Translations under genes and position numbers: made by a program | Notes under the pieces: model-generated | Told to the model about the DNA's origin: nothing | Database searches by the model: none | The model's input: the letters and a program-made list of their open reading frames with translations, nothing else | In this document: piece by piece, positions 1 through 64,000 of the stretch | Layout: the number at the start of each line of letters is the position of its first letter | Numbering within the stretch: the first letter of the stretch is position 1 | DNA from: an uncultured Nitrososphaerales archaeon | Lineage (GTDB): Archaea; Thermoproteota; Nitrososphaeria; Nitrososphaerales; Gagatemarchaeaceae | Assembly (NCBI GenBank): GCA_963706445.1 | Contig: OY970160.1 | Location: forward strand, 544,001-608,000 | DNA: 64,000 bases | Direction: 5' to 3'

Positions 1-2
1 GG

Positions 3-245
3 AAGAGGAGCTCGAGGCCGAAGGTCCCGAGGAAGTGCGTCAGGTGCGGGGCGATGGCCAACGCGGAGGCCGAGACCTGCTCCAAGTGCGGCATGGCCAT
101 GAGCCTGACGGCCGCCATGAAGAAAGATGAGGAGTTCGAAGAGATGCAGCGGAAGATGTCTGTCGTCCTGGACTGGATCAAGGGGCAGAAGGGCGGGGAG
201 AAGGTCCTGCACCTGAAGCCCGGTGACATCCAGCCGAGTGCATGA
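3..245 (+). CDS. C-terminus of a probable tyrosine integrase (5' partial)
   Basis: Frame open from base 3: PKVPRKCVRCGAMANAEAETCSKCGMAMSL plus coiled-coil tail, like the Zn-ribbon C-terminus of archaeal proviral integrases; at provirus edge. Catalytic residues not in window. Confidence 0.65.
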   Translation, partial: KRSSRPKVPRKCVRCGAMANAEAETCSKCGMAMSLTAAMKKDEEFEEMQRKMSVVLDWIKGQKGGEKVLHLKPGDIQPSA

Positions 246-284
246 CATTAACCTTAAGTGTGTTGGACGCATCGAACTCGAAGC

Positions 285-887
285 ATGCCGGGCGAGCATC
301 TGCAGGAGACCACCGTAGAAGACCTCAGGCACTCGAAGAAGGTCGCCGGTGAGCTCAACCCGGTGGTCATCGACAAAAGGACGGGCAAGGTCGTCTCCGG
401 GGAGCACCGCCTGGAGGCCGGCTGGAAGAAGATCGTCTACATAGAGACCAAGGACGACGCCGAGTTCCACAGGCTCAGGATGCACTACAACCTGCAGCGC
501 AGGCTGGCGCCTGACGAATGGTCGAATGAGTTCATCGAGTATGCCGAGGCGCTCATCAAGACAGGGCTCCCATATCCGGAGGTCCTGAAGGAGCTCCTCG
601 AAAACGCCCCGTTCAAGGACAAGAAGTACGCCTACGAGTTCATCCCGGACTACCTGAAGAGCAACGAAGGGAGGCCTCGCCAGTTTCAGGAATCTGAAAC
701 TCAGGCTCCGGAGCCTTTCACCCACGGAGGCTTCACCTTCGGGCCGAAGGACGAGGCCCCTGCCGCCAAGATAGGCGGCCTCGACTCCCACGAGTTCTGT
801 CCCGAGTGCGGGCGCAAGGTAGAAGTCACGTGCAAGGGCTGTGGGACGCCGCTCAGGTCAACGAACAGCGGCTACGTCAAAGCATGA
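285..887 (+). CDS. ParB/Srx N-terminal domain protein with C-terminal Zn ribbon
   Basis: LNPVVIDKRTGKVVSGEHRLEA (ParBc GxHR motif); CPECG...CKGCG; ATG at 285. Confidence 0.75.
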   Translation: MPGEHLQETTVEDLRHSKKVAGELNPVVIDKRTGKVVSGEHRLEAGWKKIVYIETKDDAEFHRLRMHYNLQRRLAPDEWSNEFIEYAEALIKTGLPYPEVLKELLENAPFKDKKYAYEFIPDYLKSNEGRPRQFQESETQAPEPFTHGGFTFGPKDEAPAAKIGGLDSHEFCPECGRKVEVTCKGCGTPLRSTNSGYVKA

Positions 888-1210
888 GCAAGTACTCGAC
901 GCACCGGTACTGCGGGAGCTGCTACGGCTGGCACAGGATAGACGGGAGGCCCTGCGAGGCGTGCTGGGGGGATGTCGTCTGCGCGAGGTGCGGCACGCAT
1001 GGACCCGTCCCCGACGGCAAGAACATCGTCTGCCAGAAGTGCGGCCAGACCGACACGCTCCCCTGGCGGCTCTATCGGCGGTTCATACATCCACGAGACT
1101 TGAAGAAATGTCCGAGATGTGGGAGGCTCCTCAGGATGTCCCAGAGGGACGACCGCAGGGCGAACGGCCTGAAGCGCGCCGCGCCGAAGCTCGTCATCCA
1201 GAGTTCTTGA
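884..1210 (+). CDS. Multi-CxxC zinc-binding protein
   Basis: ATGA overlap with upstream stop; five CxxC pairs. Confidence 0.7.
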   Translation: MSKYSTHRYCGSCYGWHRIDGRPCEACWGDVVCARCGTHGPVPDGKNIVCQKCGQTDTLPWRLYRRFIHPRDLKKCPRCGRLLRMSQRDDRRANGLKRAAPKLVIQSS

Positions 1211-1508
1211 TTCCCAGGTGCTCCATCATCCTCGCCTGCTGTTGCTCGATTTTGCCGAGCCTCTCTTCGAGGCGTCTGACCGCGTTCGCTTCGAGCGACC
1301 TTATCCGGTCGTCGAGCCTATTGTAGTCGTTCCTTCCCTGCCTTTCGAGGATGGCGTAGCCTCCGATGATCATGGAGGCGAGCAGGAGGTCGCTGGCCGT
1401 GAACAGGGTGTCCGAGGGGCTGGATAGAGGGATTTGGAGCCACGTCATGCCGTTGACGACTGCCCAGATGACTGTCAGAGCCTTCAGGACCAGAGGGAGG
1501 GCGGTCAT
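1194..1508 (-). CDS. Small membrane protein with C-terminal coiled coil
   Basis: Two hydrophobic segments then heptad-rich RLDDRIRSLE...RLEERLGKIE; last gene of the tail operon. Confidence 0.7.
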   Translation of the reverse strand: MTALPLVLKALTVIWAVVNGMTWLQIPLSSPSDTLFTASDLLLASMIIGGYAILERQGRNDYNRLDDRIRSLEANAVRRLEERLGKIEQQQARMMEHLGIKNSG

Positions 1509-2143
1509 GGGACGCTCTCGACTTCGATGAACGAGCCCGCTTTTACCTTGTCCGTGGTCACGCCATCGACCACGTCAATCTGGAGCGTCGTGGCGGTGCT
1601 CCCCACCGTGACCAGCCCTACGATCTCCAGCCAGGCCTGGTTAGACCCGTTGGCGGGGTTGGTCCCGATGTTCGTGGTGACGGCCGTCACTACCTCGCTG
1701 AACCATGCCGCGCCTGAAGCGGTCTGGTAGTGCTGGCCCACCCAGACGAGGCTCGCTCCAGCTGCGAGGGCGTGGATTTGGAAGAATATCTGGCCGGTGT
1801 TCGGGGAGACGTAGAGGAGGGCCCTGAAGCGGTAGGTCAGGCTCGGACCGAGCGGGATGGCCACCCCAGAACTCTTCGACCCGATGCTGGTCGAGACGTC
1901 CGACGTGCTCCTGAAGGTCTGGGGTATGTTCAGCGGGACCCAGGCCGTGTTCCCGACGTTCCTCTGGTAGAGGACTCCTGCCGTGAACCCTCCGGTACTG
2001 TCTGTGCTTAACGCCAGCTGACCCGGATACGCCGTGGCTGCTGCAATGTGCGTGCCCGTGTCGACGAGCAGGACCTTCTGGTTCCACCTCGCAGCGGCGA
2101 CCGGGCTCTCGCCGTCGACGAAGACTCCGCCTCCGCTTGTCAA
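1505..2143 (-). CDS. Tail fibre / receptor-binding type protein
   Basis: TTG start in TTGA overlap at 2143-2140; beta-rich G/T/S composition; distal tail position. Confidence 0.55.
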   Translation of the reverse strand: MTSGGGVFVDGESPVAAARWNQKVLLVDTGTHIAAATAYPGQLALSTDSTGGFTAGVLYQRNVGNTAWVPLNIPQTFRSTSDVSTSIGSKSSGVAIPLGPSLTYRFRALLYVSPNTGQIFFQIHALAAGASLVWVGQHYQTASGAAWFSEVVTAVTTNIGTNPANGSNQAWLEIVGLVTVGSTATTLQIDVVDGVTTDKVKAGSFIEVESVP

Positions 2144-2394
2144 AGCCCAATCACCATGAATCCTATCGTCATGGCGCACTTCCCGCCTGCAGCTGCGCCG
2201 ATGCAGAAGCCCGTGCACCCGACGTCGCCGTGGCCGGTGGCGTCCGTGTATCCCGAGCCTTCGCCTGCCGGGGTGGTCGCTATGTAGTTCACCATCGTCG
2301 AAATCGTGATGCCCAGGGAGTCGAGCCTCTTGATTTCGGCGTCCATCTTGGCCAGGACGTCGGCTGCGTCCGTCTCCCTGTTGACGGAGCTCAT
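2140..2394 (-). CDS. Small virion-associated hypothetical protein
   Basis: ATGA overlap at 2394-2391; MSSVNRETDAADVLAKM... Confidence 0.6.
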   Translation of the reverse strand: MSSVNRETDAADVLAKMDAEIKRLDSLGITISTMVNYIATTPAGEGSGYTDATGHGDVGCTGFCIGAAAGGKCAMTIGFMVIGL

Positions 2395-3710
2395 GCCAGG
2401 GGCACCGGGGCCGTGAAGGCCGTTATCGGCTGGCTCGTGACCCCGTAGATTCCCGACTGCTGAATCTTCCTCATGCCTGCCTGGAGCCCGGGGCATTTGA
2501 GCGCGATTACGGTTATGTTAGTCGACTCGATTGGGTCTCCTCCCTGCTGGCTCGTGTCGGTGTAGGGCGTCCCGTAGCCGTCCGGGAGCGAACCGTCTCC
2601 GCTCTGGGCCTGCAGGAGGACCAGCGAGTTGATGACCTGTGCCAGCGTGACCCCTCTCGAGTTAGTAGGGCTGAGGTTCAGGAGGGTCGCCAGCTGAGTG
2701 TAGGCCGCCAGGCTCCTCGTTGTGTAAGGCGGGCTTCCGGCTCCTGTCGTCAGGTTGGCAGCCGTGCCGAACTGGACGCAGCCGTCGCTTCCCATGTAGG
2801 CGAGCTTCCCCATGTTCGTCAGGGTCTGCGTGGCCAGCGAGACCTGGTTCCGCAGGAACAAGTTCATCCCCTGATAACCGCCGTCCGGGATCGCGCTCGT
2901 GCTGACGTTGATCGCCCCGTTGGCGAGGGTCTGGTTGCAGGTCGGGAGCCAGAAGTAGCCAGGCCACGGGACGCCTGCGTCGGCTCCTCCAGGGGTCCAG
3001 AGAGTCGTCCGGTCTGCGTGGGTGACGGGGCTCGCCCCGAAGATGCTGAAGACGTGGCCCAGGGGAGCCGTCGCCCAGCCGATGGCCGTGGTGCCGTCCA
3101 TGCCGATGTTCGTGTTCTTCTTCGAGTAGGGGATTATCCTGCCCGTGAACGAGTCGTCGTTCCAGGTGTCGTGATATGGGATTCCGTCCCTGGTCGGAGG
3201 CATGAAGGCCGCGCTGTTCAGAGAGGCGACTGCGCTGAAGACCCTGCCAGAGATGTCTCCGTAGGTAGTCCCTGCGTAGTTCTCCCTGATGCCGTAGGCG
3301 ATCTTCAGGTTCTCGTTGGGCTCATAGGTGTAGAACTTCGGAGTCCCGACCGACGGGTGGGCCGAGTCTTTGTAGTAGCATCCGGTCGACAACGGGGTAG
3401 ACCCTGTCTTGGTCGTGCCCTGTCCGATGAGGTTGACCGTGGGGTTCCATCCGGCCGTCAGGAAGTTGATGGCTGCCTTGGCGTCGAACGAGTTCGACGG
3501 GGAGCCGACGGTCGCTGTGGCGACGTCTGTGAACCCTGCCCCTTCGCCAAGGAGCTGGGCGAGGTAGTTGCCTCCTCCTCCGCCGCCGAAGGACCCCGTG
3601 AGCTGGGTCTTGGCGCTTATCCTCTTGAGCGATGCATTGTAGGCCGCTATCAGGTCGGCGACGTTCTGGGGCCTGTTCGTGCTCGTCACGTGGACGATGC
3701 ACCCGTCCAC
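2391..3710 (-). CDS. Putative tail-associated protein (439 aa)
   Basis: Long ORF in tail operon, Gly/Thr-rich. Confidence 0.65.
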   Translation of the reverse strand: MDGCIVHVTSTNRPQNVADLIAAYNASLKRISAKTQLTGSFGGGGGGNYLAQLLGEGAGFTDVATATVGSPSNSFDAKAAINFLTAGWNPTVNLIGQGTTKTGSTPLSTGCYYKDSAHPSVGTPKFYTYEPNENLKIAYGIRENYAGTTYGDISGRVFSAVASLNSAAFMPPTRDGIPYHDTWNDDSFTGRIIPYSKKNTNIGMDGTTAIGWATAPLGHVFSIFGASPVTHADRTTLWTPGGADAGVPWPGYFWLPTCNQTLANGAINVSTSAIPDGGYQGMNLFLRNQVSLATQTLTNMGKLAYMGSDGCVQFGTAANLTTGAGSPPYTTRSLAAYTQLATLLNLSPTNSRGVTLAQVINSLVLLQAQSGDGSLPDGYGTPYTDTSQQGGDPIESTNITVIALKCPGLQAGMRKIQQSGIYGVTSQPITAFTAPVPLA

Positions 3711-4285
3711 TGAAGGGTGGTCGTCAGGGTCGAGTTCGCCGGGTAGGTGATCGTCGGCGAGTAGAGCGCGCGTTGGAGCATGGACCCGCCCGTGATGAGG
3801 TTGAAGATCCCCTCCTCGGCGATGGTGTTGCCGCAGGCTGGCGAGGTGTTCGGGAAGAAGGCGTCTATCTCCATGCCTTTCCCGGACGAAATCGTAAAGA
3901 TGTTCGAGGCGTTGACCCTGTCCTTCTCTGTCTGTAGGGCCGAGTCTCCGGCTGCCGGCGCGGTCGAGCCCGTGCCTATGGCCTGATACTTCGGGAGGCT
4001 GCTCGACGTCCCGATGAGGATGCTGACGACCAGGACCAGGCCGTCGTCGACCGTCTTGTTGTGTGGGGCCCAGAGTCGCCTCGGCAGGGTCCGCCCGAGG
4101 ATCTTTCTCGGCGTGCAGAGCCTTCCCCAGCTGGCGAGGACCCTGTCCTTCTCGAGCTCGTGCATCAGGCCGACAGAGAGGTCCTTCTTGCCGAACAGGC
4201 TCCGGTAGTGGTCATAGCTCGGGACCGTGTCCGGGTTCCAAGCCATGCCCCAGCCAGTCCCTTTGAACAGAACACCCTCTTTCAT
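3686..4285 (-). CDS. Tail-collar/fibre-like protein
   Basis: YQAIGTGSTAPAAGDSALQTEKDR motif typical of phage tail fibre/collar proteins. Confidence 0.65.
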   Translation of the reverse strand: MKEGVLFKGTGWGMAWNPDTVPSYDHYRSLFGKKDLSVGLMHELEKDRVLASWGRLCTPRKILGRTLPRRLWAPHNKTVDDGLVLVVSILIGTSSSLPKYQAIGTGSTAPAAGDSALQTEKDRVNASNIFTISSGKGMEIDAFFPNTSPACGNTIAEEGIFNLITGGSMLQRALYSPTITYPANSTLTTTLQWTGASST

Positions 4286-4304
4286 ACCCGCGATTTCTCC
4301 GGAC

Positions 4305-4315
4305 GGCTCTTTAAC
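4305..4315 (-). promoter_or_regulatory. Viral late promoter-like motif GTTAAAGAGCC
   Basis: Motif G lies 30 nt before ATG at 4285. Confidence 0.6.
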
Positions 4316-4316
4316 A

Positions 4317-7300
4317 TCAAATCAATTCGACGGCCTGGATGTGGAACACCGTCGGGCCCCTCGCCTGCTTCTGGGTCTCGAAGACGAAATCCATCCCCAT
4401 CACTTGGAAGTATTCGTTCAGCCCGGTCTGGACGGTGATGACAGTGACCAGCTGGCCGAGCTTCGGGAGCCTCTCCGGGATGTAGCAGTAGCAATCCAGG
4501 ACCCGCTTGCCGCTGCCCGAGAGGCTGACCTGGGCCACGACCAGGTTCACCATCGTCTGCCTGTCTCTGACGTTCTGGTCCGTGACGACGTCCTCCGAGA
4601 GCAGGTATTGGCTCTGGCTGACGGCGTTGTCCGCCTCCGTGACGATGAGCGGGGCCGAGTAGGTCCTGAAGGCGTAAGTGATTGTCGACGCCGTAGGAGT
4701 CCATGCCTGTCCCGTCGGTCGACGTGGCCTTCCTTCCCGAGGTGCCCGAGTCGTGGTACCAGCCATAGGTGTTGCCGGAGTCTCCTATCATGGCCAGGGC
4801 TATCCAATACTTCTGACCGACGAGCACGGTCTGGCTCCCGATGTCTGCCTGGACCCAACCGCCCCCCGAGAGGACGGTCGACACCGGGACCGTGAACTGC
4901 TTGACCAGAGCCCCAGGGACGCCTCCGACGTCGACGAAGACGTAGCCCTGCAGGTCTCCGGTCGGCGTCCCGGTCTTGTTGACGTAGATTCCGATGTATT
5001 GAAGCGTCTCCTGGGTCGGCGCGAACTGGAAGGCAATCCAATTGGCGTTGATCTTGTCGGCTCCTCCCACGACCGACGTCGAACTCTGGTCGATGACGGT
5101 GCTGTCCGTGCCTCCCAGCCCGTAGAGGCGGTTGACCAGGTCGGCGGAGGTGTCCTCGAACGAGAAGACCGCATCGTCGACGGCGTAGAGGACCCTGCTC
5201 TGGTCGTTCCAGGCCGCTCCCGTGGCCGGGTCGTCTGTGATGAGCGCCAACGAGTCCACAATCTCCGGGAAGGCGAAGTGGAGAATCTTCTCCTCGTCGA
5301 CCCACCAAACGCAGCCGGCCTGGGCTGCCAGGTCGTTCAGGATGTCGCTGATGCGCTTGTAGGGCGCGACGTAGCTGGGGATCGATATACCCGTGCTCGC
5401 TATGGTCGAGTTGTAGCCAGTGCCTGCGTAGAGCTGGGCCACCTCTCCGAGCGCCTGCTGGCCGACGGCCACGTCTCCGTCAGACATGGCCCGGTTGATG
5501 ACCTTCACGTCGTCGATGGTCGCGTTGAGCTTGCCCGCTCCGCTCCCCTCTGCCCCTATCCCCAGGGCCGTGTTGTTAGCGACTGGGACGTCAGAGTAAC
5601 TCCCCTGGGCCACCAGAATCCCGTCGACGTAGAGGCTCAGGTTCACCATATCGTAGACCCCGACGACGTGGTGCCAGGCTCCGGTCGAATAGCCCGTGGT
5701 CGCGTCGACGTATCTGAAGGCTGACCCTGTCCCGAACGAGACCCGGAAGGCTCCGGCGTTGGTGACCTGCAGGGCGTAGTTCCGGTTGTTATCTGCCAGC
5801 CCTTTGATGACGATGCTCGTGACCGAGCCCGGGGTGGCGATGACATAGACCCAGGCGGCTATCGTGAACGGCCCGGGGATGTCCAGGGTCGCCGCGTCCT
5901 GGACGGTCAGGTAGTTCGTCGACCCGTCGAAGGTCAGGGCGTGGCCGAAGAGCGAGTTCTGGCCGGAGGCCCAGGTCGGGGAGCCCGTGGCCGTGGCGTT
6001 GTTCCCGTTCCCGCTGACGTCTCCCGGGGTGGTCCCGGAACCTTCGTCGAGCGGCAGGTAGAGCACGAGGTTCGCGCGTCCGGGCCCTACCGTGTGGTAT
6101 TCGATTCCCTCATACTGGAAGACGGTCTGCTGCTGGGTCGGGTAGGCAGACTTGTCCGTGAGCACGAGCTTGACCAGGTTGCCCAGCTCGGTCGTCTGGT
6201 CCGTGCTGTCCACCGTGACGCCGTCCGACTGCTTCTTCTGGAACCTCGAGAAGTTGCCGATGCGCCTGGTGAGCCTCTGGGTCCAGTCGAAGCCGGCCAC
6301 CTCGTAGACCAGCCTCCCCAGGGCTGGCACCGTCGTCTTGTTTCCTGTGACCCGGCCGCTGAAGAACTTCACATACTCGCCTGACCTGCCCGCCCAGATG
6401 TCGACAGGGGTGTCGAGCAGGATCTTCCCCAACAAGACCTGGCCGGAGTCCTCTATCTCCAAGTTGAACGTCGACGCCACTCCTTCGGCTCCTCCGTTCG
6501 TGGTGATGCTCAGGAGGTTGAAGTCTGTCCTCGGGGCGACCGTGATGGGCGGGCTCGTGGCCAGCGTGAGGACCTCCTGGGCGGTGAGGACCCGGTCGTA
6601 GGCTCTGGGGTCGTCCACGGTCGAGTTCTGGGCGTGGTTCACCCCGTCGCCGAAGATGACCTTGTAGCCGGCCGAGACTCTGACGGTGACGGCGAGGGCG
6701 TGCTGGTCGAGCTGGACCCCGTCCAGGTAGAGCGTGATGGTCGCGCCATCGTAGGTCATGGCGAGGTGGTGCCAGCCGTTCAGGGGGGCCGTGTTCGAGC
6801 CGGGGCTGTAAGTGTGCTGGGAGTTGCCCGAATCGCAGAGCCCGTACTGGATTGCAAGGTTGCCGAGGACCTGGATCCACCAGTCGTAGTTCGCGGAGTT
6901 GCTCGTGCCTCCCGTGGCCTTTCTGACGATTACCTCGAGCAGCTGGGACGGAGCCTGCGCGAGGTAGGCCCAGGCGCAGATGCTGAACCCGCCGGTGAAC
7001 TGCAGGGCCGCGTTGTCGGCGACCTCGACCCAGTTGGCTGTGCCGAACTGGAGGGCGTCGCCGAACTTTCCAGGGACCCATGCCGGGGAGCTGATGAGGC
7101 TGCCCGTGTTCCCGTTGCCGCTCTTGTCTGTGGCCGTCGACCCGGTCCCGTCGTCCAGGGGCCAGTAGCCGACCAGGCCCAGGGGGACCGTCGGAGCCGC
7201 CGAGCCGTAGGGGTCTGCGACGTAGGTGAACCCCGGGGTCTTCAGCTGGACCTTCGCCAGCATGGGGCCCGTCTTGAACGGCCCAGTAGGCGGAGGCGGA

Positions 7301-7926
7301 GGCGCAGCTTGGGACGTCCTGAGCTCTATGGCAGCTGCTACCCAGCCAGCGGTGCCCGAGCCTGTCTCCCCAAGGGTCAGGGCCGCCGGCGTGGCGTTGG
7401 TGATGTCCTCGAGGCAGCTCGAGACAACTATCCCATAGATGTCCTGCCGGTTCAGGGTCACCCCTGCCCCGTAGGCTGCCATCGTGACGTTCAGGTGGAC
7501 GACCCAGCCGCCGACCACCCAGTTGTTGTTGTCCTGGGTCGTGACAGCCAGGGTCCCGGGGTCGGCCGATGCGCTCGAGGAGCTGTTCACGTTCCCGATT
7601 GCCGTGACGCTGGTGTAGGACACCGTCTCGGCCGTGAACTTCCCCGACCCGCTGTTGGTGACCGTGATGACGTTGGAGGCTGCCCCGGCGGTGGCGATGC
7701 AAGTCCAGATTTCGACAGAGACGCCTGCCGACCCGCCTGCGATCCCGGTCGCCTTAGAATAGCTGTTCCCTGCCGTGTCCGTGATTGTGGAGACCGACCT
7801 GGCGGAGCCTACTGCGAGGCCGACCAGGACGACTACACAGTCTCCGATGGCAGTCGCGACGGCAGGGAGCGCCCCGGAGATGGCGTTGAACGAGCCGCCC
7901 GTGATGTTCTTCCTGACGCTGGCCAA
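4317..7926 (-). pseudogene. Large tail/adhesin protein with two LamG domains, interrupted by a 1-nt frameshift at ~4706 (about 1202 aa if corrected)
   Basis: LamG motifs WPLDDGTGSTATDKSGNGN and LPLDEGSGTTPGDVSGNGN; removing one G from ACAGGCATGG joins STDGT to AWTPTASTITY..., ending at the stop at 4317. Confidence 0.8.
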
Positions 7927-7927
7927 T

Positions 7928-9379
7928 CTACACCCGCCGTTGGACCTGGGTCTTGAGGGTCTTCAGCATCCAGTCGGTGAGCTCCTGCTTGCTCCCGATG
8001 TAATTCGGGAAGTTGATCTGGTAGACCGTGGCCCCGCCGTTCATGTTCGGGACGTTGGGGGCGCCTGTCAGAGGGACGACCGCCTCGGGGCCGCTTTCGC
8101 CGATGAGCGCGTAGGTCGGCTGGGTGACTATCCCCCCTTCGGCCAGCCCGAGCGCCGAAAGGCCTCCGCTGATGTCTCCTCCTATGGACCCGATGACCCC
8201 GGTGACGTCCTTCACCCCGCCGACCACCAGGTTGATTGCGTCGATGATTGGCTGGATTGCCGTCATTATCGCGCTGAAGATCCCCTGCAGGACTCCCCAG
8301 ACTGTCTGGACGACGGTCTGAATCCCATTCCAAAGGTCGCCCCATGCGGTCTCGAACGCCCCGATTATCGTCTGGATGATTGCCCAGTTGGTCGAGAAGT
8401 AGCCGGAGATGACGTCCCAGACGACCTTCGCCACGGCCTGGATTCCGTCCCAGATGACACCCCAGGCCTTTGCGAAGTCGGCGACGGCTGCCTGGATGAG
8501 CTCGATTATCGGCTTGATGTAGGGGTAGAGGAAGTCGACCACGGCCTGGAACTTCTCCCTGATGCCTCCCCAGTCGTTGGTCCAGGCTTCGTAGAGCACG
8601 GCCATGATTGCGATTATGGCCACGGCTATCAGGATGAGCGGATTCGCGTCCATCACGGCGTTGAACACTCCCTGGGCCGCTGTCATCGCGCCCTGTCCTG
8701 CAGTCACAATCGCCGCCATGGCCGAGTGGGCCGCTCCTGCCAGGGTAGATGCGATGCCCATGCCTGCGAGCCCTCCGGCCAGGTTGGCCACGCTGAAAAT
8801 TAGGTTCGGGATCTTCAGGGCGATGCCGACCAGAGCCTCGTCGTATTTCTGCTGGGCGCTGTTGACGTTGTCGGTCGCCTTCTTCTGGGCGTCCAGGGCG
8901 GTCGTGAGCTTGGTCTGCGCCGCGAGGGCCGCTGCGCTGTTCGGACCTCCTGCGGCCACGGCGTCGTTGTAAGCCTGCTGGTCCGCTGTCACGGCCTGGT
9001 TGGCGCTGTCGAGGGCCAGGTTAGCCGTGTTCAGGTTGTTCTGGGCCGACGTCATCGTGTTGACGATGCTCGTGACCTGGCTCCCTACCGAGGCGAGGCC
9101 CTGGAACGCCTTCTGGCTCTCCATCAGGGTCGTGTTGCCCTGTTTCCAGTTGTTCCAGCTGAGGTTCACCTCCGTGTTGGAGTCCCGCATCGCGGTCCTC
9201 TGCTGGGAGATTGCTTCGTGCAGATAGTTCGCGGCGTCGGTGGCGTCCTGGTCGGCCTGGGCCATCGACTCCGTCGACGTGCTGGCGTCGGCTGCGGAAC
9301 TGGCGATGTCCTCGAACCCGGCGGCGGCGTCTGTCAGGCCGTCGGCCGTGACCTGGTAATCGATGGGGATGTCGACCAA
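7928..9379 (-). CDS. Tail tape measure protein
   Basis: Ala-rich helical protein with NPLILIAVAII, periodic Trp repeats (WGVIWDGIQAV), C-terminal LAEGGIVTQPTYALIGESGPEAVVPL. Confidence 0.9.
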   Translation of the reverse strand: MVDIPIDYQVTADGLTDAAAGFEDIASSAADASTSTESMAQADQDATDAANYLHEAISQQRTAMRDSNTEVNLSWNNWKQGNTTLMESQKAFQGLASVGSQVTSIVNTMTSAQNNLNTANLALDSANQAVTADQQAYNDAVAAGGPNSAAALAAQTKLTTALDAQKKATDNVNSAQQKYDEALVGIALKIPNLIFSVANLAGGLAGMGIASTLAGAAHSAMAAIVTAGQGAMTAAQGVFNAVMDANPLILIAVAIIAIMAVLYEAWTNDWGGIREKFQAVVDFLYPYIKPIIELIQAAVADFAKAWGVIWDGIQAVAKVVWDVISGYFSTNWAIIQTIIGAFETAWGDLWNGIQTVVQTVWGVLQGIFSAIMTAIQPIIDAINLVVGGVKDVTGVIGSIGGDISGGLSALGLAEGGIVTQPTYALIGESGPEAVVPLTGAPNVPNMNGGATVYQINFPNYIGSKQELTDWMLKTLKTQVQRRV

Positions 9380-9733
9380 CTACGCCGACCCCACGAAGTC
9401 GTTGAACGCGTCCTCCAGCCTGCCGTCCATCTCCGCCAGGATGGCCAGGACCGCCGGCGCCAGATAGGGCTGGGCTGCCTGCCTCGAGGTCCCGAACTCG
9501 ACATAGCTGGCGTAGGGCGCCGAAGCTCCCAGAGACCAGCCCCAGGCTGTGGCCGAGACTTCGATGCTGTCTCTCAGCCTCCCGGTCCGGACGGGCACAA
9601 TCTCGCGGGCGTAGGTGGCCATGTCCTCCAGGGAGCCGAGGATGACTTCGACGTCGACCTTCTCCAGGCTCTTGGCTATGGCCCGGGTCTTCCTGATGGC
9701 GTCCTCCAGCCCTGAGACGCTGAAATCACTCAC
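9380..9733 (-). CDS. HK97 gp10-like tail completion protein
   Basis: PVRTGRLRDSI...YASYVEFGT...QPYLAPA signature. Confidence 0.85.
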   Translation of the reverse strand: MSDFSVSGLEDAIRKTRAIAKSLEKVDVEVILGSLEDMATYAREIVPVRTGRLRDSIEVSATAWGWSLGASAPYASYVEFGTSRQAAQPYLAPAVLAILAEMDGRLEDAFNDFVGSA

Positions 9734-10273
9734 GGTAGAACTCCTCCGTGTTCGTGTCCATCTTCCGCTTCGCCTCCTGCAGGGATTCGACCAGGAGCCA
9801 GGACTGGATGAGTTTGGAATCTGCCGTCTCCGCCTCCTCTATCGAAAGGTGGTAATCGAGGACCAGGTGCCGGAGCCTCATGCTCCGCCGGAGCCAGGGC
9901 GTCAGGGTGCGCTGGTCGCCGAAGAAGACGAAGCGGCGGAGGCCGCGAGCTTCGTCCTTTCCGATAAAAAAAGGCCGTTGTATTTCTGGACAAGCTGGTC
10001 GACGATGGAACGCCTCCCGAGCTCCAGGTCCTCGGGGGTGACGCCTGCAGGCTCGACGATGGCCAGGGCGATTGCTCTGTAGGTGAGCGCCATCTTCTGC
10101 TCCGGGGTCTCCGCCTTCGCGTTGCCGATCTCGTCGTAGGCCTTGGCGTGGCTCTTGTCTTCGAAGACGAAGTGAAACTTCTCCCCGCTGACCGGGTCGA
10201 CCACGTCGAAGGGGTAGGTCCTCGGCGTGAGGAACGACTGCATCTTCTGGAGCTCTGTGGGCTCTGTCTCCAT
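9726..10273 (-). CDS. Tail assembly chaperone long form (gpGT-like) via -1 frameshift at 9971-9965
   Basis: T TTT TTA heptamer in correct phase; -1 frame open to TGA at 9726. Confidence 0.8.
9902..10273 (-). CDS. Tail assembly chaperone short form (gpG-like)
   Basis: ATG at 10273 immediately after tail tube stop; METEPTELQKM... Confidence 0.8.
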   Translation of the reverse strand: METEPTELQKMQSFLTPRTYPFDVVDPVSGEKFHFVFEDKSHAKAYDEIGNAKAETPEQKMALTYRAIALAIVEPAGVTPEDLELGRRSIVDQLVQKYNGLFLSERTKLAASAASSSSATSAP

Positions 10274-10275
10274 GT

Positions 10276-11169
10276 CTAAGTTATCGCCGCCGACTGGGCC
10301 TGAAAGCCCCATTTCTCCGGGAGCGGTTCTTTGCTGTCCGCGTCGTAGGTTCTGTCCGTAAGGTCTGTCAGGTTGACGACGCTCAGGGTGAGGGTCGAGG
10401 TGGACGAGAGCAGGACCCAGGCGAGGGTCCTGGCCGTGCCAGCCTTCGCGTCTGTCTCGAGCGTGACCGCCGTGTATTCGTTGGTCAGGTCTCCCTTGAC
10501 GGTCCTGGCCAGGGACGGCTCCATGAACGAAGCCTTCTGGGAACCGAGAATCCACTTGGCGCCTACCTCTCTGGTGAACGTCACAGAAATCTGCTCGACC
10601 GGGATGGCCCCAGCGTTCCATGTCACCGGGTTGGCCCCTCCGCTTGCCATGCCCCAGAGGGCGGTCGCGTCGGCCGTCGCGTGGCTCCCGGCGCCGATGT
10701 AGTCCGAGGCGCTGGGCGTGTTGATCTGGTCGTGGGCCATGGTGACTTGGACCATTATCGTTGGCTTGCTGACGTCGCCGGTTATCTTCAGGGTCTTGAC
10801 CCTGGACCTCGTGCAGGTGACGAAGTTGGTCGTCCCGTTGAGCTTGAACGAGAATCCGATGCTGAGCGACTTGTCCGTGGTCCCTGAGCCTCCGCCGACG
10901 GCGCTGATGCCGTACTTCAGGAAGGTGGAGTTCGTGATGCCGAACTCGAAGGTCGACTCGAAGACCTGCCTGCCGAAGACCATCTTATAGAAGTCTTCTC
11001 CGCCGTGCCTCCGGTAGGCGTCGTTCTCGAGTGTAATCTTGGGCGTCCACTTGGCCACGTTGGCCAGGAACACCATCGCCGGGTTTGTCGGGATGGTTCC
11101 TTCCGTCGACTCCTCCACATACTCGAGCTGGTTGACGATCTTGCTCGCATGGGTCAGGGTCGCTGCCAT
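10276..11169 (-). CDS. Major tail tube protein
   Basis: N-terminal LEYVEESTEGTIPTNP, 297 aa, beta-rich, directly before the chaperone. Confidence 0.85.
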   Translation of the reverse strand: MAATLTHASKIVNQLEYVEESTEGTIPTNPAMVFLANVAKWTPKITLENDAYRRHGGEDFYKMVFGRQVFESTFEFGITNSTFLKYGISAVGGGSGTTDKSLSIGFSFKLNGTTNFVTCTRSRVKTLKITGDVSKPTIMVQVTMAHDQINTPSASDYIGAGSHATADATALWGMASGGANPVTWNAGAIPVEQISVTFTREVGAKWILGSQKASFMEPSLARTVKGDLTNEYTAVTLETDAKAGTARTLAWVLLSSTSTLTLSVVNLTDLTDRTYDADSKEPLPEKWGFQAQSAAIT

Positions 11170-11420
11170 CAGGCGTTAACCTCCGCGACTGTCGTGAAGA
11201 TGACCTCTCTGTTCCAGGTCCCGCAGGCGGGACAATGCCAGTTTTTGACGACGCCTCCGTTGTCCGTGGGCTCGGTAAATTCTACGACTGGGGTGCCTGC
11301 ACAGGAATCGCTCAGATGCTCGAAAGTGAACTTGCCGCCCTCCTCAGGCTGTTTCTTACCCGTGGTCTCCTCGACCTGGAGGAGCTGTCGGGCTGGCCGG
11401 CTTATTAGCCTACGATTCAA
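11169..11420 (-). CDS. Small Zn-ribbon protein
   Basis: WHCPACGTW; stop/start overlap with the tube gene. Confidence 0.5.
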   Translation of the reverse strand: MNRRLISRPARQLLQVEETTGKKQPEEGGKFTFEHLSDSCAGTPVVEFTEPTDNGGVVKNWHCPACGTWNREVIFTTVAEVNA

Positions 11421-11463
11421 AAACGGGGCGCGGCCTACTCCTCTGGGGTAGGTCGCCGGGTGC

Positions 11464-11676
11464 TCAATACCACCAGGGCTTCGACGTCGAGAACCACCAG
11501 GTGACTGCGCCCGAGGGCGTGTTCACGGTGGCGTTCCCGGTCTTGTCCCAGGTGACTTCGGAGTTGTTCACGGCCCTGTAGGTGGCTTTCTGTGCCTCCC
11601 TCTCCTCTGAGGTGGCGAACTGGAAAAGGTTGTCGGCTCCCGTGTCGTTGTTTCTGACGTAGAGCGGGAAGGTCAA
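11464..11676 (-). CDS. Hypothetical protein
   Basis: TTGA overlap with upstream stop; typical codon use. Confidence 0.5.
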   Translation of the reverse strand: MTFPLYVRNNDTGADNLFQFATSEEREAQKATYRAVNNSEVTWDKTGNATVNTPSGAVTWWFSTSKPWWY

Positions 11677-12056
11677 GATGCTGGGGCTCCTGCTGCAAAC
11701 TTGGCGTCGAGGGCTGCTACGAGGGCGTTGGCGATGGCCTGGTCAGATGCCGGGAGCTTTGCGATCTCTGTCTGGGCGATTGCCTTTGCGTCCGTCCAGG
11801 TCTTGGCGATTCCGGCGGTGGTGGTGGTCGACCCGACCGGGACGGTCCCGGTGTCGACGAAGGCGATGAGGTCAGAGACCACGTCGCCTCCCAGGACTCC
11901 GACTCCTGTGGCGACGGCGGTGACGAGGGCCTGGTGTGCAGGCGAGAAGGCGCTTGCGATTGCTGGGACGTTCCCGGCCACGAAGCCGAGCACGCCTCCG
12001 AGAGACCAGAGGATGCGGTCGAGGATGTTCTTCTGCTTTAGCGACAGTGATACCAT
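11673..12056 (-). CDS. Small two-helix membrane protein (holin-like candidate)
   Basis: Two hydrophobic segments after a basic N-terminus; preceded by promoter motif. Confidence 0.55.
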   Translation of the reverse strand: MVSLSLKQKNILDRILWSLGGVLGFVAGNVPAIASAFSPAHQALVTAVATGVGVLGGDVVSDLIAFVDTGTVPVGSTTTTAGIAKTWTDAKAIAQTEIAKLPASDQAIANALVAALDAKFAAGAPAS

Positions 12057-12080
12057 TTGCGAGTTCTCAAGTCGCAGGCA

Positions 12081-12091
12081 CCGTCTTTAAC
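12081..12091 (-). promoter_or_regulatory. Viral late promoter-like motif GTTAAAGACGG
   Basis: 35 nt before ATG at 12056. Confidence 0.55.
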
Positions 12092-12096
12092 GGGAC

Positions 12097-12390
12097 TCAG
12101 GCCTTGACCTTCTCGTAGTAGGCCGTCACGGTGCCTACCGAGTGGACCCACTCCGGCTTGTAGTCGGCCGCTTCGCCTGGAGGCTCCGGGGCTTCCCTGA
12201 ACCCGCTGAAGTCCCACCAGCTGATGCCCGCCGCCGGGTTCGCCTTGAGCAGGAGGACCTGCTGGGCCACTTCGAGCTCCATCTTCCATTTCTTGTCCTT
12301 GTTGGCGTTCCCCTTCGCCCAGACGTGGACGGAATGGTTGTCCAGGTATTCCCACCTGGCCGCCCCCATGCTCGTAGGCCTGAGGACGGG
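12097..12390 (-). pseudogene. 3' remnant of a probable tail terminator/completion gene
   Basis: Gene-like frame PVLRPTSMGAARWEYLDNHSVHVWAK...GTVTAYYEKVKA joined out of frame to the capsid gene. Confidence 0.55.
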
Positions 12391-13225
12391 TGAGGTCGGG
12401 GTCGAAGATGGTCTTGACTTGTGGGTATCCGATGGCTCCGAGGTCCGCCGTCCCTGCGTCGAGGGCAGCGGCCGGGTTGTGGTATCTGACGAAGGTGTTG
12501 CTGCGGAAGTTCTTCCAGACGGTGGGGTGCATGGCGACCGTGTCGACCTGGAACCCAGACTGCGCGATGGCGTCATACTGGGCGTCGATGTCGGTCAGCG
12601 GGTTGTAGAGGCTGAAGTCGTTGTTCGAGTTCATGGTGGCGTAGCTGCCGACGCCTGCTCCTGCGCCTGCGTCCGACTCTGCGATCGTGGCCAGCTGGCT
12701 GTTCTCCAGCTTGACGAGGGCCATGGCGGCGTTGCTGACGTGGAGGGCGAAGACGTCGTGGACTGCCTGCTTCTCGGACTCGTCCGAGAGCAGTATGTGG
12801 GCGACGTTCTTGCCGATGGCTGCCAGGTCGAAGGTCGTCCTGGCGTAGGTCTGCTTGACGACCTGGGCCTCCTCCAGCGGGAGGATGCGGCCGGTCGCCG
12901 AGAACTTGGTGCCGAGGTCCACACTGAGGACCAGCTGCGGCGAGTTGATGATCTGGAAGCACTCCCTCAGGCGGTATTGTCTGAAGGTCAGACCGAGGAC
13001 CTGGTCGAGCACGACTATCGCCTTGATGGTCGAGCTGTCCGGGGTGTCGAAAATGCCTGCGCGGAGCTCCTGTTCTGCGGCTCTCAGGAACCTGGGCTCT
13101 ACTTCGGTGGGCCTGCCTTTCGCTCCGAACTTGGCGACGTATTCGCTGGTCTCGGGGTGGCCGACCGCTCCTCTGTAGAAGACCTGGTCGTCAGGGTTGA
13201 ACCAGGCGAGGTGTGTTCCGTCCAT
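12389..13225 (-). pseudogene. Major capsid protein (HK97-like), truncated after ~279 aa
   Basis: Follows scaffold and cement genes; LSDES...HVSNAAMAL...FQVDTVAMHPTVW...GYPQVKTIFDPDLT, then atypical read-through to 12038. Confidence 0.8.
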
Positions 13226-13228
13226 GTC

Positions 13229-13669
13229 CTATGCACTTATCCCCGCTCGGTAGCCGAGCAGAATCCTTCCGGTGCCGTTCTTCGTGATGGCTTCGTAGGC
13301 CATGCCCACGATGAGCCTGAGCTCCTTGGTCTGTGACTGGACGTAGTTGCTGCTGAAGTCGGTCGCCTCCGCCAGCTGGACCTTTGTCTTGGCCGTGGTG
13401 CCGGGCTTCACGAAGTTCCCGAGCGGGACGGCTGCGACGTTGTCCTCTGCAACCTCGACGATGCCTTCGAGGAGGCACCTGCCGGTCCCTGCTTTGGTGA
13501 TGGCTTCGACCGCGACCACATAGGGGCCTGCGTCTGTAGTGTTCTGGGCGTCGTGGACCTTCCCTGCGCGTAGGACGCACAGGTCGCCTTTGACGATGGC
13601 CGATGTGTTGTCCTCGGTGAGCTGGATGAACCGCGCTCCAATCTCACTGTCTACGTCTCCTACCGCCAT
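13229..13669 (-). CDS. Capsid cement/decoration protein (DUF2190-like)
   Basis: AIVKGDLC...VAVEA...G.CLLEGIVEV...IVGMAYEA; between scaffold and capsid genes. Confidence 0.7.
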   Translation of the reverse strand: MAVGDVDSEIGARFIQLTEDNTSAIVKGDLCVLRAGKVHDAQNTTDAGPYVVAVEAITKAGTGRCLLEGIVEVAEDNVAAVPLGNFVKPGTTAKTKVQLAEATDFSSNYVQSQTKELRLIVGMAYEAITKNGTGRILLGYRAGISA

Positions 13670-15054
13670 TAGGCGCCGCCTCCTCTGTTTGCTCCAAACA
13701 AGCTCGAGTACAGTTCGTCGACGATGCTGTCAGGCGCCATGCTGTCTGCGGCGGCCGCCTGGAAAGTGACCGTGGATGCTCCCCTCGTCTTGAGGGTCCC
13801 TGCGAGTATCTTCTGATAGGTCTCGCCGATGACGTTGAGCGCATCCGCGCTGAGCGTCTTGATGGCTTCGACCTCTTTGGCGAAGTCTGCCTGCCTGGCC
13901 AGACCCGCCTGAACCTTGAGCTCTACCACCCTGTTGATGACCTTGTCGTGCTCTGCGGCGATCCTCTGGGCCTTCTCCATCTCAAGGACGTCGAGCTTGG
14001 TCTTCAAGCCTTCGATGGTGGCATTGAACGCAGCACACTTGGCGTCCATGTCTGCCTTCATGTCCGCGATCTTCTTCTCCGCTTCTGCGGGCTCCATTCG
14101 AGGTTGGTTCGCCGTCGGAGGCTCTTTAACGTGGTCCGCTTCCGAGAATTTCGACCAGGCGTAGGCGTAGAGCTTGTCGCTCTGGATCTTGTCTCCGATG
14201 AGCTGGGCGGCTTCTCCGACCGTCTTGGCCAGGCCTGCCTGGATGGCAGCCCCGACGCTCCTGTTCTTGATGGCCGCGCAGACCTTCTGGGCCGTGTCCT
14301 TGTCGCCGTACTTGTCCATCATCTTGGACAGGCACTGCTCCCAGGGGAACGAGCCAGGGCCTGACGCGGGCGCGGCGTAGTAGTCCTTGAGCAGCTCGTC
14401 CATCGACGCGACGAAGTCCAACGTCTGGGGCTTCTGCTCTCGTGCTTCTTTAACGGCCAGCTCGAGGGCGGCCGAGAAGTTGCAGGTCCTGACGTCGGGG
14501 CTGACGCAGGTCCCCTTGACCCGGGCCTGGCTTCCGAAGGCCGGCCTGGCGACGAAGGCGAGGTGCCTGCCGAGGAACGACTTGACCAGCTCCAGCCCTC
14601 CGCTCTGAGTGACGTTGTTCGTGTCTACCCGGATCTGGGGGCTGACCCACATCCATGCGCCGCTCTTGATCCCCTCCCAGGCTGCGTCGTCTGTTATCTC
14701 CACGATGCCGAAGGCGTCCTGGGCCTGGCCGACCTCGATTATCGTCCCGACCTTGTGGCTCTGCTCGTAGGCTGCGAGCTCTGCCGGGCTGAAGCTCTGA
14801 AGATCTCCTGCAGCGTCCTTGTAGGTCCCGTGCTCGTTGGGATCTCCGGGTGGACCGAGGACAGGCCTGCCGATGAACGACCTGAGCCCGTCCATGATGG
14901 CGTCCGTCGTCACGCCCCACTTGTTGAGGCTCATGCTGTCGTCGATGAGGAAGACCTTGACGTAGTGCTTGCCAGACTTCTCGTAGGGCTCGAAGCTACG
15001 GCTGAGATAGTTCAGAACCTGAGGCGTCTGGACTTGGGTAAGAGATTGTGACAC
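13669..15054 (-). CDS. Prohead protease-scaffold fusion
   Basis: N-terminal NKWGV...FIGRPVL...VSPQI...HLAFVARPAFG; C-terminal coiled coil. Confidence 0.8.
   Translation of the reverse strand: MSQSLTQVQTPQVLNYLSRSFEPYEKSGKHYVKVFLIDDSMSLNKWGVTTDAIMDGLRSFIGRPVLGPPGDPNEHGTYKDAAGDLQSFSPAELAAYEQSHKVGTIIEVGQAQDAFGIVEITDDAAWEGIKSGAWMWVSPQIRVDTNNVTQSGGLELVKSFLGRHLAFVARPAFGSQARVKGTCVSPDVRTCNFSAALELAVKEAREQKPQTLDFVASMDELLKDYYAAPASGPGSFPWEQCLSKMMDKYGDKDTAQKVCAAIKNRSVGAAIQAGLAKTVGEAAQLIGDKIQSDKLYAYAWSKFSEADHVKEPPTANQPRMEPAEAEKKIADMKADMDAKCAAFNATIEGLKTKLDVLEMEKAQRIAAEHDKVINRVVELKVQAGLARQADFAKEVEAIKTLSADALNVIGETYQKILAGTLKTRGASTVTFQAAAADSMAPDSIVDELYSSLFGANRGGGA
14120..14130 (-). promoter_or_regulatory. Intragenic promoter-like motif GTTAAAGAGCC
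   Basis: 33 nt before in-frame ATG at 14097. Confidence 0.6.
14444..14454 (-). promoter_or_regulatory. Intragenic promoter-like motif GTTAAAGAAGC
   Basis: 33 nt before in-frame TTG at 14421. Confidence 0.5.
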
Positions 15055-15616
15055 GGCTGGCGTCTTCCTGGGCCACCACCGCTTTTAACGCGGCTTCCTT
15101 GACCACAGGCAAGCCGGCCGCCACCTCCTCGGCGAGCTCCTCGAGGAGCGGCTCCATCTCAGAGAGGTTGTCCCCCAGGTGCAGGCCGGGGCAGACCTGC
15201 TGGGCGTCTTCCAGGTAGCCCACGTTGCCGTCGGCGTCATAGTGGAACGGGTAAAGCCTGCAGGGGTGCGGCCTGGCTCCGTACACCGCGCACCTCTGGT
15301 CGTCCTTGAGGAACGGGCAAGCCTCGAAGGGCTTGACGTTGAGCTGGCTCAGGCCGAAGTCTCCCTCATGGGTGCAGTCCTTCACAAAGTCGAGGTTCGC
15401 CGGGGCCCTGGCGGCCAGGGCTTTGACGTCTCGAGGCAGGAGCGACAGGGCCCTGGGGTGGCAGCACTTCCCGCAGTCTGGCAGGCACTCGAACAGGATG
15501 AGCTTGCCTTCCTGGGTAACCGGGACCTGGACCTTGACGCCGTTCTTGGCCTGATACTGGGCGAAGGCGACGATGCGGGCGTTGGCCACCTTCGGGTCCA
15601 CGGCTGGGGGAGTCAT
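14996..15616 (-). CDS. YkgJ/FliB-family CxxCxxCC cysteine-cluster protein
   Basis: FECLPDCGKCC...CPFL...RCAVYGARPHPCRLYPF...CPG. Confidence 0.9.
   Translation of the reverse strand: MTPPAVDPKVANARIVAFAQYQAKNGVKVQVPVTQEGKLILFECLPDCGKCCHPRALSLLPRDVKALAARAPANLDFVKDCTHEGDFGLSQLNVKPFEACPFLKDDQRCAVYGARPHPCRLYPFHYDADGNVGYLEDAQQVCPGLHLGDNLSEMEPLLEELAEEVAAGLPVVKEAALKAVVAQEDASRVTISYPSPDASGSELSQP
15079..15089 (-). promoter_or_regulatory. Viral late promoter-like motif GTTAAAAGCGG
   Basis: 35 nt before GTG at 15054. Confidence 0.55.
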
Positions 15617-17385
15617 TCTTCCGTCGCATCCAGGGTCTTGTCGGTCAGCTTAAGGCCAATCGTCTTGACGCTGAGCGAGGCCGTCAGGGTCTTCGCGCTG
15701 AGCCTCACCGTGTGGTCCTTCTTGCTCAACATGACAGTCAGGGTCTTCGTGATGAGCCGGAGCGCTATGGCCAGGACCATCCTGGAGATGGCCGATGCGG
15801 CGAACCCTACCGCGAAGCTCGCAGACGCCGCCTGGCTGAACGCGAACCCGGGACTCATGGACAGGCCGAAGGACGCCTGGACCGACTGGCTGAGCAGCTC
15901 CGTCGCCGTGAACCCTACGCCGAAGCTCGCAAGCACGCCCTGGCTGACCACGAACGAGGCGCTGAACCCTATCCCGAAGGTTCCGGGCGCAGTCGCGCTC
16001 TGGACCCCGCCTGCGGCGACTGCGACGGCCGACATCCCGAGAGCGAACTCTGCAGCAACGGCCTGGCTCATCGTCTGGGCTGCCGAGAACTGGACGCCGA
16101 AGGTCCCGGAGACGAGGATGACGTTGACCTCGGCCGCAGCGAACCCTACCCCGAATGACGCTCCGACAGCCATCGTGTTCTTCTCAGCGGCGGACATGGC
16201 CAGCCCGAACGATGCGGCGACGGACTGGCTGAGAGACTCCGACGCTGAGAGCTGGATGCCGAAGGACGCTCCTATAGACACGACATTGATCTCCGAGGCC
16301 GTCAAGGCCACTCCGAACGAAGCAGCCGCCTTCTGTGTGAGCATCTGCTCAGCTGCAGACATCGCCACGCCGAACGACCCCGCTACGCCCTGGCTGAGAA
16401 GCTCGGCCGCTGTGAACCCGGCCCCGAACGATGCGCCTATGGCGACCGTGTTCTTCTCGGCTGCTGCCAAACCGACCCCGAAAGTCCCTGCGACCAGGAC
16501 GGCGTTCGCCTCGACCGCAGACATGGCTACCCCGAAAGACGCCCCGGTCGACATGATGTTCTTCTCTGCGGCGGACATCTGGACCCCGAAGACGCCAGCC
16601 GATGCCTGTTGCGGGAACGCCTCGGAGGCTGCCATCGCCACCCCGAAGGCCCCCGACGTCGCCTGACTCGCCATCTTCTCTGCAGCAACGAAGGCCGCTC
16701 CGAACGAGGCAGAGACCGCTTGGCTCATCTTCTGGGTAGCCGAGAGCCCGACGCCGAAAGAGGCCGCCACCGGGGCGGGGGATATGAGCTCGAGGATTAC
16801 CGCCTGCCATTGGGTCGACCCCGACCCCGTCTCGCCGACCGTGACGGAGCCGCCCGACGCGCTCTGAAGGTCGAGCAGGGACTCCGTGATGACGGTCCCG
16901 ACTACCTCGGTGTCCCTCTGGGTGACGCCCGCCCCCGATGCCGAGGTGGTGACGTTGAGGTTGACGACCCATCCGGCCACGGCCCAACTCTGCGCCCCGA
17001 CCGTCAGCGAAATCGTGCCGGGGTCTGACGTCCCTGCGGCCGAGGAGTTTACCCCTTCGGCGAGGACGCTCGAATAGGAGGCTGTCGACGCCCCGAACTT
17101 TCCGTTGGCCGAATTGGTTATGGCGATGACGTTAGAAGCGTTCGCGTGGGTCGCGCCCTTGCAAGTCCAGATTTCGACGTCCCTTGAGGCCGTGGCCCTG
17201 CCGACCCTCTTGGCGTAGGTGTTCCCTCCGGTGTCTGTGATGGTCGAGACGACGGTCGCCGCAAGTGCAGTAGCGACGACTACGACGATCCAGTCCCCGA
17301 GCGCGGTGTTGATGGCGGGAAGGTTGACGGTGTTGGTCGCGCTTGAGCCCTGAACCGCTCCCGTAATGTTGAAGGGGTTGGCCAT
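15613..17385 (-). CDS. Repetitive fibre protein (590 aa)
   Basis: ~200 aa beta domain, ~18 repeats of 18-19 aa starting xFG, five 9-aa C-terminal repeats. Confidence 0.8.
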   Translation of the reverse strand: MANPFNITGAVQGSSATNTVNLPAINTALGDWIVVVVATALAATVVSTITDTGGNTYAKRVGRATASRDVEIWTCKGATHANASNVIAITNSANGKFGASTASYSSVLAEGVNSSAAGTSDPGTISLTVGAQSWAVAGWVVNLNVTTSASGAGVTQRDTEVVGTVITESLLDLQSASGGSVTVGETGSGSTQWQAVILELISPAPVAASFGVGLSATQKMSQAVSASFGAAFVAAEKMASQATSGAFGVAMAASEAFPQQASAGVFGVQMSAAEKNIMSTGASFGVAMSAVEANAVLVAGTFGVGLAAAEKNTVAIGASFGAGFTAAELLSQGVAGSFGVAMSAAEQMLTQKAAASFGVALTASEINVVSIGASFGIQLSASESLSQSVAASFGLAMSAAEKNTMAVGASFGVGFAAAEVNVILVSGTFGVQFSAAQTMSQAVAAEFALGMSAVAVAAGGVQSATAPGTFGIGFSASFVVSQGVLASFGVGFTATELLSQSVQASFGLSMSPGFAFSQAASASFAVGFAASAISRMVLAIALRLITKTLTVMLSKKDHTVRLSAKTLTASLSVKTIGLKLTDKTLDATEE

Positions 17386-17408
17386 CGCGGGGTCGTTTCG
17401 TCTGGTCC

Positions 17409-17419
17409 GGCTCTATAAC
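17409..17419 (-). promoter_or_regulatory. Viral late promoter-like motif GTTATAGAGCC
   Basis: 34 nt before ATG at 17385. Confidence 0.6.
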
Positions 17420-18153
17420 TTGCCGACCGTCTCGCGCCTGACCCTGCCGTCCCACATCCTGAGGTGGACGCACTTGACGCGGGTGTCGACCCAGACGCCG
17501 TGGCCGGCCTTCTGGGCGATGAAGCAGAAGATGTGGTCCTCTGAGAAGACTATCTCTCCTCCTTCGACGTCGACGACGCGGGTGAGGTCGAACCTGACCC
17601 TGGGGTCGTCCAAGACCTTCCTGGAGATGAACATGCAGGCCGTGTTGACGGCGCCGACCTTCGCGAGATCTTCCTCGGGCATCTCCTTTGCGAACTGGAA
17701 GAACGGGCGGAAGTATCCGAACCCCGGCCTGAAGCGGCCGTCCTGGTCGGGGATGTTCACGAGGCCCCCGACGATGTCCTTGCCGTCTGCTATGAACCTC
17801 CTGATGGCGTCTCTCGGCGGCTGGACGTCCGAGTCGACGAACCAGCCGTAGTCGCTCCCCTTCGCCCGGGACAGGAGCAGGTTCCTGATGGCGCCGAGCT
17901 CCGTCATCCTATTGTGGTGGAAGTCCTCGTCGGCCCTCTGGGTTACTTCGTAGCGCATCACCTGGTGGTCGAGCCTGAAGTTCTCTTCCACGAAACGGGC
18001 CTGATCGTCTCCCTCCGCCGGGACCGCGAAGACGAACTTCAGCCTGTCCTTGGGCCAGTCAAGACGATACCACGAAGACCAGACCGGGAGCAGGTTCTCG
18101 TTGTGCTGAGGCTGCCCGCTCAGGGGAGTGAGGACGACGACGGAAGGGCGCAT
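17413..18153 (-). CDS. GT-A fold glycosyltransferase (family 2-like)
   Basis: RNLLL...WFVDSD (DxD)...DIVGG...SEDHIFC...VWVDTRVKCVH. Confidence 0.9.
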   Translation of the reverse strand: MRPSVVVLTPLSGQPQHNENLLPVWSSWYRLDWPKDRLKFVFAVPAEGDDQARFVEENFRLDHQVMRYEVTQRADEDFHHNRMTELGAIRNLLLSRAKGSDYGWFVDSDVQPPRDAIRRFIADGKDIVGGLVNIPDQDGRFRPGFGYFRPFFQFAKEMPEEDLAKVGAVNTACMFISRKVLDDPRVRFDLTRVVDVEGGEIVFSEDHIFCFIAQKAGHGVWVDTRVKCVHLRMWDGRVRRETVGKL

Positions 18154-18163
18154 GGCGCCGGGC

Positions 18164-18850
18164 TTACGTCAGGGCGCCTGTGTAGGTGACGGTCAGGGTC
18201 CCTGTCGCGGAGACCGGGAATCCCGCCCCTGCGTTGACCGTGTCGTGGCAGATGAGGAACTGGAAGGTCGCCGACGTCATCACGAGGCCGACCTCCTTGT
18301 AGGTGATTGTCGCTCCTGAGCTGTTCGTGATGGTCGCCGTGATCGAGAGGTTGTTGTTGGCGCTGATCGCACCGACGAGGGCTTGGGCCGAGTAGTTCGT
18401 GGCGACGTTGTAGTTCGAGGTCGCTCCGCCTCCGAAGGTCTGGAGGTTGTAATCGTTGAAGTTCGGTCCTGTCGCGCCTGTCCCGGCCACGATGTAGGGC
18501 GGGATCGCGCCTCCGCTGTTCCCTGCTGAGACCGAGCGGTTGGTGTTGTTCACATCGAGGATGTTGACGGCCGCTCCGGCGATGCCTCCGAGGATCGCCT
18601 GGGCCATCCACTTGCCGAACTGGAGCGTCGAAAGGTCTGACCAGCACTCGCCGACTATGCCTCCCTGGCAGTCTGCGAACTTGTCCAGGAGGACCGTCCC
18701 GTCTGACTGGGCCTTGCCTGCCGGGAAGTGGGCGTAGCCGTGCTCCGGGCACGGGTCCCTGGCGACGATGTGGGTCGACATCTTTGGACCGAAACCGCCC
18801 ATGGTTGCTGGAGGAGTTGTCTCGCGTGGAATCGGTAGCGATGCCGACAT
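18164..18850 (-). CDS. Virion structural protein, fibre/collar-like
   Basis: IVAGTGATGPNFNDYNLQT and TNSSGATITYKEVGL motifs. Confidence 0.6.
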   Translation of the reverse strand: MSASLPIPRETTPPATMGGFGPKMSTHIVARDPCPEHGYAHFPAGKAQSDGTVLLDKFADCQGGIVGECWSDLSTLQFGKWMAQAILGGIAGAAVNILDVNNTNRSVSAGNSGGAIPPYIVAGTGATGPNFNDYNLQTFGGGATSNYNVATNYSAQALVGAISANNNLSITATITNSSGATITYKEVGLVMTSATFQFLICHDTVNAGAGFPVSATGTLTVTYTGALT

Positions 18851-18872
18851 CAGACTCAGACGAACGTCGGTC

Positions 18873-18883
18873 GGCTCTTTAAC
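18873..18883 (-). promoter_or_regulatory. Viral late promoter-like motif GTTAAAGAGCC
   Basis: 33 nt before ATG at 18850. Confidence 0.6.
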
Positions 18884-19232
18884 CTGCGCTCGGAACGACT
18901 GCGACGATGAAGGTGTCGATGTTGTTCTCGACGTAGCTGGCCTTCGTGAGCTCTACTTCGCCGTTGAAGTTCGTGACCTGGGTCGGGATGGCTGCTGCCT
19001 TCAGGGCTGCCGCATCCGCCGGCGTCGGGGTCCAGCAGGCGACCCCGTTAGCCAGGGGTGCGACCCCGGGGATGACCACCGACAGGGCCAGGACCGCAGG
19101 GTCGTCCAGCCAGACCTTCAGCGTAATCGTGAACCCTGTCAGGTCGACCACCGTCTTGCCGTCGTTCTGTGTGACCGTGATGTTCACCGGGAAGCCGTAG
19201 TTCCCGGCCTTGATCTGCAGGGTCTGGGTCAA
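18879..19232 (-). CDS. BppU N-terminal-like small structural protein
   Basis: IKAGNY...VDLTGFTITL...NGVACWTPTPAD...FNGEVELT. Confidence 0.6.
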   Translation of the reverse strand: MTQTLQIKAGNYGFPVNITVTQNDGKTVVDLTGFTITLKVWLDDPAVLALSVVIPGVAPLANGVACWTPTPADAAALKAAAIPTQVTNFNGEVELTKASYVENNIDTFIVAVVPSAG

Positions 19233-20770
19233 CTCGGCGCCACCGACTCCGCCCCTTCACCTGGGGCCTCGGACGGCGCAGTCACCTGCTCGAGCGTGAT
19301 GCCTCCGGGCGGCTGCGGTCCGGTCGGGTTCGGGCCGATGACGCTCTCCAGGGCGATGGGCCTCCAGACGTGGGCGATGTAGACCTCGGGCTCGTAGTCG
19401 TCCTCTGCAACCTCCGTGCCATCTTTGGCCTTGTTCAGGCCTGCGTCCATGCACCACTTCTTGACGAGCGGGGCATACCACCTCGCCTCGAGCTGACCGC
19501 CATACTGGGTCTGGTCGTCGGCCACAACCCCGTTGATGAACATGAGCGCCTGGATCTCCGCTGTGGCCCTGTTGACGTTGTGCTCCCTGTTCAGCAGGAA
19601 CCTCGGGACCTGGAAGTTGCCTATGAGCTCGTTGTCCAGGTTCTCCTTGGCCGTGATGAGCTTGTCGAGGTCCGGCGAGATGTCGAGCTTCTGGAACGTG
19701 ACCTTCTGGTTGACGCCGATGAACTTGCCGGGCGCAAGGTTGGCGTTATCCAGGACGCTGTTGATTATGGACGCGGCGGCCGCGGGGCTCTGCCTCTCGG
19801 TGTCAATCTGCAGCAGCCCTGCCGGCGCCCAGAGGCTCTTAGCGACTTCCTGGATGGCCTCCTGGAGCAGGAACCTGCGAGCCTGCAGCGGCCAGCTGAT
19901 GGGCTCTATCTCGGACAGGCCGACGTGCTCGCCAAGTATCTCGTTGTTGGTGAAGTGCAGGACGTCCTCCGGTGGCAGGATGTTCGTGTCTGCTCCGACG
20001 CTGATGTCCGCCCTGATGCCGTAGTAGAGCCAGTGGTCTATCTCTCCCGATGCCCTGTCGATGCGCGGCCACATGGCCCAGGGCTCGAGCTCGATGAGCT
20101 TGGTCGGCTCTCCCTTGGCGTCCCTGAAGATGAAGAACGCCGCCAAGCCGCAGACCTTCCCGAACGTGATGGCCTCGCGCATGATGGCGTCGATGTTGAA
20201 CTTCCTGTTCATGCCGTCGATGTAGTCTTTCAAGCCTCCGTAGACCTTCATCGGGTCCTCGTAGACGTCCGTCGTGGCGGTGGTCTTGATAGGCGGAGCC
20301 GGAGGCTGTCCTTTGGCTACTGGGACGGGCGTGGTCGTGACCGTAGTCTTGGTGCCGCGCTTGTGGGCGCTGGGGTTGACCCACTTGACGACGGTGTCCG
20401 CGCCTTCCTTCGTGACCCACTGGGCCCGGATCTGGACCGACTGCCTGACGATGCTGTCCCGCTTGAACTCCCTGAACCACTTGTCCATGGCGTCGTAGGC
20501 GATGGACCTGGCGAAGGTGACGTCCCCGCCGCCATACTGCAGCCTGAACTGCCAGCCGACGCCCCTGCCTGTGGTGCTCCCTGGGGTCCTGGCTCTCCTG
20601 AACTGGCCGTCCGCGACCGGCTTAAGGCCAGCCTCTTTCCTGAGCTCGTTGAAGCTCCTGGCCACGGCGTCGTCGTGCAACTTCTCGTCGGCGACCTGAA
20701 GCTCGAAGTCCGTGTCCGGCCCCTTCTTGGTGCTCGCTACCGCCTCGACAGGCTCCCTTGGCTTGGCCAA
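19229..20770 (-). CDS. Portal protein
   Basis: 513 aa after terminase; ILPPEDVLHF...GLSEIEP...NFQVPRFLL...NRATAE. Confidence 0.9.
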   Translation of the reverse strand: MAKPREPVEAVASTKKGPDTDFELQVADEKLHDDAVARSFNELRKEAGLKPVADGQFRRARTPGSTTGRGVGWQFRLQYGGGDVTFARSIAYDAMDKWFREFKRDSIVRQSVQIRAQWVTKEGADTVVKWVNPSAHKRGTKTTVTTTPVPVAKGQPPAPPIKTTATTDVYEDPMKVYGGLKDYIDGMNRKFNIDAIMREAITFGKVCGLAAFFIFRDAKGEPTKLIELEPWAMWPRIDRASGEIDHWLYYGIRADISVGADTNILPPEDVLHFTNNEILGEHVGLSEIEPISWPLQARRFLLQEAIQEVAKSLWAPAGLLQIDTERQSPAAAASIINSVLDNANLAPGKFIGVNQKVTFQKLDISPDLDKLITAKENLDNELIGNFQVPRFLLNREHNVNRATAEIQALMFINGVVADDQTQYGGQLEARWYAPLVKKWCMDAGLNKAKDGTEVAEDDYEPEVYIAHVWRPIALESVIGPNPTGPQPPGGITLEQVTAPSEAPGEGAESVAPS

Positions 20771-20771
20771 C

Positions 20772-20948
20772 TTACTCGGACCTGTCGCTGGCCTCCGATA
20801 TTATCGTGACACCTGGCCTGTCCAGGCCTTCGTCGGACCACCGCTTCCTGGTCTTGGTCTTCCTGGAGACCGCTACTGCAGTAGGCTCGGTCGGCTTCTC
20901 CTTCAGCGGCTCGCCGAGCTTCAGAGCGTGAGGCTCTTCGTCGCTCAT
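20772..20948 (-). CDS. Small hypothetical protein
   Basis: ATG overlapping upstream gene end; stop abuts the portal start. Confidence 0.45.
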   Translation of the reverse strand: MSDEEPHALKLGEPLKEKPTEPTAVAVSRKTKTRKRWSDEGLDRPGVTIISEASDRSE

Positions 20949-21187
20949 TTGACTGTCCCTCCTTCGAGGCGGTGGTGCAGACGGGACCGTGTGACCTTGT
21001 TCTGGACTGTCCCGACTTTCAGTCCCAGTAAGGATGAGATCTTCAGCAGAGGGACGCCGCCCTCGAAGAGCCGCTTGAGCACGGACACCTCCTTTTCGGT
21101 CCAATGATGATAATTGACTTGGTTTTCAGCGATCATTTTGTCGAGTTCCTTCTCGAGGTCCTTGCCGGACAGTTCGAGGAGCTTCAT
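20945..21187 (-). CDS. Small helix-turn-helix protein (Myb/GcrA-like)
   Basis: HWTEKEVSVLKRLFEGG...ISSLLG...TVQNKV. Confidence 0.65.
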   Translation of the reverse strand: MKLLELSGKDLEKELDKMIAENQVNYHHWTEKEVSVLKRLFEGGVPLLKISSLLGLKVGTVQNKVTRSRLHHRLEGGTVK

Positions 21188-21972
21188 GCTTTCACTCTTG
21201 GAGGCTTTGCCTCTCGTAGGTTGTATAGCTTCGAGTCCCAGTCGTAGGCGTTTCCATCGACTGCGAACCTGACCGAGCCGATGTCAGGGATGGAGCCGGC
21301 AGATGTCTTGCGCTGCACGAACCAGGTCTGGAGCTGCCAGCATGGAGTGAGCAAAGCAAGCTTGGAGGACGAGCCGACGTACCAGTAGTAGTGGTTGTGG
21401 GACCTGACCAAGACGTCGAAGGGCCATTTGTGGCTCTGGTTCAGCTGTGCGAGCATCATCTCCTTGGCCGGAGGCGTCGAGCGATACATCCAGCCTGAGA
21501 CGGAGCCCGAGATATGGTGGGCGAAGCTGAACGTGACCCCTTCGACGTCCAAGAACAGCTCGTTGGAGACGAACCTACCGTCGACCTTTTCGGCGCCTAT
21601 GCGCTGACCGAATATCTCCTCGATGGAGACGCCGCCTTGCTCGACGTGATAGTTACTGCCCCTGGTGACGTAGGTCTTCTTGGCACCGAACATCTTAACC
21701 AGGCCCACCGAGGCGTCTATCTGGTCGAGGTAGTTGGTGGTCCATGCTTCCACGCCCTTATCCTTTGGCTGCTGGCCGTCGATGGGCTCGCCATTGATGA
21801 CAAGTATGTCGGGGTTCTTCCAGGCTTTGACGGTCTCGATCCATGCTCTGTGCAATGCACGCTGGACCTTGTTGGCAGTGTAGGTGGCGTCGTTCGAGTC
21901 GGTGAAGACAAGTGGACAGACGGCGAGCCTGTGGCCGACGTGGATGTCGCTCAGCACCAAGACGGTCTTCAT
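21184..21972 (-). CDS. Calcineurin-like metallophosphoesterase (viral type)
   Basis: SDIHVG, NGEPIDG, GSNYH, HH, RSHNH motifs. Confidence 0.85.
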   Translation of the reverse strand: MKTVLVLSDIHVGHRLAVCPLVFTDSNDATYTANKVQRALHRAWIETVKAWKNPDILVINGEPIDGQQPKDKGVEAWTTNYLDQIDASVGLVKMFGAKKTYVTRGSNYHVEQGGVSIEEIFGQRIGAEKVDGRFVSNELFLDVEGVTFSFAHHISGSVSGWMYRSTPPAKEMMLAQLNQSHKWPFDVLVRSHNHYYWYVGSSSKLALLTPCWQLQTWFVQRKTSAGSIPDIGSVRFAVDGNAYDWDSKLYNLREAKPPRVKA

Positions 21973-22162
21973 AGCCTGGCTCCGCACTCGCACTCATGGG
22001 TCTTGTGCGGGTTGTTCATGACGACCGGGGGCATCGAACGGACGGCGACGCTGAACCTCGGGACCTTGCAGGCGTGCCTGGAGCGGGCCTTCCCGTCGGC
22101 TCCTCTGTGGTAGCTCCTCCAGGTGACGCCACAGGCGGGGACCTGGACCTGGACCTTGCTCA

Positions 22163-23533
22163 TCATGGCTCCCGCGTCCATCTCCTCAGGGCCACCATGA
22201 AAGCGTCCAACGAATCCATGCTGCTCTTCCCCGACTTGTCGACCTTGCGGCCGCCTTTGGCCCACCGTGCGTTCTTCAGCTGCCAGAGCAGGGTCTTGAA
22301 CCTGGGGCTTATCCGCACCCTGCGCTTCTCGAGCATCAGCTGGGTCGACGTTATCATGGACGGCAGCTCGGAGCCGAAGCTGACGGGCTTGCAGTAGACG
22401 CCCAGCTGGTCGAGCTCCTGGATGAACGGCATGTTGCTGGCGTCACAGGCCGCCCCGGTGTATCCGTCCTGGACGTAGAGGTTGGTGATGGCCACGCTCA
22501 TGTCATGGAAGTTGGGCCTCTCGTACTCCTCGGCAGCGATCACATAGAGCGCGTCGCCTCTGTCTTCGATGCCGCAGACGGCGAACATGGAGCTGCCGAA
22601 CCCGGTGTCAACCCCGATCTCCTTCTCGAACTCAGCCCTGGGCGCCAGGTCGTAAGGCTCCACGCAGGCGTCGACGTCATCGGGCCTGAAGACGTCACCA
22701 GTGCCTGCCTGGGGCTGCCCGAGCCAGAAGACTTTGTAGTTGCTCGACGGGTTGGCCATGGCCCTGCGTGCCTCGTCGATCTGCACCGCCAGCGGCTGGA
22801 TCCAGGGCCTGCGGTCCACTTCGTGGATGAAAGGAGGCTCGGTCTCAGCCCATGGGTGCTTCATCCAGGGGCCATAGCGGTTGTAGCCCCACTCGTCGGC
22901 GTTCTTCCACGTCTCCATGAAGATTGGGTCCTGGTAATAGGGCGCCGATGCGAGGATTCGAACCCCTCCGGTGGTGACGGACGCAAGCGCCCCGGACAGG
23001 ACTTCGCCGCCCTGGGTCTTCGACGCGAGGACCGCCTCGTCAGCCATGACGATATGAGGGTGCCAGCCGTGGGCGCTGTAGTAGCTGCTGGCGTAGACGC
23101 GGATCTCAGCACCGCCTTTGAGCTTGGCTGTCACAGCGAGTGGTTCTTCGTCCAGGAAGGCCCAGGTGTGTTTGCCGGTTCTGAGGAGGTGTTTGACATG
23201 GCCGTAGGTGATCTTGGCCTGGTCCTCCGAGCCAGCTATGACTCCGACGTTCTTGAACGGCGAGTACAGCATCAGCTCGATGGCGAGTATGCTCAGGGTG
23301 AGGCTCTTGGCGGTCTCCTTGGCGCCCATGATTATTGAGTCGTGGGGATTATTCCAGAACTCGGTCAGGAATGCGCCTCTGTCTTCCTTTTCACTGAGCC
23401 AATCGAGTCCTTCCCATTCTTGCTTGGCGAAGGCTATCGGGTCAACGAAGTCAGGCAGAGCCACCTCGGTCACGTCCTGGCTGAGCTTCCTGTGTTCGAG
23501 GCCTGGGAACTGCGCCTGCCGAGGCAGTTTCAC
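22163..23533 (-). CDS. Terminase large subunit
   Basis: GAKETAKS, AGSEDQA, Walker B IVMADEA, nuclease GVDTG...DSLDA. Confidence 0.9.
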   Translation of the reverse strand: MKLPRQAQFPGLEHRKLSQDVTEVALPDFVDPIAFAKQEWEGLDWLSEKEDRGAFLTEFWNNPHDSIIMGAKETAKSLTLSILAIELMLYSPFKNVGVIAGSEDQAKITYGHVKHLLRTGKHTWAFLDEEPLAVTAKLKGGAEIRVYASSYYSAHGWHPHIVMADEAVLASKTQGGEVLSGALASVTTGGVRILASAPYYQDPIFMETWKNADEWGYNRYGPWMKHPWAETEPPFIHEVDRRPWIQPLAVQIDEARRAMANPSSNYKVFWLGQPQAGTGDVFRPDDVDACVEPYDLAPRAEFEKEIGVDTGFGSSMFAVCGIEDRGDALYVIAAEEYERPNFHDMSVAITNLYVQDGYTGAACDASNMPFIQELDQLGVYCKPVSFGSELPSMITSTQLMLEKRRVRISPRFKTLLWQLKNARWAKGGRKVDKSGKSSMDSLDAFMVALRRWTREP

Positions 23534-23535
23534 GT

Positions 23536-23946
23536 TCAGACGCCTTCTGTCTCTGGGTTCACTCTGGGCTTAGCATGGGCTACGTCGGCTGTGTAGCCGA
23601 GGAGGTTGATCCGCGTGACTTCCCCTTCGATCATCGCCCTGTTGGCCTCGATCTTGTCTCTGGGGGTCGCTTTCTCGTCCTGCATTATGGCGGCGAGGTT
23701 CGCCTGTGCGGCTTCGATGGTCTCGACAGAAAGCCTGAACTGGTCGGCCATGCCTTCGTAGGCCGTCTCTCTTGCCCATTTGCCTGCGCTCCGGCTGATC
23801 ACCCTGATGTCGCGGTACAGGGTGCGCTCGCTGTATTCACCGTACTTCTCCGCGACCTTGGAGACGATGGTCTCTACGCTGAAACGGTTGGCTCTAAGCC
23901 GCCTCACGAGGTTCCTGCGGTTGACCAGCGTTTGGGCGTCTGTCAA
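23536..23946 (-). CDS. Probable terminase small subunit
   Basis: HTH (SERTLYRDIRVI) plus helical region directly upstream of the large subunit. Confidence 0.65.
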   Translation of the reverse strand: MTDAQTLVNRRNLVRRLRANRFSVETIVSKVAEKYGEYSERTLYRDIRVISRSAGKWARETAYEGMADQFRLSVETIEAAQANLAAIMQDEKATPRDKIEANRAMIEGEVTRINLLGYTADVAHAKPRVNPETEGV

Positions 23947-24761
23947 CTTATGACCTTATTTCACCGCTGGTCCGGGTGTCTCTTCAACGTACAGGATGCC
24001 TCCGGGCAGGCCCGTCTCGCCCCCTTTGACGTGGACGTGCGGCTCGCACTTGGACGGGTTCTGCTGGGCCCTGATGCCCCACATCAGCCTGTAGCAGCCG
24101 GTGCAGCGGACGTCTTTGGGGTCCATGGGCTCGGTCTGAGGATGATGATCGTAGCAGGTCTTGGGTCCGCTCACGCCCCTGGTAGGGCCCTGCGGGTTAA
24201 TTGCCTTTGCGTGGGAGTGCGTGCGAGTGTCGCTCAAACCCCGCTCCTGACCTTCATGTCCTGGACCTGCTGGCAGTCCTCGCACCACTTCCAGTCTGCC
24301 TGCCAGGTCTTGACGTCGACCGGCTTCGTTATCCTGACGCCGCAGAGGGCGAGCCAGAAGGGCCTTCCCAGCTCCGAGAAGGTCACCCTGGGGTCATCCC
24401 TGTAGAGATGGACGAACTTCATGGCCCGGCCTCCGAGGGGGCTGGTGCTGGGGGTTGTGCTGAAATCCTGAATCGTTCTTCTCTGGGACAATGGATGCAC
24501 TTGAAGGATATTGAACCGTCGCCCCAGTCTTCTTTTTCATATTGGTGCCTGTGTGCCCTCATACTGACTCCACCATCAGCTCTCTTTGCCCCATCGGAAG
24601 CTTCACGCAGTCTGCGCAAGTGTAGATTTCCAAGAAGCCATTTTGATTGCCTATCCTGATTCTGAGGCGTTCACTTACGACCCAGCCGGACGAATGTTCA
24701 GTTCCGCACTCGCGGCAGCCTTTGGAATCGACATGGATGGACGCCTTCCCTCGATTGAACC

Positions 24762-25136
24762 TCACTTCGCGTCCTCTTCCTTGCCTGTGGACGAGGAGAG
24801 CCTGTCGATTCGAGCAAGAACCCATTCATAGGCATCTAATGCGATTCGCGCCTTCTGATAGTCTAAGTCGTCCCTCAATGCTTGCCTGAACTGCTTACCG
24901 ACTATCTCCTTTGCGTTCAACTCGAACCCATGCATGATGGTCTGCTCTCCACTCATCTGTTTCTCGACCTGCATCCTCAGTTCCTTCAGTCGGCTGTCCT
25001 TCTCAGCGTCGAGGGCCTTGAGGTCGCGCATGACGCCTTCGAGCGTGGTGATGTCTTGTGCGGGTAGCATCCATCTGGTAATCGTGTTCAGTCGTTCAGC
25101 CAGTCCCTTCGCTGTCGCTTTGGCCTGAGCTGTCAT
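24762..25136 (-). CDS. Hypothetical coiled-coil protein
   Basis: ATGA-coupled ORF in the early/middle operon. Confidence 0.55.
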   Translation of the reverse strand: MTAQAKATAKGLAERLNTITRWMLPAQDITTLEGVMRDLKALDAEKDSRLKELRMQVEKQMSGEQTIMHGFELNAKEIVGKQFRQALRDDLDYQKARIALDAYEWVLARIDRLSSSTGKEEDAK

Positions 25137-25286
25137 GGGAACATTTCCTCATGGGGGCACAACTTACTTTGAACCATCCCCATATAGTCTCTCGTTGTTC
25201 TATACTTCTTCCAGCACCGCTTGCATTGTTTGAACTTTGGTCGGTTCGGCCAATCTCCTTTGCGCGTCCTCGCCTTCCCCTCTGTT

Positions 25287-25619
25287 TCAGTCATGGCTTG
25301 CTCCTATCATGGAGGGGTCGCTCAAGGGAGTCTTGGTCTCTTCGCCCGCGAGCCTGATGAGCAGTTGGTTGTAGGCCGTGGGGTTGAGTTCGCGGCGGAT
25401 TTTGCGGGCGACCTCGAAGATGTTGGTCTCCCATCTGGCGAAGAGGTTGAGGGCGTTCAGTTCCTTGTGCGCCCACCATTCACAGTCCTGCTCGGGGACG
25501 AACTTGTCGGGGCTGAGAGTGGGGAATATGGGAAATGGATTAGGCAGGTCTGAAGAGGAACGAATGATGTTGAGAAAGACCTGAGTCCATTCGTTGTTGC
25601 ACTTCTGGCAGAGGTTCAT
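25287..25619 (-). CDS. Hypothetical CxxC protein
   Basis: MNLCQKC, ATGA overlap. Confidence 0.55.
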   Translation of the reverse strand: MNLCQKCNNEWTQVFLNIIRSSSDLPNPFPIFPTLSPDKFVPEQDCEWWAHKELNALNLFARWETNIFEVARKIRRELNPTAYNQLLIRLAGEETKTPLSDPSMIGASHD

Positions 25620-25963
25620 GGTGACCTCACCCTGTAGAGCCTCTCGCGCCCCTTTAGCATGGGCCTGCTTTCGAGGACGTCTATGCCGAGGAGGTCGCTG
25701 ATGGGGGTCTGTACTGCCAGCTGGGTCCAATAGGTGCTCTTGCCAGCATGGTGAGCGATCGTCTGACCGTTGACGACTCTGTTGTTGAGGGCCATCTGGA
25801 TTCCTTTGACTGTCTGCCAGCCACCCATCAAGGCTAACTGCATCTTGACAGTATCGTGATTTTGGCCGGGCTTCCAGTCGACGTCGTGCTTCCTGCCTCC
25901 GCCCAGCTGGCGCTTGTCGCATTCGATGTAGGCGCCGCACTGCTGACAGGTGTGGCCACTCAT
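25616..25963 (-). CDS. Zn-finger plus winged-helix-like protein
   Basis: CQQCG...C; C-terminal ISDLLGIDVLE...RLYRV. Confidence 0.5.
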   Translation of the reverse strand: MSGHTCQQCGAYIECDKRQLGGGRKHDVDWKPGQNHDTVKMQLALMGGWQTVKGIQMALNNRVVNGQTIAHHAGKSTYWTQLAVQTPISDLLGIDVLESRPMLKGRERLYRVRSP

Positions 25964-26078
25964 GGCGCCTCGGCCTCCCTCTGTATCCTGTTCTGGAAGT
26001 GGTTGACCGCGTCCCAGCAGTCCTGGCATCCCCGCTCGTAGTCCAGGCCGTGCTGGGGGCAGGACTCCGACTTCTCGG

Positions 26079-26489
26079 TCAGTGCTTCCGCCTCCTCTCA
26101 TATCGGCCGTCCCTGTCGACCCACCAGCCCCGCCGTTTCGCCTCTGCGATGACTTCTTGGTACCTGGCCTTGGCTGCCTTCAGCAGGACTTCGAAATCGT
26201 CGTCCGACATCTCGGACATTTCATCAGACCTCAGGGGCTCTCCGATGGTGGGCAGGGCGACCATGCCAGGGTGCTCCGCGAACTTGGTGAGGGGGACGAC
26301 GGCGTTCCCGTTCTCGTGGGCCTGGACGTAGCTTCTTGCGAGCTCTACCATCAGGGGGCTGAAATCAGTGCCGTCGCGCCTGGCGATCCTTTCCATCCTC
26401 TCGGCGAGAGGAACGTCGGGACCAGTGAAGGCGACACCCTTGAGGACCCGGACCTTAGCCAAGTCGAGGCCTCGTTTCTCTTTTCTCAT
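26079..26489 (-). CDS. Ribbon-helix-helix-like protein
   Basis: ERMERIARRDGTDFSPLMVELARSYV pattern. Confidence 0.6.
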   Translation of the reverse strand: MRKEKRGLDLAKVRVLKGVAFTGPDVPLAERMERIARRDGTDFSPLMVELARSYVQAHENGNAVVPLTKFAEHPGMVALPTIGEPLRSDEMSEMSDDDFEVLLKAAKARYQEVIAEAKRRGWWVDRDGRYERRRKH

Positions 26490-26898
26490 GGCGCTTAATC
26501 CAGTTACAGTTCGCACAGAGAATCTGAAGGTCCTTTTGCGCTTCTTCAGGATGCTTCAGATAGTAGGCGACCATGACACCTCCAGAACCCTTGAACTTCT
26601 CTTTGATCTGCTTCTGTCCTCCTCCATTGATATGATCAAATTGGAGGGCGCGGCCATCGGTGTACGGAAGAATATGCTGACCAAATGGATTGGTGCAACA
26701 GCCGCCGAGGAGAGTTAGAAGATTCTGCCGATTTCTCTCGAAGTGCCTGCGGGTGACGCTGCGTCTTGTGGACCTACCCTTCGGGGTAGCCAGCCACTTC
26801 TCGTATCTTTCCTTTGTTGTTTGTTGTTTTGTTTGTTTGTTTAACAGAGTAGGTAGGTAGGTAGGTAGGGTAGGTGGACCGGAAACACTGGGGATCAT
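26455..26898 (-). CDS. HNH endonuclease-like protein
   Basis: LGGCC...LQFDHINGGG...LQILCANCNWIKR; ATG in ATGA overlap. Confidence 0.75.
   Translation of the reverse strand: MIPSVSGPPTLPTYLPTLLNKQTKQQTTKERYEKWLATPKGRSTRRSVTRRHFERNRQNLLTLLGGCCTNPFGQHILPYTDGRALQFDHINGGGQKQIKEKFKGSGGVMVAYYLKHPEEAQKDLQILCANCNWIKRHEKRETRPRLG
26813..26874 (+). repeat. Simple sequence repeats: GTT/GTTT tract and (GTAG)5
   Basis: tttgttgtttgttgttttgtttgtttgttt at 26813-26842; gtag x5 at 26849-26868. Confidence 0.9.
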
Positions 26899-27047
26899 AG
26901 GGGCCGCCAGACCTTCTCCATTCGGCCATGACACAGCTTGGTCTCTCCGCGCACCAAGCCCCGCTTCTCCAGCTCCAGCATCATGTCCAGCCGTTCGTTC
27001 TGGGACCGAGGCCAGCGACTTTCGATTTCGGTCACGCAGATGTTCAT
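26895..27047 (-). CDS. 50-aa protein, winged-helix-like (not in ORF track)
   Basis: MNICVTE...LELEKRGLVRGE...KVWRPL; ATGA overlaps at both ends. Confidence 0.55.
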   Translation of the reverse strand: MNICVTEIESRWPRSQNERLDMMLELEKRGLVRGETKLCHGRMEKVWRPL

Positions 27048-28432
27048 GCCGCCACGACCTCCTCGACCTTGACCTCTGTCGGGAGCCGGTACATCCCGTT
27101 CTCTTCCTTGACCATCAGGCCTTCCCTGATGTAGGGGGCGACGTTGCTGGCGAAGTTCTTGGCGCTGAAGGGCCAGCCCTGCTCGACGAAGGACGCCCCG
27201 ATGTCCTTGGGGTAGACGGCGCGGTTGAGCCTGTTGAGGACGTAGACGACCTTGCCGATGAATGAGTCCGACTCCAGTTTGGTGACTTGGAGGGTGAAGG
27301 CGGCGAGGGTCGTGGTGGCGGTCTGGGGTGGGGCGGGGGGTGATTTTGCAACCCGATTAGGCCGATCCGCGGAGTTCGGCGTTTGTTCTCCCTCCATCAA
27401 CGATGCATCGTGCGGGGGTCTCGCCCCATCCATCTCGTCCTCGACCTTGTCGTGGATTTTCTGGAACTCGGAGCCGAGGCCTTGGTCTTTGTGCCTGGCG
27501 TGCTCGTCCAGGAGCTGTTGCAGCTCCGGTTTCTTCTCGCGTGGTTTGCGTCCTTCGAAGACATCCCTGAACCTCGCGATGAACTCACCGACGTCCATCG
27601 GGTGGATTTTGCTGGCGTCGAAGCGCTTGAGGTTCTCCCTGGTGGCATGGAAGGTCTCGCGCACCCTAAACTTCGTGCGCACCCCAGGGACGTTCATGTC
27701 GGGGCCCCAGACGTAAGCCTCTCCGTCCTTCAGGTTGCTCAGGGAGTCGAGCCACTTGTCGAGGGTCTTCTTGTCGGACATCCTGTTGACAGCCCACGCT
27801 GCCACCGCAGCCTTGTCCTGGGGGGCGTTGGTCCTCAGCACCACCAGGAAGTCGGACTGCGTGAGGACGTTCTTGTTGATGACCGCGCTCCTCTGGGAGA
27901 TGAGGGAGCAGCCGAGGTTCCTGTTGCCGCCCCTCCTGACGAAGTTGTCCACGGCCCCCAGGCAGACGGTCTCGTTCTTCATCGGGTGCTGCGGGGCGAT
28001 GACGTCCGCCTCCTCCAGGAAGATGTGCCTGTCGTTGGTGTTGGTCCTGCGGAGCTCGTCCAGGAACAGGGGAATGAACTTCTGCACGGCCGCGTGGCTG
28101 AGCTCGGAGATGTCGACGACCGCCGAGACGTTGCTCTGGATCAGGGCGTCGGCCAGCTTCTCTGCCTTCTCCGGCTCCAAGGGGAGATCCCCATGCTCGC
28201 CCCCGAAGACCACCACGGGCAGGCCCTTGCCCTTGCCGTCGAACCCCACGCGCAGGCCCCACCAAACGCCCATCGGGTCCAAGACTATGATCGGGATGCC
28301 GGCCTTGACCATCTCCTCCGCGAGGACGGCCGCGGCCCAGGTCTTGCCCGCCCCCCTGATGGCCAGGAACGAAAATACACGCCTTGCAGCGTCGAGAGAG
28401 AGCTCGAGCTCCGGGGAGATCCTGAGGTTCAA
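27044..28432 (-). CDS. HerA/FtsK-superfamily ATPase (DUF87/DUF853-like)
   Basis: AIRGAGKT, VLDPMG, IFLEEAD, RRGGNRNLG, ISQR motifs; possible C-terminal wHTH. Confidence 0.85.
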   Translation of the reverse strand: MNLRISPELELSLDAARRVFSFLAIRGAGKTWAAAVLAEEMVKAGIPIIVLDPMGVWWGLRVGFDGKGKGLPVVVFGGEHGDLPLEPEKAEKLADALIQSNVSAVVDISELSHAAVQKFIPLFLDELRRTNTNDRHIFLEEADVIAPQHPMKNETVCLGAVDNFVRRGGNRNLGCSLISQRSAVINKNVLTQSDFLVVLRTNAPQDKAAVAAWAVNRMSDKKTLDKWLDSLSNLKDGEAYVWGPDMNVPGVRTKFRVRETFHATRENLKRFDASKIHPMDVGEFIARFRDVFEGRKPREKKPELQQLLDEHARHKDQGLGSEFQKIHDKVEDEMDGARPPHDASLMEGEQTPNSADRPNRVAKSPPAPPQTATTTLAAFTLQVTKLESDSFIGKVVYVLNRLNRAVYPKDIGASFVEQGWPFSAKNFASNVAPYIREGLMVKEENGMYRLPTEVKVEEVVAA

Positions 28433-28433
28433 G

Positions 28434-28952
28434 CTATGCGCCCTCCTTCTTGTTGAGGGCCGTGACGAAGCGATGGTTCGGGTGGTCCCTGTCGTGGGTC
28501 GCTATCGCGTCCGACGGGTCCTTCCCAGATACCTCGTGCCTGACCTCCGTCGGGCCTACCTTGCAGACGAAGACGTAGTGCTTGTCTGTTGTCGAAATGT
28601 CTGGGATGTTGGAGGAGGGCCCCGCCGCTGAAGAAATCTCGCGGCGGGTTCCATGCGTCACAGTTTGGTGGTGCTTCATCCCTTGTGTCGTGCTGAAGGT
28701 CTTGCCGCAGTCTGGGCAGCTGGTAGGGCCCTTTGCGGTCCTGCCTCCGTGCTGCTTCCTGACGTGGTGGTTCAGGCTGTCCTTGGTCTTGAAGTCCTTG
28801 CCACACTGGTCGCAGGCCATCCGGGTGCCGTTCCTGGAGGGCTTCGCTACTGAAACTGCCCCCCCCGTTTGTTTTGCGAGGTAGCTGCGCAGCAGGGTCC
28901 CGATCTCCTCCGGGGTCCCTTCGACCTCTATCCCTGAGATGTTGGTTCTCAA
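28434..28952 (-). CDS. Tandem C2H2 zinc-finger protein
   Basis: CDQCGKDFKTKDSLNHHVRKQH and CPDCGKTFSTTQGMKHHQTVTH. Confidence 0.85.
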   Translation of the reverse strand: MRTNISGIEVEGTPEEIGTLLRSYLAKQTGGAVSVAKPSRNGTRMACDQCGKDFKTKDSLNHHVRKQHGGRTAKGPTSCPDCGKTFSTTQGMKHHQTVTHGTRREISSAAGPSSNIPDISTTDKHYVFVCKVGPTEVRHEVSGKDPSDAIATHDRDHPNHRFVTALNKKEGA

Positions 28953-28955
28953 GTG

Positions 28956-29237
28956 TTACGTCCCATGCTCCCAGCGATGTTTCCTGAGCTCGGTCTCTGA
29001 ATGAAGCAGCCGTCCGCATGAGTTGATTGGACAGATGAAGATCGGCTGTCCTTCCTGGTGCTGGATGCAGCTTCCTCTTAGGTAGCCCTTGCCTCCAAAA
29101 TACAGGTCGAGCCTGCAGCCACAGGGTTGGGGGATTTCCACCTTGATCCCCATCCGCTTCTTCCCTGGGTGCTCTAATGTCGGCCGAGTCATTAATCCAG
29201 GGACGAATCCCTTGCGGCGCGACTCCAACACATCCAT
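28956..29237 (-). CDS. C2H2 zinc-finger protein
   Basis: FICPINSCGRLLHSETELRKHRWEH. Confidence 0.7.
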   Translation of the reverse strand: MDVLESRRKGFVPGLMTRPTLEHPGKKRMGIKVEIPQPCGCRLDLYFGGKGYLRGSCIQHQEGQPIFICPINSCGRLLHSETELRKHRWEHGT

Positions 29238-29515
29238 CAGCGAGAGGCCTCCAGGACGACGTGACCAGGTCTGATGCCTACTTCCGGGGCCCTGGGGGAG
29301 GGGGTTTCGCCCTTTTTCGGGCGTCCCAGGGGCTTGTACCCCCGGAGGGTATTGAACGAGGGGTTGTGGAGGACCCCCTGCTTCCCCAGAATGACCGCCA
29401 CTTCATCGCGGTTCACTCTGATGCCGAATATCTCAGGCTCGGCGTCCTGCTCATCCAGGCTGGCGAGCAGCCATCGGATGCTCTTCGCATGAGAGAGGAG
29501 GGCTTTCTGCTTCAC
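29237..29515 (-). CDS. Hypothetical protein
   Basis: ORF coupled to neighbours in the early operon. Confidence 0.45.
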   Translation of the reverse strand: MKQKALLSHAKSIRWLLASLDEQDAEPEIFGIRVNRDEVAVILGKQGVLHNPSFNTLRGYKPLGRPKKGETPSPRAPEVGIRPGHVVLEASR

Positions 29516-29562
29516 GATGGCCCTCTGGGTCTCGGGCTTCGTCTACGTCCCCCCTGTAGGCG

Positions 29563-29799
29563 TCATGCGTAGAGCCTCTTCGTCTGCTCGGCAGAAGCGA
29601 TGAAGGCCTTGGTCTCCTTCTGGACGTAGGGCCAGAAGGCCTTGTCGGTCAGCAGGGGGGCGTCGACGAGGAGCAGCCTCAGGCCGGCCTTGACGCCGAC
29701 CTGGGCCATGCACTCGTCGAAGGCGACCTCGGGCGCAGTGTCGGTCAGCTTCACGTTGTCGAAGTGCCTGATCATCGAATCGGTCTTGCCCATCGCCAT
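29563..29799 (-). CDS. Hypothetical protein
   Basis: TGATG overlap with the upstream gene. Confidence 0.55.
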   Translation of the reverse strand: MAMGKTDSMIRHFDNVKLTDTAPEVAFDECMAQVGVKAGLRLLLVDAPLLTDKAFWPYVQKETKAFIASAEQTKRLYA

Positions 29800-30143
29800 C
29801 AGTCCCTGTGCGTCGTCCCGTCCAGGTTCAGCGGGGCCTGTCCCTTGCGGAGCACTATGGTCTGGCCGCAGTTGTCGCAGGGCTTCTGGAACCCCGACGG
29901 GGTCGAAGTTGCTGACTTGGGCGGCGCCGCTGCAGGCGTGGCTGCCGAGGCCTTGAACCGGCCCATGACGTAGATGATCCTGGTGGCCGTCTGGAGCTGC
30001 AGGGTCCCTTCGAGCACCGCCGAGTTGACCATCTCGGAGACCTTGATCAACTCCCATCCCTTCGCGAGGTACTCGTTGGTGGTGCGCTCGTCGTGGACTT
30101 CGTTGATCTCTGCCAGGCCGGACCAGTAGCGGTCGGAGCTCAT
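29799..30143 (-). CDS. Hypothetical protein with C-terminal CxxC...H motif
   Basis: NEYLAKGWELIKV; KPCDNCG...NLDGTTH. Confidence 0.65.
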   Translation of the reverse strand: MSSDRYWSGLAEINEVHDERTTNEYLAKGWELIKVSEMVNSAVLEGTLQLQTATRIIYVMGRFKASAATPAAAPPKSATSTPSGFQKPCDNCGQTIVLRKGQAPLNLDGTTHRD

Positions 30144-30246
30144 GCCGGGTCCCCCGCCTCGCAGACGATGCGCGGCCCCTCGACCCTATGCGTGTGGCCG
30201 AAGGGTGAGTTGGGGCACGACACGACCTCGATACGCTCGGGGAGGC

Positions 30247-30417
30247 TCATGCTTCCGCCGTCAGCTCCGAGATGGCCGCTTTCTTCCAGTCGTGGGTGCT
30301 GGTCCCCGTGCCGTTGAAGTGGAAGTGGTTCGGGTCGCCAGGCCTTGCCTCGCAGGCCTTGCCGCAGACCCATAGGCCGAAGCGCTCGGGGCACTTCTCC
30401 CTGCACTTGGAGATCAT
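30247..30417 (-). CDS. 56-aa Cys/His-rich protein (not in ORF track)
   Basis: MISKCREKCPERFGLWVCGKAC...HFH...HDW; ATGA overlaps at both ends. Confidence 0.55.
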   Translation of the reverse strand: MISKCREKCPERFGLWVCGKACEARPGDPNHFHFNGTGTSTHDWKKAAISELTAEA

Positions 30418-30635
30418 CTGGCCGGGTCCCTCTTGGCGCTGATCCTACTCTCGAGGTCCTTGGCTATCCGACTGACGATCTCGTCCGCGCACTCGTCGCA
30501 CGCGAACCTGGTCACGCCCTCGATGGTCGTGGAATAGCCGTCCTCGGCAAGGGTGACACCGTTGCGCTTCCTGCAGGCCTTCGTCAGCTCGAAGTCGCAG
30601 TGTTCGGCTTTGGTCTCGAGGACGGTGGTGGTCAT
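30414..30635 (-). CDS. Small Zn-binding protein
   Basis: HCDF...C...ACDECA. Confidence 0.6.
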   Translation of the reverse strand: MTTTVLETKAEHCDFELTKACRKRNGVTLAEDGYSTTIEGVTRFACDECADEIVSRIAKDLESRISAKRDPAR

Positions 30636-30805
30636 CTTGCCGGCGCCGCCTGCAGCTTCTCGTACTTGTAGGCCAGGCCCAACGCGAAGTGGATCGCGTC
30701 GGTGCTCGTCTTGATGCGGTTTCTCTCCTTGAAGGCGAGGAACTCCTCAGCCTCTTTGTCCTCAAGGTCGATCCTGATGTGGATCGGCTCAGTCTTTTGT
30801 CCCAA
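30632..30805 (-). CDS. 57-aa ribbon-helix-helix regulator (not in ORF track)
   Basis: MGQKTEPIHIRIDLEDKEAEEFLAFKERNRIKTSTDAIHFAL; first gene of the leftward operon. Confidence 0.7.
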   Translation of the reverse strand: MGQKTEPIHIRIDLEDKEAEEFLAFKERNRIKTSTDAIHFALGLAYKYEKLQAAPAR

Positions 30806-30940
30806 AATCACTCACGCGCACTCTGAAGCAATAGTGAATATAAGTGTTTGCTAATCACTACCAATGCACGGGATATGCTATACCAAAAGTGTAGTGAGTC
30901 CAAATCACTTATAATCACCTCTGTTCCTGTAGGATGACCG
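30806..30940. promoter_or_regulatory. Divergent promoter/operator region
   Basis: AT-rich; AATCAC at 30806, 30853, 30903, 30913; TAGTGA at 30832, 30892; TATA-like AATATAAG and TTATAA. Confidence 0.7.
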
Positions 30941-31351
30941 ATGCCGAAGAAAGCGGAAGGCAGATACAACGTCCGGGTGAACTTCGAAGGTGACGAACTG
31001 GGCAGATTGAGAGAAGTCATGGACCACTATGGCATGACGGTGGGGACTGAGCTGATCCTGATGCTCCTGAAGCGCGAATACGACCAGCTGCACAACACGA
31101 AGCCCCGCTTCGAGCACGTCAACCCCAAGGAGGGCTATCCCACCGACCACGTCTCCATCCTGGATAGAGAACTTGGGAATGGGGGACGGATCGTGAGCGT
31201 GTACTTCAAGCGCGACAGGGCCCCCTTCTGCGACTACGACCAGGGGAGCGAGTGCGTCCACGTCGACTACGCCTGGCAAATCCCCACGGTCGCCGAGCGC
31301 CTTCGCAAGGAAGGGTTCAAGAGTCCAGGCGAGAAGCAACAGAGGAGGTGA
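30941..31351 (+). CDS. RHH-like regulator with C-terminal metal-binding domain (repressor candidate)
   Basis: YNVRVNF beta strand plus two helices; FCDYDQGSECVH. Confidence 0.65.
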   Translation: MPKKAEGRYNVRVNFEGDELGRLREVMDHYGMTVGTELILMLLKREYDQLHNTKPRFEHVNPKEGYPTDHVSILDRELGNGGRIVSVYFKRDRAPFCDYDQGSECVHVDYAWQIPTVAERLRKEGFKSPGEKQQRR

Positions 31352-31358
31352 ATAGAGA

Positions 31359-31751
31359 ATGGGAAAATACCTATGTCCTAACACGAATTGCAAGGACCTC
31401 GGCAGGTACGAAGAGGGTCAGGCCTGCCCTACCTGCGCACAGACCATCAGGAAGCTCGGGATCACGGAGACGTTCAGCGTCAGCAAGGCCAAGAGGCAGA
31501 GTGCGGGAGACGAGGCCGCGCTCCTGGTGACCGCCGACATGAGCGACGAAGAGATCAGGGAGCTGGCCGAGCAAGACATGGCCAACCTGGCCAAGCACGA
31601 GGCTGGGACCAAGTGGATGAGGGTCGGCACGCTGCTGTCGGGCAGCTCTACTGACCAGATGCTCGGAGCAGGGTTCAAGGCCATCATCGACCAGAACAAG
31701 ATCCTCATCCGGCAGAACGAGCTCATCCTGAGGGCGCTGAAGAAGGAGTAG
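31359..31751 (+). CDS. Zn-ribbon plus coiled-coil protein, last proviral gene
   Basis: CPNTNC...CPTC; AIIDQNKILIRQNELI. Confidence 0.65.
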   Translation: MGKYLCPNTNCKDLGRYEEGQACPTCAQTIRKLGITETFSVSKAKRQSAGDEAALLVTADMSDEEIRELAEQDMANLAKHEAGTKWMRVGTLLSGSSTDQMLGAGFKAIIDQNKILIRQNELILRALKKE

Positions 31752-31906
31752 GGGAACTTGACCCGCAGGTCCCATGCCCGCCCGGGGCAGGACTTCCACA
31801 TCAAAGAGTCTTGATTTTCGATTGCCGATGGGGCTTCAGGCCTAGGGCCATGAGGAAATACGCCGCAGAACCGCGCTCGGCAATCAGGGAGGACGAGGAG
31901 TAAGGT

Positions 31907-32572
31907 TCAGATTCCGCCCGTCAGCGCCATGTAAAGGCCCGAAGCAAGGAAGAAAGTCCCGAAGGTCAGAAGCACACTCCCGGCAAGAAGGTCCAGCCCC
32001 CATCTCGGGAATCTGATCAGGTAGTCGTAGGAGACGGCGCAGACGATGACGAGTAGCAGTATGCTCACCCCTGCACCTATCAGGGTCCAATCGAAGTTGT
32101 AGGTCCCGGAAGCGCTAAGGACCAGGCTCGCTTCGAACCCTTCGGTGAGTGTGATGGCAAAGACCGGGAGGGCGTTCAGTGGGGAGAACGGGATGACGGC
32201 CGGCCTTTCCCCGCCGTACTTCTCCATCTCTTTCTCCACGACCTCAGATTCCATCTTCTCCATCTTTGCCCTGAAGGACCTTTTGCCGAAGTAGTACCGC
32301 TTGAACCCCTTTAGGAACCTGTACGAGAAATAGAGGATTACGCATCCCGTCAGGATGTCTATCAGAGCTTCGGGGAAGAGAAGGAAGATCTGCCTGATTC
32401 CAAGGAATATCCCCACCGACGCACCCGCCCCTGCGAGTACCCCGAGGAGCACGTTGTTCTTCCCGAGCTGTTTGATCGTGGCTAACGAAAGGATAGCGAC
32501 TTCGCTCCCCTCAACAAGCACTGCTTTGAAGGCCAGCAGGAAAGAGCCAATGATCACGACGTCGCTGGCCAT
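31907..32572 (-). CDS. FTR1/COG4280-like membrane protein
   Basis: Duplicated EGxE motifs (VEGSEV, TEGFEA), about six TM segments. Confidence 0.65.
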   Translation of the reverse strand: MASDVVIIGSFLLAFKAVLVEGSEVAILSLATIKQLGKNNVLLGVLAGAGASVGIFLGIRQIFLLFPEALIDILTGCVILYFSYRFLKGFKRYYFGKRSFRAKMEKMESEVVEKEMEKYGGERPAVIPFSPLNALPVFAITLTEGFEASLVLSASGTYNFDWTLIGAGVSILLLVIVCAVSYDYLIRFPRWGLDLLAGSVLLTFGTFFLASGLYMALTGGI

Positions 32573-32667
32573 AGTCGGAATCCCCGCCGTACCGTGGCGA
32601 TTTATCCGTTCTCGGAAAACAAAGCATAAGATTGGCAGTCTGGGCGCGTTCTCCCGGTAGAGCCAAG

Positions 32668-33630
32668 ATGGAAGGGATAACCATCGGAGTGTTCGGGACT
32701 GACCCCCAGATCAAAGCCACATTTGAGGCGGCAGTCGCAAAGAAGAGTGAAGCCGAGGGCCTGACAGTCTTCACACGGACCGAGGGAGGCAGGCGCTACT
32801 CCTTCCTTGACACATCCGACTTTCCCGAAAGGATCCAAGGGTACTCGAGAATCGCATCTATCGTCGACCACGCCCTCTATTTCTTCCCCCCGTCCGGCAG
32901 GCTCTCTGCTCCAGACGGAGAATTGGCCGTCCTTCTGGGGTCGTTCGGGGTTCCTGGGGCCCTCGAAATAACCAATCAGGCTTCGAGTCCTGAATCAGCT
33001 CTAGCAGCGCTGAAGGGAACGTTGGTGTCCCAATATCACCCCGAGACGAGGAAGACGGAGTCTGCGGCCATCGACCTATCGATGGCGTCACCGAGGAAGG
33101 ACTTCACGGCCGACAGGACCCTGATTTACGTCGACAGGGTCTTCACGGTCAAGGGCGTGGGAACCGTGGCCCTCGGGTTCGTGCTGGGGGGGAATGTGTC
33201 TGTGCACGACCAGCTCCGCCCCATCCCAGGTGCTTCGAGCATCAGGGCTGACGTAAAGGGGATCCAGGTCAACGATGTCGACTTCGAATCGGCCGGCCGG
33301 GGCATCAGGGTAGGACTCTCGCTTCGCGGCGTGGAGCCGAAGGACCTCGAGCGGAGCCACTGGCTTGACGACGGGTCGTTTGCCCTTTCAGATTCTCCAA
33401 AATTCGAAGTAGCGAAGTCCCCCTTCTACAAGCAGGAAATCGCGTCGAGGGACTTACACCTCCAACTCCCTGGCGAACTAGTCCCTGCCAAGATGATTCA
33501 GGAAGAGGGAAATCGGTTGGTCGCCCGCCTTCCTTGGGAGGTGCCAGTCTGGGAGGGCATGAAAGGGGCGGTGATTGACTTGAACGGAGGGAGCCTCAGG
33601 GTCGCTGCCACAGGAACCTGCAACCTTTAA
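32668..33630 (+). CDS. Archaeal SelB/EF-Tu domain II-like protein with degenerate G domain
   Basis: VDRVFTVKGVGTVALGFVLGG...VKGIQ...GIRVGLSLRG. Confidence 0.8.
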   Translation: MEGITIGVFGTDPQIKATFEAAVAKKSEAEGLTVFTRTEGGRRYSFLDTSDFPERIQGYSRIASIVDHALYFFPPSGRLSAPDGELAVLLGSFGVPGALEITNQASSPESALAALKGTLVSQYHPETRKTESAAIDLSMASPRKDFTADRTLIYVDRVFTVKGVGTVALGFVLGGNVSVHDQLRPIPGASSIRADVKGIQVNDVDFESAGRGIRVGLSLRGVEPKDLERSHWLDDGSFALSDSPKFEVAKSPFYKQEIASRDLHLQLPGELVPAKMIQEEGNRLVARLPWEVPVWEGMKGAVIDLNGGSLRVAATGTCNL

Positions 33631-33655
33631 TCCAGGCGGAAGCAGAATAGGTTCC

Positions 33656-34210
33656 TTGACAAGCACAGAGATTGCGACCTTCGGGAGCGGTTGTTTCTGG
33701 TGTTCCGAAGCAGTCTTCTCTGAACTTCAGGGCGTTATGAAGGTCGAGCCTGGTTACGCAGGGGGGAAGACGTCGAACCCGACCTACGAAGACGTCTGCG
33801 CCGACACCACAGGGCATGCCGAGGTTGCCCAGGTCACCTTCGATCCGTCGGTGATATCCTACAGAGAGTTGCTCGAGGTCCTCTTCTCGACCCACGACCC
33901 TACTACGCTCAATCGCCAGGGTGCCGACGAAGGAACACAGTACCGCTCGGTCATATTCTACGGGAACCAAGAACAGAAGAGACAGGCAGACGAGATTATC
34001 AAAGAGCTAACAACTGACAAGGTCTTCCGCAACCCAATCGTCACCGAGGTTACCCCGTTGCAAGTGTTTTATCCCGCAGAGGGTTACCACAGGGAGTACT
34101 ACAAGAGGAACCCGTCGAAGCCGTACTGCCAAGCGGTCATTGCCCCCAAGCTTTCGAAGTTTAGGGCTCACTGGAAGGCCAAGCTGAAGGCCCCAACACT
34201 GCCTCAGTAG
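33656..34210 (+). CDS. msrA: Peptide methionine sulfoxide reductase A
   Basis: GCFWC, GHAE, HDPTTLNRQG, QYRS, AEGYH. Confidence 0.97.
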   Translation: MTSTEIATFGSGCFWCSEAVFSELQGVMKVEPGYAGGKTSNPTYEDVCADTTGHAEVAQVTFDPSVISYRELLEVLFSTHDPTTLNRQGADEGTQYRSVIFYGNQEQKRQADEIIKELTTDKVFRNPIVTEVTPLQVFYPAEGYHREYYKRNPSKPYCQAVIAPKLSKFRAHWKAKLKAPTLPQ

Positions 34211-34239
34211 GCCTGAAGAGAACCCAGGTAAGTCGAGAC

Positions 34240-34803
34240 TTGGCTGGCATTTACGGAATAACAGGCACCCCGGGGACCGGCAAGAAGTCGATCGCGCCTC
34301 TCTTGGCGCAGAACCTCGGCCTTCCTTGCATCTCTCTGAACGAGCTGGCGAAGTCAAAGGGGCTCGTGGGATCGCCCGATGAGGGAGATGTGGATACGGA
34401 AATGCTCCGTAAGGCCGTCAGGTCGAGCATACCCAAGGACGCAGTCGTCTTCGGCCACTTGCTCCCCCATGTGTTGAGCCCCGCTATGGTCGCCAAGGTC
34501 GCGGTCCTCAGGTGCGAACCAAGCAAACTGAAGGCGCGGCTGAACGGCCGTTTGTATGCCGAATCCAAGCTTGTGGAGAATCTAGAAGCGGAACTGATCG
34601 GCCTCATTTCCTCAGACACGCACGACGCCTTTGGAAGCGTAAAGACCTTCGATTTCGACACGAGTAACACACCCCCAATTAAATCGGTTCGCCTGATACT
34701 GGACATCGTCAGTGGAACAACAGTCCCGTCTGAGAGAATAGACTGGACGCGGGGCTACGACTCTGGAGCGAAGCTCAGGCTTCTGCTCTCGGCCAAGCCA
34801 TAG
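34240..34803 (+). CDS. AK6/Fap7-type adenylate kinase
   Basis: ITGTPGTGK, GHL, RL..R.Y...KLVENLEAE. Confidence 0.85.
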   Translation: MAGIYGITGTPGTGKKSIAPLLAQNLGLPCISLNELAKSKGLVGSPDEGDVDTEMLRKAVRSSIPKDAVVFGHLLPHVLSPAMVAKVAVLRCEPSKLKARLNGRLYAESKLVENLEAELIGLISSDTHDAFGSVKTFDFDTSNTPPIKSVRLILDIVSGTTVPSERIDWTRGYDSGAKLRLLLSAKP

Positions 34804-34850
34804 TCTGCCTGAACGGTTAATAGCGCAAGTACGGTGCGGCCTTGTTTCAC

Positions 34851-35810
34851 ATGAGGGAACATCCAGGACTTAGGAAAGTCCGGGACGTCCACGCAAAGTC
34901 TTCTGAAGACATCGCTGCGATGATAGACGATATGGGCAATGGCGGGGGTTTCATGGCACGCAACCTCTACGATGTCGCCGAAACCCTGCGTGCGATGGTG
35001 GACCGGAGAGGCTGCACCAGGTTCCTTTCTTTCCCCGCCGCGCTGATGGCCACGGGGACGAGAGGGATTCTGATCGACATGGTTAGAGAAGGGATGGTCG
35101 ACGCGATAGTGACCACCTGCGGCACCCTCGACCACGATATCGCCCGTACCCGTGCCGACTACTACGAGGGGAGCTTCGAGTTGGACGACGCCAAGCTCAG
35201 GAAATCAGGGTACCACAGACTCGGCAACGTCCTCGTTCCACTTGACAACTATGGCCCATTGATAGAGAGTCAGATGCAGCCGATGCTCAGCCGGATCTAT
35301 GAAAAGGGAATCCGCTCTATCACGTCTGAGGAGCTGAGCACAAAGATAGGGCGGGACCTGGGTTCCGAGCGGTCTCTCCTCTACTGGGCACAAAAAATGA
35401 AGGTCCCAGTGTTCGTCCCAGGGTTGACCGACGGCGCCGTCGGGAGCCAGATCTGGCTCTTCGCCGAAAGCCACAGGGACTTCCGGATCGACCTGATAGG
35501 AGACGAAAGGCGGCTTTCGGATATCACCTCGGAGGCTGAGGAGACCGGCGCGCTAGTCTTGGGCGGCGGGATCTCGAAACATCATTTGATCTGGTGGAAT
35601 CTGTTCAGAGGAGGTTTGGACTGGGCCTGCTACATCACGACCGCCTCGGAGTTCGACGGCTCACTCAGCGGGGCCCGGGTCCAGGAGGCCGTGTCGTGGG
35701 GCAAGGTCAAGGAGAAGGCGAAGCAGGCGAGTCTCTACGCCGAGGTCTCCTCTGTCCTACCCTTCATCGTTTCCTACGTGCTCACAAGACGGAAGAGCAA
35801 GAAGAACTGA
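34851..35810 (+). CDS. dys: Deoxyhypusine synthase
   Basis: GLTDGAVG, LGGGISKH, DGSLSGA...EAVSWGK. Confidence 0.95.
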   Translation: MREHPGLRKVRDVHAKSSEDIAAMIDDMGNGGGFMARNLYDVAETLRAMVDRRGCTRFLSFPAALMATGTRGILIDMVREGMVDAIVTTCGTLDHDIARTRADYYEGSFELDDAKLRKSGYHRLGNVLVPLDNYGPLIESQMQPMLSRIYEKGIRSITSEELSTKIGRDLGSERSLLYWAQKMKVPVFVPGLTDGAVGSQIWLFAESHRDFRIDLIGDERRLSDITSEAEETGALVLGGGISKHHLIWWNLFRGGLDWACYITTASEFDGSLSGARVQEAVSWGKVKEKAKQASLYAEVSSVLPFIVSYVLTRRKSKKN

Positions 35811-35854
35811 AATCTCAATTCTTTTAAAGCGAATCTTGAGGCGCCTGCAATCGC

Positions 35855-38035
35855 TTGACCGTCTCAAGCCAGCTCTTGTTGCAGATTGCAGCGAACGCCC
35901 CGTCTTCTGCACCGAACCTGACTAGCGCGTACATAGCACTCGGTCTTTCGATACTGGCGCTGCTGTATGGGGCGGGCCTTTGGGGATACCTCAGGGGGCA
36001 GAACCGCGGCAATGCCAAGATGGTGGAGATCGCAGACGCAGTGAAACAAGGGGCTGGTGCCTTTCTCGGGAAGGAGTACAGGATTATTGCTCCCATTGCC
36101 GTTATCGTCGTTCTACTTATCTTCGGGTTGATAGATTATCCGAATGCCACCGGAGGAGCAACAGCCTTCGGATTCGCAATAGGCGCATTCCTTTCTGCTC
36201 TCGCCGGCTATGTTGGAATGGCCGTCACCGTGAGGACCAGCTCCCGGACGGCGGAGGCCGCGAAGTCTGGTTTGGGGAGCGCGCTCACGATGGCTTTCAG
36301 GGGTGGGGGTGTCATGGGGATGACCGTCGTAGGCCTCGACCTTCTCGGGCTTTCTATTTTCTATCTCCTCTTCTCAAGCACGATCGCAACCTCGCCTGCC
36401 ACGCTGGCGGGTCTCGGGTTCGGCGCTTCACTGATCGCGATGTTCATGAGGGTCTCCGGCGGGATCTACACGAAGGCCGCTGACGTCGGTGCGGACCTTG
36501 TGGGAAAGGTCGAGGCCGGGATACCTGAAGATGATCCGAGGAACCCAGCGGTCATCGCCGACAACGTCGGGGACAACGTCGGAGATTGTGCGGGCATGGG
36601 AGCAGACGTCTACGAGTCCTACGTGGTGACATCGATAGCCGTCATGATTCTCGGGGCCCTGATCCCTGGCGGGGTCGCATCAGGCCTTCTTGTTTACCCA
36701 CTCCTGCTCGGGGCTGCGGGGATCGCAGGTGCTGTGGTGGGGAGCTTCTACATCCGCAAGTCGATAAAGTCCAACCCCCTCCGGGCGTTGAACATCACCC
36801 TGATGATAGCAGCGGTGGTAGCAGTAATTCTTGACTTCGTCTTCGGGCAGTATCTATTCGGCGGTTCGACACTGAGTTACTACCTCTTTGCAAGCGCCAT
36901 CGTGGGGGTCATCGTTGTAGTGGTAATCGAGAACGTCGCCAATTATTTCACCTCCTATGCCTACGGCCCCGTGAAGGAGATAGCCCTAGCGAGCCAGACG
37001 GGAGCGGCTACCAACTTCCTCGCAGGATTTTCCACTGGTCTTACCAGCACTGCGCCTTCTGCCGTGGTCTTGGTGGTGGCGATAATCGCGTCCTATTCTT
37101 TGGGCTACTACGGGTCCGGCGGGGACGTCCTAACGGGGGTCTACAGCACTGCTGTGGCGACGATGTCTATGCTTTCCTTGACCGGGGTAATCATGTCAAT
37201 AGACTCCTTCGGGCCAATAACTGACAATGCCAACGGCATTGTGGAAATGGCGGGGCTGGAGAGCAGCGTCAGGGACGTGACAGACGAGCTCGACGCACTT
37301 GGCAATACTACGAAGGCGACCACCAAGGCTTTCGCAGTGACCTCGGCGGCTTTGGCCGCAGTCGCAATCTTCGAAGCATTCCAGCACGAGGCCTCCAGGA
37401 TCATTGCCGCCAATGCGTCTGTCGCCAGCAAGTACGCCTCATCGATGGTCGGGGGTCAGCTTCAATTCAGCCTGTCCGACCCGTATGTCGTCATAGGGCT
37501 GTTCATAGGGGGTCTGTTGCCGTTCTACTTCTCCAGCTTCCTGATTAAGGCCGTCGGCAAGGCTGCTTTCACTATAGTCAACGAAGTGCGGCGACAGTTC
37601 AAGGAAATCCCGGGAATAATGGAGGGGACTGCAAAACCCGACTACGCGAAGGCCGTCAGCATCAGCACTTCTGCAGCCATCAAGGAACTAGTCAAGCCCG
37701 GCGCCCTCGCGGTGGTCACGCCTTTGGCTGTAGGATTCATTCTTGGCCCCCTGGCACTAGGCGGCCTTCTGATAGGCACCGTAGTCTCCGGGGTATTCCT
37801 CGCATTCACAATGACCAACGGGGGCGCCGCCTGGGACAATGCGAAAAAGTACATTGAGACCGGCCAGCTCGGAGGGAAGGGATCGGACGCGCACAAGGCG
37901 GCGGTGATGGGGGACACGGTTGGCGATCCGTTCAAGGACACCGCAGGTCCGGCCATCAACTCTCTGATCAAGGTCGTGAACACGATTTCAATCGTTTTCA
38001 TCTCCGCGATCGTTCTGTACGCTCTCTCCGTCTAG
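35855..38035 (+). CDS. hppA: Membrane H+-translocating pyrophosphatase, K+-independent type
   Basis: DVGADLVGKVE, DNVGDNVGD, GNTTKA (Lys form). Confidence 0.96.
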   Translation: MTVSSQLLLQIAANAPSSAPNLTSAYIALGLSILALLYGAGLWGYLRGQNRGNAKMVEIADAVKQGAGAFLGKEYRIIAPIAVIVVLLIFGLIDYPNATGGATAFGFAIGAFLSALAGYVGMAVTVRTSSRTAEAAKSGLGSALTMAFRGGGVMGMTVVGLDLLGLSIFYLLFSSTIATSPATLAGLGFGASLIAMFMRVSGGIYTKAADVGADLVGKVEAGIPEDDPRNPAVIADNVGDNVGDCAGMGADVYESYVVTSIAVMILGALIPGGVASGLLVYPLLLGAAGIAGAVVGSFYIRKSIKSNPLRALNITLMIAAVVAVILDFVFGQYLFGGSTLSYYLFASAIVGVIVVVVIENVANYFTSYAYGPVKEIALASQTGAATNFLAGFSTGLTSTAPSAVVLVVAIIASYSLGYYGSGGDVLTGVYSTAVATMSMLSLTGVIMSIDSFGPITDNANGIVEMAGLESSVRDVTDELDALGNTTKATTKAFAVTSAALAAVAIFEAFQHEASRIIAANASVASKYASSMVGGQLQFSLSDPYVVIGLFIGGLLPFYFSSFLIKAVGKAAFTIVNEVRRQFKEIPGIMEGTAKPDYAKAVSISTSAAIKELVKPGALAVVTPLAVGFILGPLALGGLLIGTVVSGVFLAFTMTNGGAAWDNAKKYIETGQLGGKGSDAHKAAVMGDTVGDPFKDTAGPAINSLIKVVNTISIVFISAIVLYALSV

Positions 38036-38310
38036 ACTATTCTGTCAGAACTCAATCGAGGTGGGGATGGGACCACCGGTGATGCGATGCACGCACCACA
38101 TTCGGACCCATGTGAATACGCTCACTGACGGTAAAGTCTGCAGGCGTACGCGTAACCGCTCCGCCACCCCACCGCATGGCCGCCTTCTCTTGGACGTTAA
38201 TTATGCCTTATATTCGTCGGTCTGCGGATTCCGAGAAATCCTGGCGAAACCTCGCGCAGATTGTCAAAGCTTATAACCGATATTAGGTCGGGAACTATCA
38301 GCGCCGCCTA

Positions 38311-39018
38311 ATGTATTCGGGCATTCTCACGCTCCCGCAGACGACAGCCACTTTTGATAATCTGCTGAACTGGTATCTGCTATTCGGGATAGGAGCGGCG
38401 GTCATCGTTATTTCGATGCTCGTCCTCTTCATGGTAAAGTATCGTAGCAAGGGGCAGCAGGGGCAGATGCCCGAGCACAAGGTCGAAGGCTGGAAGATCG
38501 TCCTTGTCACGGTCCTCATAAGCGTCTCCGTCCTGACGTTTGCAGAATACCAGACATTTTCGAGCTTCGGAAACATAGAGATCCCGACGAACGCCACCTG
38601 CATGGCAAACACCGGCCACCCTTGTGTCCAGATCCAGCTTCTCGCGTTCCAGTGGGGGTGGAACTTCACCTACCCCAACGGGAGTTTCATGCTCAACAAC
38701 CTGACTGTCCCGGCGGGCAGGGATATAGTGATCAACATCACGTCGAAGGACGTCTTCCATTCCTTCGGTCTCGACATGCTCGCAGAGAAGGAGGACGCTG
38801 TACCCGGCAGGGTGAACCAAATCTGGTTCACTGTCCCGACTCCTAGTGTCACAGCTACCCCCGAGGTGACCGTCCAGTGCAACGCCGCGGGGACATCATG
38901 CCTTTACATCAACGCCATCAAGTGCTTCGAGCTCTGCGGTGTGGGCCACGCCAGCATGTGGGCTAACTTCACCGTCGAGAGCCAAGCGACCTGGGATGCA
39001 TGGATGGGAGGCGCCTAG
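38311..39018 (+). CDS. coxB: Heme-copper oxidase subunit II (CuA)
   Basis: QWGWNF, DVFHSF, CFELCGVGHASM. Confidence 0.93.
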   Translation: MYSGILTLPQTTATFDNLLNWYLLFGIGAAVIVISMLVLFMVKYRSKGQQGQMPEHKVEGWKIVLVTVLISVSVLTFAEYQTFSSFGNIEIPTNATCMANTGHPCVQIQLLAFQWGWNFTYPNGSFMLNNLTVPAGRDIVINITSKDVFHSFGLDMLAEKEDAVPGRVNQIWFTVPTPSVTATPEVTVQCNAAGTSCLYINAIKCFELCGVGHASMWANFTVESQATWDAWMGGA

Positions 39019-41412
39019 TTGGGCACCACCGACTGGCTGAAGCGCTGGCTGTTCACGACCAACCACAAGGACGTTGGCATACTCTACTTCTTCACCTCCT
39101 GCTACTTTGGGATCATAGGCGCGATCCTCGCCCTGATGATGAGGGTCCAGCTCTCCGTCCCCAACAACAACTTCCTCAACGCGTTCTACTACGACCAGGC
39201 AGTGACTATGCACGGCCTCATCATGATCTTCTGGTTCCTCTCTCCCATCGCCCTCGGGTTGGCGAACTACTTCGTCCCCCTCCAGATCGGGGCGAAGGAC
39301 CTTGCGTTCCCGCGTCTCAACGCCATGAGCTACTGGCTCTACCTCGCGGGCGGAGTCCTCGCGGTAATGAGCTTCTTCGTCCCCGGAGGGACCGCCAGTG
39401 CGGGCTGGACCACGTATCAGCCATTGGCAGTCCTGACGCTCGGGAACGGACCGACCCTTGCCTACCTAGGGATGGTCGTTCTTGCCGCATCGGTGACTCT
39501 TGGTAGCATCAATTTCATGGTCTCCATAATCTGGCTCAGGGCCCCTGGAATGACGCTGTCGAAGATCCCCATGTTCACTTGGTTCATGCTCTTCACAATC
39601 ATAGCGATGCTTTTCGCGTTTCCGACACTGATAGCCGCGTTCGCCCTCGCCTCCACGGACCGCATCCTGGGGACGACATTCTTCACCTCCCCTGGGATTC
39701 AACCATCGATACTCTGGGACAACCTGTTCTGGTTCTTCGGCCACCCGGAGGTGTACATCGTCCTCCTGCCGGGCTTCGGCATCATAGCCAACATCCTCCC
39801 GCAGTTTACAGGTAGGCCCCTGGCGGCGAGGAACGCCATCCTCATCGCCACGGGGCTCATCGTCGTCCCCCTCAGCTTCGGGGTCTGGATGCACCACATG
39901 TTCCTCACGGGCATCCCAGTCTCCCTTCAGGGAGCTTTCAGCGTGGCCACCATCGCCATCTCCATACCCTTCGACGTCATCACACTCTCGTTTGTCGAGT
40001 CGCTGATCAGAGGGAGGGTGAAATTTGCGACCCCGATGCTCTTCGCCCTCGGGGCAGTAATTCTCTTCATCATCGGGGGGATTACCGGGGTCTTCCTCTC
40101 ATCCCCTGTCCTGGACAGGGTGTTCAGGGGTTCCTACTTCGTCGTTTCGCACTTCCACTACGTCATGGTGGGCGCGGCAATCTTCGGGATAATCGCCGGC
40201 ATCTACTACTGGCTCCCTAGGATGACGGGGCACATGTACAACGAGAGGCTCGGGAAGATCCACTTCGCAATCTCCTTCGTCGGGTTCAACATCCTCTACT
40301 TCCCGATGAATCTCCTCTACGACATGCCTAGGCGCATCTTCACCTATCCCAACGTCGCCGACTGGGGGACCCTGAACGCATTGGCCTCGGTCGGGGCCTT
40401 CGTCTTCGCACTGGCCCAGATACTACTGGCTTACAACGTGATCAACACCTGGTTCCGGGGGCCCATCGCGCCGAAGAATCCATGGGGGTCGCCCGACCTC
40501 GAATGGACGTCGCAGGCCGAGGGGATGTCTCCGGCAGTGAGCTCATCACCTACACCTCCCTCCGGCGGGTGGATAGGGCAGCTTTCCACAGCGTCTAATT
40601 CGCATGGTACGGGTTACGGGGGTTCCCGGGACGTACATCACGCCCACCTCAGCTCGAGGCCCTTGGAGCTCTCGATGGCTGCACTGGTCTTCCTCGCCGG
40701 AGCCGCGTTCTACCCTGACGTCGGGGGCATCGCGCTGATGGTCGTGGGCGCGTTTGTCGCGATCTACGCGTTCTGGGGGTGGGGGATGGACGATCTGCAC
40801 GACAAGTTCGTCGTGCCGCCAGAGGAAGTAGGGGACAGGTGGCCCTTTTCGGCTGTCCCCAAGCTGAAGTTGGGCATGTGGGTGTTCCTTTCGTCCGAGG
40901 TTGTATTGTTCGGGAGCTTCCTCGGGGCCTACATATTCATCCGGGCCGCTTCTGGGGTCTGGCCAATCGCCGGGAGCATCCACGAGATACCCCTGGGGAC
41001 CTTCAACACCCTGGTGCTCGTGACCAGTGGGCTCACCATGTTCATGGCCATCCAGGCCATCCGCAAGGGTGACCAGAGGAAGCTCCTGGGCTGGCTAGCG
41101 GTGACCTTCGTCCTCGGCTCCGTCTTCATGGGAGTCAAGATTGCAGAGTGGACCAACCTCGGCAACAGCGGCTTCGTCCTCGGCGCTTCCAACCCTGTTA
41201 CCTCTCTAGCTGCTAGCGCCTACTATGTCATCGTCGGGCTGCACGGGGCCCACGTAACGGCTGGGCTGATTATGATGATCTACCTGATGAAGAAAACAAC
41301 GGGCGGACACTACACCAAGGATTCCCACGAGGCCATAGAGAACTTCGCGCTTTACTGGGCCTTCGTCGACATCGTGTGGTGCTTCGTCTTCCCGCTCTTC
41401 TACCTCCTCTAG
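39019..41412 (+). CDS. coxA: Heme-copper oxidase subunit I+III fusion (A1 type, SoxM-like)
   Basis: TNHKDVG, GHPEVY, WMHH, HFH; C-terminal GMWVFLSSE...LHGAHV...YWAFVD. Confidence 0.95.
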   Translation: MGTTDWLKRWLFTTNHKDVGILYFFTSCYFGIIGAILALMMRVQLSVPNNNFLNAFYYDQAVTMHGLIMIFWFLSPIALGLANYFVPLQIGAKDLAFPRLNAMSYWLYLAGGVLAVMSFFVPGGTASAGWTTYQPLAVLTLGNGPTLAYLGMVVLAASVTLGSINFMVSIIWLRAPGMTLSKIPMFTWFMLFTIIAMLFAFPTLIAAFALASTDRILGTTFFTSPGIQPSILWDNLFWFFGHPEVYIVLLPGFGIIANILPQFTGRPLAARNAILIATGLIVVPLSFGVWMHHMFLTGIPVSLQGAFSVATIAISIPFDVITLSFVESLIRGRVKFATPMLFALGAVILFIIGGITGVFLSSPVLDRVFRGSYFVVSHFHYVMVGAAIFGIIAGIYYWLPRMTGHMYNERLGKIHFAISFVGFNILYFPMNLLYDMPRRIFTYPNVADWGTLNALASVGAFVFALAQILLAYNVINTWFRGPIAPKNPWGSPDLEWTSQAEGMSPAVSSSPTPPSGGWIGQLSTASNSHGTGYGGSRDVHHAHLSSRPLELSMAALVFLAGAAFYPDVGGIALMVVGAFVAIYAFWGWGMDDLHDKFVVPPEEVGDRWPFSAVPKLKLGMWVFLSSEVVLFGSFLGAYIFIRAASGVWPIAGSIHEIPLGTFNTLVLVTSGLTMFMAIQAIRKGDQRKLLGWLAVTFVLGSVFMGVKIAEWTNLGNSGFVLGASNPVTSLAASAYYVIVGLHGAHVTAGLIMMIYLMKKTTGGHYTKDSHEAIENFALYWAFVDIVWCFVFPLFYLL

Positions 41413-41421
41413 GAGTCAGGC

Positions 41422-41679
41422 ATGAGAACCATTGTCGCGCTCGGGGTCTGGGCATACATGGTCATCGCCGTGTTGACCGAGGTGCTTGCGTTCTACGAGA
41501 TTCCCGCCTATGCGACGATGGCGACGGTGGTATCTATCCTGGCGACCAGCCAGGCCTCCGCCATAGTCCTGTTCTACATGCAGCTCAAGGACGAGCCAGG
41601 CTCCCTCAGACTCTTCGCACTTATCCCCATCATGTTCTTGGCAGCGCTGCTCGTCGCCATGCTCGCGTCACTAGGTTGA
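41422..41679 (+). CDS. Oxidase subunit IV
   Basis: Three TM segments, LFYMQLKDE. Confidence 0.75.
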   Translation: MRTIVALGVWAYMVIAVLTEVLAFYEIPAYATMATVVSILATSQASAIVLFYMQLKDEPGSLRLFALIPIMFLAALLVAMLASLG

Positions 41680-41684
41680 GTGAA

Positions 41685-42134
41685 ATGGACATCGAAGAAC
41701 CAACGGGTGCCCCCAAGGGGATTCTACTTGGCCTCGGGCTGATAGCGGTCCTGCTCGGAGCCGCGCTGGCTGGGCTCTTCATTTTCAGGCTCCAGCCGAC
41801 CCTAAGCGGTGGGACGGCGGCGGCGGGGTCGGTGATAATGCCCCTCGGTGTTGGGAGCAACACCCAGCTCAACTTCAGTCCTGACACGATCACCGTGGTG
41901 GTCGGGGCCAACAACACCGTGACTTTCACCAACAAAGACACAGCCACCCATACAGTCACCGCTGCTGACAACAGCTTCAACTCCGGAGACATCAAGCCTG
42001 GGCAGAGCTGGACCTATACGTTCAACACGCCAGGGACATACACCTACTATTGCATCTACCACCACGCATGGATGATGGGGACAGTGGTGGTCCTCTCAAG
42101 CTCAGGCGGCTCGTCTTCCGCGACCTCCACCTGA
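41685..42134 (+). CDS. Membrane-anchored blue copper protein (cupredoxin)
   Basis: TM anchor, NFSPDTITV, HTVT, YYCIYHHAWMMG. Confidence 0.9.
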   Translation: MDIEEPTGAPKGILLGLGLIAVLLGAALAGLFIFRLQPTLSGGTAAAGSVIMPLGVGSNTQLNFSPDTITVVVGANNTVTFTNKDTATHTVTAADNSFNSGDIKPGQSWTYTFNTPGTYTYYCIYHHAWMMGTVVVLSSSGGSSSATST

Positions 42135-42175
42135 CTTAATTAACGGCGACATCGTTGGATGCGCAGGCGGTCTGA

Positions 42176-43162
42176 TTGGATGAGAAAGACGCAGGCAACG
42201 TTTTCCCGGGCAACTGGGACGTAGTCTCCGAGACGCTGCTGAAGACGTACGAGCTCTGGTTCCCCCAGAACTGGAGTCCGGTGGACCTCCCATGGGAGGA
42301 GTGTAACGCTAAGAACTTCTCCTCTGACGAGGCCGTGGCCCAGGCCTACTGGCTATCCAAGCTCGCGCTCTTCGAGAAGTCGGGGATAGGGGCCTTCGGT
42401 GCGGCTGCGGTCCAAGCAGCGACCCACGGCTTCGAAGATCCGACCAAAAAGTTCCTCTCGGCGGTGGCCTTCGACGAATGCCGCCACGACGAAGTCTGCA
42501 GGAGGGCATGCGCCCGCGTCTGCCCGAACTTTCCCTACCGGTTCAAGCCAAATTCAACCCTCGAGGAGAAGGCGCACCGCAACATCATGGCACTCTACGA
42601 CAACGGGGCAAGGTACTGGAGCGCCTTCAACCAGGCATGGGGGAAGTACCCGCTGGAGCTGATCTTTTCGAGCTTCTTCTTCGCGGAGATAGGGGCCCAG
42701 CTCATTTTCAAGGAGGTGGGAGAGCACTCGACCAACAAAGTTTACGTTGGGGCCTTCAAGAACATAACGAGAGACGAGTCCCGGCACCTGACTGGGACCC
42801 TGGCGATGCTGGAGCGGCTCGCCGAAAGAATGTCGAAGGAAGAGAAGTCGATGATATCGCGCCAGCTCAAGCACGGCTTCATCTATCTCTCGCCTCTTCT
42901 ATTCAAGCCCATGAACGACTTCTGGAAGCTCCCCGAGGACTTCTTCGAGTACGACCAGAAGCTAGAGGAGCTCGCGGCGAAGTCCGGACTTGGGGTGCCT
43001 AAGGTAGAGGAACGGTCCGAGGCCTGGATGAAGGCGATCTCTCGGCACCGCTCGAAGATAGAGGAGCTCGGGATTCCAGTCCCTGAAATCAAGGAGATAG
43101 GGCTAGCCGGCCTAGAAGTGAAGGTCAACAAGGGCGACGAGATAATCGCCACCCCGCTCTAG
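42176..43162 (+). CDS. Ferritin-like di-iron protein
   Basis: E...DECRH and E...DESRH. Confidence 0.8.
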   Translation: MDEKDAGNVFPGNWDVVSETLLKTYELWFPQNWSPVDLPWEECNAKNFSSDEAVAQAYWLSKLALFEKSGIGAFGAAAVQAATHGFEDPTKKFLSAVAFDECRHDEVCRRACARVCPNFPYRFKPNSTLEEKAHRNIMALYDNGARYWSAFNQAWGKYPLELIFSSFFFAEIGAQLIFKEVGEHSTNKVYVGAFKNITRDESRHLTGTLAMLERLAERMSKEEKSMISRQLKHGFIYLSPLLFKPMNDFWKLPEDFFEYDQKLEELAAKSGLGVPKVEERSEAWMKAISRHRSKIEELGIPVPEIKEIGLAGLEVKVNKGDEIIATPL

Positions 43163-44331
43163 CGGCGCCACTTCTCGACCATCATCAAGACGGGGACAAT
43201 GAAAGCCACCGTCAGGGCTGCGCTCCAAAGCCACGCCTGAGAGTACCCGAACTGCTCCGCGACATACGAGAAGAAGAGCGGCGGAAAGAACTCCCCGGTA
43301 AGCTGTATGCTGTTGACCCACGCAATCGCCAGGCTCTCGTACTCCTTTCCTGCCTTGTTGAAGTCCCTCGCGCCGGCGAATGCGAAGGTGAACCCAAACC
43401 CAGAAACCAACCCCGCCAGAGTCGCGGCGGCTGCCGCAGCGTATATCGATCCCAAGCCGGCGATGGCCAGGGACGCCGCGCTCACCAGCATGGACGCAAT
43501 CATCAGCAGCCTGTGTCTTGAGACGGTGTCGTATACGCGGCCCCCCCATATTGAGGTGAAGATAGGAATGAAGGTGATTATCGAGGTGACAAGGGCTGCG
43601 ATCGTTCCTGGTACAGACAGGTTCTTTTCCAGATAAAACACCATGAATCCTGAAATCAGGGTGTTGCCAATGGAGAACCCCAGGACTCCGAGCCCAAGTA
43701 GCACAATCTGCTTGTCCAGGAGGACGGCGTAGAGTGACTTCTTCCCTATGACAAATTCCGCGCTGGCGTCGTCGCTTGGGACGAACAGCATCACGAGCAC
43801 TCCCGTGACGAGGTACAGGCCCCCGCTCAGAACTAGGCTCGGTCTCCAGCCGATCGCCGTTGCGATCACCACCCACCCGAATATCGCTATGATCCCTCCG
43901 ATGTCGAAGGCCGAGTTGAACAGCCCCACTCCCATCCCCGACTTCCCGCCCCGCAGGAGCCTAGTTACCATCACCACCCCGGGGGCGAATACGAACGCCA
44001 TCCCCGACCCGACCAGGAACCTCAACACCTCCAGCTCAGGTATGGTCGTGGCCACCGAAGTTCCGAGGACAGAGAACGACGTCAGGAATATTCCTGCGAC
44101 CACCACTTTCTTCGGCCCGTACTTGGCCGCGAGAATCCCGGCAGGGACCTGGACGAGTCCGATGCCAAGGTAGAACGCCGCGGTGACGTTCCCAAGCCCT
44201 GACACTCCTGCGCCGACTTCCTGACTTGAGAGATAGAAGATGGCGCCGAAGTTGAGCCAATTCACAGCGTAGATTATCCTGGCGATTATCAGGGAGCCGA
44301 GTGCCTTCGAATTCCTGCCAGATGCCTGCAA
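43159..44331 (-). CDS. MFS transporter
   Basis: About 12 TM segments, GILAAKYGPK loop. Confidence 0.9.
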   Translation of the reverse strand: MQASGRNSKALGSLIIARIIYAVNWLNFGAIFYLSSQEVGAGVSGLGNVTAAFYLGIGLVQVPAGILAAKYGPKKVVVAGIFLTSFSVLGTSVATTIPELEVLRFLVGSGMAFVFAPGVVMVTRLLRGGKSGMGVGLFNSAFDIGGIIAIFGWVVIATAIGWRPSLVLSGGLYLVTGVLVMLFVPSDDASAEFVIGKKSLYAVLLDKQIVLLGLGVLGFSIGNTLISGFMVFYLEKNLSVPGTIAALVTSIITFIPIFTSIWGGRVYDTVSRHRLLMIASMLVSAASLAIAGLGSIYAAAAAATLAGLVSGFGFTFAFAGARDFNKAGKEYESLAIAWVNSIQLTGEFFPPLFFSYVAEQFGYSQAWLWSAALTVAFIVPVLMMVEKWRR

Positions 44332-44645
44332 CTGGCCGGGGGCCGAACCCCTTGTGCTTTAATTCAATCGATGGTTTGGTTTCAGTCCTCTTAGGAGCCG
44401 CTCGGCGAGAATCTCGTCTTTTTGATTGCAAATAGGCCGATGCCAAGGTGGTGCACTCCCGGGCCTCCGCACAAGCCCTCCCGCGATTCGCCAACACAGT
44501 CTTGCAATACGGTAGCGCCTGTCCATTGCTCCCGAATCCTGAAGAATCTGGGGGGCATCAGCCACGCCGCCTAGCCGTATGAATCCCCAATCGCCCTCAA
44601 ATCAGCAAAAGGCCCGAAAAAGCCTCATTTTGAGCCCCGTTACGA

Positions 44646-44657
44646 GGGTTTATATAG
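44646..44657 (+). promoter_or_regulatory. Archaeal TATA box
   Basis: GGGTTTATATAG upstream of the 44692 ORF. Confidence 0.6.
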
Positions 44658-44691
44658 CGAATCTGGCGAATTCGGGCCGAGGCATTTCGCA

Positions 44692-44844
44692 GTGGTAACA
44701 GGATACTGCGTCTACGAGAAGAAGAAGAACCGGGAGATAAAGAATCCCAAGCAAATCAAACTGAAGAACGGCAGGCCGGCAATCAAGGGCATCTGCGCCT
44801 CTTGCGGCAAGCAGATCTTCAGGATTGGCAAGCTGACAAAGTAG
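44692..44844 (+). CDS. 50-aa basic DUF5679-like protein (not in ORF track)
   Basis: MVTGYCVYEKKKNREIKNPKQIKLKNGRPAIKGICASCGKQIFRIGKLTK. Confidence 0.85.
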   Translation: MVTGYCVYEKKKNREIKNPKQIKLKNGRPAIKGICASCGKQIFRIGKLTK

Positions 44845-44902
44845 ATTCTATTCTCCCGCTCCTTTTTATTTTAAAGGCAGGAACCCCGATGTCGATCCCG
44901 CG

Positions 44903-46303
44903 TTGCTGAAACTCTACAACAGTCTCGGAAGAAAGACGCAGACATTCGAGCCAATCGAGAAGGGAGAAGTGAAGATATACACGTGCGGACCGACGGTTTG
45001 GAACTACGCGCACATCGGGAACTTCCGGACGTTCGTCTTCGAAGATGTCCTCCGGCGCCACCTGAAGTTCAAAGGGTACGACGTGTACCAGGTGATGAAC
45101 ATCACAGACGTCGAAGACAAGATCATCAAGGGGATCAAGCAGATGGGCAAACCCCTGAAGGAACTCACGACCATGTACGAGGCAGCGTTCATGCAGGACA
45201 TGGCGACCCTGAACATCGAAAGGGCCGAGCTCTACCCGCGAGCCACCGACCACATCGGCGAGATGGTCGATCTCATCAAGGTCCTGCAGAAGAAGGGGTA
45301 CGCCTACACGGCCGCAGACGGCTCGATCTATTTCTCGCTGTCGAAGTTCAAGGGATACGGGGCGCTGTCGGGGGTAAGGTTGGATTCGCTCAAGCCTGCG
45401 GGGAGGGTGTCGAGCGACCACTACGAAGAGAAGCTGGAGGCGGCCGACTTCGCCCTCTGGAAGGCCTGGGACCCCGACGACGGGGAGGTCTTCTGGGACA
45501 CTGAACTCGGGAAGGGGAGGCCCGGCTGGAGCATCGAGTGCTCAGCGATGTCGATGAAGTACTTGGGGGAGACATTCGACATTCATACAGGAGGGTTGGA
45601 CAACAGGTTCCCGCATCACGAGAACGAGATCGCCCAGTCTGAAGCCGCCACGGGAAAGAAGTTCGTGAACTACTGGCTCCACTCGGAGTTCCTCAACGTC
45701 CACGGAGAAGAAATGCACAAGTCGTCGGGGAATATGGTCAATCTGAGGGAGCTGCTGGAACGGGGCTGGGAGCCCCTGACGATCAGGATGTTCCTCGTCT
45801 CTTCGAAATATAGAGACTCCATCGACCTGACCGACAACTCCCTGGAGCAGGCAAGGGCCCAGAGGGCCAGGCTGTCGGAGGCCATCGCGAGGCTGAAATC
45901 AGTCAGTGCGCCAAAGGGAAAGTCGCTCGCTCCGGCCCAGGAGTTCCTCGACGAATTCGAGGAAGCGATGGACGACGACCTCAACACCCCCAAGGCGCTG
46001 TCCGTGCTCTTCTCCTTCGTCAAGAGGTGCAATTCACTGGTGGACTCCGGGTCGATCAGCGCCGAGGAAGCGTCTAAGGCGAAGGCAGCCTTGGAGAGGG
46101 CGAACTCGGTCCTCGGAGTGATGGAGTTTGGGGATGAAACCCTCCCGCCGAACCTTGCCGAGCTGGTCGCAAGACGCGGCGAAGCTCGCAGGCGCAAGGA
46201 CTTTGCAGAGTCGGACAGGCTGAGGAAAGAGCTCCTCGCCTCAGGGATTCTGGTGGAGGACACTCCGGCGGGGACGCGCTGGAGGCGGGCTCCCCGAGGT
46301 TAA
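44903..46303 (+). CDS. cysS: Cysteine-tRNA ligase
   Basis: YTCGPTV, HIGN, DFALWK, GRPGWSIEC, FPHHENE. Confidence 0.97.
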   Translation: MLKLYNSLGRKTQTFEPIEKGEVKIYTCGPTVWNYAHIGNFRTFVFEDVLRRHLKFKGYDVYQVMNITDVEDKIIKGIKQMGKPLKELTTMYEAAFMQDMATLNIERAELYPRATDHIGEMVDLIKVLQKKGYAYTAADGSIYFSLSKFKGYGALSGVRLDSLKPAGRVSSDHYEEKLEAADFALWKAWDPDDGEVFWDTELGKGRPGWSIECSAMSMKYLGETFDIHTGGLDNRFPHHENEIAQSEAATGKKFVNYWLHSEFLNVHGEEMHKSSGNMVNLRELLERGWEPLTIRMFLVSSKYRDSIDLTDNSLEQARAQRARLSEAIARLKSVSAPKGKSLAPAQEFLDEFEEAMDDDLNTPKALSVLFSFVKRCNSLVDSGSISAEEASKAKAALERANSVLGVMEFGDETLPPNLAELVARRGEARRRKDFAESDRLRKELLASGILVEDTPAGTRWRRAPRG

Positions 46304-46375
46304 CTCGATGACTCCACTAGCTCAATTTCAGTAAATCTTCCCGATATTATCCGCCTTTCTCGGTCACAAAGGTCA

Positions 46376-48691
46376 ATGGGGATCACAGCCGAGTCCGCCA
46401 CAGCTCGGGCCGGCGGACTGAGGTCGTCAGCGCTCAGGAGGCCCCTTACCCTCCAATCAAGGGGGTGCAGAATCACCATCGATCCCGACGGCTCGGTCAG
46501 GTCGCTCTACTCCCTCGGGGAAAGGAGGGCCCTCTTCGGCTTCGAGCAGATCTGGTTGTACAAAGTCCAGGCGGGGGTCGTAGTCCAAGCACAGAGGCCC
46601 GACTGGGCCATCCGAATTTCGCCGCGAGGCATCCAGTTCTCCGGGAGGGCGTTCGAGGCCGTCGACGTCACCCAGGGAGTGGAGTTCCACCAGGGCGAGT
46701 CCATCGGATTCGTCCGACGACTCCGGCTGAAGAACTCAGGGCAGGGGCCCATGAAGCTGCGGGTCCTGGAGCTCGCCGACCCCACGGCTGCGCAGTTCGG
46801 AGCATCATCGGGTGCCTGGGGCTCGCTCGGAGTCAACGCGTTCAGCAGGGAGAGCCACGTGGCCATGGACGAGGTGTCAGACCCTCCGTCGGCAAGGGTG
46901 GTCGGCGCCAATCCGCCACCATCGAAGATCTACATGACGAACAGCAGGTCCCGGTCCCTGGACCTCGTCCAGGGGGGTGAACTCCCTGAGTCTACGGCGG
47001 GCATGTCGGGCCAGGTCGTCGTGGTGTCCACTCACGAGATCGAGCTCGCCCCCGGCGAATCGAAGGAAGTGGCCTTCGTCTCGCTTTACAACCAGGGGAA
47101 GCTGGAGAAGGTCCTCTCTGACTTCAGCCGCCTCCAGGGCGGGGAAAGGCCGAGCCAGACCCGCCTCCCTGTTCTCGCATGTTCTGATCCCACAATCACG
47201 GAAGCAGCGGCCTGGGCCCTTTCTTCGCTCGAGGGGGCGGCCTGTGCCGAAGACCCGCTTGACAGGTATGAATCGCTGAAGGCCCTCTCATACCTCCTAC
47301 CTTCGACTGCGAGGATCCAGATGAACGCGGCAAAGGAGGGGATAAGGAAGGACGGCTCCCTCCCCCACTCTCTTCGGGCGACCCTCCCCGGACTTCTTGA
47401 GACCGCCGTCTTCCTCCGTTCGGCGGCTTGGACTCTTGCCGTAGCCCAGGACAAGAAGCAGGCCCGGGCTTCCTACCCAGCCATCAAGAAGCTGGCTGGC
47501 TTTCTCCTCGCCTCCTCGAAGGACTTCTCGGTCCTGGCCGACCCCGGCCTCCCTCAGGGGTGGCGAAGACGCCTTGGGAGCGGATACCCGACGGGCGAGA
47601 TACCAGAACTCTCTCTTGCTGTCTCGGAAGCTCTAGATGCTGCCTCCCAGGTGTCCAGACTGATTGGAAGGTCCGACGAGGCGGGGCGCTACAAAGAGCG
47701 GTCAGAAATGATCTCGGACCACGTCAGGAAAAGGCTCCTCGATGAAAGGGGGTTCCTTTCCCTGTGCCGAGACTCCTCGGGGCGGCTTAGAGAGGACGAA
47801 ACCATCGACATGGCGATGGCGGCATACAGGCATGAGTTCCTTCCCTCCGCCGAGCAGGCGGCGGCCCACAGGCTCCTGGAGAAGGACTTCGACACTCCAT
47901 ATGGGCCTAGGTGCGTCCCGAACTCCAACCAGGTCTACTTCAACCGAGCCTACGGGAGCGGGCAGCTGGGAGGCGTCTGGACGCGAGCAGTGCTCGCGCA
48001 CGCTCTGGTCTGCTATCGAACTGGGTTGTCTGGGATAGGGAGCCTGGCCCTCCGAAAGGTCGCCAAATTGGTGGTCGACGACGCGCCGCGCCTGGGCGGT
48101 TCGCCGGGGGAGTTCCCGATGTGGGTCGACGTGGACGCTGGAGAGGCCCACTCCGACGGCGGAGACCCCGTGGCCGCGGCTCGGTTCATCGAGGTCCTCA
48201 TTGAAGGGGAGCTGGGGATCCCATCAGGCTCTGATCGGCGGGCCTTCTCCCCGTCGGCTTCGTCGGGGATTTCATGGCTGATGGCCGCCGATGTCTGGCT
48301 GGGAGAGCCTGCGTCTGTCTTCATGGGCAGGGCAGGCGGTGGACCGCACCTCTTCATCGGCGGGGGGAAGATAGACGCAAGGTCCGGCATAAGGTTCGCC
48401 AAAGCCGAGCTCCTCGACCTGCAGGCGAGGGGGGTCCATGGACTCCTCCTGCACACCCCGGGTCAGGTAATATGCCTGGGCAACAGCACGTCAGCCCAGG
48501 TCACAGTCGCAGTGACCTTCCCTCCAAGGGCCGCAGAGCTCACGAAGCGCCTTAGCACGTCGCTGGAAGCTTTCGACCCGGCGAAGGGCTCATGGACCAA
48601 GACTGGGAGCATCAGAGTCTTCCCCACCATGGAGTTCGAAGCGACAGTCGAGCCGAACGGGTGGAAAGTCTTCAGGGTCTCGACACCTTAA
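46376..48691 (+). CDS. Glycogen debranching / six-hairpin glycosidase-like protein, divergent
   Basis: DFDTPYGPR...YGSGQLGGVW-type C-terminal motifs. Confidence 0.55.
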   Translation: MGITAESATARAGGLRSSALRRPLTLQSRGCRITIDPDGSVRSLYSLGERRALFGFEQIWLYKVQAGVVVQAQRPDWAIRISPRGIQFSGRAFEAVDVTQGVEFHQGESIGFVRRLRLKNSGQGPMKLRVLELADPTAAQFGASSGAWGSLGVNAFSRESHVAMDEVSDPPSARVVGANPPPSKIYMTNSRSRSLDLVQGGELPESTAGMSGQVVVVSTHEIELAPGESKEVAFVSLYNQGKLEKVLSDFSRLQGGERPSQTRLPVLACSDPTITEAAAWALSSLEGAACAEDPLDRYESLKALSYLLPSTARIQMNAAKEGIRKDGSLPHSLRATLPGLLETAVFLRSAAWTLAVAQDKKQARASYPAIKKLAGFLLASSKDFSVLADPGLPQGWRRRLGSGYPTGEIPELSLAVSEALDAASQVSRLIGRSDEAGRYKERSEMISDHVRKRLLDERGFLSLCRDSSGRLREDETIDMAMAAYRHEFLPSAEQAAAHRLLEKDFDTPYGPRCVPNSNQVYFNRAYGSGQLGGVWTRAVLAHALVCYRTGLSGIGSLALRKVAKLVVDDAPRLGGSPGEFPMWVDVDAGEAHSDGGDPVAAARFIEVLIEGELGIPSGSDRRAFSPSASSGISWLMAADVWLGEPASVFMGRAGGGPHLFIGGGKIDARSGIRFAKAELLDLQARGVHGLLLHTPGQVICLGNSTSAQVTVAVTFPPRAAELTKRLSTSLEAFDPAKGSWTKTGSIRVFPTMEFEATVEPNGWKVFRVSTP

Positions 48692-48719
48692 AAGCGCTGG
48701 CAGCGCTCGACGGCCCATC

Positions 48720-49718
48720 TTGGGGGGAGCATCTGTTACCGCCAACGGCGGCATCCAGGTGGAGATCGGGAAGATGCGATACGTCCTCGACCCCCACTCC
48801 CACGTCCGCTCAGACTACACGTTCGTCTCCCACGCACATCTGGACCACATGCACACCCCATCGAAGAAGGAGCGCATCATCGCTTCCCAGGCGACGGCGG
48901 AGCTTGCGAAGGCGAGAGGGTACGACCTCGGAGAGACGACCGAGGAGGTCGAAGGGGTCGAGCTCCTGGACTCCGGGCACATCCTCGGGTCGCGGGCGAT
49001 ACGGATCGAGGACGAGGTGTACTACACCGGAGACGCCTCGGGGAGGGCGCGGGGGTTCCTGGGAAGGTGCAAGACGCGCCAGGCGCGAATTCTCGTCATG
49101 GAGACGACCTACGGCACCCCGGAGTACGTCTTCCCTTCAACCGCCAAACTGGTCAAGGAGGTGAACGGCCTGATCGCGTCCGCCTACGACAGGGGGAGCC
49201 CCGTGGTCCTGATGGGGTACCCCCTTGGCAAGGCACAGCTCTTGTCATACTACTTCTCCAGCTGGGACCCGGTCTACTACCACGATAGCGTTGCAAAGAT
49301 GAACAGGATCCACATAGAACACGGGGTCCCCCTGAAGGTTGGCAAGCCCTTCGATCCTACAAAGGATCAGGATCGGCTCCCCAGGGGCCCCTGGGTCATG
49401 ATCAGCCCGATGGCGAGCGGCCGGAACAGGATGATGGCCCAACTGAAGAATGAGTACGGGGCACTGCTGGTGGCGTTCAGCGGCTGGGCGCTCGGGCCAG
49501 GGTACAGGCACACCATGGGGGCCGACTACTCCTTCCCCCTGAGCGACCACTGCGACTATCAGGAGCTCATTGAGCTGGTCAAAGGGGTCTCGCCGGAGAT
49601 GGTCTACACGGTCCACGGCTTTGCCGCCGAGTTCGCGAAGGACCTGCGCAAGATGGGATTCAGCGCCCGGCCCCTGGACGGGTACCAATCCTCTCTTTCT
49701 GATTACCTGAAAGTGTGA
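48720..49718 (+). CDS. MBL-fold beta-CASP nuclease
   Basis: SHAHLDH, SGHILG, YTGD, METTYG, SDHCD, VHG. Confidence 0.9.
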   Translation: MGGASVTANGGIQVEIGKMRYVLDPHSHVRSDYTFVSHAHLDHMHTPSKKERIIASQATAELAKARGYDLGETTEEVEGVELLDSGHILGSRAIRIEDEVYYTGDASGRARGFLGRCKTRQARILVMETTYGTPEYVFPSTAKLVKEVNGLIASAYDRGSPVVLMGYPLGKAQLLSYYFSSWDPVYYHDSVAKMNRIHIEHGVPLKVGKPFDPTKDQDRLPRGPWVMISPMASGRNRMMAQLKNEYGALLVAFSGWALGPGYRHTMGADYSFPLSDHCDYQELIELVKGVSPEMVYTVHGFAAEFAKDLRKMGFSARPLDGYQSSLSDYLKV

Positions 49719-49756
49719 CCCCGAATAAATAGGGCTCCCTGGGCCGCCCACTCCAA

Positions 49757-50272
49757 TTGACTGAGACAGGCCCGGAGCTCAAGGGTGCCAAGACATTCAG
49801 CTACTGGCGTCGTTTCATCAAGTTCAACCTGGTCGGCCTAAGTGGCGTCGCAGTGAACGAAGGGCTGCTGGTCTTGCTCGCTGCCGAGGGGGTCTACTAC
49901 CTATACGCCAGCACGATTGCCATCGAGGTCTCGATAGTATCGAACTTCGTCTTCAACGATTTTTGGACTTTCCGCGACCGAAGGCACGGCCACGTGGTCA
50001 CGAGATTCCTCAAGTTCAATGGGCTTATGATAATCGGTCTAGTGGCGAATCTTGCGATTCTGTACGGTGCCACTTCGCACCTCGGAATCAATTATGCCCT
50101 GTCGAACCTCGTGGGGATCGGAGCGGCCTTCCTGATTAGGTACTGGCTCAGTGTGAACTATGCCTGGATCAAGAAGGAGGAGGACTCCGTTGAACCGCCC
50201 CGGGACTCCTTGCATAGAGTGCGTATCCAGGAGCAGCTAGCCGACCCTGAGGTAGACCGGCCGTCCATCTAG
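49757..50272 (+). CDS. GtrA-family protein
   Basis: FIKFNLVG...SNFVFNDFWTF; four TM segments. Confidence 0.9.
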   Translation: MTETGPELKGAKTFSYWRRFIKFNLVGLSGVAVNEGLLVLLAAEGVYYLYASTIAIEVSIVSNFVFNDFWTFRDRRHGHVVTRFLKFNGLMIIGLVANLAILYGATSHLGINYALSNLVGIGAAFLIRYWLSVNYAWIKKEEDSVEPPRDSLHRVRIQEQLADPEVDRPSI

Positions 50273-53200
50273 GTCTGATTCGGTCCATCCCTTTGGCAGG
50301 CCCTTTTCCCTGCTTAGGTCGACCTTCCTCACCCGGACCAGAAATCGGATTTCGTCCTTTTTGGGCTCGAGGAGGGCGAGGTCCTCGTCTTCTAGCCCCG
50401 ATATGGACGCAGATGCGAGGATAGCTGTCGGCTTGAATCCCTTCTCCTTTCTCAGTGCCTGCAACCGGCGAGCAACGTCCCTTACCAAGCCCTCGGCGAC
50501 CATACCGTCGTCCCTCTCCCTCCCGACCGCGACGAAGATGCCCGCTTTCTCGGCGACTGCGAACCCTTCATGGGGCTCCGTGACCAACTCAAAGGCTGAG
50601 AGCGGGACGTCATATGACCCCGCCTTGAGCGCCCTACCCCCACTGTATGCCTTCAATGCCTCGTCTCCGTGGAGGGACTTCAGCGATCCCATCACTTCCC
50701 TCGTCTTCTCCTTGAACAGCGCCCCCACCCTCGAGGGGTTGGGCTTCAGCAGGAATTCTGCGGGGAACTTCGAAGCCTTGGTCAGGACGTCGACCCCTTT
50801 GACGTTGCAAAGCAGGGCGACCGTCCTCCTCGATCCGCCAGCTACGGCGGCCCGCTTCTGGGGGACCAGGACCAGGATTCTATTCAACGGCCAGCGCCTT
50901 TTGAGCTTCGCCTTCGTCCTGGCCGAGTTGCACGCCTCCTCCACCTTGAGGGCGAAGTCGACGGTCTCCTCGGCCGCGGCTGATTTCGGAGACTTCTCCT
51001 TCATCCAACCTAACGCAAGCATTGGGGCCGCCCATGGCTTCCGAGCGAAGACCTCCTGGAAGAGGAACTCCGTGGCGAAGGGGCTGGTGGGGTGCATGAG
51101 CTCGTCCGCCGCCTTCAGACTGTGGCCCAGTACGGCGTAGATCGCCAGGCGTCTGGTCCTCCACCTGGCGTCATCATTCCATAGCTCGCTCCTCACCAGG
51201 CGCACATAGGTCTGGCTTAGATGGTTGATTACGAGCTCCTCGAGAGCCTTCGCTGCCTCGTTGTACTTCCCCCTAGCATAACTCTGCCTGACACCAGCCT
51301 CGGCACCTGCTAGCTTGGCGAGCATCCACCTCTCGACCACGGTGAGGGCCTTGCGCTTCTGGGCCCACGAGAGGGTGTGCCTTCCGGGGTCGTAGCCGTC
51401 TACTTCCCCGTTCTGTTGGAGATAGAGGTGCAGGTGGTATAGGGTGTTGAGGACCTGGTATGGCCTCCCGGCCATCTCCTTCAGGTCGAAGTTGACCGAA
51501 TCCTCGGGGGTCGCCTTCGAGAGAACATAGAACCTGGCGAGGTCGGCGGAGTTGTTCCTAAGAAGGTCGAGGCCTTGGACCACGTTCCCCAGCCGCTTGC
51601 TCATCTTCTGACCCTTGTCGTCGAGCACGTGCCCTTGGAAGAGGAATGCGCGGTAGGGGGCCTGGGGCTTCCCTGTCTTGATGACGTTAAGCAGCAGGAG
51701 GGTGTACGCCCACCCCCTGGTCTGGTCTATGGCTTCGGTGAGGAACTCGACTGGGACCAAGGCCCGCGCTTCCTCGTCAGTGAAGGACGCGTAGGGGGAG
51801 GCACCGCTGTTGTGCCATGTGTCCAGTACGAAGGGCTCCCTGTGCGCCTTCCCTCCGCACTTCGGACAGTTGAGGACCACCCTGTCTATCCATGGCCGGT
51901 GGAACTCGAAGTTCGGACCGTCCGGGAGCTCTGCGGCCCGGCTGACTATTTCCCTGCGCGAGAAAGCTCCGACCCGCTCCTTGCATGAATCGCAGACCCA
52001 AATCGGGAGCGGTGTCCCCCAGACCCTCTCTCTCGTCACGCACCAGGGAGGGGACTCGGCGAGCCCCGCAAGGAACCTATTCCTGGGGCCATCGAAGAAA
52101 TACTCTACCTTCTCGGCCGCTCTGACGACATCCTTCCTTATCCTGTCTACCCAGTAGAAGTATTCCCTTCTCGCTAGCCAAACCAGCCTGTCGTCCGAGC
52201 GCCAACACACGGGATAGTCGTGGACGATTCTCCCCGCATTGACAAGACTCCCCTTCTCTCTCAGCGCATCCACCACTGCGCCATCGGAGTCCCTGGCGAA
52301 CATCCCTGCGAATCTCCCTGCCTCCTCGGTGAATGTCACCCTGTCGTCGAAGGGGGCGAAGACGGGGAGCCCTCTCTTTGTTGCCACGGCGAAGTCCTCT
52401 TCCCCGTTAGCCGGGGACATGTGCACAAGGCCTGTCCCCGTCGTGACATCCACGAACTCTTCGGCGACCACCCGGTGGGCCTTGGACTGCATCTCGGGGG
52501 TCCTCTGGCCCGGGATCAGGTCGAGCAGCGGGTGCTCGTAGGTTAGGCCTTCTAGCTCCGCCCCCTTGACCTTCTTCTTCGTCTCGCCGAACTTTACCCC
52601 CAGCTCCATTTCGAGGGCCTCCTTCCTCCCGGTGCAGACCACCCAGACCTCGGACCCGGCTTCCACGTACTCGTAGTCAGAGTCCGGTTTGACGCCCACC
52701 AGCTCGTCGGTGACCACCGTGAAGGGCATGGTGGTCCAAACGACAAGATACGCCCCTTCGCCCATCCTCGCCTTGTAGTATAGGCTCGGGTCCTCCAGCT
52801 TCTCGTACCCGCCGAGCGCCACCTCTCCCGCGCTAAGGGCCGTCTGGCACTTCGGGCAGTAGGGGACCACCTTGTATCCCTCGCCCAGAAGTCCCCTCCG
52901 CCAGGCGGTCTCCAGGTACTTCCACTCCCTCTCGATGTACTCGTCCCTGTACGTCATGTATGCCCGCCTGTGGTCTATCATCAGCCCGAGGAGGTCGTCG
53001 GCCTCTTCCCAGTCACGCTTGTACTTCCAGATGAGCTTCTTGCACTCTTCGACCAGCTTGTCTACTCCGACCTTGTTGAGGTCCTCCCACTTGTTCCCCG
53101 AGAGCCCCAACTCCTTCTCCGCTTGCAGCTCCACCGGCAGGCCCTGTGTGTCCCAGCCCCCGCGAAAGACTATGTTCTCCCCTTCGAACGTCCTCGACCT

Positions 53201-53437
53201 GTACCAGAGGTCCTTCATCATCCGGCCGCGGACGTGCCCGACGTGGGGCTGGTTGTTCAGGGTCGGAGGGCCCTCGACATACCCCACGGGCTTGCTCTTC
53301 GAGACCCTTGCCGCGATCTTCACCTTGGTGGCAGGACGCGCATAGAACACCCTGACTTTGCTTTCGATCTTCTTCCAGTCGTACTCTTGGTTGAGGGTAT
53401 GATTCTTTCTAGTACGTCGGGCTAATTTTACGACCAC
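50237..53437 (-). CDS. ileS: Isoleucine-tRNA ligase
   Basis: EGPP...HVGH, WTTMPFT, DQTRGW, KMSKR. Confidence 0.96.
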   Translation of the reverse strand: MVVKLARRTRKNHTLNQEYDWKKIESKVRVFYARPATKVKIAARVSKSKPVGYVEGPPTLNNQPHVGHVRGRMMKDLWYRSRTFEGENIVFRGGWDTQGLPVELQAEKELGLSGNKWEDLNKVGVDKLVEECKKLIWKYKRDWEEADDLLGLMIDHRRAYMTYRDEYIEREWKYLETAWRRGLLGEGYKVVPYCPKCQTALSAGEVALGGYEKLEDPSLYYKARMGEGAYLVVWTTMPFTVVTDELVGVKPDSDYEYVEAGSEVWVVCTGRKEALEMELGVKFGETKKKVKGAELEGLTYEHPLLDLIPGQRTPEMQSKAHRVVAEEFVDVTTGTGLVHMSPANGEEDFAVATKRGLPVFAPFDDRVTFTEEAGRFAGMFARDSDGAVVDALREKGSLVNAGRIVHDYPVCWRSDDRLVWLARREYFYWVDRIRKDVVRAAEKVEYFFDGPRNRFLAGLAESPPWCVTRERVWGTPLPIWVCDSCKERVGAFSRREIVSRAAELPDGPNFEFHRPWIDRVVLNCPKCGGKAHREPFVLDTWHNSGASPYASFTDEEARALVPVEFLTEAIDQTRGWAYTLLLLNVIKTGKPQAPYRAFLFQGHVLDDKGQKMSKRLGNVVQGLDLLRNNSADLARFYVLSKATPEDSVNFDLKEMAGRPYQVLNTLYHLHLYLQQNGEVDGYDPGRHTLSWAQKRKALTVVERWMLAKLAGAEAGVRQSYARGKYNEAAKALEELVINHLSQTYVRLVRSELWNDDARWRTRRLAIYAVLGHSLKAADELMHPTSPFATEFLFQEVFARKPWAAPMLALGWMKEKSPKSAAAEETVDFALKVEEACNSARTKAKLKRRWPLNRILVLVPQKRAAVAGGSRRTVALLCNVKGVDVLTKASKFPAEFLLKPNPSRVGALFKEKTREVMGSLKSLHGDEALKAYSGGRALKAGSYDVPLSAFELVTEPHEGFAVAEKAGIFVAVGRERDDGMVAEGLVRDVARRLQALRKEKGFKPTAILASASISGLEDEDLALLEPKKDEIRFLVRVRKVDLSREKGLPKGWTESDLDGRPVYLRVG

Positions 53438-53470
53438 TCAAGCCACCCCACCGTCAGACGAGGGATTATT

Positions 53471-54172
53471 TCAACTTCCCGAAAGGAGCCTATCGGCGTG
53501 GGCCGAAGGGAGGCCAGCCGCCCTTATCTTCCCCGCGGCCTTCGCGTAGTCGTAATCGATACGGACGACCTCTACCTTCGCCCCCTCCACTGCAGGCTCG
53601 ACGAGCGCATAGGAAGCCCTCCTGTCTCCGTCTCTGGGTTGCCCCACCGAACCTGGGTTGATTACCACGCGCTCCCCCTCCCGCCAGACGTATGGGATGT
53701 GGGTGTGCCCGAGGCCGATGACATCGACCTTCTTCTTGTCGAGATAGTACCCGAACAGGTCCGAATGGGTCCTTGGGTCGACGTACTCCCAGAGCCTGTC
53801 GTCGGGGCTGCCGTGGGTAAAATAGGCCCTCGTCCCATGGAGGTCGAGGTTGAACTCCTCCGGAAGGCCACGAAGGTAATCCCTGCTATTAGCGGTCAGA
53901 TTCCTGGCCGTCCAGACGGCTGACATCGCCGCCCTGGGGTTGAACAACGAAGTGTCCCCGGTCAGGGCTGCGACGTCATGGTTGCCCACTATCGATTTCA
54001 CTCCTCGCTTTCGGACTAGTTCAATGACTTCGTTTGGATTTGCGCCGTAGTCGACGAGGTCTCCCAGGCAGTACACCTCCAAGCCCTGCGTCAAATCGAA
54101 GACTGCCTCTAGCGCTTCCAGGTTCGCGTGCACATCGGAGATGACTGCTAACTTCATGGAGCCCACATCCAA
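53471..54172 (-). CDS. Metallophosphoesterase (YfcE/MJ0912-like)
   Basis: SDVHAN, LGD, GNHD, HGSP, GHTH, NPGSVGQPRD. Confidence 0.92.
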   Translation of the reverse strand: MDVGSMKLAVISDVHANLEALEAVFDLTQGLEVYCLGDLVDYGANPNEVIELVRKRGVKSIVGNHDVAALTGDTSLFNPRAAMSAVWTARNLTANSRDYLRGLPEEFNLDLHGTRAYFTHGSPDDRLWEYVDPRTHSDLFGYYLDKKKVDVIGLGHTHIPYVWREGERVVINPGSVGQPRDGDRRASYALVEPAVEGAKVEVVRIDYDYAKAAGKIRAAGLPSAHADRLLSGS

Positions 54173-54304
54173 TCAGTAGAAGAAAAGGAATAGGGCAGCA
54201 ATGATAGCGGAGTCAAAGAAGAATGAATCTTAATGCGGTTGTGAAGAAGATTATACTACTCCCCACTTAGAGAATTTGAGACCCCGTGATATTCGAAGCT
54301 ATCC

Positions 54305-54955
54305 ATGTCTGCGTTCGCAGGTAAATGGGAAAAGCAAAACAGCCAGAGTTTCGGCACTCGGGTTAAGGATTCCGTAAAGAATCCCGGACCCCTGAAGCCG
54401 AGGCTCGACCTCGCCGTCCGACAAATCCAAGTCCAAGTCGCCAAACTCGACTCCACCACCAACAAACTAAGGGAGAGGGATAACTCGATCTTCGCAAAGG
54501 TCGTTACCTCTCTACAAAAGCACGACACACAGCACGCGTCTGTATTCGCCAACGAGCTTGCCGAGATCAGAAAGATGAACAAGATGGTCACGCAAGCGAA
54601 ACTGGCCCTAGAACAGATAGTGCTCAGACTCAACACGATCACGGAACTCGGTGACATCGTAGTCACCCTGACCCCGGCGATGGCAGTAATACGCAACGTC
54701 AAGGCCGGCTTGGTGGGCGTACTGCCTGAGGCGGAGAGCGAGATCGGTGAGATCTCTGGCTTGCTAAGTAGCATCCTGGTAGACGCCGGGACAGTCGGTG
54801 GATACTCGCTGAACTTCGAAGCGGCCAACGAGGACGCAGAGAAGATCCTTGCCGAGGCATCTGCAGTAGCAGAGACTCGTATGAAGGAGAAATTCCCCGA
54901 GATCCCCAGCACCCTGCCGTCCGCCGAATCTACATCCGAGGGTACCTCGTACTAA
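54305..54955 (+). CDS. cdvB: ESCRT-III (Snf7/CdvB1/2-like) protein
   Basis: FANELAEIRK...LALEQIVLRLNTITELGD. Confidence 0.9.
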   Translation: MSAFAGKWEKQNSQSFGTRVKDSVKNPGPLKPRLDLAVRQIQVQVAKLDSTTNKLRERDNSIFAKVVTSLQKHDTQHASVFANELAEIRKMNKMVTQAKLALEQIVLRLNTITELGDIVVTLTPAMAVIRNVKAGLVGVLPEAESEIGEISGLLSSILVDAGTVGGYSLNFEAANEDAEKILAEASAVAETRMKEKFPEIPSTLPSAESTSEGTSY

Positions 54956-55015
54956 AGCGAGTACCCTCTCTCCTTTGTTTTCAGATTTCTGAGAAACTTT
55001 TGCGCAATCGTCCGG

Positions 55016-55663
55016 TCATGAAGGGAGCACCCGCGTTCTGATGGCGAGAGACCCGACTGAGCGGTAAATGCAAAGTATCCACGCAATTGCCGCAATGAAA
55101 GCCAAGGGAGATGGAAGGAAGATTAGCAGCAAGAAGCTGGCTATGCTCAGGACGACCCACTTTGTGTAGGTCTTGATTCTTCTGTCAGAGATGCGACGAT
55201 ACGTTACGGCAAGGACTACTATCGCATACAAGGTCACAGCTGCGAAGACGACAAAAGTGACAAAACTGGCGAAAGCCGCCTCAGCCGTGCTGAACCACCA
55301 CGGTGGAAGCGAAACTACCCCATACGCCGAAAAGAGAGCGGCGAAAGCTACGATTCCACCGCCCTTTTTCCAGGACAGGGTATCCCTGTGGAAGAAGTCT
55401 GCAGATAGTGCGACATTGATGTTGTTGGCGATCCATCCATAAAGCACGAGAAATGTGAAGCCCCAGATAACGCCCTCGACGACTACCGCGGTGACCGTTG
55501 ACGGGGTCTCGCCGAAGATGCTATCTAGATAGGTGGCCACAAAAAACGAACCTACGGACAATCCACCGATGGCCGTCCAGAGCGCCCGTGTCCGGGCTGG
55601 GTGGTCTACGAGAGCCCTCCTCAGGCTGAGAGCCCTGTATATGGTGTAGACGACGACACCCAA
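55016..55663 (-). CDS. Multi-pass membrane protein (6-7 TM)
   Basis: Alternating hydrophobic segments; co-oriented downstream of a KaiC-like gene. Confidence 0.7.
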   Translation of the reverse strand: MGVVVYTIYRALSLRRALVDHPARTRALWTAIGGLSVGSFFVATYLDSIFGETPSTVTAVVVEGVIWGFTFLVLYGWIANNINVALSADFFHRDTLSWKKGGGIVAFAALFSAYGVVSLPPWWFSTAEAAFASFVTFVVFAAVTLYAIVVLAVTYRRISDRRIKTYTKWVVLSIASFLLLIFLPSPLAFIAAIAWILCIYRSVGSLAIRTRVLPS

Positions 55664-55694
55664 GAGGACAACTTGGACGGCGTCTTGCAGCGCG

Positions 55695-56363
55695 TCACTT
55701 GGTGACGTTCGGCGTTACCTCCATCATCCCGTGGACGAACGAGAACCTGAACCACCCTTGCAAAGGGGGCTGACCTAACATTTGGCGCACTCGCATCACA
55801 GTCGTCACGGAGAGCCCTTCCTCGAACAGCTTCATCTCCAGAACCCCGTCGAAAAGGTGCACCATTGATGCGATGGTGGCTGGGGTGTGCATCTCCTCGT
55901 CTCCCAAGGCGAGTATCACGGCATCGTACCGCTTCACTTCTTCGACAAGCTGCGACCAGTAGCTGTACATCGATTCGGCTGGATTCAGTACGAGCAGCGG
56001 GGAAAGAATGTCCGTCACGACCCTGATCCGCCTTTCGGGGTTCCTCTGCAGGGCCTGCTTGATGTTATACGAGATCGAGGTGGTGTCCCGAAGGTCACAA
56101 TTCACAGCAGAACCAGAGCTCGCAATCCACTCTGGGACCCTGTCCGTGCTGATGCCGAAACCCTTCATGTCTCTGGTCACATCCGAGACTGGCCGGTGGG
56201 TGACGTAGAGGCAGTAGTCGCCTTGCGTGAGTCCGGACCTCATGAACCAGTACCCCAGCGCCTGCTTTCCGAGCCCCGACTGGCCTAGTACAAGTATGGA
56301 AGACCTATCGGGGTAACCATCGTTGATAATCTGGTCCAGGGTTGGGACCCCCGTCGATACCAA
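55695..56363 (-). CDS. KaiC/RAD55-like ATPase with degenerate motifs
   Basis: STGVPTLD, GQSGLGKQ, VVTD, FDGVLEM. Confidence 0.85.
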   Translation of the reverse strand: MVSTGVPTLDQIINDGYPDRSSILVLGQSGLGKQALGYWFMRSGLTQGDYCLYVTHRPVSDVTRDMKGFGISTDRVPEWIASSGSAVNCDLRDTTSISYNIKQALQRNPERRIRVVTDILSPLLVLNPAESMYSYWSQLVEEVKRYDAVILALGDEEMHTPATIASMVHLFDGVLEMKLFEEGLSVTTVMRVRQMLGQPPLQGWFRFSFVHGMMEVTPNVTK

Positions 56364-56411
56364 ACGCTCCCGGTCAACTGCGATGCAAGATAAGCGTATT
56401 CGAGTCCGACT

Positions 56412-56996
56412 TTACAGGAGCGAGGACGCGGCGAGGACGACCATCAGGACAAGGAACACGATCGATAGGAGGAAGAACCACTGGGCCCCCCTCATCTCCC
56501 CGACCTTCCGATCCACTTTACGCGAGAGTGCATAGATCTCCTTTATCGATTCGGCATACCACCTCTCGGTAAGTTCGCCGACTCCGACATTCGCGAAGTA
56601 CCCTGTCCATTCCTCTTCTTTCATCGAAGCTATCTTGTCAGCGTATCCTGTGGGGCTAGGGGCCGCGTAGGAGCTCTTACCGCCCGGGCGTCTCCCCGGA
56701 ATGACGTGCACCCTCGGACCCATTGCCTGAAGCATGAAAGCAGTCGCTATGGCGACTGAAATCACGAAGCCAAGGAAGAGCAGGGACACCAGGTCGACGC
56801 CTCCCACCCGATAGTACAGCTTGTCTGCGAGGAAAGATGTGTAGAGGATCGTCGCCCCAACGGTGAGGAATGACATCGAACTGAATACACGTCCCACCTT
56901 GTCGTCAAGATTGTCTGTGGTGTGGATCACCCTCCCGAGCATCTCCTGCGCCATTGACAGGCGCTTCGAGAGTTCGTCCTCGTTCTTGGCATCCAA
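56412..56996 (-). CDS. Pycsar-effector-like (DUF5706) three-TM protein
   Basis: NLDDKVG-TM-TM-MGPR...YADKIASM..EEW...EIYALSRKVDRK-TM architecture. Confidence 0.7.
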   Translation of the reverse strand: MDAKNEDELSKRLSMAQEMLGRVIHTTDNLDDKVGRVFSSMSFLTVGATILYTSFLADKLYYRVGGVDLVSLLFLGFVISVAIATAFMLQAMGPRVHVIPGRRPGGKSSYAAPSPTGYADKIASMKEEEWTGYFANVGVGELTERWYAESIKEIYALSRKVDRKVGEMRGAQWFFLLSIVFLVLMVVLAASSLL

Positions 56997-57185
56997 CTAG
57001 GACAGACCCGTTCTGCGAAGTCGATTTAAGGCCTGTTGAGCTCCAGTTGCGGTTAGCGTTGAAGGCGGTCGAAGAGGAATATCAGGACCTGGCAAGGGGA
57101 TCTCGCGTCGATTCCCTCAAAATCTAGTTGGGACGCGCCGGCAATCGAGATACACTAATAATCTACGGAAGGCAGCCGTCGCAAC

Positions 57186-57932
57186 GTGACTAGCAGCTCG
57201 GAAGGGGAAACGAAGTTGAGCAGCGGCCTCCCCGGCCTCGACACCATGCTTGACGGGGGTTTCAACAAAGGGCGCGTAGTCCTCGTCCTCGGGGAGCCAG
57301 GGACTGGCAAGACGATAATCTGCTCACAATACCTCTACAACGGCGCTGCGGCACTGGGGGAGAACAGCATGTTCATCGGCATGAACGAGCCGAAGAGCCG
57401 TTTCATGCGTGAGATGCTCAACCTTGGGATGGACTTTGCAAAGCTCGAGGCAGATGGGAAGTTCAAGTACGTCGACGCCACAGAAGTCAGGAAGATCCCT
57501 CAGACTGCGCAGGTGGGCCGCATATCCGTCGGAGGGAGGGAGCTTGGTCTTGTCAACCTTCTTGAGACCATGCAGAGCGCGATAGCAAAGTTCGAGCCAG
57601 CAAGGATTGCGTTGGATTCGATGTCTGACCTTGTCTTCAGGTTCCCTTCCGTCGATGAGCGGAGGCCGGTGGTACTCGACATGATAGAGACCCTCCAATC
57701 GACGAGCGCCACCTCGCTGCTGACGAGCGAGCTCCTCTCGACCGGCGAGGAGAGGCTGCTCCAGCCCGAGGAGTACCTGGCCGAAGGAGTTTTGCTCATG
57801 AGGACCCTCCGCAAGGGAGTAAGGACCATCCAGATTCTCAAGATGCGGGGGTCGAAGGTCGATACCCATCCCAGACCGTACGTCATCACGGGGAAGGGGC
57901 TCGAAGTCCTGGCGACCGAGGAAGTGTACTAG
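57186..57932 (+). CDS. KaiC-like ATPase (single domain)
   Basis: SGLPGLD, GEPGTGKT, IALDS, EEYLAEG, LKMRG. Confidence 0.92.
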   Translation: MTSSSEGETKLSSGLPGLDTMLDGGFNKGRVVLVLGEPGTGKTIICSQYLYNGAAALGENSMFIGMNEPKSRFMREMLNLGMDFAKLEADGKFKYVDATEVRKIPQTAQVGRISVGGRELGLVNLLETMQSAIAKFEPARIALDSMSDLVFRFPSVDERRPVVLDMIETLQSTSATSLLTSELLSTGEERLLQPEEYLAEGVLLMRTLRKGVRTIQILKMRGSKVDTHPRPYVITGKGLEVLATEEVY

Positions 57933-57953
57933 TCCCGGACGGATGCCCAAAGA

Positions 57954-59036
57954 TTGGACTTCTGTCTCATCCACCTGTCGGACTTCCACCTGCGGACCTC
58001 GACTCAACCTCAGACCGACAAGATCCTAAGCTCTCTCGCCGCCGACGCAAAGGAGAGGGTCGAGTCCCTCGACCTCCCCAGCCCTCACGTCGCTCTCTCG
58101 GGTGACCTAGCATACGGAGGAAGAGATGAGGAGTACGCCATCGTAGACGGCTTCGTGGCGACCCTCTCGGAGAGCCTTCACGCCAGAAGCCTCATGTTCT
58201 GTGGGGGGAACCACGATGTGAACTGGAGCACCCTCGCCCCTATCAGCACTGACCTCATGAACGAGATGGTGGAGAAAAGGGGGGGCGTCGCGTCGACCAA
58301 TGCTCACTTCGCCGTCGAATCCGACCGGGACGCAATGAAAGCAGGGATGGGCCCCTACTACTCCTTCTTGGAGAAGCATGGCGTGAAATCAGATCCGGAA
58401 CTGTTCTACGTCAGGTCGCTGACTGTGGCTAACCTCAGACTCAACCTCATCAGCCTGAACTCCGCGTATATGTTCAGCAGGAAGTACAACTACCACGGAT
58501 ACGTGGGCGCGCAACAGCTCGCTTCCGCCGAAAGAGCCGTATCAGGCCAGAGGGGGCCCTCATTCAACATCGCCTTGGTCCATCACCCCCTCGAGGCCAT
58601 CGTCCCTTCATCGCAGGAGGAGACAAAACGGCACCTGTTTTCCTTCTCAGATGTGATCCTGAACGGCCATGTCCACTCCCCCAGGGTCTCCATCGAGTAT
58701 ACTGCGAGGATGCTGGGGCGGGTGAGAGAAGGGCCGCCTCCGGTGATAAGCTGCGCCCGGTGTGTGTTCGACGAGGCGAACGACCCTACGGTGTCTTCGG
58801 GATACTCGATAATCGGGATCGACTTCGAGTACGAGAAGGTAGCCTCCCTCAAAGTGTGGGAGGTGGAATTTGACAAGCAAAAGAGGACGTGGTATTACGA
58901 CGAGAAGAAACAGACGTACCCCCTTGTCGTGAAAGTCTCCACCGGTTCGGGGGAGGAGCTCGACAGGGTAGGGCCGAAAGTAACTGATGCCGAGAGGGCC
59001 CTCCTCGGAAGGTGGAAGCACGAACAGGAATCATGA
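57954..59036 (+). CDS. Calcineurin-like metallophosphoesterase (CpdA/Icc-like)
   Basis: HLSDFH, SGDL, GNHD, HHP, GHVH. Confidence 0.88.
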   Translation: MDFCLIHLSDFHLRTSTQPQTDKILSSLAADAKERVESLDLPSPHVALSGDLAYGGRDEEYAIVDGFVATLSESLHARSLMFCGGNHDVNWSTLAPISTDLMNEMVEKRGGVASTNAHFAVESDRDAMKAGMGPYYSFLEKHGVKSDPELFYVRSLTVANLRLNLISLNSAYMFSRKYNYHGYVGAQQLASAERAVSGQRGPSFNIALVHHPLEAIVPSSQEETKRHLFSFSDVILNGHVHSPRVSIEYTARMLGRVREGPPPVISCARCVFDEANDPTVSSGYSIIGIDFEYEKVASLKVWEVEFDKQKRTWYYDEKKQTYPLVVKVSTGSGEELDRVGPKVTDAERALLGRWKHEQES

Positions 59037-59195
59037 CAGGCACGCAGACTCCCGCGGAATGGAATAGGACTCACGTCTCGGTCCAAGCCGCCCGCGATTC
59101 TCAACGGGGGCATCCGGAAGAAAACTTTCACCACATTGTATCGCTTTTGTTGACTTAGCCCGTGATTATCGAGATGCCAATTTGAAGCACTGTAG

Positions 59196-60050
59196 TTGTC
59201 CTCACGCGTACCCCTGAGGTTCATCGGCCTAGGCGGAGGGGACGACATCAAACCGAAGATCGCTTCCACCATAAAGGAGATTGAGCTACACCGAAGGGAG
59301 CTCGAGAACCTCCGCGTCAAGCTCGAACAGAGACGGAAGTCATTGTTCGACACGACGGTCAAGGCCATGGTGGCCAAGGACCAGTCCAAGGCGACGATTT
59401 ACGCCAACGAATGGTCGGAGCTGAGGAAGGTGGGGAAGGTCGTTTATGCGAGCGAGCTCGCGCTCACCCAGGTGGTGCTGAGGCTGGAGAGCATCATCGA
59501 GGTCGGGGACGTGATGTCCCACATGAACAGTGCCTTCAAGGTCCTCCGCAAGGTGAACAAGTCCGTCCAGGGACTCGTCCCGTCCATAGACCAGGCGTCG
59601 GATGTGATCAACACCACTCTGTCCGAGACAATGGCTGAGATCGGACACGTGTCACCGTCGATATCTCTGAACATCGAGACCGAGAGCGGGGCCGAGCTTG
59701 TGGAGCAGGCGAGGAAGCTCGCCGAGGAGCGGGCCGAGGAGATGAAGCGCTCCCTCATCATCCCCCCACTCGAAATCCCGCGCGAAGCATTCGAGCCGAG
59801 GGTACCACTGCTCGCTACAGGGGATGACGATGAAGAGGCGGCCTTCCTGGGCACCATCTACAGGCCGAAGCCTACGGAAGAGGCAGAAGAACAGGTCCTG
59901 CAGTACGCCGCCATACACAATGGCAACGTGGACATATCTGACGCTTCTACCGTGCTCAAGATGCCTTCGGACGTCGTCGAGGGGGCGATGCTTGCCCTGA
60001 TGTCCCAGGGGAAGGTCAAGCTCAGCGAAATGGAGGCAAACAAGAAATGA
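59196..60050 (+). CDS. cdvB: ESCRT-III CdvB with C-terminal winged helix
   Basis: YANEWSELRK...LALTQVVLRLESIIEVGD; C-terminal wH-like region; overlaps cdvC. Confidence 0.85.
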   Translation: MSSRVPLRFIGLGGGDDIKPKIASTIKEIELHRRELENLRVKLEQRRKSLFDTTVKAMVAKDQSKATIYANEWSELRKVGKVVYASELALTQVVLRLESIIEVGDVMSHMNSAFKVLRKVNKSVQGLVPSIDQASDVINTTLSETMAEIGHVSPSISLNIETESGAELVEQARKLAEERAEEMKRSLIIPPLEIPREAFEPRVPLLATGDDDEEAAFLGTIYRPKPTEEAEEQVLQYAAIHNGNVDISDASTVLKMPSDVVEGAMLALMSQGKVKLSEMEANKK

Positions 60051-61291
60051 GTGTCGTAGCCGCGAAGGAACTCGAAGACGACGCCAAGAAATACGCCTCC
60101 GAGGCGATCCGCCTCGACTCCCAGGGGGCCCACGGAATGGCTATCCAGATGTACCAGAAGGCGATCTCCACCCTTGTCAAACTTGTGCACCTCTACCCCG
60201 ACTACCGCCTGAACAAGCAGTACACAGAGCGGGCCATGGCTTACCAGGAGAGGGTCAGGGCCATACAAGTCGCCCACGGACTCCTCCCCCAGGACCGGAC
60301 TTCAGAGATGGGCGAATGGACCCCACCGACCACCGGTGGGAGGGGTTCCTCAAATGGGAACGGGGGGTCAGCGAACCAAAACTCCGCCAACGGGCCGCAG
60401 GTTGTACAACAGCTCAAGGCTTCTTTCAATGAGCTAGTCATCACCGAGAAGCCAGACGTGAAGTGGGACGACGTCATAGGCCTCGAAGACTGCAAGATGG
60501 CCATCCGCGAGTCGATCGTGTTCCCGTTCCTCAGGCCCGACCTCTTCAAGCTCGGGTGGCCAAGGGGGATTCTCCTCTACGGTCCGCCTGGGTGCGGGAA
60601 GACAATGGTTGCGGCCGCCACTGCCGCTGAGATCGACGGCTACTTCATCTCGGTCGACGCCGCTTCGATTATGAGCAAATGGCTGGGCGAGGGAGAGAAG
60701 AACGTCTCCAAGCTCTTCAGCAACGCCAGGAAGATGCTCAGCGATAACAAGCCGGTAATAGTGTTCGTCGACGAGATAGACTCCCTCCTCGGGACCCGCG
60801 GTCAGGAGGTGGGCGGAGAGGTCAGGGTGAGAGACCAGTTCCTCAAAGAGACCGACGGAATAAACGACAAGGGGAAAAACCTGCACTTGTATGTGATAGG
60901 GGCTACAAACAAGCCGTGGTCACTCGATCCCCCGTTTCTTAGACGCTTTAGTAAGAGGATTCTAGTTCCGATGCCTGATACTGATGCTCGCATGGCCCAG
61001 TTCAAGTTGTACACCGCTCCCCTGACACTCTCCGAAGATGTCGGTCTGGAGACATTGGCGAAGCTGAGTGACGGGTATTCGGGAAGTGACATCAAAGACA
61101 TATGCCAGGGGGTTCAGTTGCGGGTCGTCAGAGAATTGTTCAAGTCAGGCAAAGCGCTCGACAAGGAGACAACCACGAGACCTATCGCTGTAGCTGACTT
61201 TAAGGAGATCATGAGAACTAGGAAGCCTTCGGTCTCGCCCGACATGCTTAGGGCGTACGCCCAATGGTCGAATAGTTTCAGCGCACTCTAA
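60047..61291 (+). CDS. cdvC: Vps4-like AAA ATPase CdvC
   Basis: N-terminal MIT domain, GPPGCGKT, SKWLGEGEK, FVDEID, ATNKPW. Confidence 0.93.
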   Translation: MSVVAAKELEDDAKKYASEAIRLDSQGAHGMAIQMYQKAISTLVKLVHLYPDYRLNKQYTERAMAYQERVRAIQVAHGLLPQDRTSEMGEWTPPTTGGRGSSNGNGGSANQNSANGPQVVQQLKASFNELVITEKPDVKWDDVIGLEDCKMAIRESIVFPFLRPDLFKLGWPRGILLYGPPGCGKTMVAAATAAEIDGYFISVDAASIMSKWLGEGEKNVSKLFSNARKMLSDNKPVIVFVDEIDSLLGTRGQEVGGEVRVRDQFLKETDGINDKGKNLHLYVIGATNKPWSLDPPFLRRFSKRILVPMPDTDARMAQFKLYTAPLTLSEDVGLETLAKLSDGYSGSDIKDICQGVQLRVVRELFKSGKALDKETTTRPIAVADFKEIMRTRKPSVSPDMLRAYAQWSNSFSAL

Positions 61292-61346
61292 GTCAAGACA
61301 ATACCAAACGACGCATTCCCATAAAAGGCCGAAGGAGGCCACTTGA

Positions 61347-61895
61347 TTGCGATTCAGCGATGTTGTTGATGAACAGAAGGGCTTCGTTGCCGGTGAACTT
61401 GTCCTTCGTTTCAGGCTTCTGACTCGGTTTCTTCGTTCAGTGAAGGTCGTGGTCAAAAGGAGGCAGGTTCGCGCTTCGCTTGAATATCTTGAGGGCACGA
61501 TTACCGGAAACGAATTTCTGCAAGTTCTTGAAGTAGAACACATTCGTCATAAACGGAAGACTAGTCCCCTGAGAACTCTTGGCCCAAGATTCCCAATGAC
61601 TCGAACCCAGGCATTAGAGCTCTCTGCCGTCACATCTGCAAAAGCTAGGATTGAAGGAAATCAAAGAGCATTTCGCAGGCGAATGGAGAGGAGGGTCCTT
61701 TCGTTACCACAGGTATTCGGCGTAAGGGACATCGAAAATGTCATCGGCGTTTCAAAGCCTCGTGCTCAGGTGCTAGGAGTATTGATGGAACGCGAAGGTC
61801 TTGTCAAGAGCCATTTTGAAAGGGTCCCTTCACGCTTTCGCAAAAGAGTGTTTGAAAGGACCTTGACCTCCTACCCTCTCCACGGCCGAGGCTAA
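61347..61895 (+). CDS. Hypothetical protein, possible C-terminal winged helix
   Basis: FGVRDIENVIGVSKPRAQ...MEREGLV; visibly lower GC. Confidence 0.45.
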   Translation: MRFSDVVDEQKGFVAGELVLRFRLLTRFLRSVKVVVKRRQVRASLEYLEGTITGNEFLQVLEVEHIRHKRKTSPLRTLGPRFPMTRTQALELSAVTSAKARIEGNQRAFRRRMERRVLSLPQVFGVRDIENVIGVSKPRAQVLGVLMEREGLVKSHFERVPSRFRKRVFERTLTSYPLHGRG

Positions 61896-61940
61896 TCCCG
61901 AGTCATTTGCTCAAACTCTTAACCACGCTCTTCTGACCCG

Positions 61941-63260
61941 ATGACGATGCGCCCCCAGCCCACTCCAGTCGAACTGAGAGGGATGGTAGGGAAGAAGGTG
62001 ACAATCTCCGGCTGGGTCCACGACGTGCGGGTCCTCGGCGGCATCAGCTTCGTCCTCCTCAGGAACTCGAAGGGGGTGGTCCAGGTCGCCGCGCCAAAGA
62101 AGGCCGTTTCTCCCGAACTCTTCTCCCTGATCGGCGGACTGCACCAGGAGGACGTGATTAAAGTGACCGGGGAGGCGAAGGAGAGCAAGGTCGCCCGGCT
62201 CGGATTCGAAATAATCCCTTCGACTGTGGTGGTGCTTGTCAAGGCTGACACCCCTCTGCCCCTGGACCCCCGAGGGGTGACCCCGGCGTCCCTTGACACA
62301 CGACTCGAGTGGAGGTCGCTCGAGCTCCGCAGGCCCGAGACCGCGGCGATATTCAAGATAGAGAACGCAGTTGTCCAGGGGTTCGAGAAGTTCCTCCAGG
62401 AATCGGGCTTCATCCGGGCCTTCACCCCGAGCATAATCGGGGGCGTCTCCGAGGGAGGCTCGGAGGTCTTCAAGATCGACTTCTACGGAAAGGAGGCCTT
62501 CCTCAGGCAGGATCCCCAACTCCACCGGCAGCTCACCATAGCCGGGGGGTTCGATAGAATCTACGACCTCGGCCCCAACTGGCGTGCCGAACTCTCACAC
62601 ACCCCGCGTCACATAAGCGAGCACAGGACAATCGCCCCCGAGATGGCCTTCCTCTCAGATGAGAGGGACGTCATGAGGTTGGAAGAGGATATGGTCGCCA
62701 GCGGGATTAGGCATGTTGTCAAGACGTGCCCTGATGAGCTGGGGTTGCTGAAGGCGGAGCTCGAGGTCCCCAAGACCCCATTCCCTGAGATCCAGTTTCC
62801 AGAGGTGTACTCTGTCCTGAAGGGAAAGGGGAAATTCCTCCCCAGGGGGGAGGACCTCGACGAAGAATCGAAGGACATCCTGGCGGCCTACGCCAAGGAG
62901 GAGTTCGGCACGGAGTACTTTTACGCAAACAGGTTCCCATCGAAGGCGAAGCCGTTCTACGTGATGAGGTATGACGACGAACCTGAGTTCGCTAGGTCGA
63001 CGGACTTCTTCCACGGGAGCCTCGAGCTCTCCTCCGGCGGCCAGCGCGAGCACAGGTACGACAAGATAATTGAACAAATCAAGGAGAAGGGGATGGACGC
63101 GAAGGCGCTGAGCTGGTTCACCGAGCCGTTCCGATACGGCGTCCCACCGCACGGAGGGTTCTCCTTCGGACTCGAGAGGTTCGTGGCGAGGCTTCTGGGT
63201 CTGGAGAACATCAAGGAGGCGGCCCTGTTCCCAAGGGACCCCGATCGCCTCCAGCCCTAG
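61941..63260 (+). CDS. aspS: Aspartate-tRNA(Asp/Asn) ligase, archaeal type
   Basis: GWVHDVR, EGGSEVF, ELSSGGQR, YGVPPHGG...GLER. Confidence 0.95.
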   Translation: MTMRPQPTPVELRGMVGKKVTISGWVHDVRVLGGISFVLLRNSKGVVQVAAPKKAVSPELFSLIGGLHQEDVIKVTGEAKESKVARLGFEIIPSTVVVLVKADTPLPLDPRGVTPASLDTRLEWRSLELRRPETAAIFKIENAVVQGFEKFLQESGFIRAFTPSIIGGVSEGGSEVFKIDFYGKEAFLRQDPQLHRQLTIAGGFDRIYDLGPNWRAELSHTPRHISEHRTIAPEMAFLSDERDVMRLEEDMVASGIRHVVKTCPDELGLLKAELEVPKTPFPEIQFPEVYSVLKGKGKFLPRGEDLDEESKDILAAYAKEEFGTEYFYANRFPSKAKPFYVMRYDDEPEFARSTDFFHGSLELSSGGQREHRYDKIIEQIKEKGMDAKALSWFTEPFRYGVPPHGGFSFGLERFVARLLGLENIKEAALFPRDPDRLQP

Positions 63261-63292
63261 AGTGATCTAATCTCGCGAATGGCGCACGGAGA

Positions 63293-63829
63293 TTACGAGT
63301 AGAGCTTCGCTGCCGCCTCGCGCTCCGTCTCGACAAGGAGCTCGATTCCCCTTGCCTGTTTCACCGCGTCCCTGAGTTTGTCGAAATCCCCGATCCGCCT
63401 CTCACTTCTCTTCGCAGGGACTATGACCTTCGTCTTCTTCTCGCCGTCAGGGAGGAATACTGTGTTCACTGTAAGGACCTTCGCGGGGAAGAACACGTCC
63501 TCGAGGAACTTCCTGTCGCTCCCCCCTGCACTGACTAGCCATACCTTCCCCTTGAGCGCCTCTTCCAGGTCAGCCTGAAGGAGGGAACTTGACCTGAGGG
63601 CGTAGAAGTCCGCTTGCTCGAACTCGAGCACGTAGGAGCCTTTCGCTTCGAAGGCCCTTCTAAGGCACGCCCGCCCAAGCTCCGGTATCTTGTTTGCCAG
63701 GTGGGCTACGGCCTTCGACGCCTCGACGTCAGCGTTTGTTATCTCTCCCTTGAGCAGCCTTTCCTGGCAGTTCCCACATAGTATCCCCGTCCTCGCGTCG
63801 AAGTAGCAGATGGGGAGCTTCGGCTGCAT
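63293..63829 (-). CDS. Archaeal NusA-like Zn-binding/KH protein
   Basis: KLPICYFDARTGILCGNCQ...FFPAKVLTVNTVFLPDG. Confidence 0.75.
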   Translation of the reverse strand: MQPKLPICYFDARTGILCGNCQERLLKGEITNADVEASKAVAHLANKIPELGRACLRRAFEAKGSYVLEFEQADFYALRSSSLLQADLEEALKGKVWLVSAGGSDRKFLEDVFFPAKVLTVNTVFLPDGEKKTKVIVPAKRSERRIGDFDKLRDAVKQARGIELLVETEREAAAKLYS

Positions 63830-64000
63830 CTGATGGCGGCGGAGAATAACGCGAATAAAAAACGTTCGGCCGTCAAATCAGATATTCAGGGTGGGGTCAG
63901 CGTAACTCTTCGACCTTATGAAACTGCTGGACTACTCCCAGCCACCGCTGGCTCGGTGTCTTTCCCGATTGTTAGCCGTCTCCTGGGGTTCTATTTCCCG

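Follow-up and report, generated by a model that had tools for sequence, protein, structure and literature searches.

A probable defective provirus in an uncultured archaeon

The window analysed here is a stretch of 64,000 nucleotides from the genome of an uncultured archaeon. At its left end, and reaching slightly beyond it, lies a 32.7-kb region that is most probably an integrated temperate tailed virus (Caudoviricetes), decayed in place to a defective, cryptic provirus. A preliminary description of this DNA had called the provirus near-complete. However, a deletion of ~2.7 kb takes the C-terminus of the capsid protein together with four genes. Rather than a near-complete virus, the element is therefore one in decay, from a virus group of which little has been described. 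The identities of the genes, the borders, the absence of the element from relatives, and the deletion with its independent confirmation were observed directly.

On the minus strand, the genes follow the canonical order of terminase, portal, HK97-fold capsid gene, tail tube, frameshifting chaperone, tape measure and baseplate/fibre. An HK97-fold major capsid protein family, a large terminase subunit (TerL) with a portal, and a tail module (tube, -1 frameshift chaperone, tape measure) place the element in Caudoviricetes, and its gene content would fit a siphovirus-like morphology with a long non-contractile tail. The packaging, head and tail gene order had been considered full. This holds for the terminase, portal and tail genes, but not for the head module, in which the capsid gene is truncated and the four genes downstream are gone. 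The morphogenesis set is interrupted by this truncation, by the four deleted genes and by an apparent change of frame in a tail protein at 4712.

We propose that a temperate tailed virus used its tyrosine integrase to insert at the 3' end of a host tRNA-Glu(CTC), and that integration left an 11-nt direct repeat at each end of the 32,744-bp element. A ~2.7-kb deletion, presumably after integration, joined capsid codon 283 to codon 70 of a downstream gene. With it went the four C-terminal beta-strands of the HK97 fold, as well as four whole genes between capsid and tail. The provirus, putatively unable to make its own capsid, would then persist in cryptic form.

The sequences point to a soil or peat Nitrososphaerota archaeon as host, probably of the Gagatemarchaeaceae (Group I.1c). 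The nearest deoxyhypusine synthase loci were found in Nitrososphaerales/Thaumarchaeota MAGs. The host genome has 58% GC and carries cox genes; Gagatemarchaeaceae are described with 54–62% GC (PMC10640624). No match to amoA was found in the host genome, and a control search was equally silent. Archaeal host genes start beside the provirus from position 31907, as previously noticed, and CdvB and CdvC are encoded at 59196–61291. The earlier reading, of a tailed virus integrated into a Nitrososphaerota genome with Cdv genes, is supported.

Borders and integration site

The element is bounded by an 11-nt direct repeat. Its left copy is the 3' end of tRNA-Glu(CTC), 955–965 bp to the left of the window, and its right copy is the core CGCCCGGGGCA (31779–31789) of attR (31761–31789, plus strand), identical to the tRNA-Glu 3' end. 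In addition, attR has an arm, ACCCGCAGGT (31761–31770), which is the inverse of the 10 nt directly downstream of tRNA-Glu. Shuffle tests gave p = 0.002 for the 11-nt core and p = 0.007 for the 10-bp inverted arm; thaumarchaeal att sites are typically 8–26 bp long (PMC6563490). The extent first given to the element (1–31800) is correct for the right end, but the left end lies ~965 bp before the window.

The integrase end recognised earlier at 1–130 does belong to a tyrosine integrase, whose 3' end occupies 1–245 on the plus strand (PF00589, 7.4e-12; phrog_1, 1.4e-17). Most of the gene is outside the window: it starts ~900 bp to the left, directly after tRNA-Glu(CTC), so that gene and target lie within 1 kb of the window. 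A provirus is characterised by a site-specific integrase beside its target and by direct att repeats at both ends, and the element has both. The catalytic frame of the integrase stops at 130 and a CxxC...CxxC zinc ribbon runs on in another frame to 245, which indicates a 1-nt frameshift at ~16; in a paralogue, the zinc ribbon is in frame. This frameshift is missing from the integrase of an independent contig that is 99.84% identical, so that of the apparent lesions at least one must reflect polymorphism or faulty assembly. Two zinc-ribbon proteins (258–887 and 806–1210, plus strand; weak matches to Pfam DZR) adjoin the integrase. They share 47% and 34% identity with genes of the related contig L095, kept at the equivalent contig end.

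In three relatives of the same genus (G004, G011 and G006), tRNA-Glu and the right-flank genes are 1.3–3.2 kb apart and the site is empty. The preliminary description had itself named a chimeric join near 31800 as a case against it. This can be dismissed, since the relatives hold both flanks so close together without the element and since att repeats mark its ends. The portal was not found in 24 genus relatives or in 16 relatives of other families in the order (n = 40). The GC content of the element is 0.62–0.65, against 0.58 genome-wide. In a search for traces of excision (attP or attB junctions), no joint or loose end was listed at the right border among the low-depth contigs of four sequencing runs.

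Truncation of the capsid gene

The truncated gene of the HK97-fold major capsid protein (12377–13225, minus strand) was delimited by alignment and by comparison with three related viral contigs (L089, L091 and L092) in tblastn and blastn searches. It is cut after residue 283 of ~339, residues 1–283 being kept. The annotated capsid ORF of 395 aa (12038–13225) continues out of frame past the break. For annotation, this means that in GC-rich DNA a normal-length ORF can conceal a truncated capsid gene, since the wrong frame runs on without a stop. Directly 3' of the junction lies the remnant of a 170-aa gene (residues 70–170; 12097–12402, minus strand; 62% identity to L091 12525–13037), in a frame that differs from that of the capsid remnant. 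At this point the three contigs each have 2.75–2.9 kb extra, and comparison with them shows that four genes were lost with the capsid C-terminus. There is no second capsid gene in the genome.

Every other member of the capsid family extends to profile position ~326–335. The missing 55 C-terminal residues are conserved over ~220 family clusters and include the near-invariant G298 and P299, and this copy has presumably lost its capsid function. A separate public contig of 9.8 kb has exactly this junction (100% identity), with 8,006 identical bp spanning it. This independent contig may share its sample with the genome, and intact copies could therefore exist in the population.

Profile searches and structure prediction assign the capsid family to the HK97 fold. 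The family profile matched the capsid protein of Haloferax tailed virus 1 (HFTV1; PDB 8qpq) at 1.6e-6, and 12 of 85 family members matched PF25209. The AlphaFold model of an intact homologue (not the window copy) had a pLDDT of 84.8, with 8qpq as best Foldseek match (E 8e-16). The HFTV1 protein is the best match by structure and by profile (TM 0.65–0.69, identity 15–16%), in a comparison that covers the capsid protein alone; the host of HFTV1 is a halophilic euryarchaeon.

Packaging, tail and early genes

All the genes of this section are on the minus strand unless otherwise stated. TerL (22163–23533; phrog_9, 2.6e-13) shares 83.5% identity with that of L091, and its true start is probably at 23329, giving 388 aa as in the relatives. 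It is followed by a metallophosphoesterase-like protein with a weak match below the cut-off (21184–21993; PF00149, 1.6e-3) and by the portal (19229–20770; PF04860, 1.3e-12, 48 bits for a cut-off of 39.1; phrog_12). Comparison with relatives delimits an accessory block (15613–19232), absent from this place in them, which encodes a glycosyltransferase-like protein (17413–18153), a repeat protein of 590 aa and two further proteins of 228 and 117 aa. In L095, the repeat protein and the 228-aa protein have homologues at the distal tail end. The next gene (14996–15616) encodes a CxxCxxCC zinc/iron-chelating domain protein (PF03692, 2.1e-11) and adjoins the portal in relatives. Between portal and capsid, two proteins (13229–15054), one of 146 aa and a coiled-coil one of 461 aa, are conserved in all relatives with 50–79% identity and are candidates for a scaffold and/or a maturation protease. 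Neither matched Pfam, PHROG or PDB, and the sole functional hint for the pair comes from Atlas, with a lead to Mu-like gpI / DUF2213.

Beyond the deletion, the tail module begins with the major tail (tube) protein (10276–11169; PF18906, 1.5e-3; 69% identity to L091). The tail assembly chaperone (9726–10279) has a T_TTT_TTA -1 slippery site at 9965–9971 and a -1 frame extension; L091 and L092 have this site in the same phase, and the extension as well. An HK97 gp10-like tail completion protein follows (9380–9733; phrog_5, 3.5e-20; PF04883 on the orthologues of relatives), and then a tape measure protein of 483 aa (7928–9379; phrog_58, 3.7e-19, and many other tape-measure PHROGs). The large baseplate-like tail protein (4282–7926; PF13385, 4.8e-46) contains two Laminin_G_3 (ConA-like lectin) domains. 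Alignment of homologues shows that the homology to relatives shifts frame after ~4712, and this apparent frameshift could be a polymorphism or an assembly error, like that of the integrase. Three distal tail genes (1505–4285) encode a 237-aa protein (1505–2218) with a 49% match to a relative, a 439-aa protein (2391–3710) with no counterpart in the relatives compared, and a fibre-like 199-aa protein (3686–4285), which has 31% identity to the Nvie-Pro1 tail fibre and matched phrog_5417/4176.

In the early region, no MCM, PolB or primase was found with Pfam, and a HerA/FtsK-superfamily ATPase (27044–28432; PF01935; PDB HerA helicases, 2.7e-9) is the only recognisable DNA-processing enzyme, in agreement with the preliminary description. 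It matched Atlas viral DUF87 clusters (0.97), has 38% identity to the 'hera helicase' of MW202482, and may act in replication or recombination. A C2H2 zinc-finger protein adjoins it (28434–28952; PF00096, 4.4e-10). The supposed switch region corresponds to a divergent control region (30632–31751, read from the sequence), with one ORF on the minus strand (30632–30811) and two on the plus strand (30941–31351 and 31359–31751). They are separated by an AT-rich intergenic spacer of 129 bp (30812–30940) with repeated AATCAC(T) words. None of these ORFs matched Pfam; they may have a repressor/Cro-like role, and the region may act as a lysogeny switch.

Alternative explanations

An intact, inducible temperate virus, whose capsid would be naturally short or whose relatives would have gained an insertion, would agree with the presence of the integrase, att sites, control region, terminase, portal and tail genes, and a frameshift-free variant of the integrase exists. 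We regard it as unlikely: the lost residues are those conserved across the capsid family, the break also cuts the downstream gene at residue 70 with a change of frame, and the longer form is common to three relatives. Excision of a defective provirus and its packaging by capsids of a co-infecting intact relative is very unlikely, although att sites, terminase and portal are kept, at least one integrase variant is intact, and intact environmental relatives exist with 64–83% protein identity. No sign of excision, nor of a helper, was seen in this genome, and the lesion resembles random decay rather than the reduced, ordered gene set of known satellites.

A gene-transfer-agent-like role has been proposed as one option for Nvie-Pro1-type elements (PMC6563490), and a domesticated particle locus kept by the host would match the lack of a replication polymerase or primase by Pfam, as in earlier thaumarchaeal head-tail proviruses. 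The vertical conservation expected of such a locus was not found among the 24 genus and 16 order relatives, and the same locus is empty in three. With its integrase, att sites and control region, its broken capsid gene, and close relatives on separate viral contigs, the element is most improbably of this kind. An assembly artefact, either a chimeric virus/host join or a collapsed deletion, is hardly credible either. The genome is a metagenome-style single contig and shows one 1-nt difference from an independent contig, but the flanks are close together in relatives, the att repeats stand exactly at both borders, and the deletion recurs in a separate public assembly.

Relationship to known viruses

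The rarity of tailed viruses in Cdv-containing archaea, invoked in the preliminary description, is a dated argument, as thaumarchaeal tailed viruses and proviruses have been catalogued and provirus mining includes non-AOA Nitrososphaeria (PMC6563490, PMC11849493). The idea of a new lineage fared better: no described genus fits, and among 50,697 phage records the TerL of the element matched only that of Nvie-Pro1 (35% identity over one third of the protein), while portal and capsid protein had no match.

Nvie-Pro1 (Nitrososphaera phage Pro-Nvie1, FR725450; Krupovic et al. 2011; PMC6563490) is the nearest described relative. Both are tailed proviruses of soil Nitrososphaerota hosts without a recognisable replication polymerase, and both have the order terminase, portal, capsid, tube, gp10-like, tape measure, baseplate and fibre. 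Homology extends to 6 of ~40 genes, five for structural proteins and one control-region ORF, at 26–35% identity; among them are the baseplate protein (26%) and the major tail protein (27%). In contrast, portal and capsid proteins have no detectable similarity. Nvie-Pro1 has a protease-capsid fusion and lacks an integrase and defined att sites (PMC6563490), whereas our element combines an integrase with a tRNA target and att repeats, and its capsid gene is broken. The Nvie-Pro1 record measures 23.75 kb including host flanks, against 32.7 kb here; thaumarchaeal proviruses were all reported at <20 kb (PMC6563490). Placement in the same genus or family as Nvie-Pro1 was rejected, given only six genes in common at 26–35% amino-acid identity and dissimilar portal and capsid proteins.

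Closer relatives are uncultivated and undescribed, without names or hosts (IMGVR_UViG_3300038415_000044 and the Logan contigs SRR22234378_14636 and SRR18214689_89356). They are collinear with the element from the HerA-like ATPase through the tail fibres, with 50–83% protein identity. Their 339-aa capsid gene is intact and they keep the four to five genes deleted here, but they lack the accessory block between the portal and the CxxCxxCC gene, and their large tail protein has 531 aa versus 1214 aa. The chances seem evenly balanced that the element and its intact relatives (L089, L091–L096) form a family not yet described, made up of temperate tailed viruses that target tRNA genes in soil Nitrososphaerota that do not oxidise ammonia, having a capsid module in common with Bathyarchaeia viruses, and that in no earlier head-tail provirus of thaumarchaea were integrase, att sites and control region all defined. 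The Nitrososphaerota tailed proviruses detailed so far (Nvie-Pro1, NCAV2-Pro1 and CalSub-Pro) have no integrases, att sites or clear borders, and their status as viruses, relics or domesticated particles was left undecided by this (PMC6563490). If the family is real, such att-less elements would be linked to ordinary temperate viruses. The element appears to exemplify an ordinary temperate lifestyle in Nitrososphaerota (tRNA target, short att core, integrase, divergent control region) and offers a dated snapshot of provirus decay. From its intact relatives in the environment, reference genomes could be drawn for the viruses of abundant uncultured acid-soil/peat thaumarchaea.

Finally, Bathyarchaeia head-tailed proviruses (e.g. 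JADHWN010000002; PMC11705971), from a different host class, have the same HK97 capsid family with 31–38% identity, and 25 of the 29 capsid family matches among genome contigs were in Bathyarchaeia MAGs. The terminase of our element was not found in three of the Bathyarchaeia genomes, which makes the kinship a modular one, confined to the capsid. A HerA is also present in the published Bathyarchaeia provirus (PMC11705971).

Gene content of the provirus

The host contig is a single sequence of 1,817,757 bp with 58.1% GC. From 1 to 31800 of the window, GC content is 0.60–0.65, above that of the remainder, and the minus strand carries nearly every gene. We assigned the viral genes by profile searches (Pfam, PHROGs). 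In order of transcription, all on the minus strand, they encode a large terminase (22163–23533; phrog_9, 2.6e-13), a portal (19229–20770; PF04860, above the curated cut-off), a capsid candidate of 395 aa (12038–13225), a tail tube (10276–11169), a gp10-like completion protein (9380–9733), a tape measure (7928–9379), a tail protein of 1214 aa with two ConA-like lectin domains (4282–7926) and a fibre-like protein (3686–4285). The preliminary description of this region as a tailed-virus provirus, made by reading the sequence, is thus borne out by profile. Upstream of the terminase, small ORFs make up an early region, which also encodes a C2H2 zinc-finger protein and a HerA/FtsK-type ATPase (27044–28432, minus strand). 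The Pfam search found no polymerase, primase or MCM in the provirus, as had been noted when the HerA-like ATPase was first recognised.

Between the tube and the gp10-like gene, an ORF contains a correctly phased slippery site, T_TTT_TTA (9965–9971, minus strand). The −1 frame extension that follows this heptamer is kept in the provirus and in two related viral contigs, Logan SRR22234378_14636 (L091; 14910–15440) and SRR18214689_89356 (L092; 10221–10750). A slippery site with a −1 extension at this place is the usual chaperone layout of long-tailed viruses. To our knowledge, programmed frameshifting has seldom been documented in archaeal viruses.

Searches of Pfam, PHROGs and PDB sequences gave no match for two scaffold or protease candidates (461 and 146 aa), nor for the ORFs of the control region. 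In the latter, an AT-rich spacer of 129 bp with repeated AATCAC(T) words (30812–30940) parts divergent small ORFs. Spacer and ORFs may form a lysogeny switch, an assignment that stays conditional because the flanking ORFs match no family. The motif GTTAWAGAGCC occurs four times in the provirus (4305–4315, 14120–14130, 17409–17419 and 18873–18883) vs. 1.09 copies expected by chance, always on the minus strand, i.e. that of the structural genes, and may be a late promoter element. Finally, the block between the portal and a CxxCxxCC gene (15613–19232) encodes a repeat-rich protein of 590 aa, a glycosyltransferase-like protein and proteins of 228 and 117 aa. In relatives, homologues of two of these proteins are encoded at the distal end of the tail genes; the module has therefore been rearranged.

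Borders and integration site

The frame open at the window start is the 3′ end of a tyrosine integrase gene (PF00589, 7.4e-12; phrog_1, 1.4e-17), which starts directly after a tRNA-Glu(CTC) gene located 954–1029 bp left of the window. A search for att repeats of at least 12 nt gave nothing, nor did a comparison of the tRNA region with the genome by blastn-short, the real core being 11 nt long: the tRNA ends in CGCCCGGGGCA, and these 11 nt have a single copy within the window (31779–31789), in the gap of 155 bp that separates the last viral ORF from the first host gene. This places the right end near 31800, where it had been proposed, and gives a provirus of 32,744 bp from core to core. Att cores are usually short in Nitrososphaerota (median length 17 bp, down to 8 bp in some cases; PMC6563490). 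Moreover, 31761–31770 exactly inverts the 10 bases that immediately follow the tRNA, so that in a joined attP the core would be flanked by a perfect inverted repeat of 10 bp. Shuffling of the 155-bp gap produced a direct match of this kind in 0.2% of trials and an inverted one in 0.7%; none of 20,000 trials yielded the two at once.

A chimeric join of viral and host sequences, or a locus of viral genes inherited from an ancestor, could also place such genes beside host ones. Three congeneric genomes have the tRNA-Glu 1.3–3.2 kb from the right-flank genes, with unrelated small genes between, and a search for the portal found it in none of 24 relatives within the genus and in none of 16 that belong to other families of the order. 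Both explanations are therefore excluded, the chimeric join by the flank distances in the three genus relatives. The element is a true tailed provirus, its borders are well defined, and the soil thaumarchaeon that carries it has Cdv genes.

Among the contigs of four runs, all of low depth, neither an excision joint nor a loose end was listed at 31780–31940. In run X2 (peat, 2017), host contigs cover 32605–39751 without differences and the provirus is almost uncovered; this thin cover is not evidence of absence, because no contig bridges an empty site. The stretch downstream of the tRNA-Glu differs in every relative examined, which makes this flank a variable spot. At the provirus-free site of the genus relative G004 (L005, 4075–5150), genes labelled glyoxalase-like and GTP cyclohydrolase I-like, as judged from translations alone, lie between the tRNA-Glu and a permease gene. 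An IS6/IS240-type DDE transposase gene is also found near the tRNA-Glu, about 6.2–6.9 kb left of the window (1113–1760 of L003, the stretch on that side).

A deletion in the capsid gene

A word-based search with the 395-aa ORF retrieved only four relatives, all of about 339 aa and aligning to residues 1–283 only. Past residue 283, the ORF is rich in Gly, Arg and Pro, as is typical of a wrong frame. An exhaustive profile search extended the family to 220 capsid clusters, whose full-length members reach profile positions 333–335. The family has the HK97 fold: its profile matches the capsid protein of Haloferax tailed virus 1 (HFTV1; 1.6e-6), 12 of 85 members match PF25209, and a model made for an intact homologue (pLDDT 84.8) has matches to HFTV1, HK97 and many more capsids, the best with an E-value of 8e-16. 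This model was built from an 85-sequence alignment, a first one from 5 sequences being unusable (pLDDT 37.6). Residues 284–339 form its last four beta-strands.

We compared the region at the protein and DNA levels with an IMG/VR genome (IMGVR_UViG_3300038415_000044) and the two Logan contigs. Capsid residue 283 (12377) meets residue 70 of a 170-aa gene (12402–12100) in a different frame. At this point, each of the three relatives has an extra 2.75–2.9 kb, encoding the capsid C-terminus and proteins of 212–266, 302–306, 133 and 49 aa. The genes deleted here gave nothing in Pfam, PHROGs or PDB sequence searches, and no second capsid copy exists elsewhere in the genome. The deletion is not an error of the source assembly, since 8,006 bp across the junction recur with 100% identity in a separate public contig (run ERR12036785). 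The provirus had been described as near-complete; judging from this truncated gene and the missing stretch, it is instead defective. One of the deleted genes (266 aa in L091) has an unannotated homologue with 29% identity in the host chromosome (genome positions 1048499–1049275).

Two other lesions concern the tail protein and the integrase. In the large tail protein, homology to relatives passes into another frame around 4712, where no long homopolymer lies, an apparent frameshift. In the source genome, the C-terminal zinc ribbon of the integrase is out of frame. An independent contig (L129, ERR12036785_4790593; 99.84% identity), which differs by an indel of 1 nt at base 16 of the window, has the ribbon in frame, and this lesion is therefore either a polymorphism or an error of assembly. 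Over 2.5 kb of the integrase region, L129 differs from the window by three substitutions and this one indel (16–19), whereas an 8-kb contig of that run shows no difference from the window; in the population, the integrase end thus seems polymorphic. A second integrase (genome positions 1522521–1523700), 50% identical to that of the provirus, has a C-terminal CxxC...CxxC zinc ribbon that is in frame with the rest of the protein; a search of the surrounding 7 kb found no tRNA gene.

Relatives of the provirus

Among 50,697 deposited phage genomes, the only match was the large terminase (TerL) of Nitrososphaera phage Pro-Nvie1 (Nvie-Pro1), with 35% identity over one third of the protein. Neither the portal nor the capsid protein had a match. 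In all, six provirus proteins are distantly similar to those of Nvie-Pro1. The close relatives are undescribed environmental contigs, with protein identities of 50–83%. The proposal of a new viral lineage therefore stands: this lineage is undescribed and only remotely related to Nvie-Pro1. Non-AOA Nitrososphaeria have already been covered by large provirus surveys (PMC11849493).

The capsid family is present in 38 IMG/VR genomes and in 7 of the 301 Nitrososphaeria genomes that were sampled. Among species-representative genomes, where no TerL relative was found, 25 of its 29 occurrences are in Bathyarchaeia MAGs. Bathyarchaeia proviruses share the capsid family, and a published example also carries HerA (PMC11705971), but the provirus TerL was not found in three Bathyarchaeia genomes bearing this family.

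The host

The right half of the window encodes, at full length, deoxyhypusine synthase, H+-pyrophosphatase, haem-copper oxidase and three aminoacyl-tRNA synthetases. Full-length genes for CdvB (Snf7 domain) and CdvC/Vps4 (MIT, AAA and Vps4_C domains) adjoin each other at 59196–61291, which confirms the Cdv division system previously attributed to the host. An archaeal histone gene lies just left of the tRNA-Glu. No amoA was detected in the genome search, in which control genomes gave no match either. The loci closest to the deoxyhypusine synthase gene belong to soil Nitrososphaerales/Thaumarchaeota MAGs. Group I.1c/Gagatemarchaeaceae, which do not oxidise ammonia, have 54–62% GC (PMC10640624), and the host, with its high GC, cox genes and soil or peat origin, is probably a member of this group.

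Follow-up and report, generated by a model that had tools for sequence, protein, structure and literature searches.

Our analysis of a 64,000-nucleotide stretch of archaeal DNA (the window) points to a probable family of virus promoters built on one short word, GTTAAAGA, which recurs 30–35 nt upstream of start codons in the structural module of a tailed provirus. A promoter role for these boxes is likely, and we give a probability of roughly two in three to the fuller reading, that they are the core of TATA boxes yielding leaderless mRNAs, two of them inside a protease-scaffold gene. The host is a soil archaeon of the order Nitrososphaerales in whose archaeal genome (1,817,757 bp) amoA is absent, and the element is the remnant of a virus of the HK97 type. 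With a deletion in its capsid gene and a frame change the provirus looks defective, and for the same reasons the boxes may have fallen out of use here.

We propose the following model. TTAAAG would serve as the TATA box for the host's TBP, TFB and RNA polymerase, and transcription would begin on the start codon 30–35 nt downstream or a few bases ahead of it, giving a leaderless mRNA. The boxes would thereby split the structural module into several transcription units: the 228-aa gene with a glycosyltransferase-like gene, the 590-aa fibre gene, the protease-scaffold gene, a 127-aa gene standing after the capsid gene, and the tail-fibre-like gene. How tailed viruses organize their transcription in Nitrososphaerales, and in uncultured archaea generally, is to our knowledge almost undescribed. 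Most tailed phages of bacteria express the structural module as one late operon; if the boxes are promoters, the module here is instead a string of short units, each opening with a leaderless message, several of these from TTG or GTG.

A repeated word upstream of the structural genes

All seven boxes lie on the minus strand, which codes here, between positions 4305 and 18883 and in the structural module only (Table 1); region 21000–31000 of the provirus holds no copy. The initial annotation had described a conserved late-promoter motif before seven starts. Its sites, strands and spacings proved exact on recheck, but the full 11-mer is present at only four of the sites, the other three sharing GTTAAA(G/A), or 7–8 of the 11 positions, and two of the "starts" are in-frame internal codons. 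The core word is GTTAAAGA, extended by GCC in four of the seven copies, above composition expectation. The exact 11-mer has three copies against 0.03 expected, and GTTAWAGAGCC has four in the whole genome, all of them in this stretch and on the coding strand. TTAA is as scarce as had been claimed, with an observed/expected ratio of 0.34 genome-wide. GTTAWAGA occurs 28 times in the genome and six times on the coding strand of this 14.6-kb stretch, where about 0.09 copies would be expected. For five of the seven boxes, the start codon that follows is the earliest one possible for its gene; with about 22 gene starts in 17.4 kb, such a placement has a probability near 0.8% for a random position. 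A role as terminator was dropped for lack of T runs, and a Shine-Dalgarno-type role because 30–35 nt is too far from the start.

Table 1. Boxes, their associated starts and the protease-scaffold gene. Positions are those of the window, except in rows marked L007, which give positions on the related viral contig; distances run from the first base of the box to the start codon.
Feature	Position	Strand	Start and distance	Context
Box GTTAAAGAGCC	18873..18883	-	33 nt before ATG 18850	228-aa gene 18164-18850; TAA within box ends the upstream 117-aa ORF; in window-specific four-gene cassette 15617-19229, absent from L007
Box GTTATAGAGCC	17409..17419	-	34 nt before ATG 17385	590-aa fibre-like gene 15613-17385; TAG within box ends the glycosyltransferase-like gene 17413-18153
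Box GTTAAAAGCGG	15079..15089	-	35 nt before GTG 15054	461-aa protease-scaffold gene, whose sole possible start this is
Protease-scaffold gene, 461 aa	13669..15054	-		N domain 23-195, helical domain 235-309, coiled-coil C part from 322
Internal box GTTAAAGAAGC	14444..14454	-	33 nt before in-frame TTG 14421 (Leu212)	in frame Val-Lys-Glu 201-203; linker between protease and helical middle domain
Internal box GTTAAAGAGCC	14120..14130	-	33 nt before in-frame ATG 14097 (Met320)	in frame Val-Lys-Glu 309-311; linker before long coiled-coil helix 322-382
Box GTTAAAGACGG	12081..12091	-	35 nt before ATG 12056	127-aa gene 11673-12056; within 3' end of fused capsid ORF 12038-13225, in frame Val-Lys-Asp
Box GTTAAAGAGCC	4305..4315	-	30 nt before ATG 4285	199-aa tail-fibre-like gene 3686-4285; one base past TGA 4319-4317, the tail-fibre gene's ancestral stop; intergenic in the ancestral frame only (frame change near 4712)
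Variant A/T box ATAATAT	20798..20804	-	34 nt before TTG 20770	start of portal gene 19229-20770
Host-type box TTATATT (comparison)	30837..30843	-	32 nt before GTG 30811	59-aa gene, early region
L007 GTTAAAGACGC	8150		32 nt before TTG 8182	syntenic to box 15089; gene-caller's start of P0004
L007 exact GTTAAAGAGCC	8752		33 nt before in-frame TTG	syntenic to box 14454
L007 GCTAATAAGAGTC	9085		precedes conserved Met	syntenic to box 14130
L007 GTTAAAGAGCG	14145		34 nt before ATG 14179	syntenic to box 12091
L007 degenerate GATTAAGAGAG	19908		33 nt before TTG 19941	syntenic to box 4315
L007 GCTAAAGACCG	6021		32 nt before portal TTG	portal gene, as box 20804 in the window

Are the boxes kept when the surrounding DNA changes? 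The DNA comparison draws on one independent relative, the IMG/VR contig L007/L026, with 51–81% protein identity (L007, L017, L026 and L027 being the same sequence at 99.995% identity). This virus carries boxes at all five shared syntenic positions, 32–34 nt before ATG, TTG or GTG starts, where they stand as islands of identity inside diverged DNA. Its five GTTAAAG copies, against 0.43 expected, are all on the coding strand; the GCC extension follows one of the five, and the full 11-mer is present at a different syntenic site from those in the window. Viral contigs were scanned with the capsid and 590-aa proteins and with alignments of the protease-scaffold and terminase proteins; the scans returned this one close virus only, along with distant relatives of 33–39% GC in which A/T words are uninformative. 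No further relative emerged from scans of genome contigs, and searching 401 genomes of this order for the capsid protein revealed no close provirus. Four DNA runs gave identical low-depth fragments only, with neither variants nor relatives, and a search for RNA runs containing positions 11500–19500 returned none.

The same comparison bears on whether the boxes could be functionless inherited junctions, relics of acquired cassettes (moron boundaries) or recombination linkers that carried their spacing along. Two of the four full copies do lie in a cassette absent from the relative, and the provirus is decaying. The borders of insertions and deletions between the two viruses, however, do not coincide with the boxes, which led us to abandon the motif as a marker of such borders; the boxes persist as islands of identity and, within ORFs, as rare codons in both viruses, and their spacing equals that of host promoters. 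We therefore regard an origin as junction relics as improbable.

Host promoters and the viral box

A/T boxes in the host genome peak 29–33 nt (first box base) 5' of the starts of long ORFs. ATG and TTG are each enriched ~2.7-fold at this distance, and the control codon CTG shows no enrichment. Boxes so placed before ATG or TTG constitute a leaderless pattern, and these statistics suggest that TTG may serve as a leaderless start. In published work Thaumarchaeota fall into a leaderless-rich class whose box stands ~26 nt 5' of the gene start (GeneMarkS-2 group D, PMC6028130). An unbiased EM motif derived from 675 host upstream regions, without A/T pre-selection, reads AAaSsTTAAATA and lies 34–38 nt from the start; its sixth box position tolerates G (0.21), the next position is A (0.50), and positions 0–1, an A-rich, BRE-like part, have A at frequencies of 52% and 57%. 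An earlier version, learned from runs of six A/T bases, was discarded as circular because it is unable to score TTAAAG.

The viral xxxxGTTAAAGA aligns to the unbiased motif at the same distance from the start, the first T of the viral box lying 29–34 nt before the start codon, equal to the host distance. Viral sites score 4.3–8.0 bits, within the top 0.03–0.5% of genome positions. The motif is low in information and has many matches, so that the strand bias of matches in the module is not informative. In core and in spacing, the viral word agrees with the TATA box of the host. The initial annotation had read the spacing as that of an archaeal TATA box whose mRNA has a short leader or none; four independent lines support this reading, namely the archaeal genome, the host boxes at 29–33 nt, the unbiased motif with the same spacing, and the retention of box and spacing at syntenic positions in a diverged relative.

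The upstream part of the host motif is missing from the viral sites. None of the seven has A at positions 0–1, an outcome with a probability of ~2e-5 for true host-type promoters, and the boxes may for this reason be weak or inactive alone. In the host, S-TTAAA-S boxes stand at promoter distance in 8% of cases against a background of 5% (GTTAAAG in 2 of 27), making them poor promoters there. It is conceivable, and we advance it tentatively, that these are late promoters of a class of their own, in line with the late regulon and viral activator proposed in the initial annotation; the GAGCC extension and missing BRE would then create a need for a virus-encoded activator or a viral TBP/TFB-like factor. 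The confinement of the box to the structural module is consistent with such a class, the early region using the host-type TTATATT (the best host-motif match anywhere in the provirus), as are the excess of GCC after GTTAWAGA and the occurrence of the full 11-mer in the relative. "Late" is assigned here from gene content only, and timing is to be read in that sense. Several findings argue against this reading. The extension reaches just 3 nt beyond what the host motif explains and is kept in a single L007 copy; a search 70 nt upstream and 35 nt downstream of 11 boxes found no second shared element (UAS or operator) above shuffled controls; and a Pfam scan of 30 viral ORFs found no TBP, TFB, HTH or RHH protein or other transcription factor, its sole match being a weak zf-HC3 (24234–24500), although small novel DNA binders would escape such a scan. 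Among archaeal regulators, it is more often repressors than activators that bind immediately 3' of the TATA box.

That last point invites the opposite assignment, in which the GAGCC extension is an operator and a provirus repressor or host factor blocks polymerase recruitment, keeping the structural genes of the lysogen silent. The archaeal repressors MDR1, Phr and LrpA bind between TATA box and start site, which is where the conserved bases lie, and boxes that match the host TATA core would need silencing in a lysogen. Five bases without dyad symmetry would nevertheless be ill suited as an operator, conservation of the extension in the relative is weak, and no candidate repressor was found among the viral ORFs scanned against Pfam; we consider an operator unlikely, if slightly less so than junction relics. 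Should the boxes be promoters, the missing BRE and the conserved tail would offer a testable handle on the silencing of late genes in the lysogen.

The protease-scaffold gene and its internal boxes

What would promoters do inside a gene? The protease-scaffold family has no sequence match in Pfam or the PDB, and the protease was recognised by fold alone. The N-terminal domain (model residues 28–204) has the fold of the assemblin/gp21 capsid proteases, with Z 10.3 and an rmsd of 3.5 over 125 residues against the varicella-zoster virus (VZV) protease and Z 10.2 and an rmsd of 2.8 over 125 residues against T4 gp21; the top 38 rows of the structure comparison are all proteases of this type. The linkers 196–234 and 310–321 are modelled with low confidence, and both internal boxes fall there. 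Leu212 (TTG) and Met320 (ATG) sit at domain borders and are both kept in L007, and the equivalent of Met320 is also kept in P0002–P0004, of which P0002 and P0003 are closer homologues present in Logan assemblies alone. Elsewhere, each of the three parts is found as a protein of its own.

Three box copies lie within coding sequence, where they are spelled with the rare codons GTT and AAA, which make up 4.3% of Val and 13% of Lys codons, respectively. GTT-AAA is used in three of 29 Val-Lys pairs, and these three are exactly the boxes; L007 retains the same codons. Rare codons together with islands of identity in both viruses argue for selection on the DNA word. One may ask whether selection acts on the peptide instead, the in-frame copies being a signal in the protein (Val-Lys-Glu/Asp, either cut by the maturation protease or serving as a linker motif) and the rest chance TATA-like words. 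Capsid proteases do cut scaffolds at linkers, and at the first linker four homologues share Val-Lys-Glu, P0002–P0004 among them. Yet a peptide signal does not account for the rare GTT and AAA codons in both viruses or for the four other copies, which are intergenic or overlap stop codons, and at the second linker the relatives have QANK instead of Val-Lys-Glu while retaining an A/T box before the conserved Met. Among the alternatives considered, a protein-level signal seems to us the least probable, and a very remote one.

The promoter reading makes a specific prediction for this gene. The two internal boxes would give rise to shorter, 3'-co-terminal leaderless messages beginning in the two inter-domain linkers, and these would encode N-terminally truncated, scaffold-type products of ~250 and 142 aa. 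Shorter nested products from internal promoters are, in our view, the most likely explanation of the two box and start pairs; both the transcript starts at the boxes and the making of the shorter proteins are what we infer from their arrangement.

Comparison with known systems

Mapping in Haloferax, Halobacterium and Sulfolobus has shown archaeal core promoters, made up of a TATA box and BRE, that drive leaderless mRNAs; for Thaumarchaeota the same has been inferred (PMC6028130). The viral boxes resemble them in having a host-consensus A/T box at a fixed distance equal to that of the host, in an orientation that follows the genes, and no Shine-Dalgarno-like sequence between box and start. They differ in that the viral box has five A/T bases flanked by G, no A-rich upstream element and a partly conserved GCC tail, and is repeated almost identically within one virus module; archaeal core promoters also have mapped starts, whereas the viral boxes are known from sequence alone. 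Starts inside ORFs, followed by in-frame codons that yield N-terminally shortened isoforms, have a precedent in an archaeon, in the intraRNAs of Halobacterium salinarum (PMC6161675). Those were found experimentally in cellular genes, while the present case is viral, was read from the sequence and involves a conserved promoter word.

The T4 late promoter word, TATAAATA, is read with gp55/gp33. The TATT boxes of beta- and gamma-herpesviruses are read with a viral TBP mimic (PMC6541308, PMC7498053). Like both, the word described here is short, nearly invariant, TATA-like and restricted to structural genes; unlike them, it has a core compatible with the host box, and no viral factor was found among the scanned ORFs. 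We found no earlier promoter consensus for thaumarchaeal or other archaeal tailed viruses in the literature searched, an absence that is not proof. If the boxes are promoters, GTTAAAGA at 30–35 nt would be a simple rule by which to amend gene starts and to recognise transcription units in metagenomic viruses of this kind.

The arrangement of the protease-scaffold gene recalls C/Nu3 of phage lambda and similar tailed-phage genes, which share with it co-terminal in-frame products and the order portal, protease-scaffold, capsid. The short product of lambda is made by internal translation initiation on one mRNA, whereas an internal promoter is proposed for this provirus; internal transcription, rather than translation of the lambda type, would fit the host's eukaryote-like transcription machinery.

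A parallel to such internal promoters is found in herpesviruses, throughout which the scaffold has been described as having its own transcript, nested within the protease gene (UL26/UL26.5, PMC11565193). Common to both are an N-terminal protease of assemblin fold, a scaffold-type C-terminal part, a shorter in-frame ORF starting at a domain border and a TATA-type promoter, putative in the provirus, embedded in coding sequence. Unlike UL26/UL26.5, the provirus has two internal box and start pairs and hence three predicted nested products, its host is an archaeon, and the messages would be leaderless, one of them starting at TTG. We speculate, well short of even odds, that a thaumarchaeal tailed virus expresses its capsid-assembly gene in herpesvirus style, with rare-codon TATA promoters at linkers giving leaderless nested scaffold messages and the BRE-less, GAGCC-tailed word marking a late class dependent on a viral factor; within the realm that unites tailed viruses and herpesviruses, this would be the first promoter-driven nested protease-scaffold system, and the first late-promoter consensus to be defined, in a member that infects archaea. 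If the two internal boxes are promoters, an archaeal virus would set its ratio of protease to scaffold by internal transcription, as herpesviruses do, where lambda uses internal translation.

A repeated word in the structural module

The candidate promoter word occurs among the structural genes of a tailed provirus, a module read on the minus strand, with host genes from ~31900 onward (see table). The initial annotation had proposed three copies of GTTAAAGAGCC, one GTTATAGAGCC and three GTTAAAG or GTTAAAA variants, each 30 to 35 nt from a start codon. All seven sites and distances were recovered, against an expectation from shuffles of 0.03 for the three GTTAAAGAGCC sites. The proposed scarcity of TTAA holds for the whole genome containing the window (observed/expected 0.34), and a comparison of provirus with host places all four copies of GTTAWAGAGCC in the 1,817,757-bp genome within the window, all four on the minus strand. 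GTTAAAG occurs 32 times genome-wide, five times in the structural stretch of the provirus, and six of the 28 copies of GTTAWAGA lie on the coding strand of that stretch, where ~0.09 would be expected. The seven-site pattern is real and far from chance. TTTAAA, with 45 sites in the 1.8 Mb, is strongly depleted as TTAA is, possibly to avoid restriction or because spurious TATA boxes are selected against.

Structural genes and boxes of the provirus, with counterparts in the related virus L007. Boxes are placed by their first G; P0004 is a homologue of the 461-aa protease-scaffold protein.
Feature	Window position	Strand	Start (distance from first G)	Remarks or L007 counterpart
Terminase	22163-23533	minus		
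Portal	19229-20770	minus		
Four-gene cassette	15617-19229			Between portal and CxxCxxCC-domain gene: 117-aa ORF, 228-aa ORF, glycosyltransferase-like 246-aa ORF, 590-aa fibre-like ORF
Box GTTAAAGAGCC	18883	minus	18850 (33 nt)	
Box GTTATAGAGCC	17419	minus	17385 (34 nt)	
Box GTTAAAG or GTTAAAA	15089	minus	15054 (35 nt)	8150 GTTAAAGACGC; TTG at 32 nt, the gene-caller's start of P0004
Protease-scaffold gene, 461 aa	13669-15054	minus		
Box GTTAAAG or GTTAAAA	14454	minus	14421 (33 nt)	8752 GTTAAAGAGCC; in-frame TTG at 33 nt
Box GTTAAAGAGCC	14130	minus	14097 (33 nt)	9085 GCTAATAAGAGTC; ahead of conserved Met
Capsid protein ORF (fused)	12038-13225	minus		
Box GTTAAAG or GTTAAAA	12091	minus	12056 (35 nt)	14145 GTTAAAGAGCG; ATG at 34 nt
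Tail tube-like gene	10276-11169	minus		
Tape measure gene	7928-9379	minus		
Laminin_G fibre	4800-7926	minus		
Box GTTAAAGAGCC	4315	minus	4285 (30 nt)	19908 GATTAAGAGAG; TTG at 33 nt
Tail-fibre-like gene	3686-4285	minus		

In five of the seven cases the start codon after the box is the earliest one that its gene could use (18850, 17385, 15054, 12056 and 4285). Those at 18883 and 17419, both full copies, each contain the stop codon of the preceding gene and lie within the four-gene cassette, which is missing from L007. The box at 4315 is one base past the ancestral stop TGA at 4319-4317; the longer ORF that reaches 4282 arises through a change of frame near 4712, as judged against a continuous ORF in L007. 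Apart from the GTG at 15054, there is no start-type codon from the preceding in-frame stop to the conserved portion of the protein.

L007, the intact relative (IMG/VR contig IMGVR_UViG_3300038415_000044 / Ga0187870_1000751), is collinear with the provirus, with protein identities of 51-81%; L017, L026 and L027 are the same sequence, and the comparison rests on this single related virus. GTTAAAG is expected 0.43 times in it but occurs five times, always on the coding strand. Wherever a window site has an L007 counterpart, a box and its spacing are kept, and in pairwise DNA alignments the boxes form islands of identity between diverged flanks. A variant box is found upstream of the portal gene's conserved TTG in both viruses.

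Several further elements were seen in this comparison. The L007-only segment 10849-13595 (2.7 kb, lost from the window) has a TTATAG box at 11086 and, at 12800, a box of its own (GTTAAAGACGA) with a GTG 32 nt away. Another repeated word, GGCTAATAAG, occurs at 11403-11412 on the minus strand of the window and at 14663 and 9082 in L007, its syntenic intergenic position being conserved; the 9082 copy stands where the second internal promoter box of the protease-scaffold gene would be. Since a T-rich stretch trails it in L007, GGCTAATAAG may represent a double stop and terminator. Seven consecutive T's in the tail-chaperone region, kept in both viruses (window 9966-9974, minus strand; L007 16099-16105), fit a programmed frameshift site.

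Relation to host promoters

The host genome is archaeal, as its SSU scores 1455 bits with the archaeal model against 1058 with the bacterial one. Comparison of this genome (G000) with G030, G045, G064 and G096 revealed archaeal amoA in same-order genomes of two other families, which identifies the order as Nitrososphaerales; amoA was absent from G000, which is 95% complete, and the host is probably a non-ammonia-oxidising member of the order. Metagenomes from soil and peat contain its DNA.

Runs of six A/T bases in G000 peak sharply 29-33 nt upstream of the starts of long, GC3-rich ORFs, TTAAAT being the commonest box. At leaderless distance after A/T boxes, ATG and TTG are each enriched ~2.7-2.8-fold and GTG 1.3-fold, against 0.7-fold for the control CTG. 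Because ATG and TTG are enriched at this distance and CTG is not, many messages of the host seem to be leaderless, and TTG seems to be a regular start codon. Use of TTG is unusually heavy: the 675 unambiguous first start codons comprise 283 TTG, 272 ATG and 120 GTG. Thaumarchaeota have been classed as leaderless-rich, with a box ~26 nt upstream (PMC6028130), in agreement with these statistics.

When EM was applied to the 675 upstream regions, with no A/T pre-selection, the host motif AAaSsTTAAATA emerged 34-38 nt from the start. The viral word aligns with it as xxxxGTTAAAGA at the same distance, scoring 4.3-8.0 bits, so that the host TATA box accounts for its eight-base core. Two features are left unexplained by the host motif: the two upstream A's are present in none of the seven viral copies, and GCC follows the core in four of them. 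In kind, the boxes would be ordinary archaeal TATA promoters, reused as a repeated viral word. The leaderless-promoter reading, first suggested by spacing, is now well supported at the level of sequence, both by the statistics on the host and by conservation in a single related virus.

Possible control and state of the provirus

Do the two unexplained features point to a further factor, such as the viral activator that had also been proposed? Among five-base S-TTAAA-S boxes in the host, 8% stand at promoter distance, compared to 26-34% for TTAAAT, TTATAT and TTTATA and a background of 5%. This poor record of short boxes, taken with the missing positions resembling the BRE (the A-rich element upstream of the archaeal TATA box), makes dependence on an extra factor plausible. 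The GAGCC tail would suit a repressor equally, as it lies downstream of the TATA box and ahead of the start site. In L007, GCC follows one of five copies. Around eleven boxes, from 70 nt upstream to 35 nt downstream, no second shared element exceeded shuffles, and a Pfam scan of 30 viral ORFs recognised no transcription factor. In the non-structural region, a low-complexity tract of (CTAC)n followed by (CAAA/CAA)n, at ~26800-26900 on the minus strand, may be an origin or recombination site.

The capsid ORF is a chimera with its junction at ~12377-12402. Residues 1-283 match the L007 capsid (9998-10849), the remainder corresponds to the C end of another L007 ORF (13385-13900), and ~2.7 kb with three to four L007 genes is missing at the junction. 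The frame change in the fibre gene (4317-7926), placed at ~4700-4720 relative to the continuous L007 ORF 18312-19907, may stem from a frameshift mutation or from erroneous sequencing. On account of the chimera, the missing genes and the frame change, the provirus is probably defective, and hence the boxes are best regarded as belonging to the virus lineage, not as something that this provirus still uses. They are of interest for the way in which the structural module of a tailed virus would be divided into several units, for the proposed leaderless TTG and GTG starts, and for the putative promoter-in-ORF layout at the protease-scaffold gene.

Boxes within coding sequence

What is the relevance of the boxes at 14454, 14130 and 12091, which lie inside coding sequence and read in frame as GTT AAA GAx? 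One may consider them a purely protein-level signal. In provirus genes, GTT makes up 4.3% of Val codons and AAA 13% of Lys codons; GTT-AAA encodes three of 29 Val-Lys pairs, all three at motif sites, and L007 has identical GTT-AAA codons where the site is common to both. In the relatives, QANK replaces VKE at the second internal site, yet the A/T box ahead of the conserved Met remains. These findings point to selection on the DNA word and argue against a signal in the protein alone.

Two of these boxes are internal to the protease-scaffold gene. Profile searches found three parts of its 461-aa product separately elsewhere (residues ~5-200, 222-308 and 322-458). In the AlphaFold model (mean pLDDT 80), residues 23-195 form a confident N domain, 235-309 a helical domain and 322-382 a long helix; of the linkers between them, the first (196-234) is poorly ordered and the second (310-321) is short. 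The N domain matches capsid maturation proteases only, with Foldseek probabilities up to 1.0 and VIA scores of Z 10.3 to VZV protease and Z 10.2 to T4 gp21. The two linkers hold the boxes (Val201-Glu203 and Val309-Glu311) and their in-frame starts (Leu212, TTG; Met320, ATG). Read most economically, the boxes would serve as promoters for nested scaffold-type products: internal initiation would yield leaderless, co-terminal messages and, from these, N-terminally shortened proteins of ~250 and ~142 aa. Internal transcripts produce protein isoforms in Halobacterium (PMC6161675). The arrangement proposed for the 461-aa gene is that of the nested herpesvirus protease-scaffold genes UL26/UL26.5, where scaffold transcripts that are separate and of higher abundance have been documented throughout the herpesviruses (PMC11565193).

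What the first reader, a model, noticed from the sequence alone, without database searches (positions are those of the whole stretch)
13669..15089. Nested protease/scaffold gene with three promoters and three in-frame starts
Seen: the promoter motif precedes the full 461-aa ORF (GTG 15054) and recurs inside it 33 nt before in-frame TTG 14421 (LDFVASMDELL, just past the protease domain) and ATG 14097 (MEPAEAEKK, start of the coiled coil). Both starts fall on apparent domain borders. The middle domain carries FPWEQCLSKMMDKYGDKDTAQKVCAAIK. Knowledge: nested protease/scaffold genes exist in lambda (C/Nu3) and herpesviruses (UL26/UL26.5, internal promoter). Inference: a three-tier, transcription-controlled version in an archaeal virus that also boosts downstream cement and capsid expression.
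Basis: partly seen in the sequence, partly recalled or inferred. Interest (0 to 1): 0.8.

Follow-up and report, generated by a model that had tools for sequence, protein, structure and literature searches.

The report
Promoters inside an archaeal virus gene
In a virus integrated in a soil archaeon, the gene for the capsid-maturing protease hides two extra promoters spelled out by its own codons, very probably yielding shorter and more abundant scaffold proteins, a strategy known from herpesviruses but not reported from archaeal viruses in the papers I could search.

Summary
Observation confirmed. GTTAAA(G/A) lies 35, 33 and 33 nt before in-frame GTG 15054, TTG 14421 and ATG 14097 of a 461-aa protease / helical module / coiled-coil gene. 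The same motif precedes other structural genes, and TTAAA-type boxes sit about 29-32 nt before host starts. The middle site survives near-saturated synonymous change in three relatives of about 52% identity: GTT in 1 of 91 conserved Val columns, TTG in 1 of 111 Leu columns. A TTAAAGA box precedes the coil start in five homologs of 30-40% identity; an AT-rich variant does so in the three close ones. No Shine-Dalgarno motif is present. Best reading: herpes UL26.5-like nested leaderless transcripts. Scaffold tier about 0.9; translated middle tier about 0.7, and limited to one clade. No transcript or protein evidence exists. Nesting is known in lambda, herpesviruses (HCMV, four tiers) and archaeal HFTV1, where it is translational. 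The scan found TATA-driven nesting before on other DNA, in mirusviruses (AI notes, unchecked). This provirus has lost the end of its capsid gene and its neck genes, so it is probably defective.

The parts
15082..15089 (-). Tier-1 TATA-like box (variant GTTAAAAG), inside the 3' end of the CxxCxxCC ORF; first T is 34 nt before GTG 15054
   Evidence: contains the only TTA-AAA codon pair of the 8 late genes examined (TTA is 0.5% of Leu codons)
15025..15034 (-). Decayed remnant of the tier-1 box at the position used by relatives (they have GTTAAAGAC, 31 nt before a TTG start)
   Evidence: DNA alignment
13669..15054 (-). Prohead protease / helical module / scaffold ORF, 461 aa, GTG start
   Evidence: gene order portal ... 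this gene, cement, capsid in all homologous loci
14440..14988 (-). Protease domain (aa ~23-205), assemblin / T4 gp21 fold; Ser138 and His164 invariant in 75 of 75 rows counted
   Evidence: (Foldseek prob 0.97-1.0 but E 2e-3 or weaker)
14447..14454 (-). Tier-2 internal TATA-like box, encoded by Val201-Lys202-Glu203 (GTT AAA GAA)
   Evidence: kept in L001, L002, L004; same position as the single internal box of L038 and L039
13669..14421 (-). Predicted tier-2 product: TTG start (codon 212), helical module plus scaffold, 250 aa
   Evidence: TTG at +32 in all four lineages, the only such Leu column of 111; TTG is a frequent host start after a TATA box; product inferred
14140..14349 (-). Mobile ~70-aa helical module with two conserved Cys (aa 236-305); also found stand-alone and fused to other head proteins; function unknown
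   Evidence: no Pfam, PHROG or PDB assignment; weak shape likeness to DUF3721-bearing viral clusters
14122..14130 (-). Tier-3 internal TATA-like box, encoded by Val309-Lys310-Glu311 (GTT AAA GAG)
   Evidence: TTAAAGA 32-41 nt before the coil start in L007, L037, L038, L039, L040; variant CTAATAAGAG at +31 in L001, L002, L004
13669..14097 (-). Predicted tier-3 product: ATG start (codon 320), coiled-coil scaffold, 142 aa
   Evidence: Met aligned in L001, L002, L004; Met or TTG at the coil start in five distant homologs; helix 322-382 in the model; product inferred
13229..13669 (-). Cement / decoration-like gene, start overlapping the stop of the protease-scaffold gene, no TATA-like box of its own
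   Evidence: (weak head-decoration hit)
12377..13225 (-). Major capsid gene, truncated (aa 1-283 of 339) by a deletion; no TATA-like box of its own
18876..18883 (-). Same box before ATG 18850 (+32)
17412..17419 (-). Variant box GTTATAGA before ATG 17385 (+33)
12084..12091 (-). Same box before ATG 12056 (+34)
4308..4315 (-). Same box before ATG 4285 (+29)

Best explanation
Three copies of the virus's structural-gene TATA box start three 3'-shared transcripts, each beginning within a few bases of an in-frame start codon and translated without a leader. Tier 1 (variant box, GTG; TTG in relatives) gives a small amount of full-length protease-module-scaffold, which carries the protease into the procapsid. 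Tier 3 (ATG) gives abundant free coiled-coil scaffold. Tier 2 (TTG) gives a module-plus-scaffold protein without the protease. All three transcripts read on into cement and capsid, which have no box of their own, so RNA dose rises stepwise towards the most needed proteins. SHOWN: motif, spacing, strand bias, selection on synonymous sites, domain borders, protease fold, absence of Shine-Dalgarno motifs, host use of the same spacing and of TTG. INFERRED: that the boxes fire, where the transcripts start, that the short proteins are made, their ratios, late timing and any viral activator. Probabilities: tier-3 promoter and scaffold about 0.9; tier-2 promoter about 0.85; tier-2 protein about 0.7.
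For: Spacing equals that at ordinary gene starts in the window (+29 to +34) and in relatives (+31 to +33). In the host, TTAAA-type hexamers are 24-40-fold enriched 20-42 nt before my crudely called starts, with a peak at +29 to +32; in-frame TTG 85 against 14 and 3 out of frame, while CTG shows no such bias. Over 8 late genes, four-fold-site identity between window and relatives is 0.45-0.48, yet Val201 is the only all-GTT column of 91, Lys202 one of 2 all-AAA columns of 69, and Leu212 the only all-TTG column of 111. The full-length gene of L001, L002 and L004 has to start at TTG +31, which shows TTG use behind this box. Five homologs of 30-40% identity carry TTAAAGA 32-41 nt before the coil start while the codon switches between Val and Leu; the chance per locus is 0.003-0.009. 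No Shine-Dalgarno match before either internal start and no unusual RNA structure. Homologs from loci that lack the motif before their other genes also lack it internally (L046, L047).
Against: No transcript, ribosome or peptide data. GTTAAAGA outside the provirus is rarely followed by a host start (1 of 12) and the host prefers T, not G, after TTAAA (63% against 9%), so the box may need a viral activator that I have not identified. The tier-3 box in the three closest relatives is a different AT-rich word, and its second copy before the tail-tube region has no standard start codon at +30. Tier 2 is seen in only four related lineages and is absent from L007, which has the module. Spacing in four distant homologs is 38-41 nt, so those RNAs would have short leaders. 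In L037 the coil start is a TTG chosen after the fact. The window's provirus is probably defective, so current selection on this copy is doubtful.
Confidence: 0.7

Rival explanations
1. Two-tier protein set. Tier 3 makes the scaffold; the tier-2 box is a real promoter, but serves only to add RNA for scaffold, cement and capsid (or is the retained ancestral scaffold promoter), and TTG 14421 yields little or no stable protein.
For: Tier 2 occupies the position of the only internal box in L038 and L039, which lack the module, so it may be the ancestral scaffold promoter left behind by a module insertion. L007 has the module but no tier 2. The residues after Leu212 are poorly conserved.
Against: TTG is fixed in frame at +32 in all four lineages, 1 of 111 Leu columns. 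A leadered RNA from tier 2 would leave ATG 14097 without a Shine-Dalgarno motif. The module occurs as the N-terminus of stand-alone genes (P0039, P0049). Bathyarchaeia-associated homologs have Shine-Dalgarno-like motifs before both a middle module and the coil.
Confidence: 0.18
2. The motif is an RNA-level element (translation enhancer or protein-binding site) that promotes internal initiation on one long mRNA, as reported for lambda Nu3 and HFTV1 gp17.5, and not a promoter.
For: HFTV1 makes its scaffold by internal translation, with less RNA over the 3' part of the gene (10.64898/2026.09.13.751334). Sequence conservation alone cannot tell a DNA element from an RNA element. Spacing ranges from 32 to 41 nt among distant homologs.
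Against: The word has the core and spacing of the host's own TATA boxes and also stands before first genes of apparent units. A 30-nt distance is too long for a ribosome-binding site. HFTV1 gp17.5 has no comparable upstream element (rank 183 of 516 ATGs).
Confidence: 0.07
3. One fused protein is made and cut by its own protease (P2 gpO style); the motifs reflect amino-acid constraint or chance.
For: Fused protease-scaffold proteins that process themselves are known (P2 gpO, as described). Val/Leu-Lys-Glu is a common helical sequence.
Against: The constraint is on synonymous positions: Val/Leu-Lys pairs in these genes are coded GTT AAA only at the motif sites (2 of 33 pairs in the window, 1 of about 25 in each relative), and the amino acid changes while TTAAAGA stays. 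Self-processing of the full-length form probably also occurs, but does not explain the motifs.
Confidence: 0.05

Closest known systems
Herpesvirus protease/scaffold pair: HSV-1 UL26/UL26.5, HCMV UL80/UL80.5, OsHV-1 (PMC11565193, PMC9732275)
   Same: Assemblin-fold protease fused to a C-terminal scaffold; a separate, shorter in-frame transcript makes excess scaffold. For cytomegalovirus four 3'-coterminal transcripts and four in-frame proteins are reported (Welch 1991; only the title was seen, in PMC9732275; full text not held).
   Different: Archaeal head-tailed provirus; presumed leaderless mRNAs with TTG/GTG starts; the transcripts are polycistronic and run into cement and capsid; the middle tier carries a mobile Cys module with no known herpes counterpart; transcripts not demonstrated here.
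HFTV1 gp17/gp17.5 (bioRxiv 10.64898/2026.09.13.751334)
   Same: Archaeal head-tailed virus; scaffold made from an internal in-frame start of the prohead protease gene; same gene order (protease-scaffold, stabilisation protein, capsid); gp17 begins with a similar small two-Cys hairpin (by eye).
   Different: HFTV1 control is reported as post-transcriptional with unknown mechanism, has two tiers, and shows no promoter-like element before the internal ATG. Sequence relation to this protein is not significant (hhalign E 0.07).
Phage lambda C/Nu3 (and Mu I/Z, from memory)
   Same: Scaffold is an in-frame C-terminal part of the protease gene.
   Different: Lambda uses Shine-Dalgarno-led internal translation on one mRNA (as summarised) and a ClpP-like protease (own knowledge). 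Here there is no Shine-Dalgarno motif. The Bathyarchaeia-associated homologs L015-L022 look lambda-like instead.
Phage P2 gpO
   Same: Protease and scaffold in one ORF.
   Different: One translation product, separated by self-cleavage; no internal expression signals.

Membership tests
Assemblin / HK97-T4 prohead protease fold | Beta-barrel fold of herpes assemblin and T4 gp21 | tested here: met
   Foldseek top hits are herpes proteases and T4 gp21, probability 0.97-1.0; E-values only 2e-3 to 2e-2 because the whole 461-aa model was used; domain pLDDT above 90
Assemblin / HK97-T4 prohead protease fold | Catalytic Ser and His residues | tested here: inconclusive
   Ser138 and His164 invariant in 75 of 75 rows; His75 conserved among close homologs; geometry and activity not tested
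Nested protease/scaffold genes (general) | In-frame internal start at the border of a C-terminal coiled-coil scaffold, conserved in homologs | tested here: met
Nested protease/scaffold genes (general) | Short product made independently of the full-length protein | not testable with these tools
   needs ribosome profiling or N-terminomics
Herpes UL26.5-type (transcriptional) nesting | Promoter element inside the protease ORF at promoter spacing, under nucleotide-level selection | tested here: met
Herpes UL26.5-type (transcriptional) nesting | Separate 3'-coterminal transcript, more abundant than the full-length one | not testable with these tools
   needs dRNA-seq or long-read RNA data from an induced or infected host
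Herpes UL26.5-type (transcriptional) nesting | Virus belongs to Herpesvirales | tested here: not met
   Portal, tail tube, tape measure and HK97 gp10-like genes in an archaeal chromosome: works like UL26.5, is not a member
Lambda Nu3 / HFTV1 gp17.5-type (translational) nesting | Shine-Dalgarno motif before the internal start (lambda) | tested here: not met
   No match of 4 nt or more to GGAGGTGA before codons 212 or 320
Lambda Nu3 / HFTV1 gp17.5-type (translational) nesting | No rise in RNA level at the internal start | not testable with these tools
   needs RNA-seq
Archaeal TATA promoter with leaderless mRNA | AT-rich box about 29-34 nt before the start codon, as at host genes | tested here: met
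   (host starts from my own crude ORF calls)
Archaeal TATA promoter with leaderless mRNA | Purine-rich BRE directly upstream | tested here: inconclusive
   None evident at the seven viral sites; only a weak A bias at host sites
DUF3721 / ChaB-like head-protein modules (middle domain) | Profile or structure match | tested here: inconclusive
   No Pfam or PHROG match; atlas rows with DUF3721 have TM 0.32 by query; best PDB Z 5.2, not meaningful

The most novel reading that the evidence does not exclude
The tier-2 product is a third, distinct head-assembly protein: an uncharacterised two-Cys helical module tethered to the scaffold. The three-tier layout is a selected design that related archaeal viruses build in two ways: with codon-encoded TATA boxes where host mRNAs are leaderless, and with Shine-Dalgarno motifs in Bathyarchaeia-associated viruses. 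The herpes UL26.5 transcriptional strategy would then have a prokaryotic counterpart, either ancestral or convergent.
Probability: 0.4. Interest if true: 0.78.

Novelty: new variant of a known kind. Interest (0 to 1): 0.62.

Why it matters
How a head-tailed virus sets its protease-to-scaffold ratio is stated to be unresolved for the one archaeal case studied (HFTV1). This family offers a precise mechanism that synonymous mutations can test: promoters written in codons, combined with a start-codon gradient (GTG/TTG, TTG, ATG). It would extend the herpes-type internal promoter to archaeal Caudoviricetes and suggests that the signal used (TATA box or Shine-Dalgarno motif) follows the host's way of starting translation. 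It also predicts one or two unannotated proteins per genome in this virus group, and points to a widespread module of unknown function in head proteins. It is a variant of a known strategy, not a new kind of system.

Tried and rejected
RNA evidence: no RNA holder listed; three DNA runs were laid, and one soil run covers parts of the region at 99% or more with no other letters listed; this says nothing on expression. HFTV1: I suspected a promoter before gp17.5; a weight matrix from HFTV1 gene starts ranked it 183 of 516, so rejected. RNA structure around the three sites: z 0.12, 2.05, -0.02, nothing stable. Frameshift signal: the motif has no X XXY YYZ form (by inspection). Pfam and PHROGs do not name the protein; tblastn in cultured phages finds nothing; the feature search in the atlas gave no usable hit for the module; PDB sequence and fold searches for the module gave nothing meaningful. 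The first metagenome scan found nothing; the second added only near-duplicates and one distant locus. Proviral homologs in AT-rich genomes of the same order (L026-L033) have too many TATA-like words to test. amoA search: no match, but the control did not ring either, so it is uninformative. The host could not be named. Welch 1991 and Loveland 2007 were not held. The protease-domain tree supports the window's clade (98/95) but leaves deeper forks open, so the order of gain of module and promoters is not established. Duplicated loci (L003; L005, L006, L013, L041; L008, L014, L042) were not counted as independent.

Full report
Setting. The window is part of a 1.82-Mb single-contig archaeal genome of 58% GC. 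Its 16S gene has the primer-site variant that I know from Nitrososphaeria (own knowledge); the host could not be named. Roughly the first 31 kb of the window is a head-tailed provirus on the minus strand: terminase-like gene, portal (PF04860), accessory genes, a CxxCxxCC gene, the 461-aa gene, cement-like gene, capsid, tail tube and tape measure.

Observation. The three motifs, three start codons and distances are as reported: 35, 33 and 33 nt from the first G; products of 461, 250 and 142 aa. All seven GTTAAA in the window lie on the coding strand, and the six in the structural region each have a start codon 29-34 nt after the first T. A seventh, GTTATAGA, precedes ATG 17385.

Is the motif a promoter? 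From a crude set of about 1,500 host ORFs, TTAAA- and TTATA-type hexamers are 24-40-fold enriched 20-42 nt upstream of starts. Outside the provirus 18% of GTTAAA sites have a candidate start at +28 to +37, against 1.7% of random positions. The distance peaks at +29 to +32, which fits leaderless or nearly leaderless mRNA, the majority class in some archaea (PMC4983044). TTG is used almost as often as ATG there: 106 at +28 to +37 against about 25 in later windows, and 85 in frame against 14 and 3 out of frame. The viral form differs from the host's in having G-A after TTAAA; the host has T there in 63% of cases, and only 1 of 12 host GTTAAAGA sites precedes a start. A viral activator is therefore plausible but not shown. 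Inside host genes [GC]TTAAAGA occurs 3 times in 937 kb, never before an in-frame start; this gene has two.

Protein anatomy. The AlphaFold model (84-row alignment, mean pLDDT 83) shows a beta-rich domain to about residue 205, a small helical domain at 236-310, a linker, and a 60-residue helix from 322. Foldseek ranks herpes assemblins and T4 gp21 first (probability 0.97-1.0, weak E-values). Ser138 and His164 are invariant in 75 rows. The middle module is mobile: it occurs in proteins with other protease types and at the N-terminus of stand-alone genes. It has no family assignment beyond a weak shape likeness to DUF3721-bearing viral clusters.

Selection on the middle site. Three relatives of 51-54% protein identity (L001, L002, L004) keep GTT AAA GAG and an in-frame TTG exactly 32 nt on. 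In these genomes GTT is 2-5% of Val codons, AAA 9-13% of Lys and TTG 4-6% of Leu. Four-fold-site identity to the window is 0.45-0.48. Over eight late genes, Val201 is the only one of 91 conserved Val columns with GTT in all four, Lys202 one of two of 69 with AAA, and Leu212 the only one of 111 with TTG. The full-length genes of these relatives must start at a TTG 31 nt behind the same box.

Selection on the scaffold site. The three close relatives have CTAATAAGAG 31 nt before the aligned ATG. Five homologs of 30-40% identity have TTAAAGA itself, in the same frame, before the coil: L007 +38 ATG, L037 +41 TTG, L038 +32 ATG, L039 +38 ATG (the only copy in that locus), L040 +41 ATG. The first codon is Val in some and Leu in others, so the nucleotide word and not the residue is kept. 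The chance per locus is 0.003-0.009; the loci share ancestry, so I do not multiply these values. In L007 the word is 12:1 on the coding strand and precedes the portal and other genes. L038 and L039 lack the module, and their single box sits just after the protease, where tier 2 sits in the window. One reading is that tier 2 is the ancestral scaffold promoter, kept and given a TTG start after the module came in; the tree does not resolve the order of events. Two further homologs whose loci do not use the motif lack it internally. Bathyarchaeia-associated homologs (L015-L022) lack it too, but have Shine-Dalgarno-like motifs before the gene start, before a different middle module in all five examined, and before the coil in three of five; these are close kin, so this is a lead only. 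The window's internal starts have no such motif and no notable RNA structure.

Upstream site and downstream genes. The window's tier-1 box is a variant inside the CxxCxxCC ORF and uses the only TTA-AAA pair of the eight genes; at the position used by relatives a decayed copy remains. GTG is the rarest start after host boxes, which would suit a protease needed in few copies (inference). No TATA-like word lies on the coding strand between 14129 and 12090, the cement start overlaps the stop codon, and the capsid start follows 3 nt after the cement stop. Cement and capsid would thus be read from tiers 1-3 (inference). In this copy a deletion removes the capsid C-terminus and the neck genes and joins the capsid gene to the 3' part of the tail terminator, so the provirus is probably defective. 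The relatives are intact there, so the argument from conservation does not rest on this copy.

Comparison with known systems. Nested protease/scaffold genes are established. Herpesviruses use an internal transcript, about ten times more abundant in OsHV-1 (PMC11565193); cytomegalovirus has four coterminal transcripts and proteins (Welch 1991, title in PMC9732275). In archaea, HFTV1 gp17/gp17.5 is nested, but RNA is lower over the 3' part and the mechanism is called unknown (10.64898/2026.09.13.751334); I found no promoter-like element before gp17.5. My literature searches found no report of a promoter-driven nested scaffold in an archaeal virus; the library lacks most subscription papers. Earlier notes of this scan describe TATA-driven nesting in mirusviruses; I did not check them and do not count them as support.

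Verdict. A real, selected feature. Most likely a herpes-style set of nested leaderless transcripts: about 0.9 for the scaffold tier, about 0.7 for the whole three-protein model. It is a new variant of a known kind, interest 0.62: well supported by comparison, directly testable, but without expression data and conceptually anticipated by herpesviruses.

Noticed in passing
window 12377-12402 (-): Deletion junction: capsid gene matches aa 1-283 of 339, then sequence jumps to aa 70-169 of the 170-aa tail terminator; the four genes between them in L004 (237, 306, 133, 49 aa) are not found at this locus. Provirus probably defective.
   Followed up: yes
window 11400-11410 (-); L001 13790, L002 9107, L004 16484: GGCTAATAAG recurs before a small Cys-rich ORF ahead of the tail-tube gene in all four lineages; in the relatives 16 nt are shared with the tier-3 site. 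No ATG, GTG or TTG at +30, so either a leadered RNA or a non-standard start. Unexplained.
   Followed up: partly
L007 9680-9724; L039 284-310: The protease gene of two distant homologs appears to start at ATT behind a GGTGA motif, about 90 and 17 codons before the called start; a non-standard start would lower protease output.
   Followed up: partly
L015, L017, L018, L020, L022 (protease-scaffold genes): Bathyarchaeia-associated homologs have Shine-Dalgarno-like motifs before internal starts at a middle module (5 of 5) and at the coil (3 of 5): a possible three-tier layout at the level of translation.
   Followed up: partly
L011 4078-4515; L009 4098-4604: The middle module is a stand-alone gene: between portal and protease in L011, and in a non-structural region (ribonucleotide reductase, Clp protease, AAA, VWA genes) in L009. 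The L011 gene has its own internal GTT AAA GAG at 4339.
   Followed up: partly
L044 7106-7200 (HFTV1 gp17 N-terminus): HFTV1 gp17 begins with a two-Cys hairpin ending in CAAIK, like the first half of the module; seen by eye only.
   Followed up: no
window 14996-15616 (-): A CxxCxxCC (PF03692) gene sits between portal and protease in the window and in L001, L002, L004, L037, L038, L040; in the window its ORF overlaps the protease start by 59 nt.
   Followed up: no
whole genome G000: TTG seems to be nearly as common as ATG as a start codon behind host TATA boxes (85 against 106 in frame), unusual beside Haloferax, where leaderless starts are mostly AUG.
   Followed up: partly
window 26800-26860 (-): GTTAAAC followed by tandem AAAC repeats and preceded by TACC repeats, with no start codon at +30; differs from the structural-gene boxes.
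   Followed up: no
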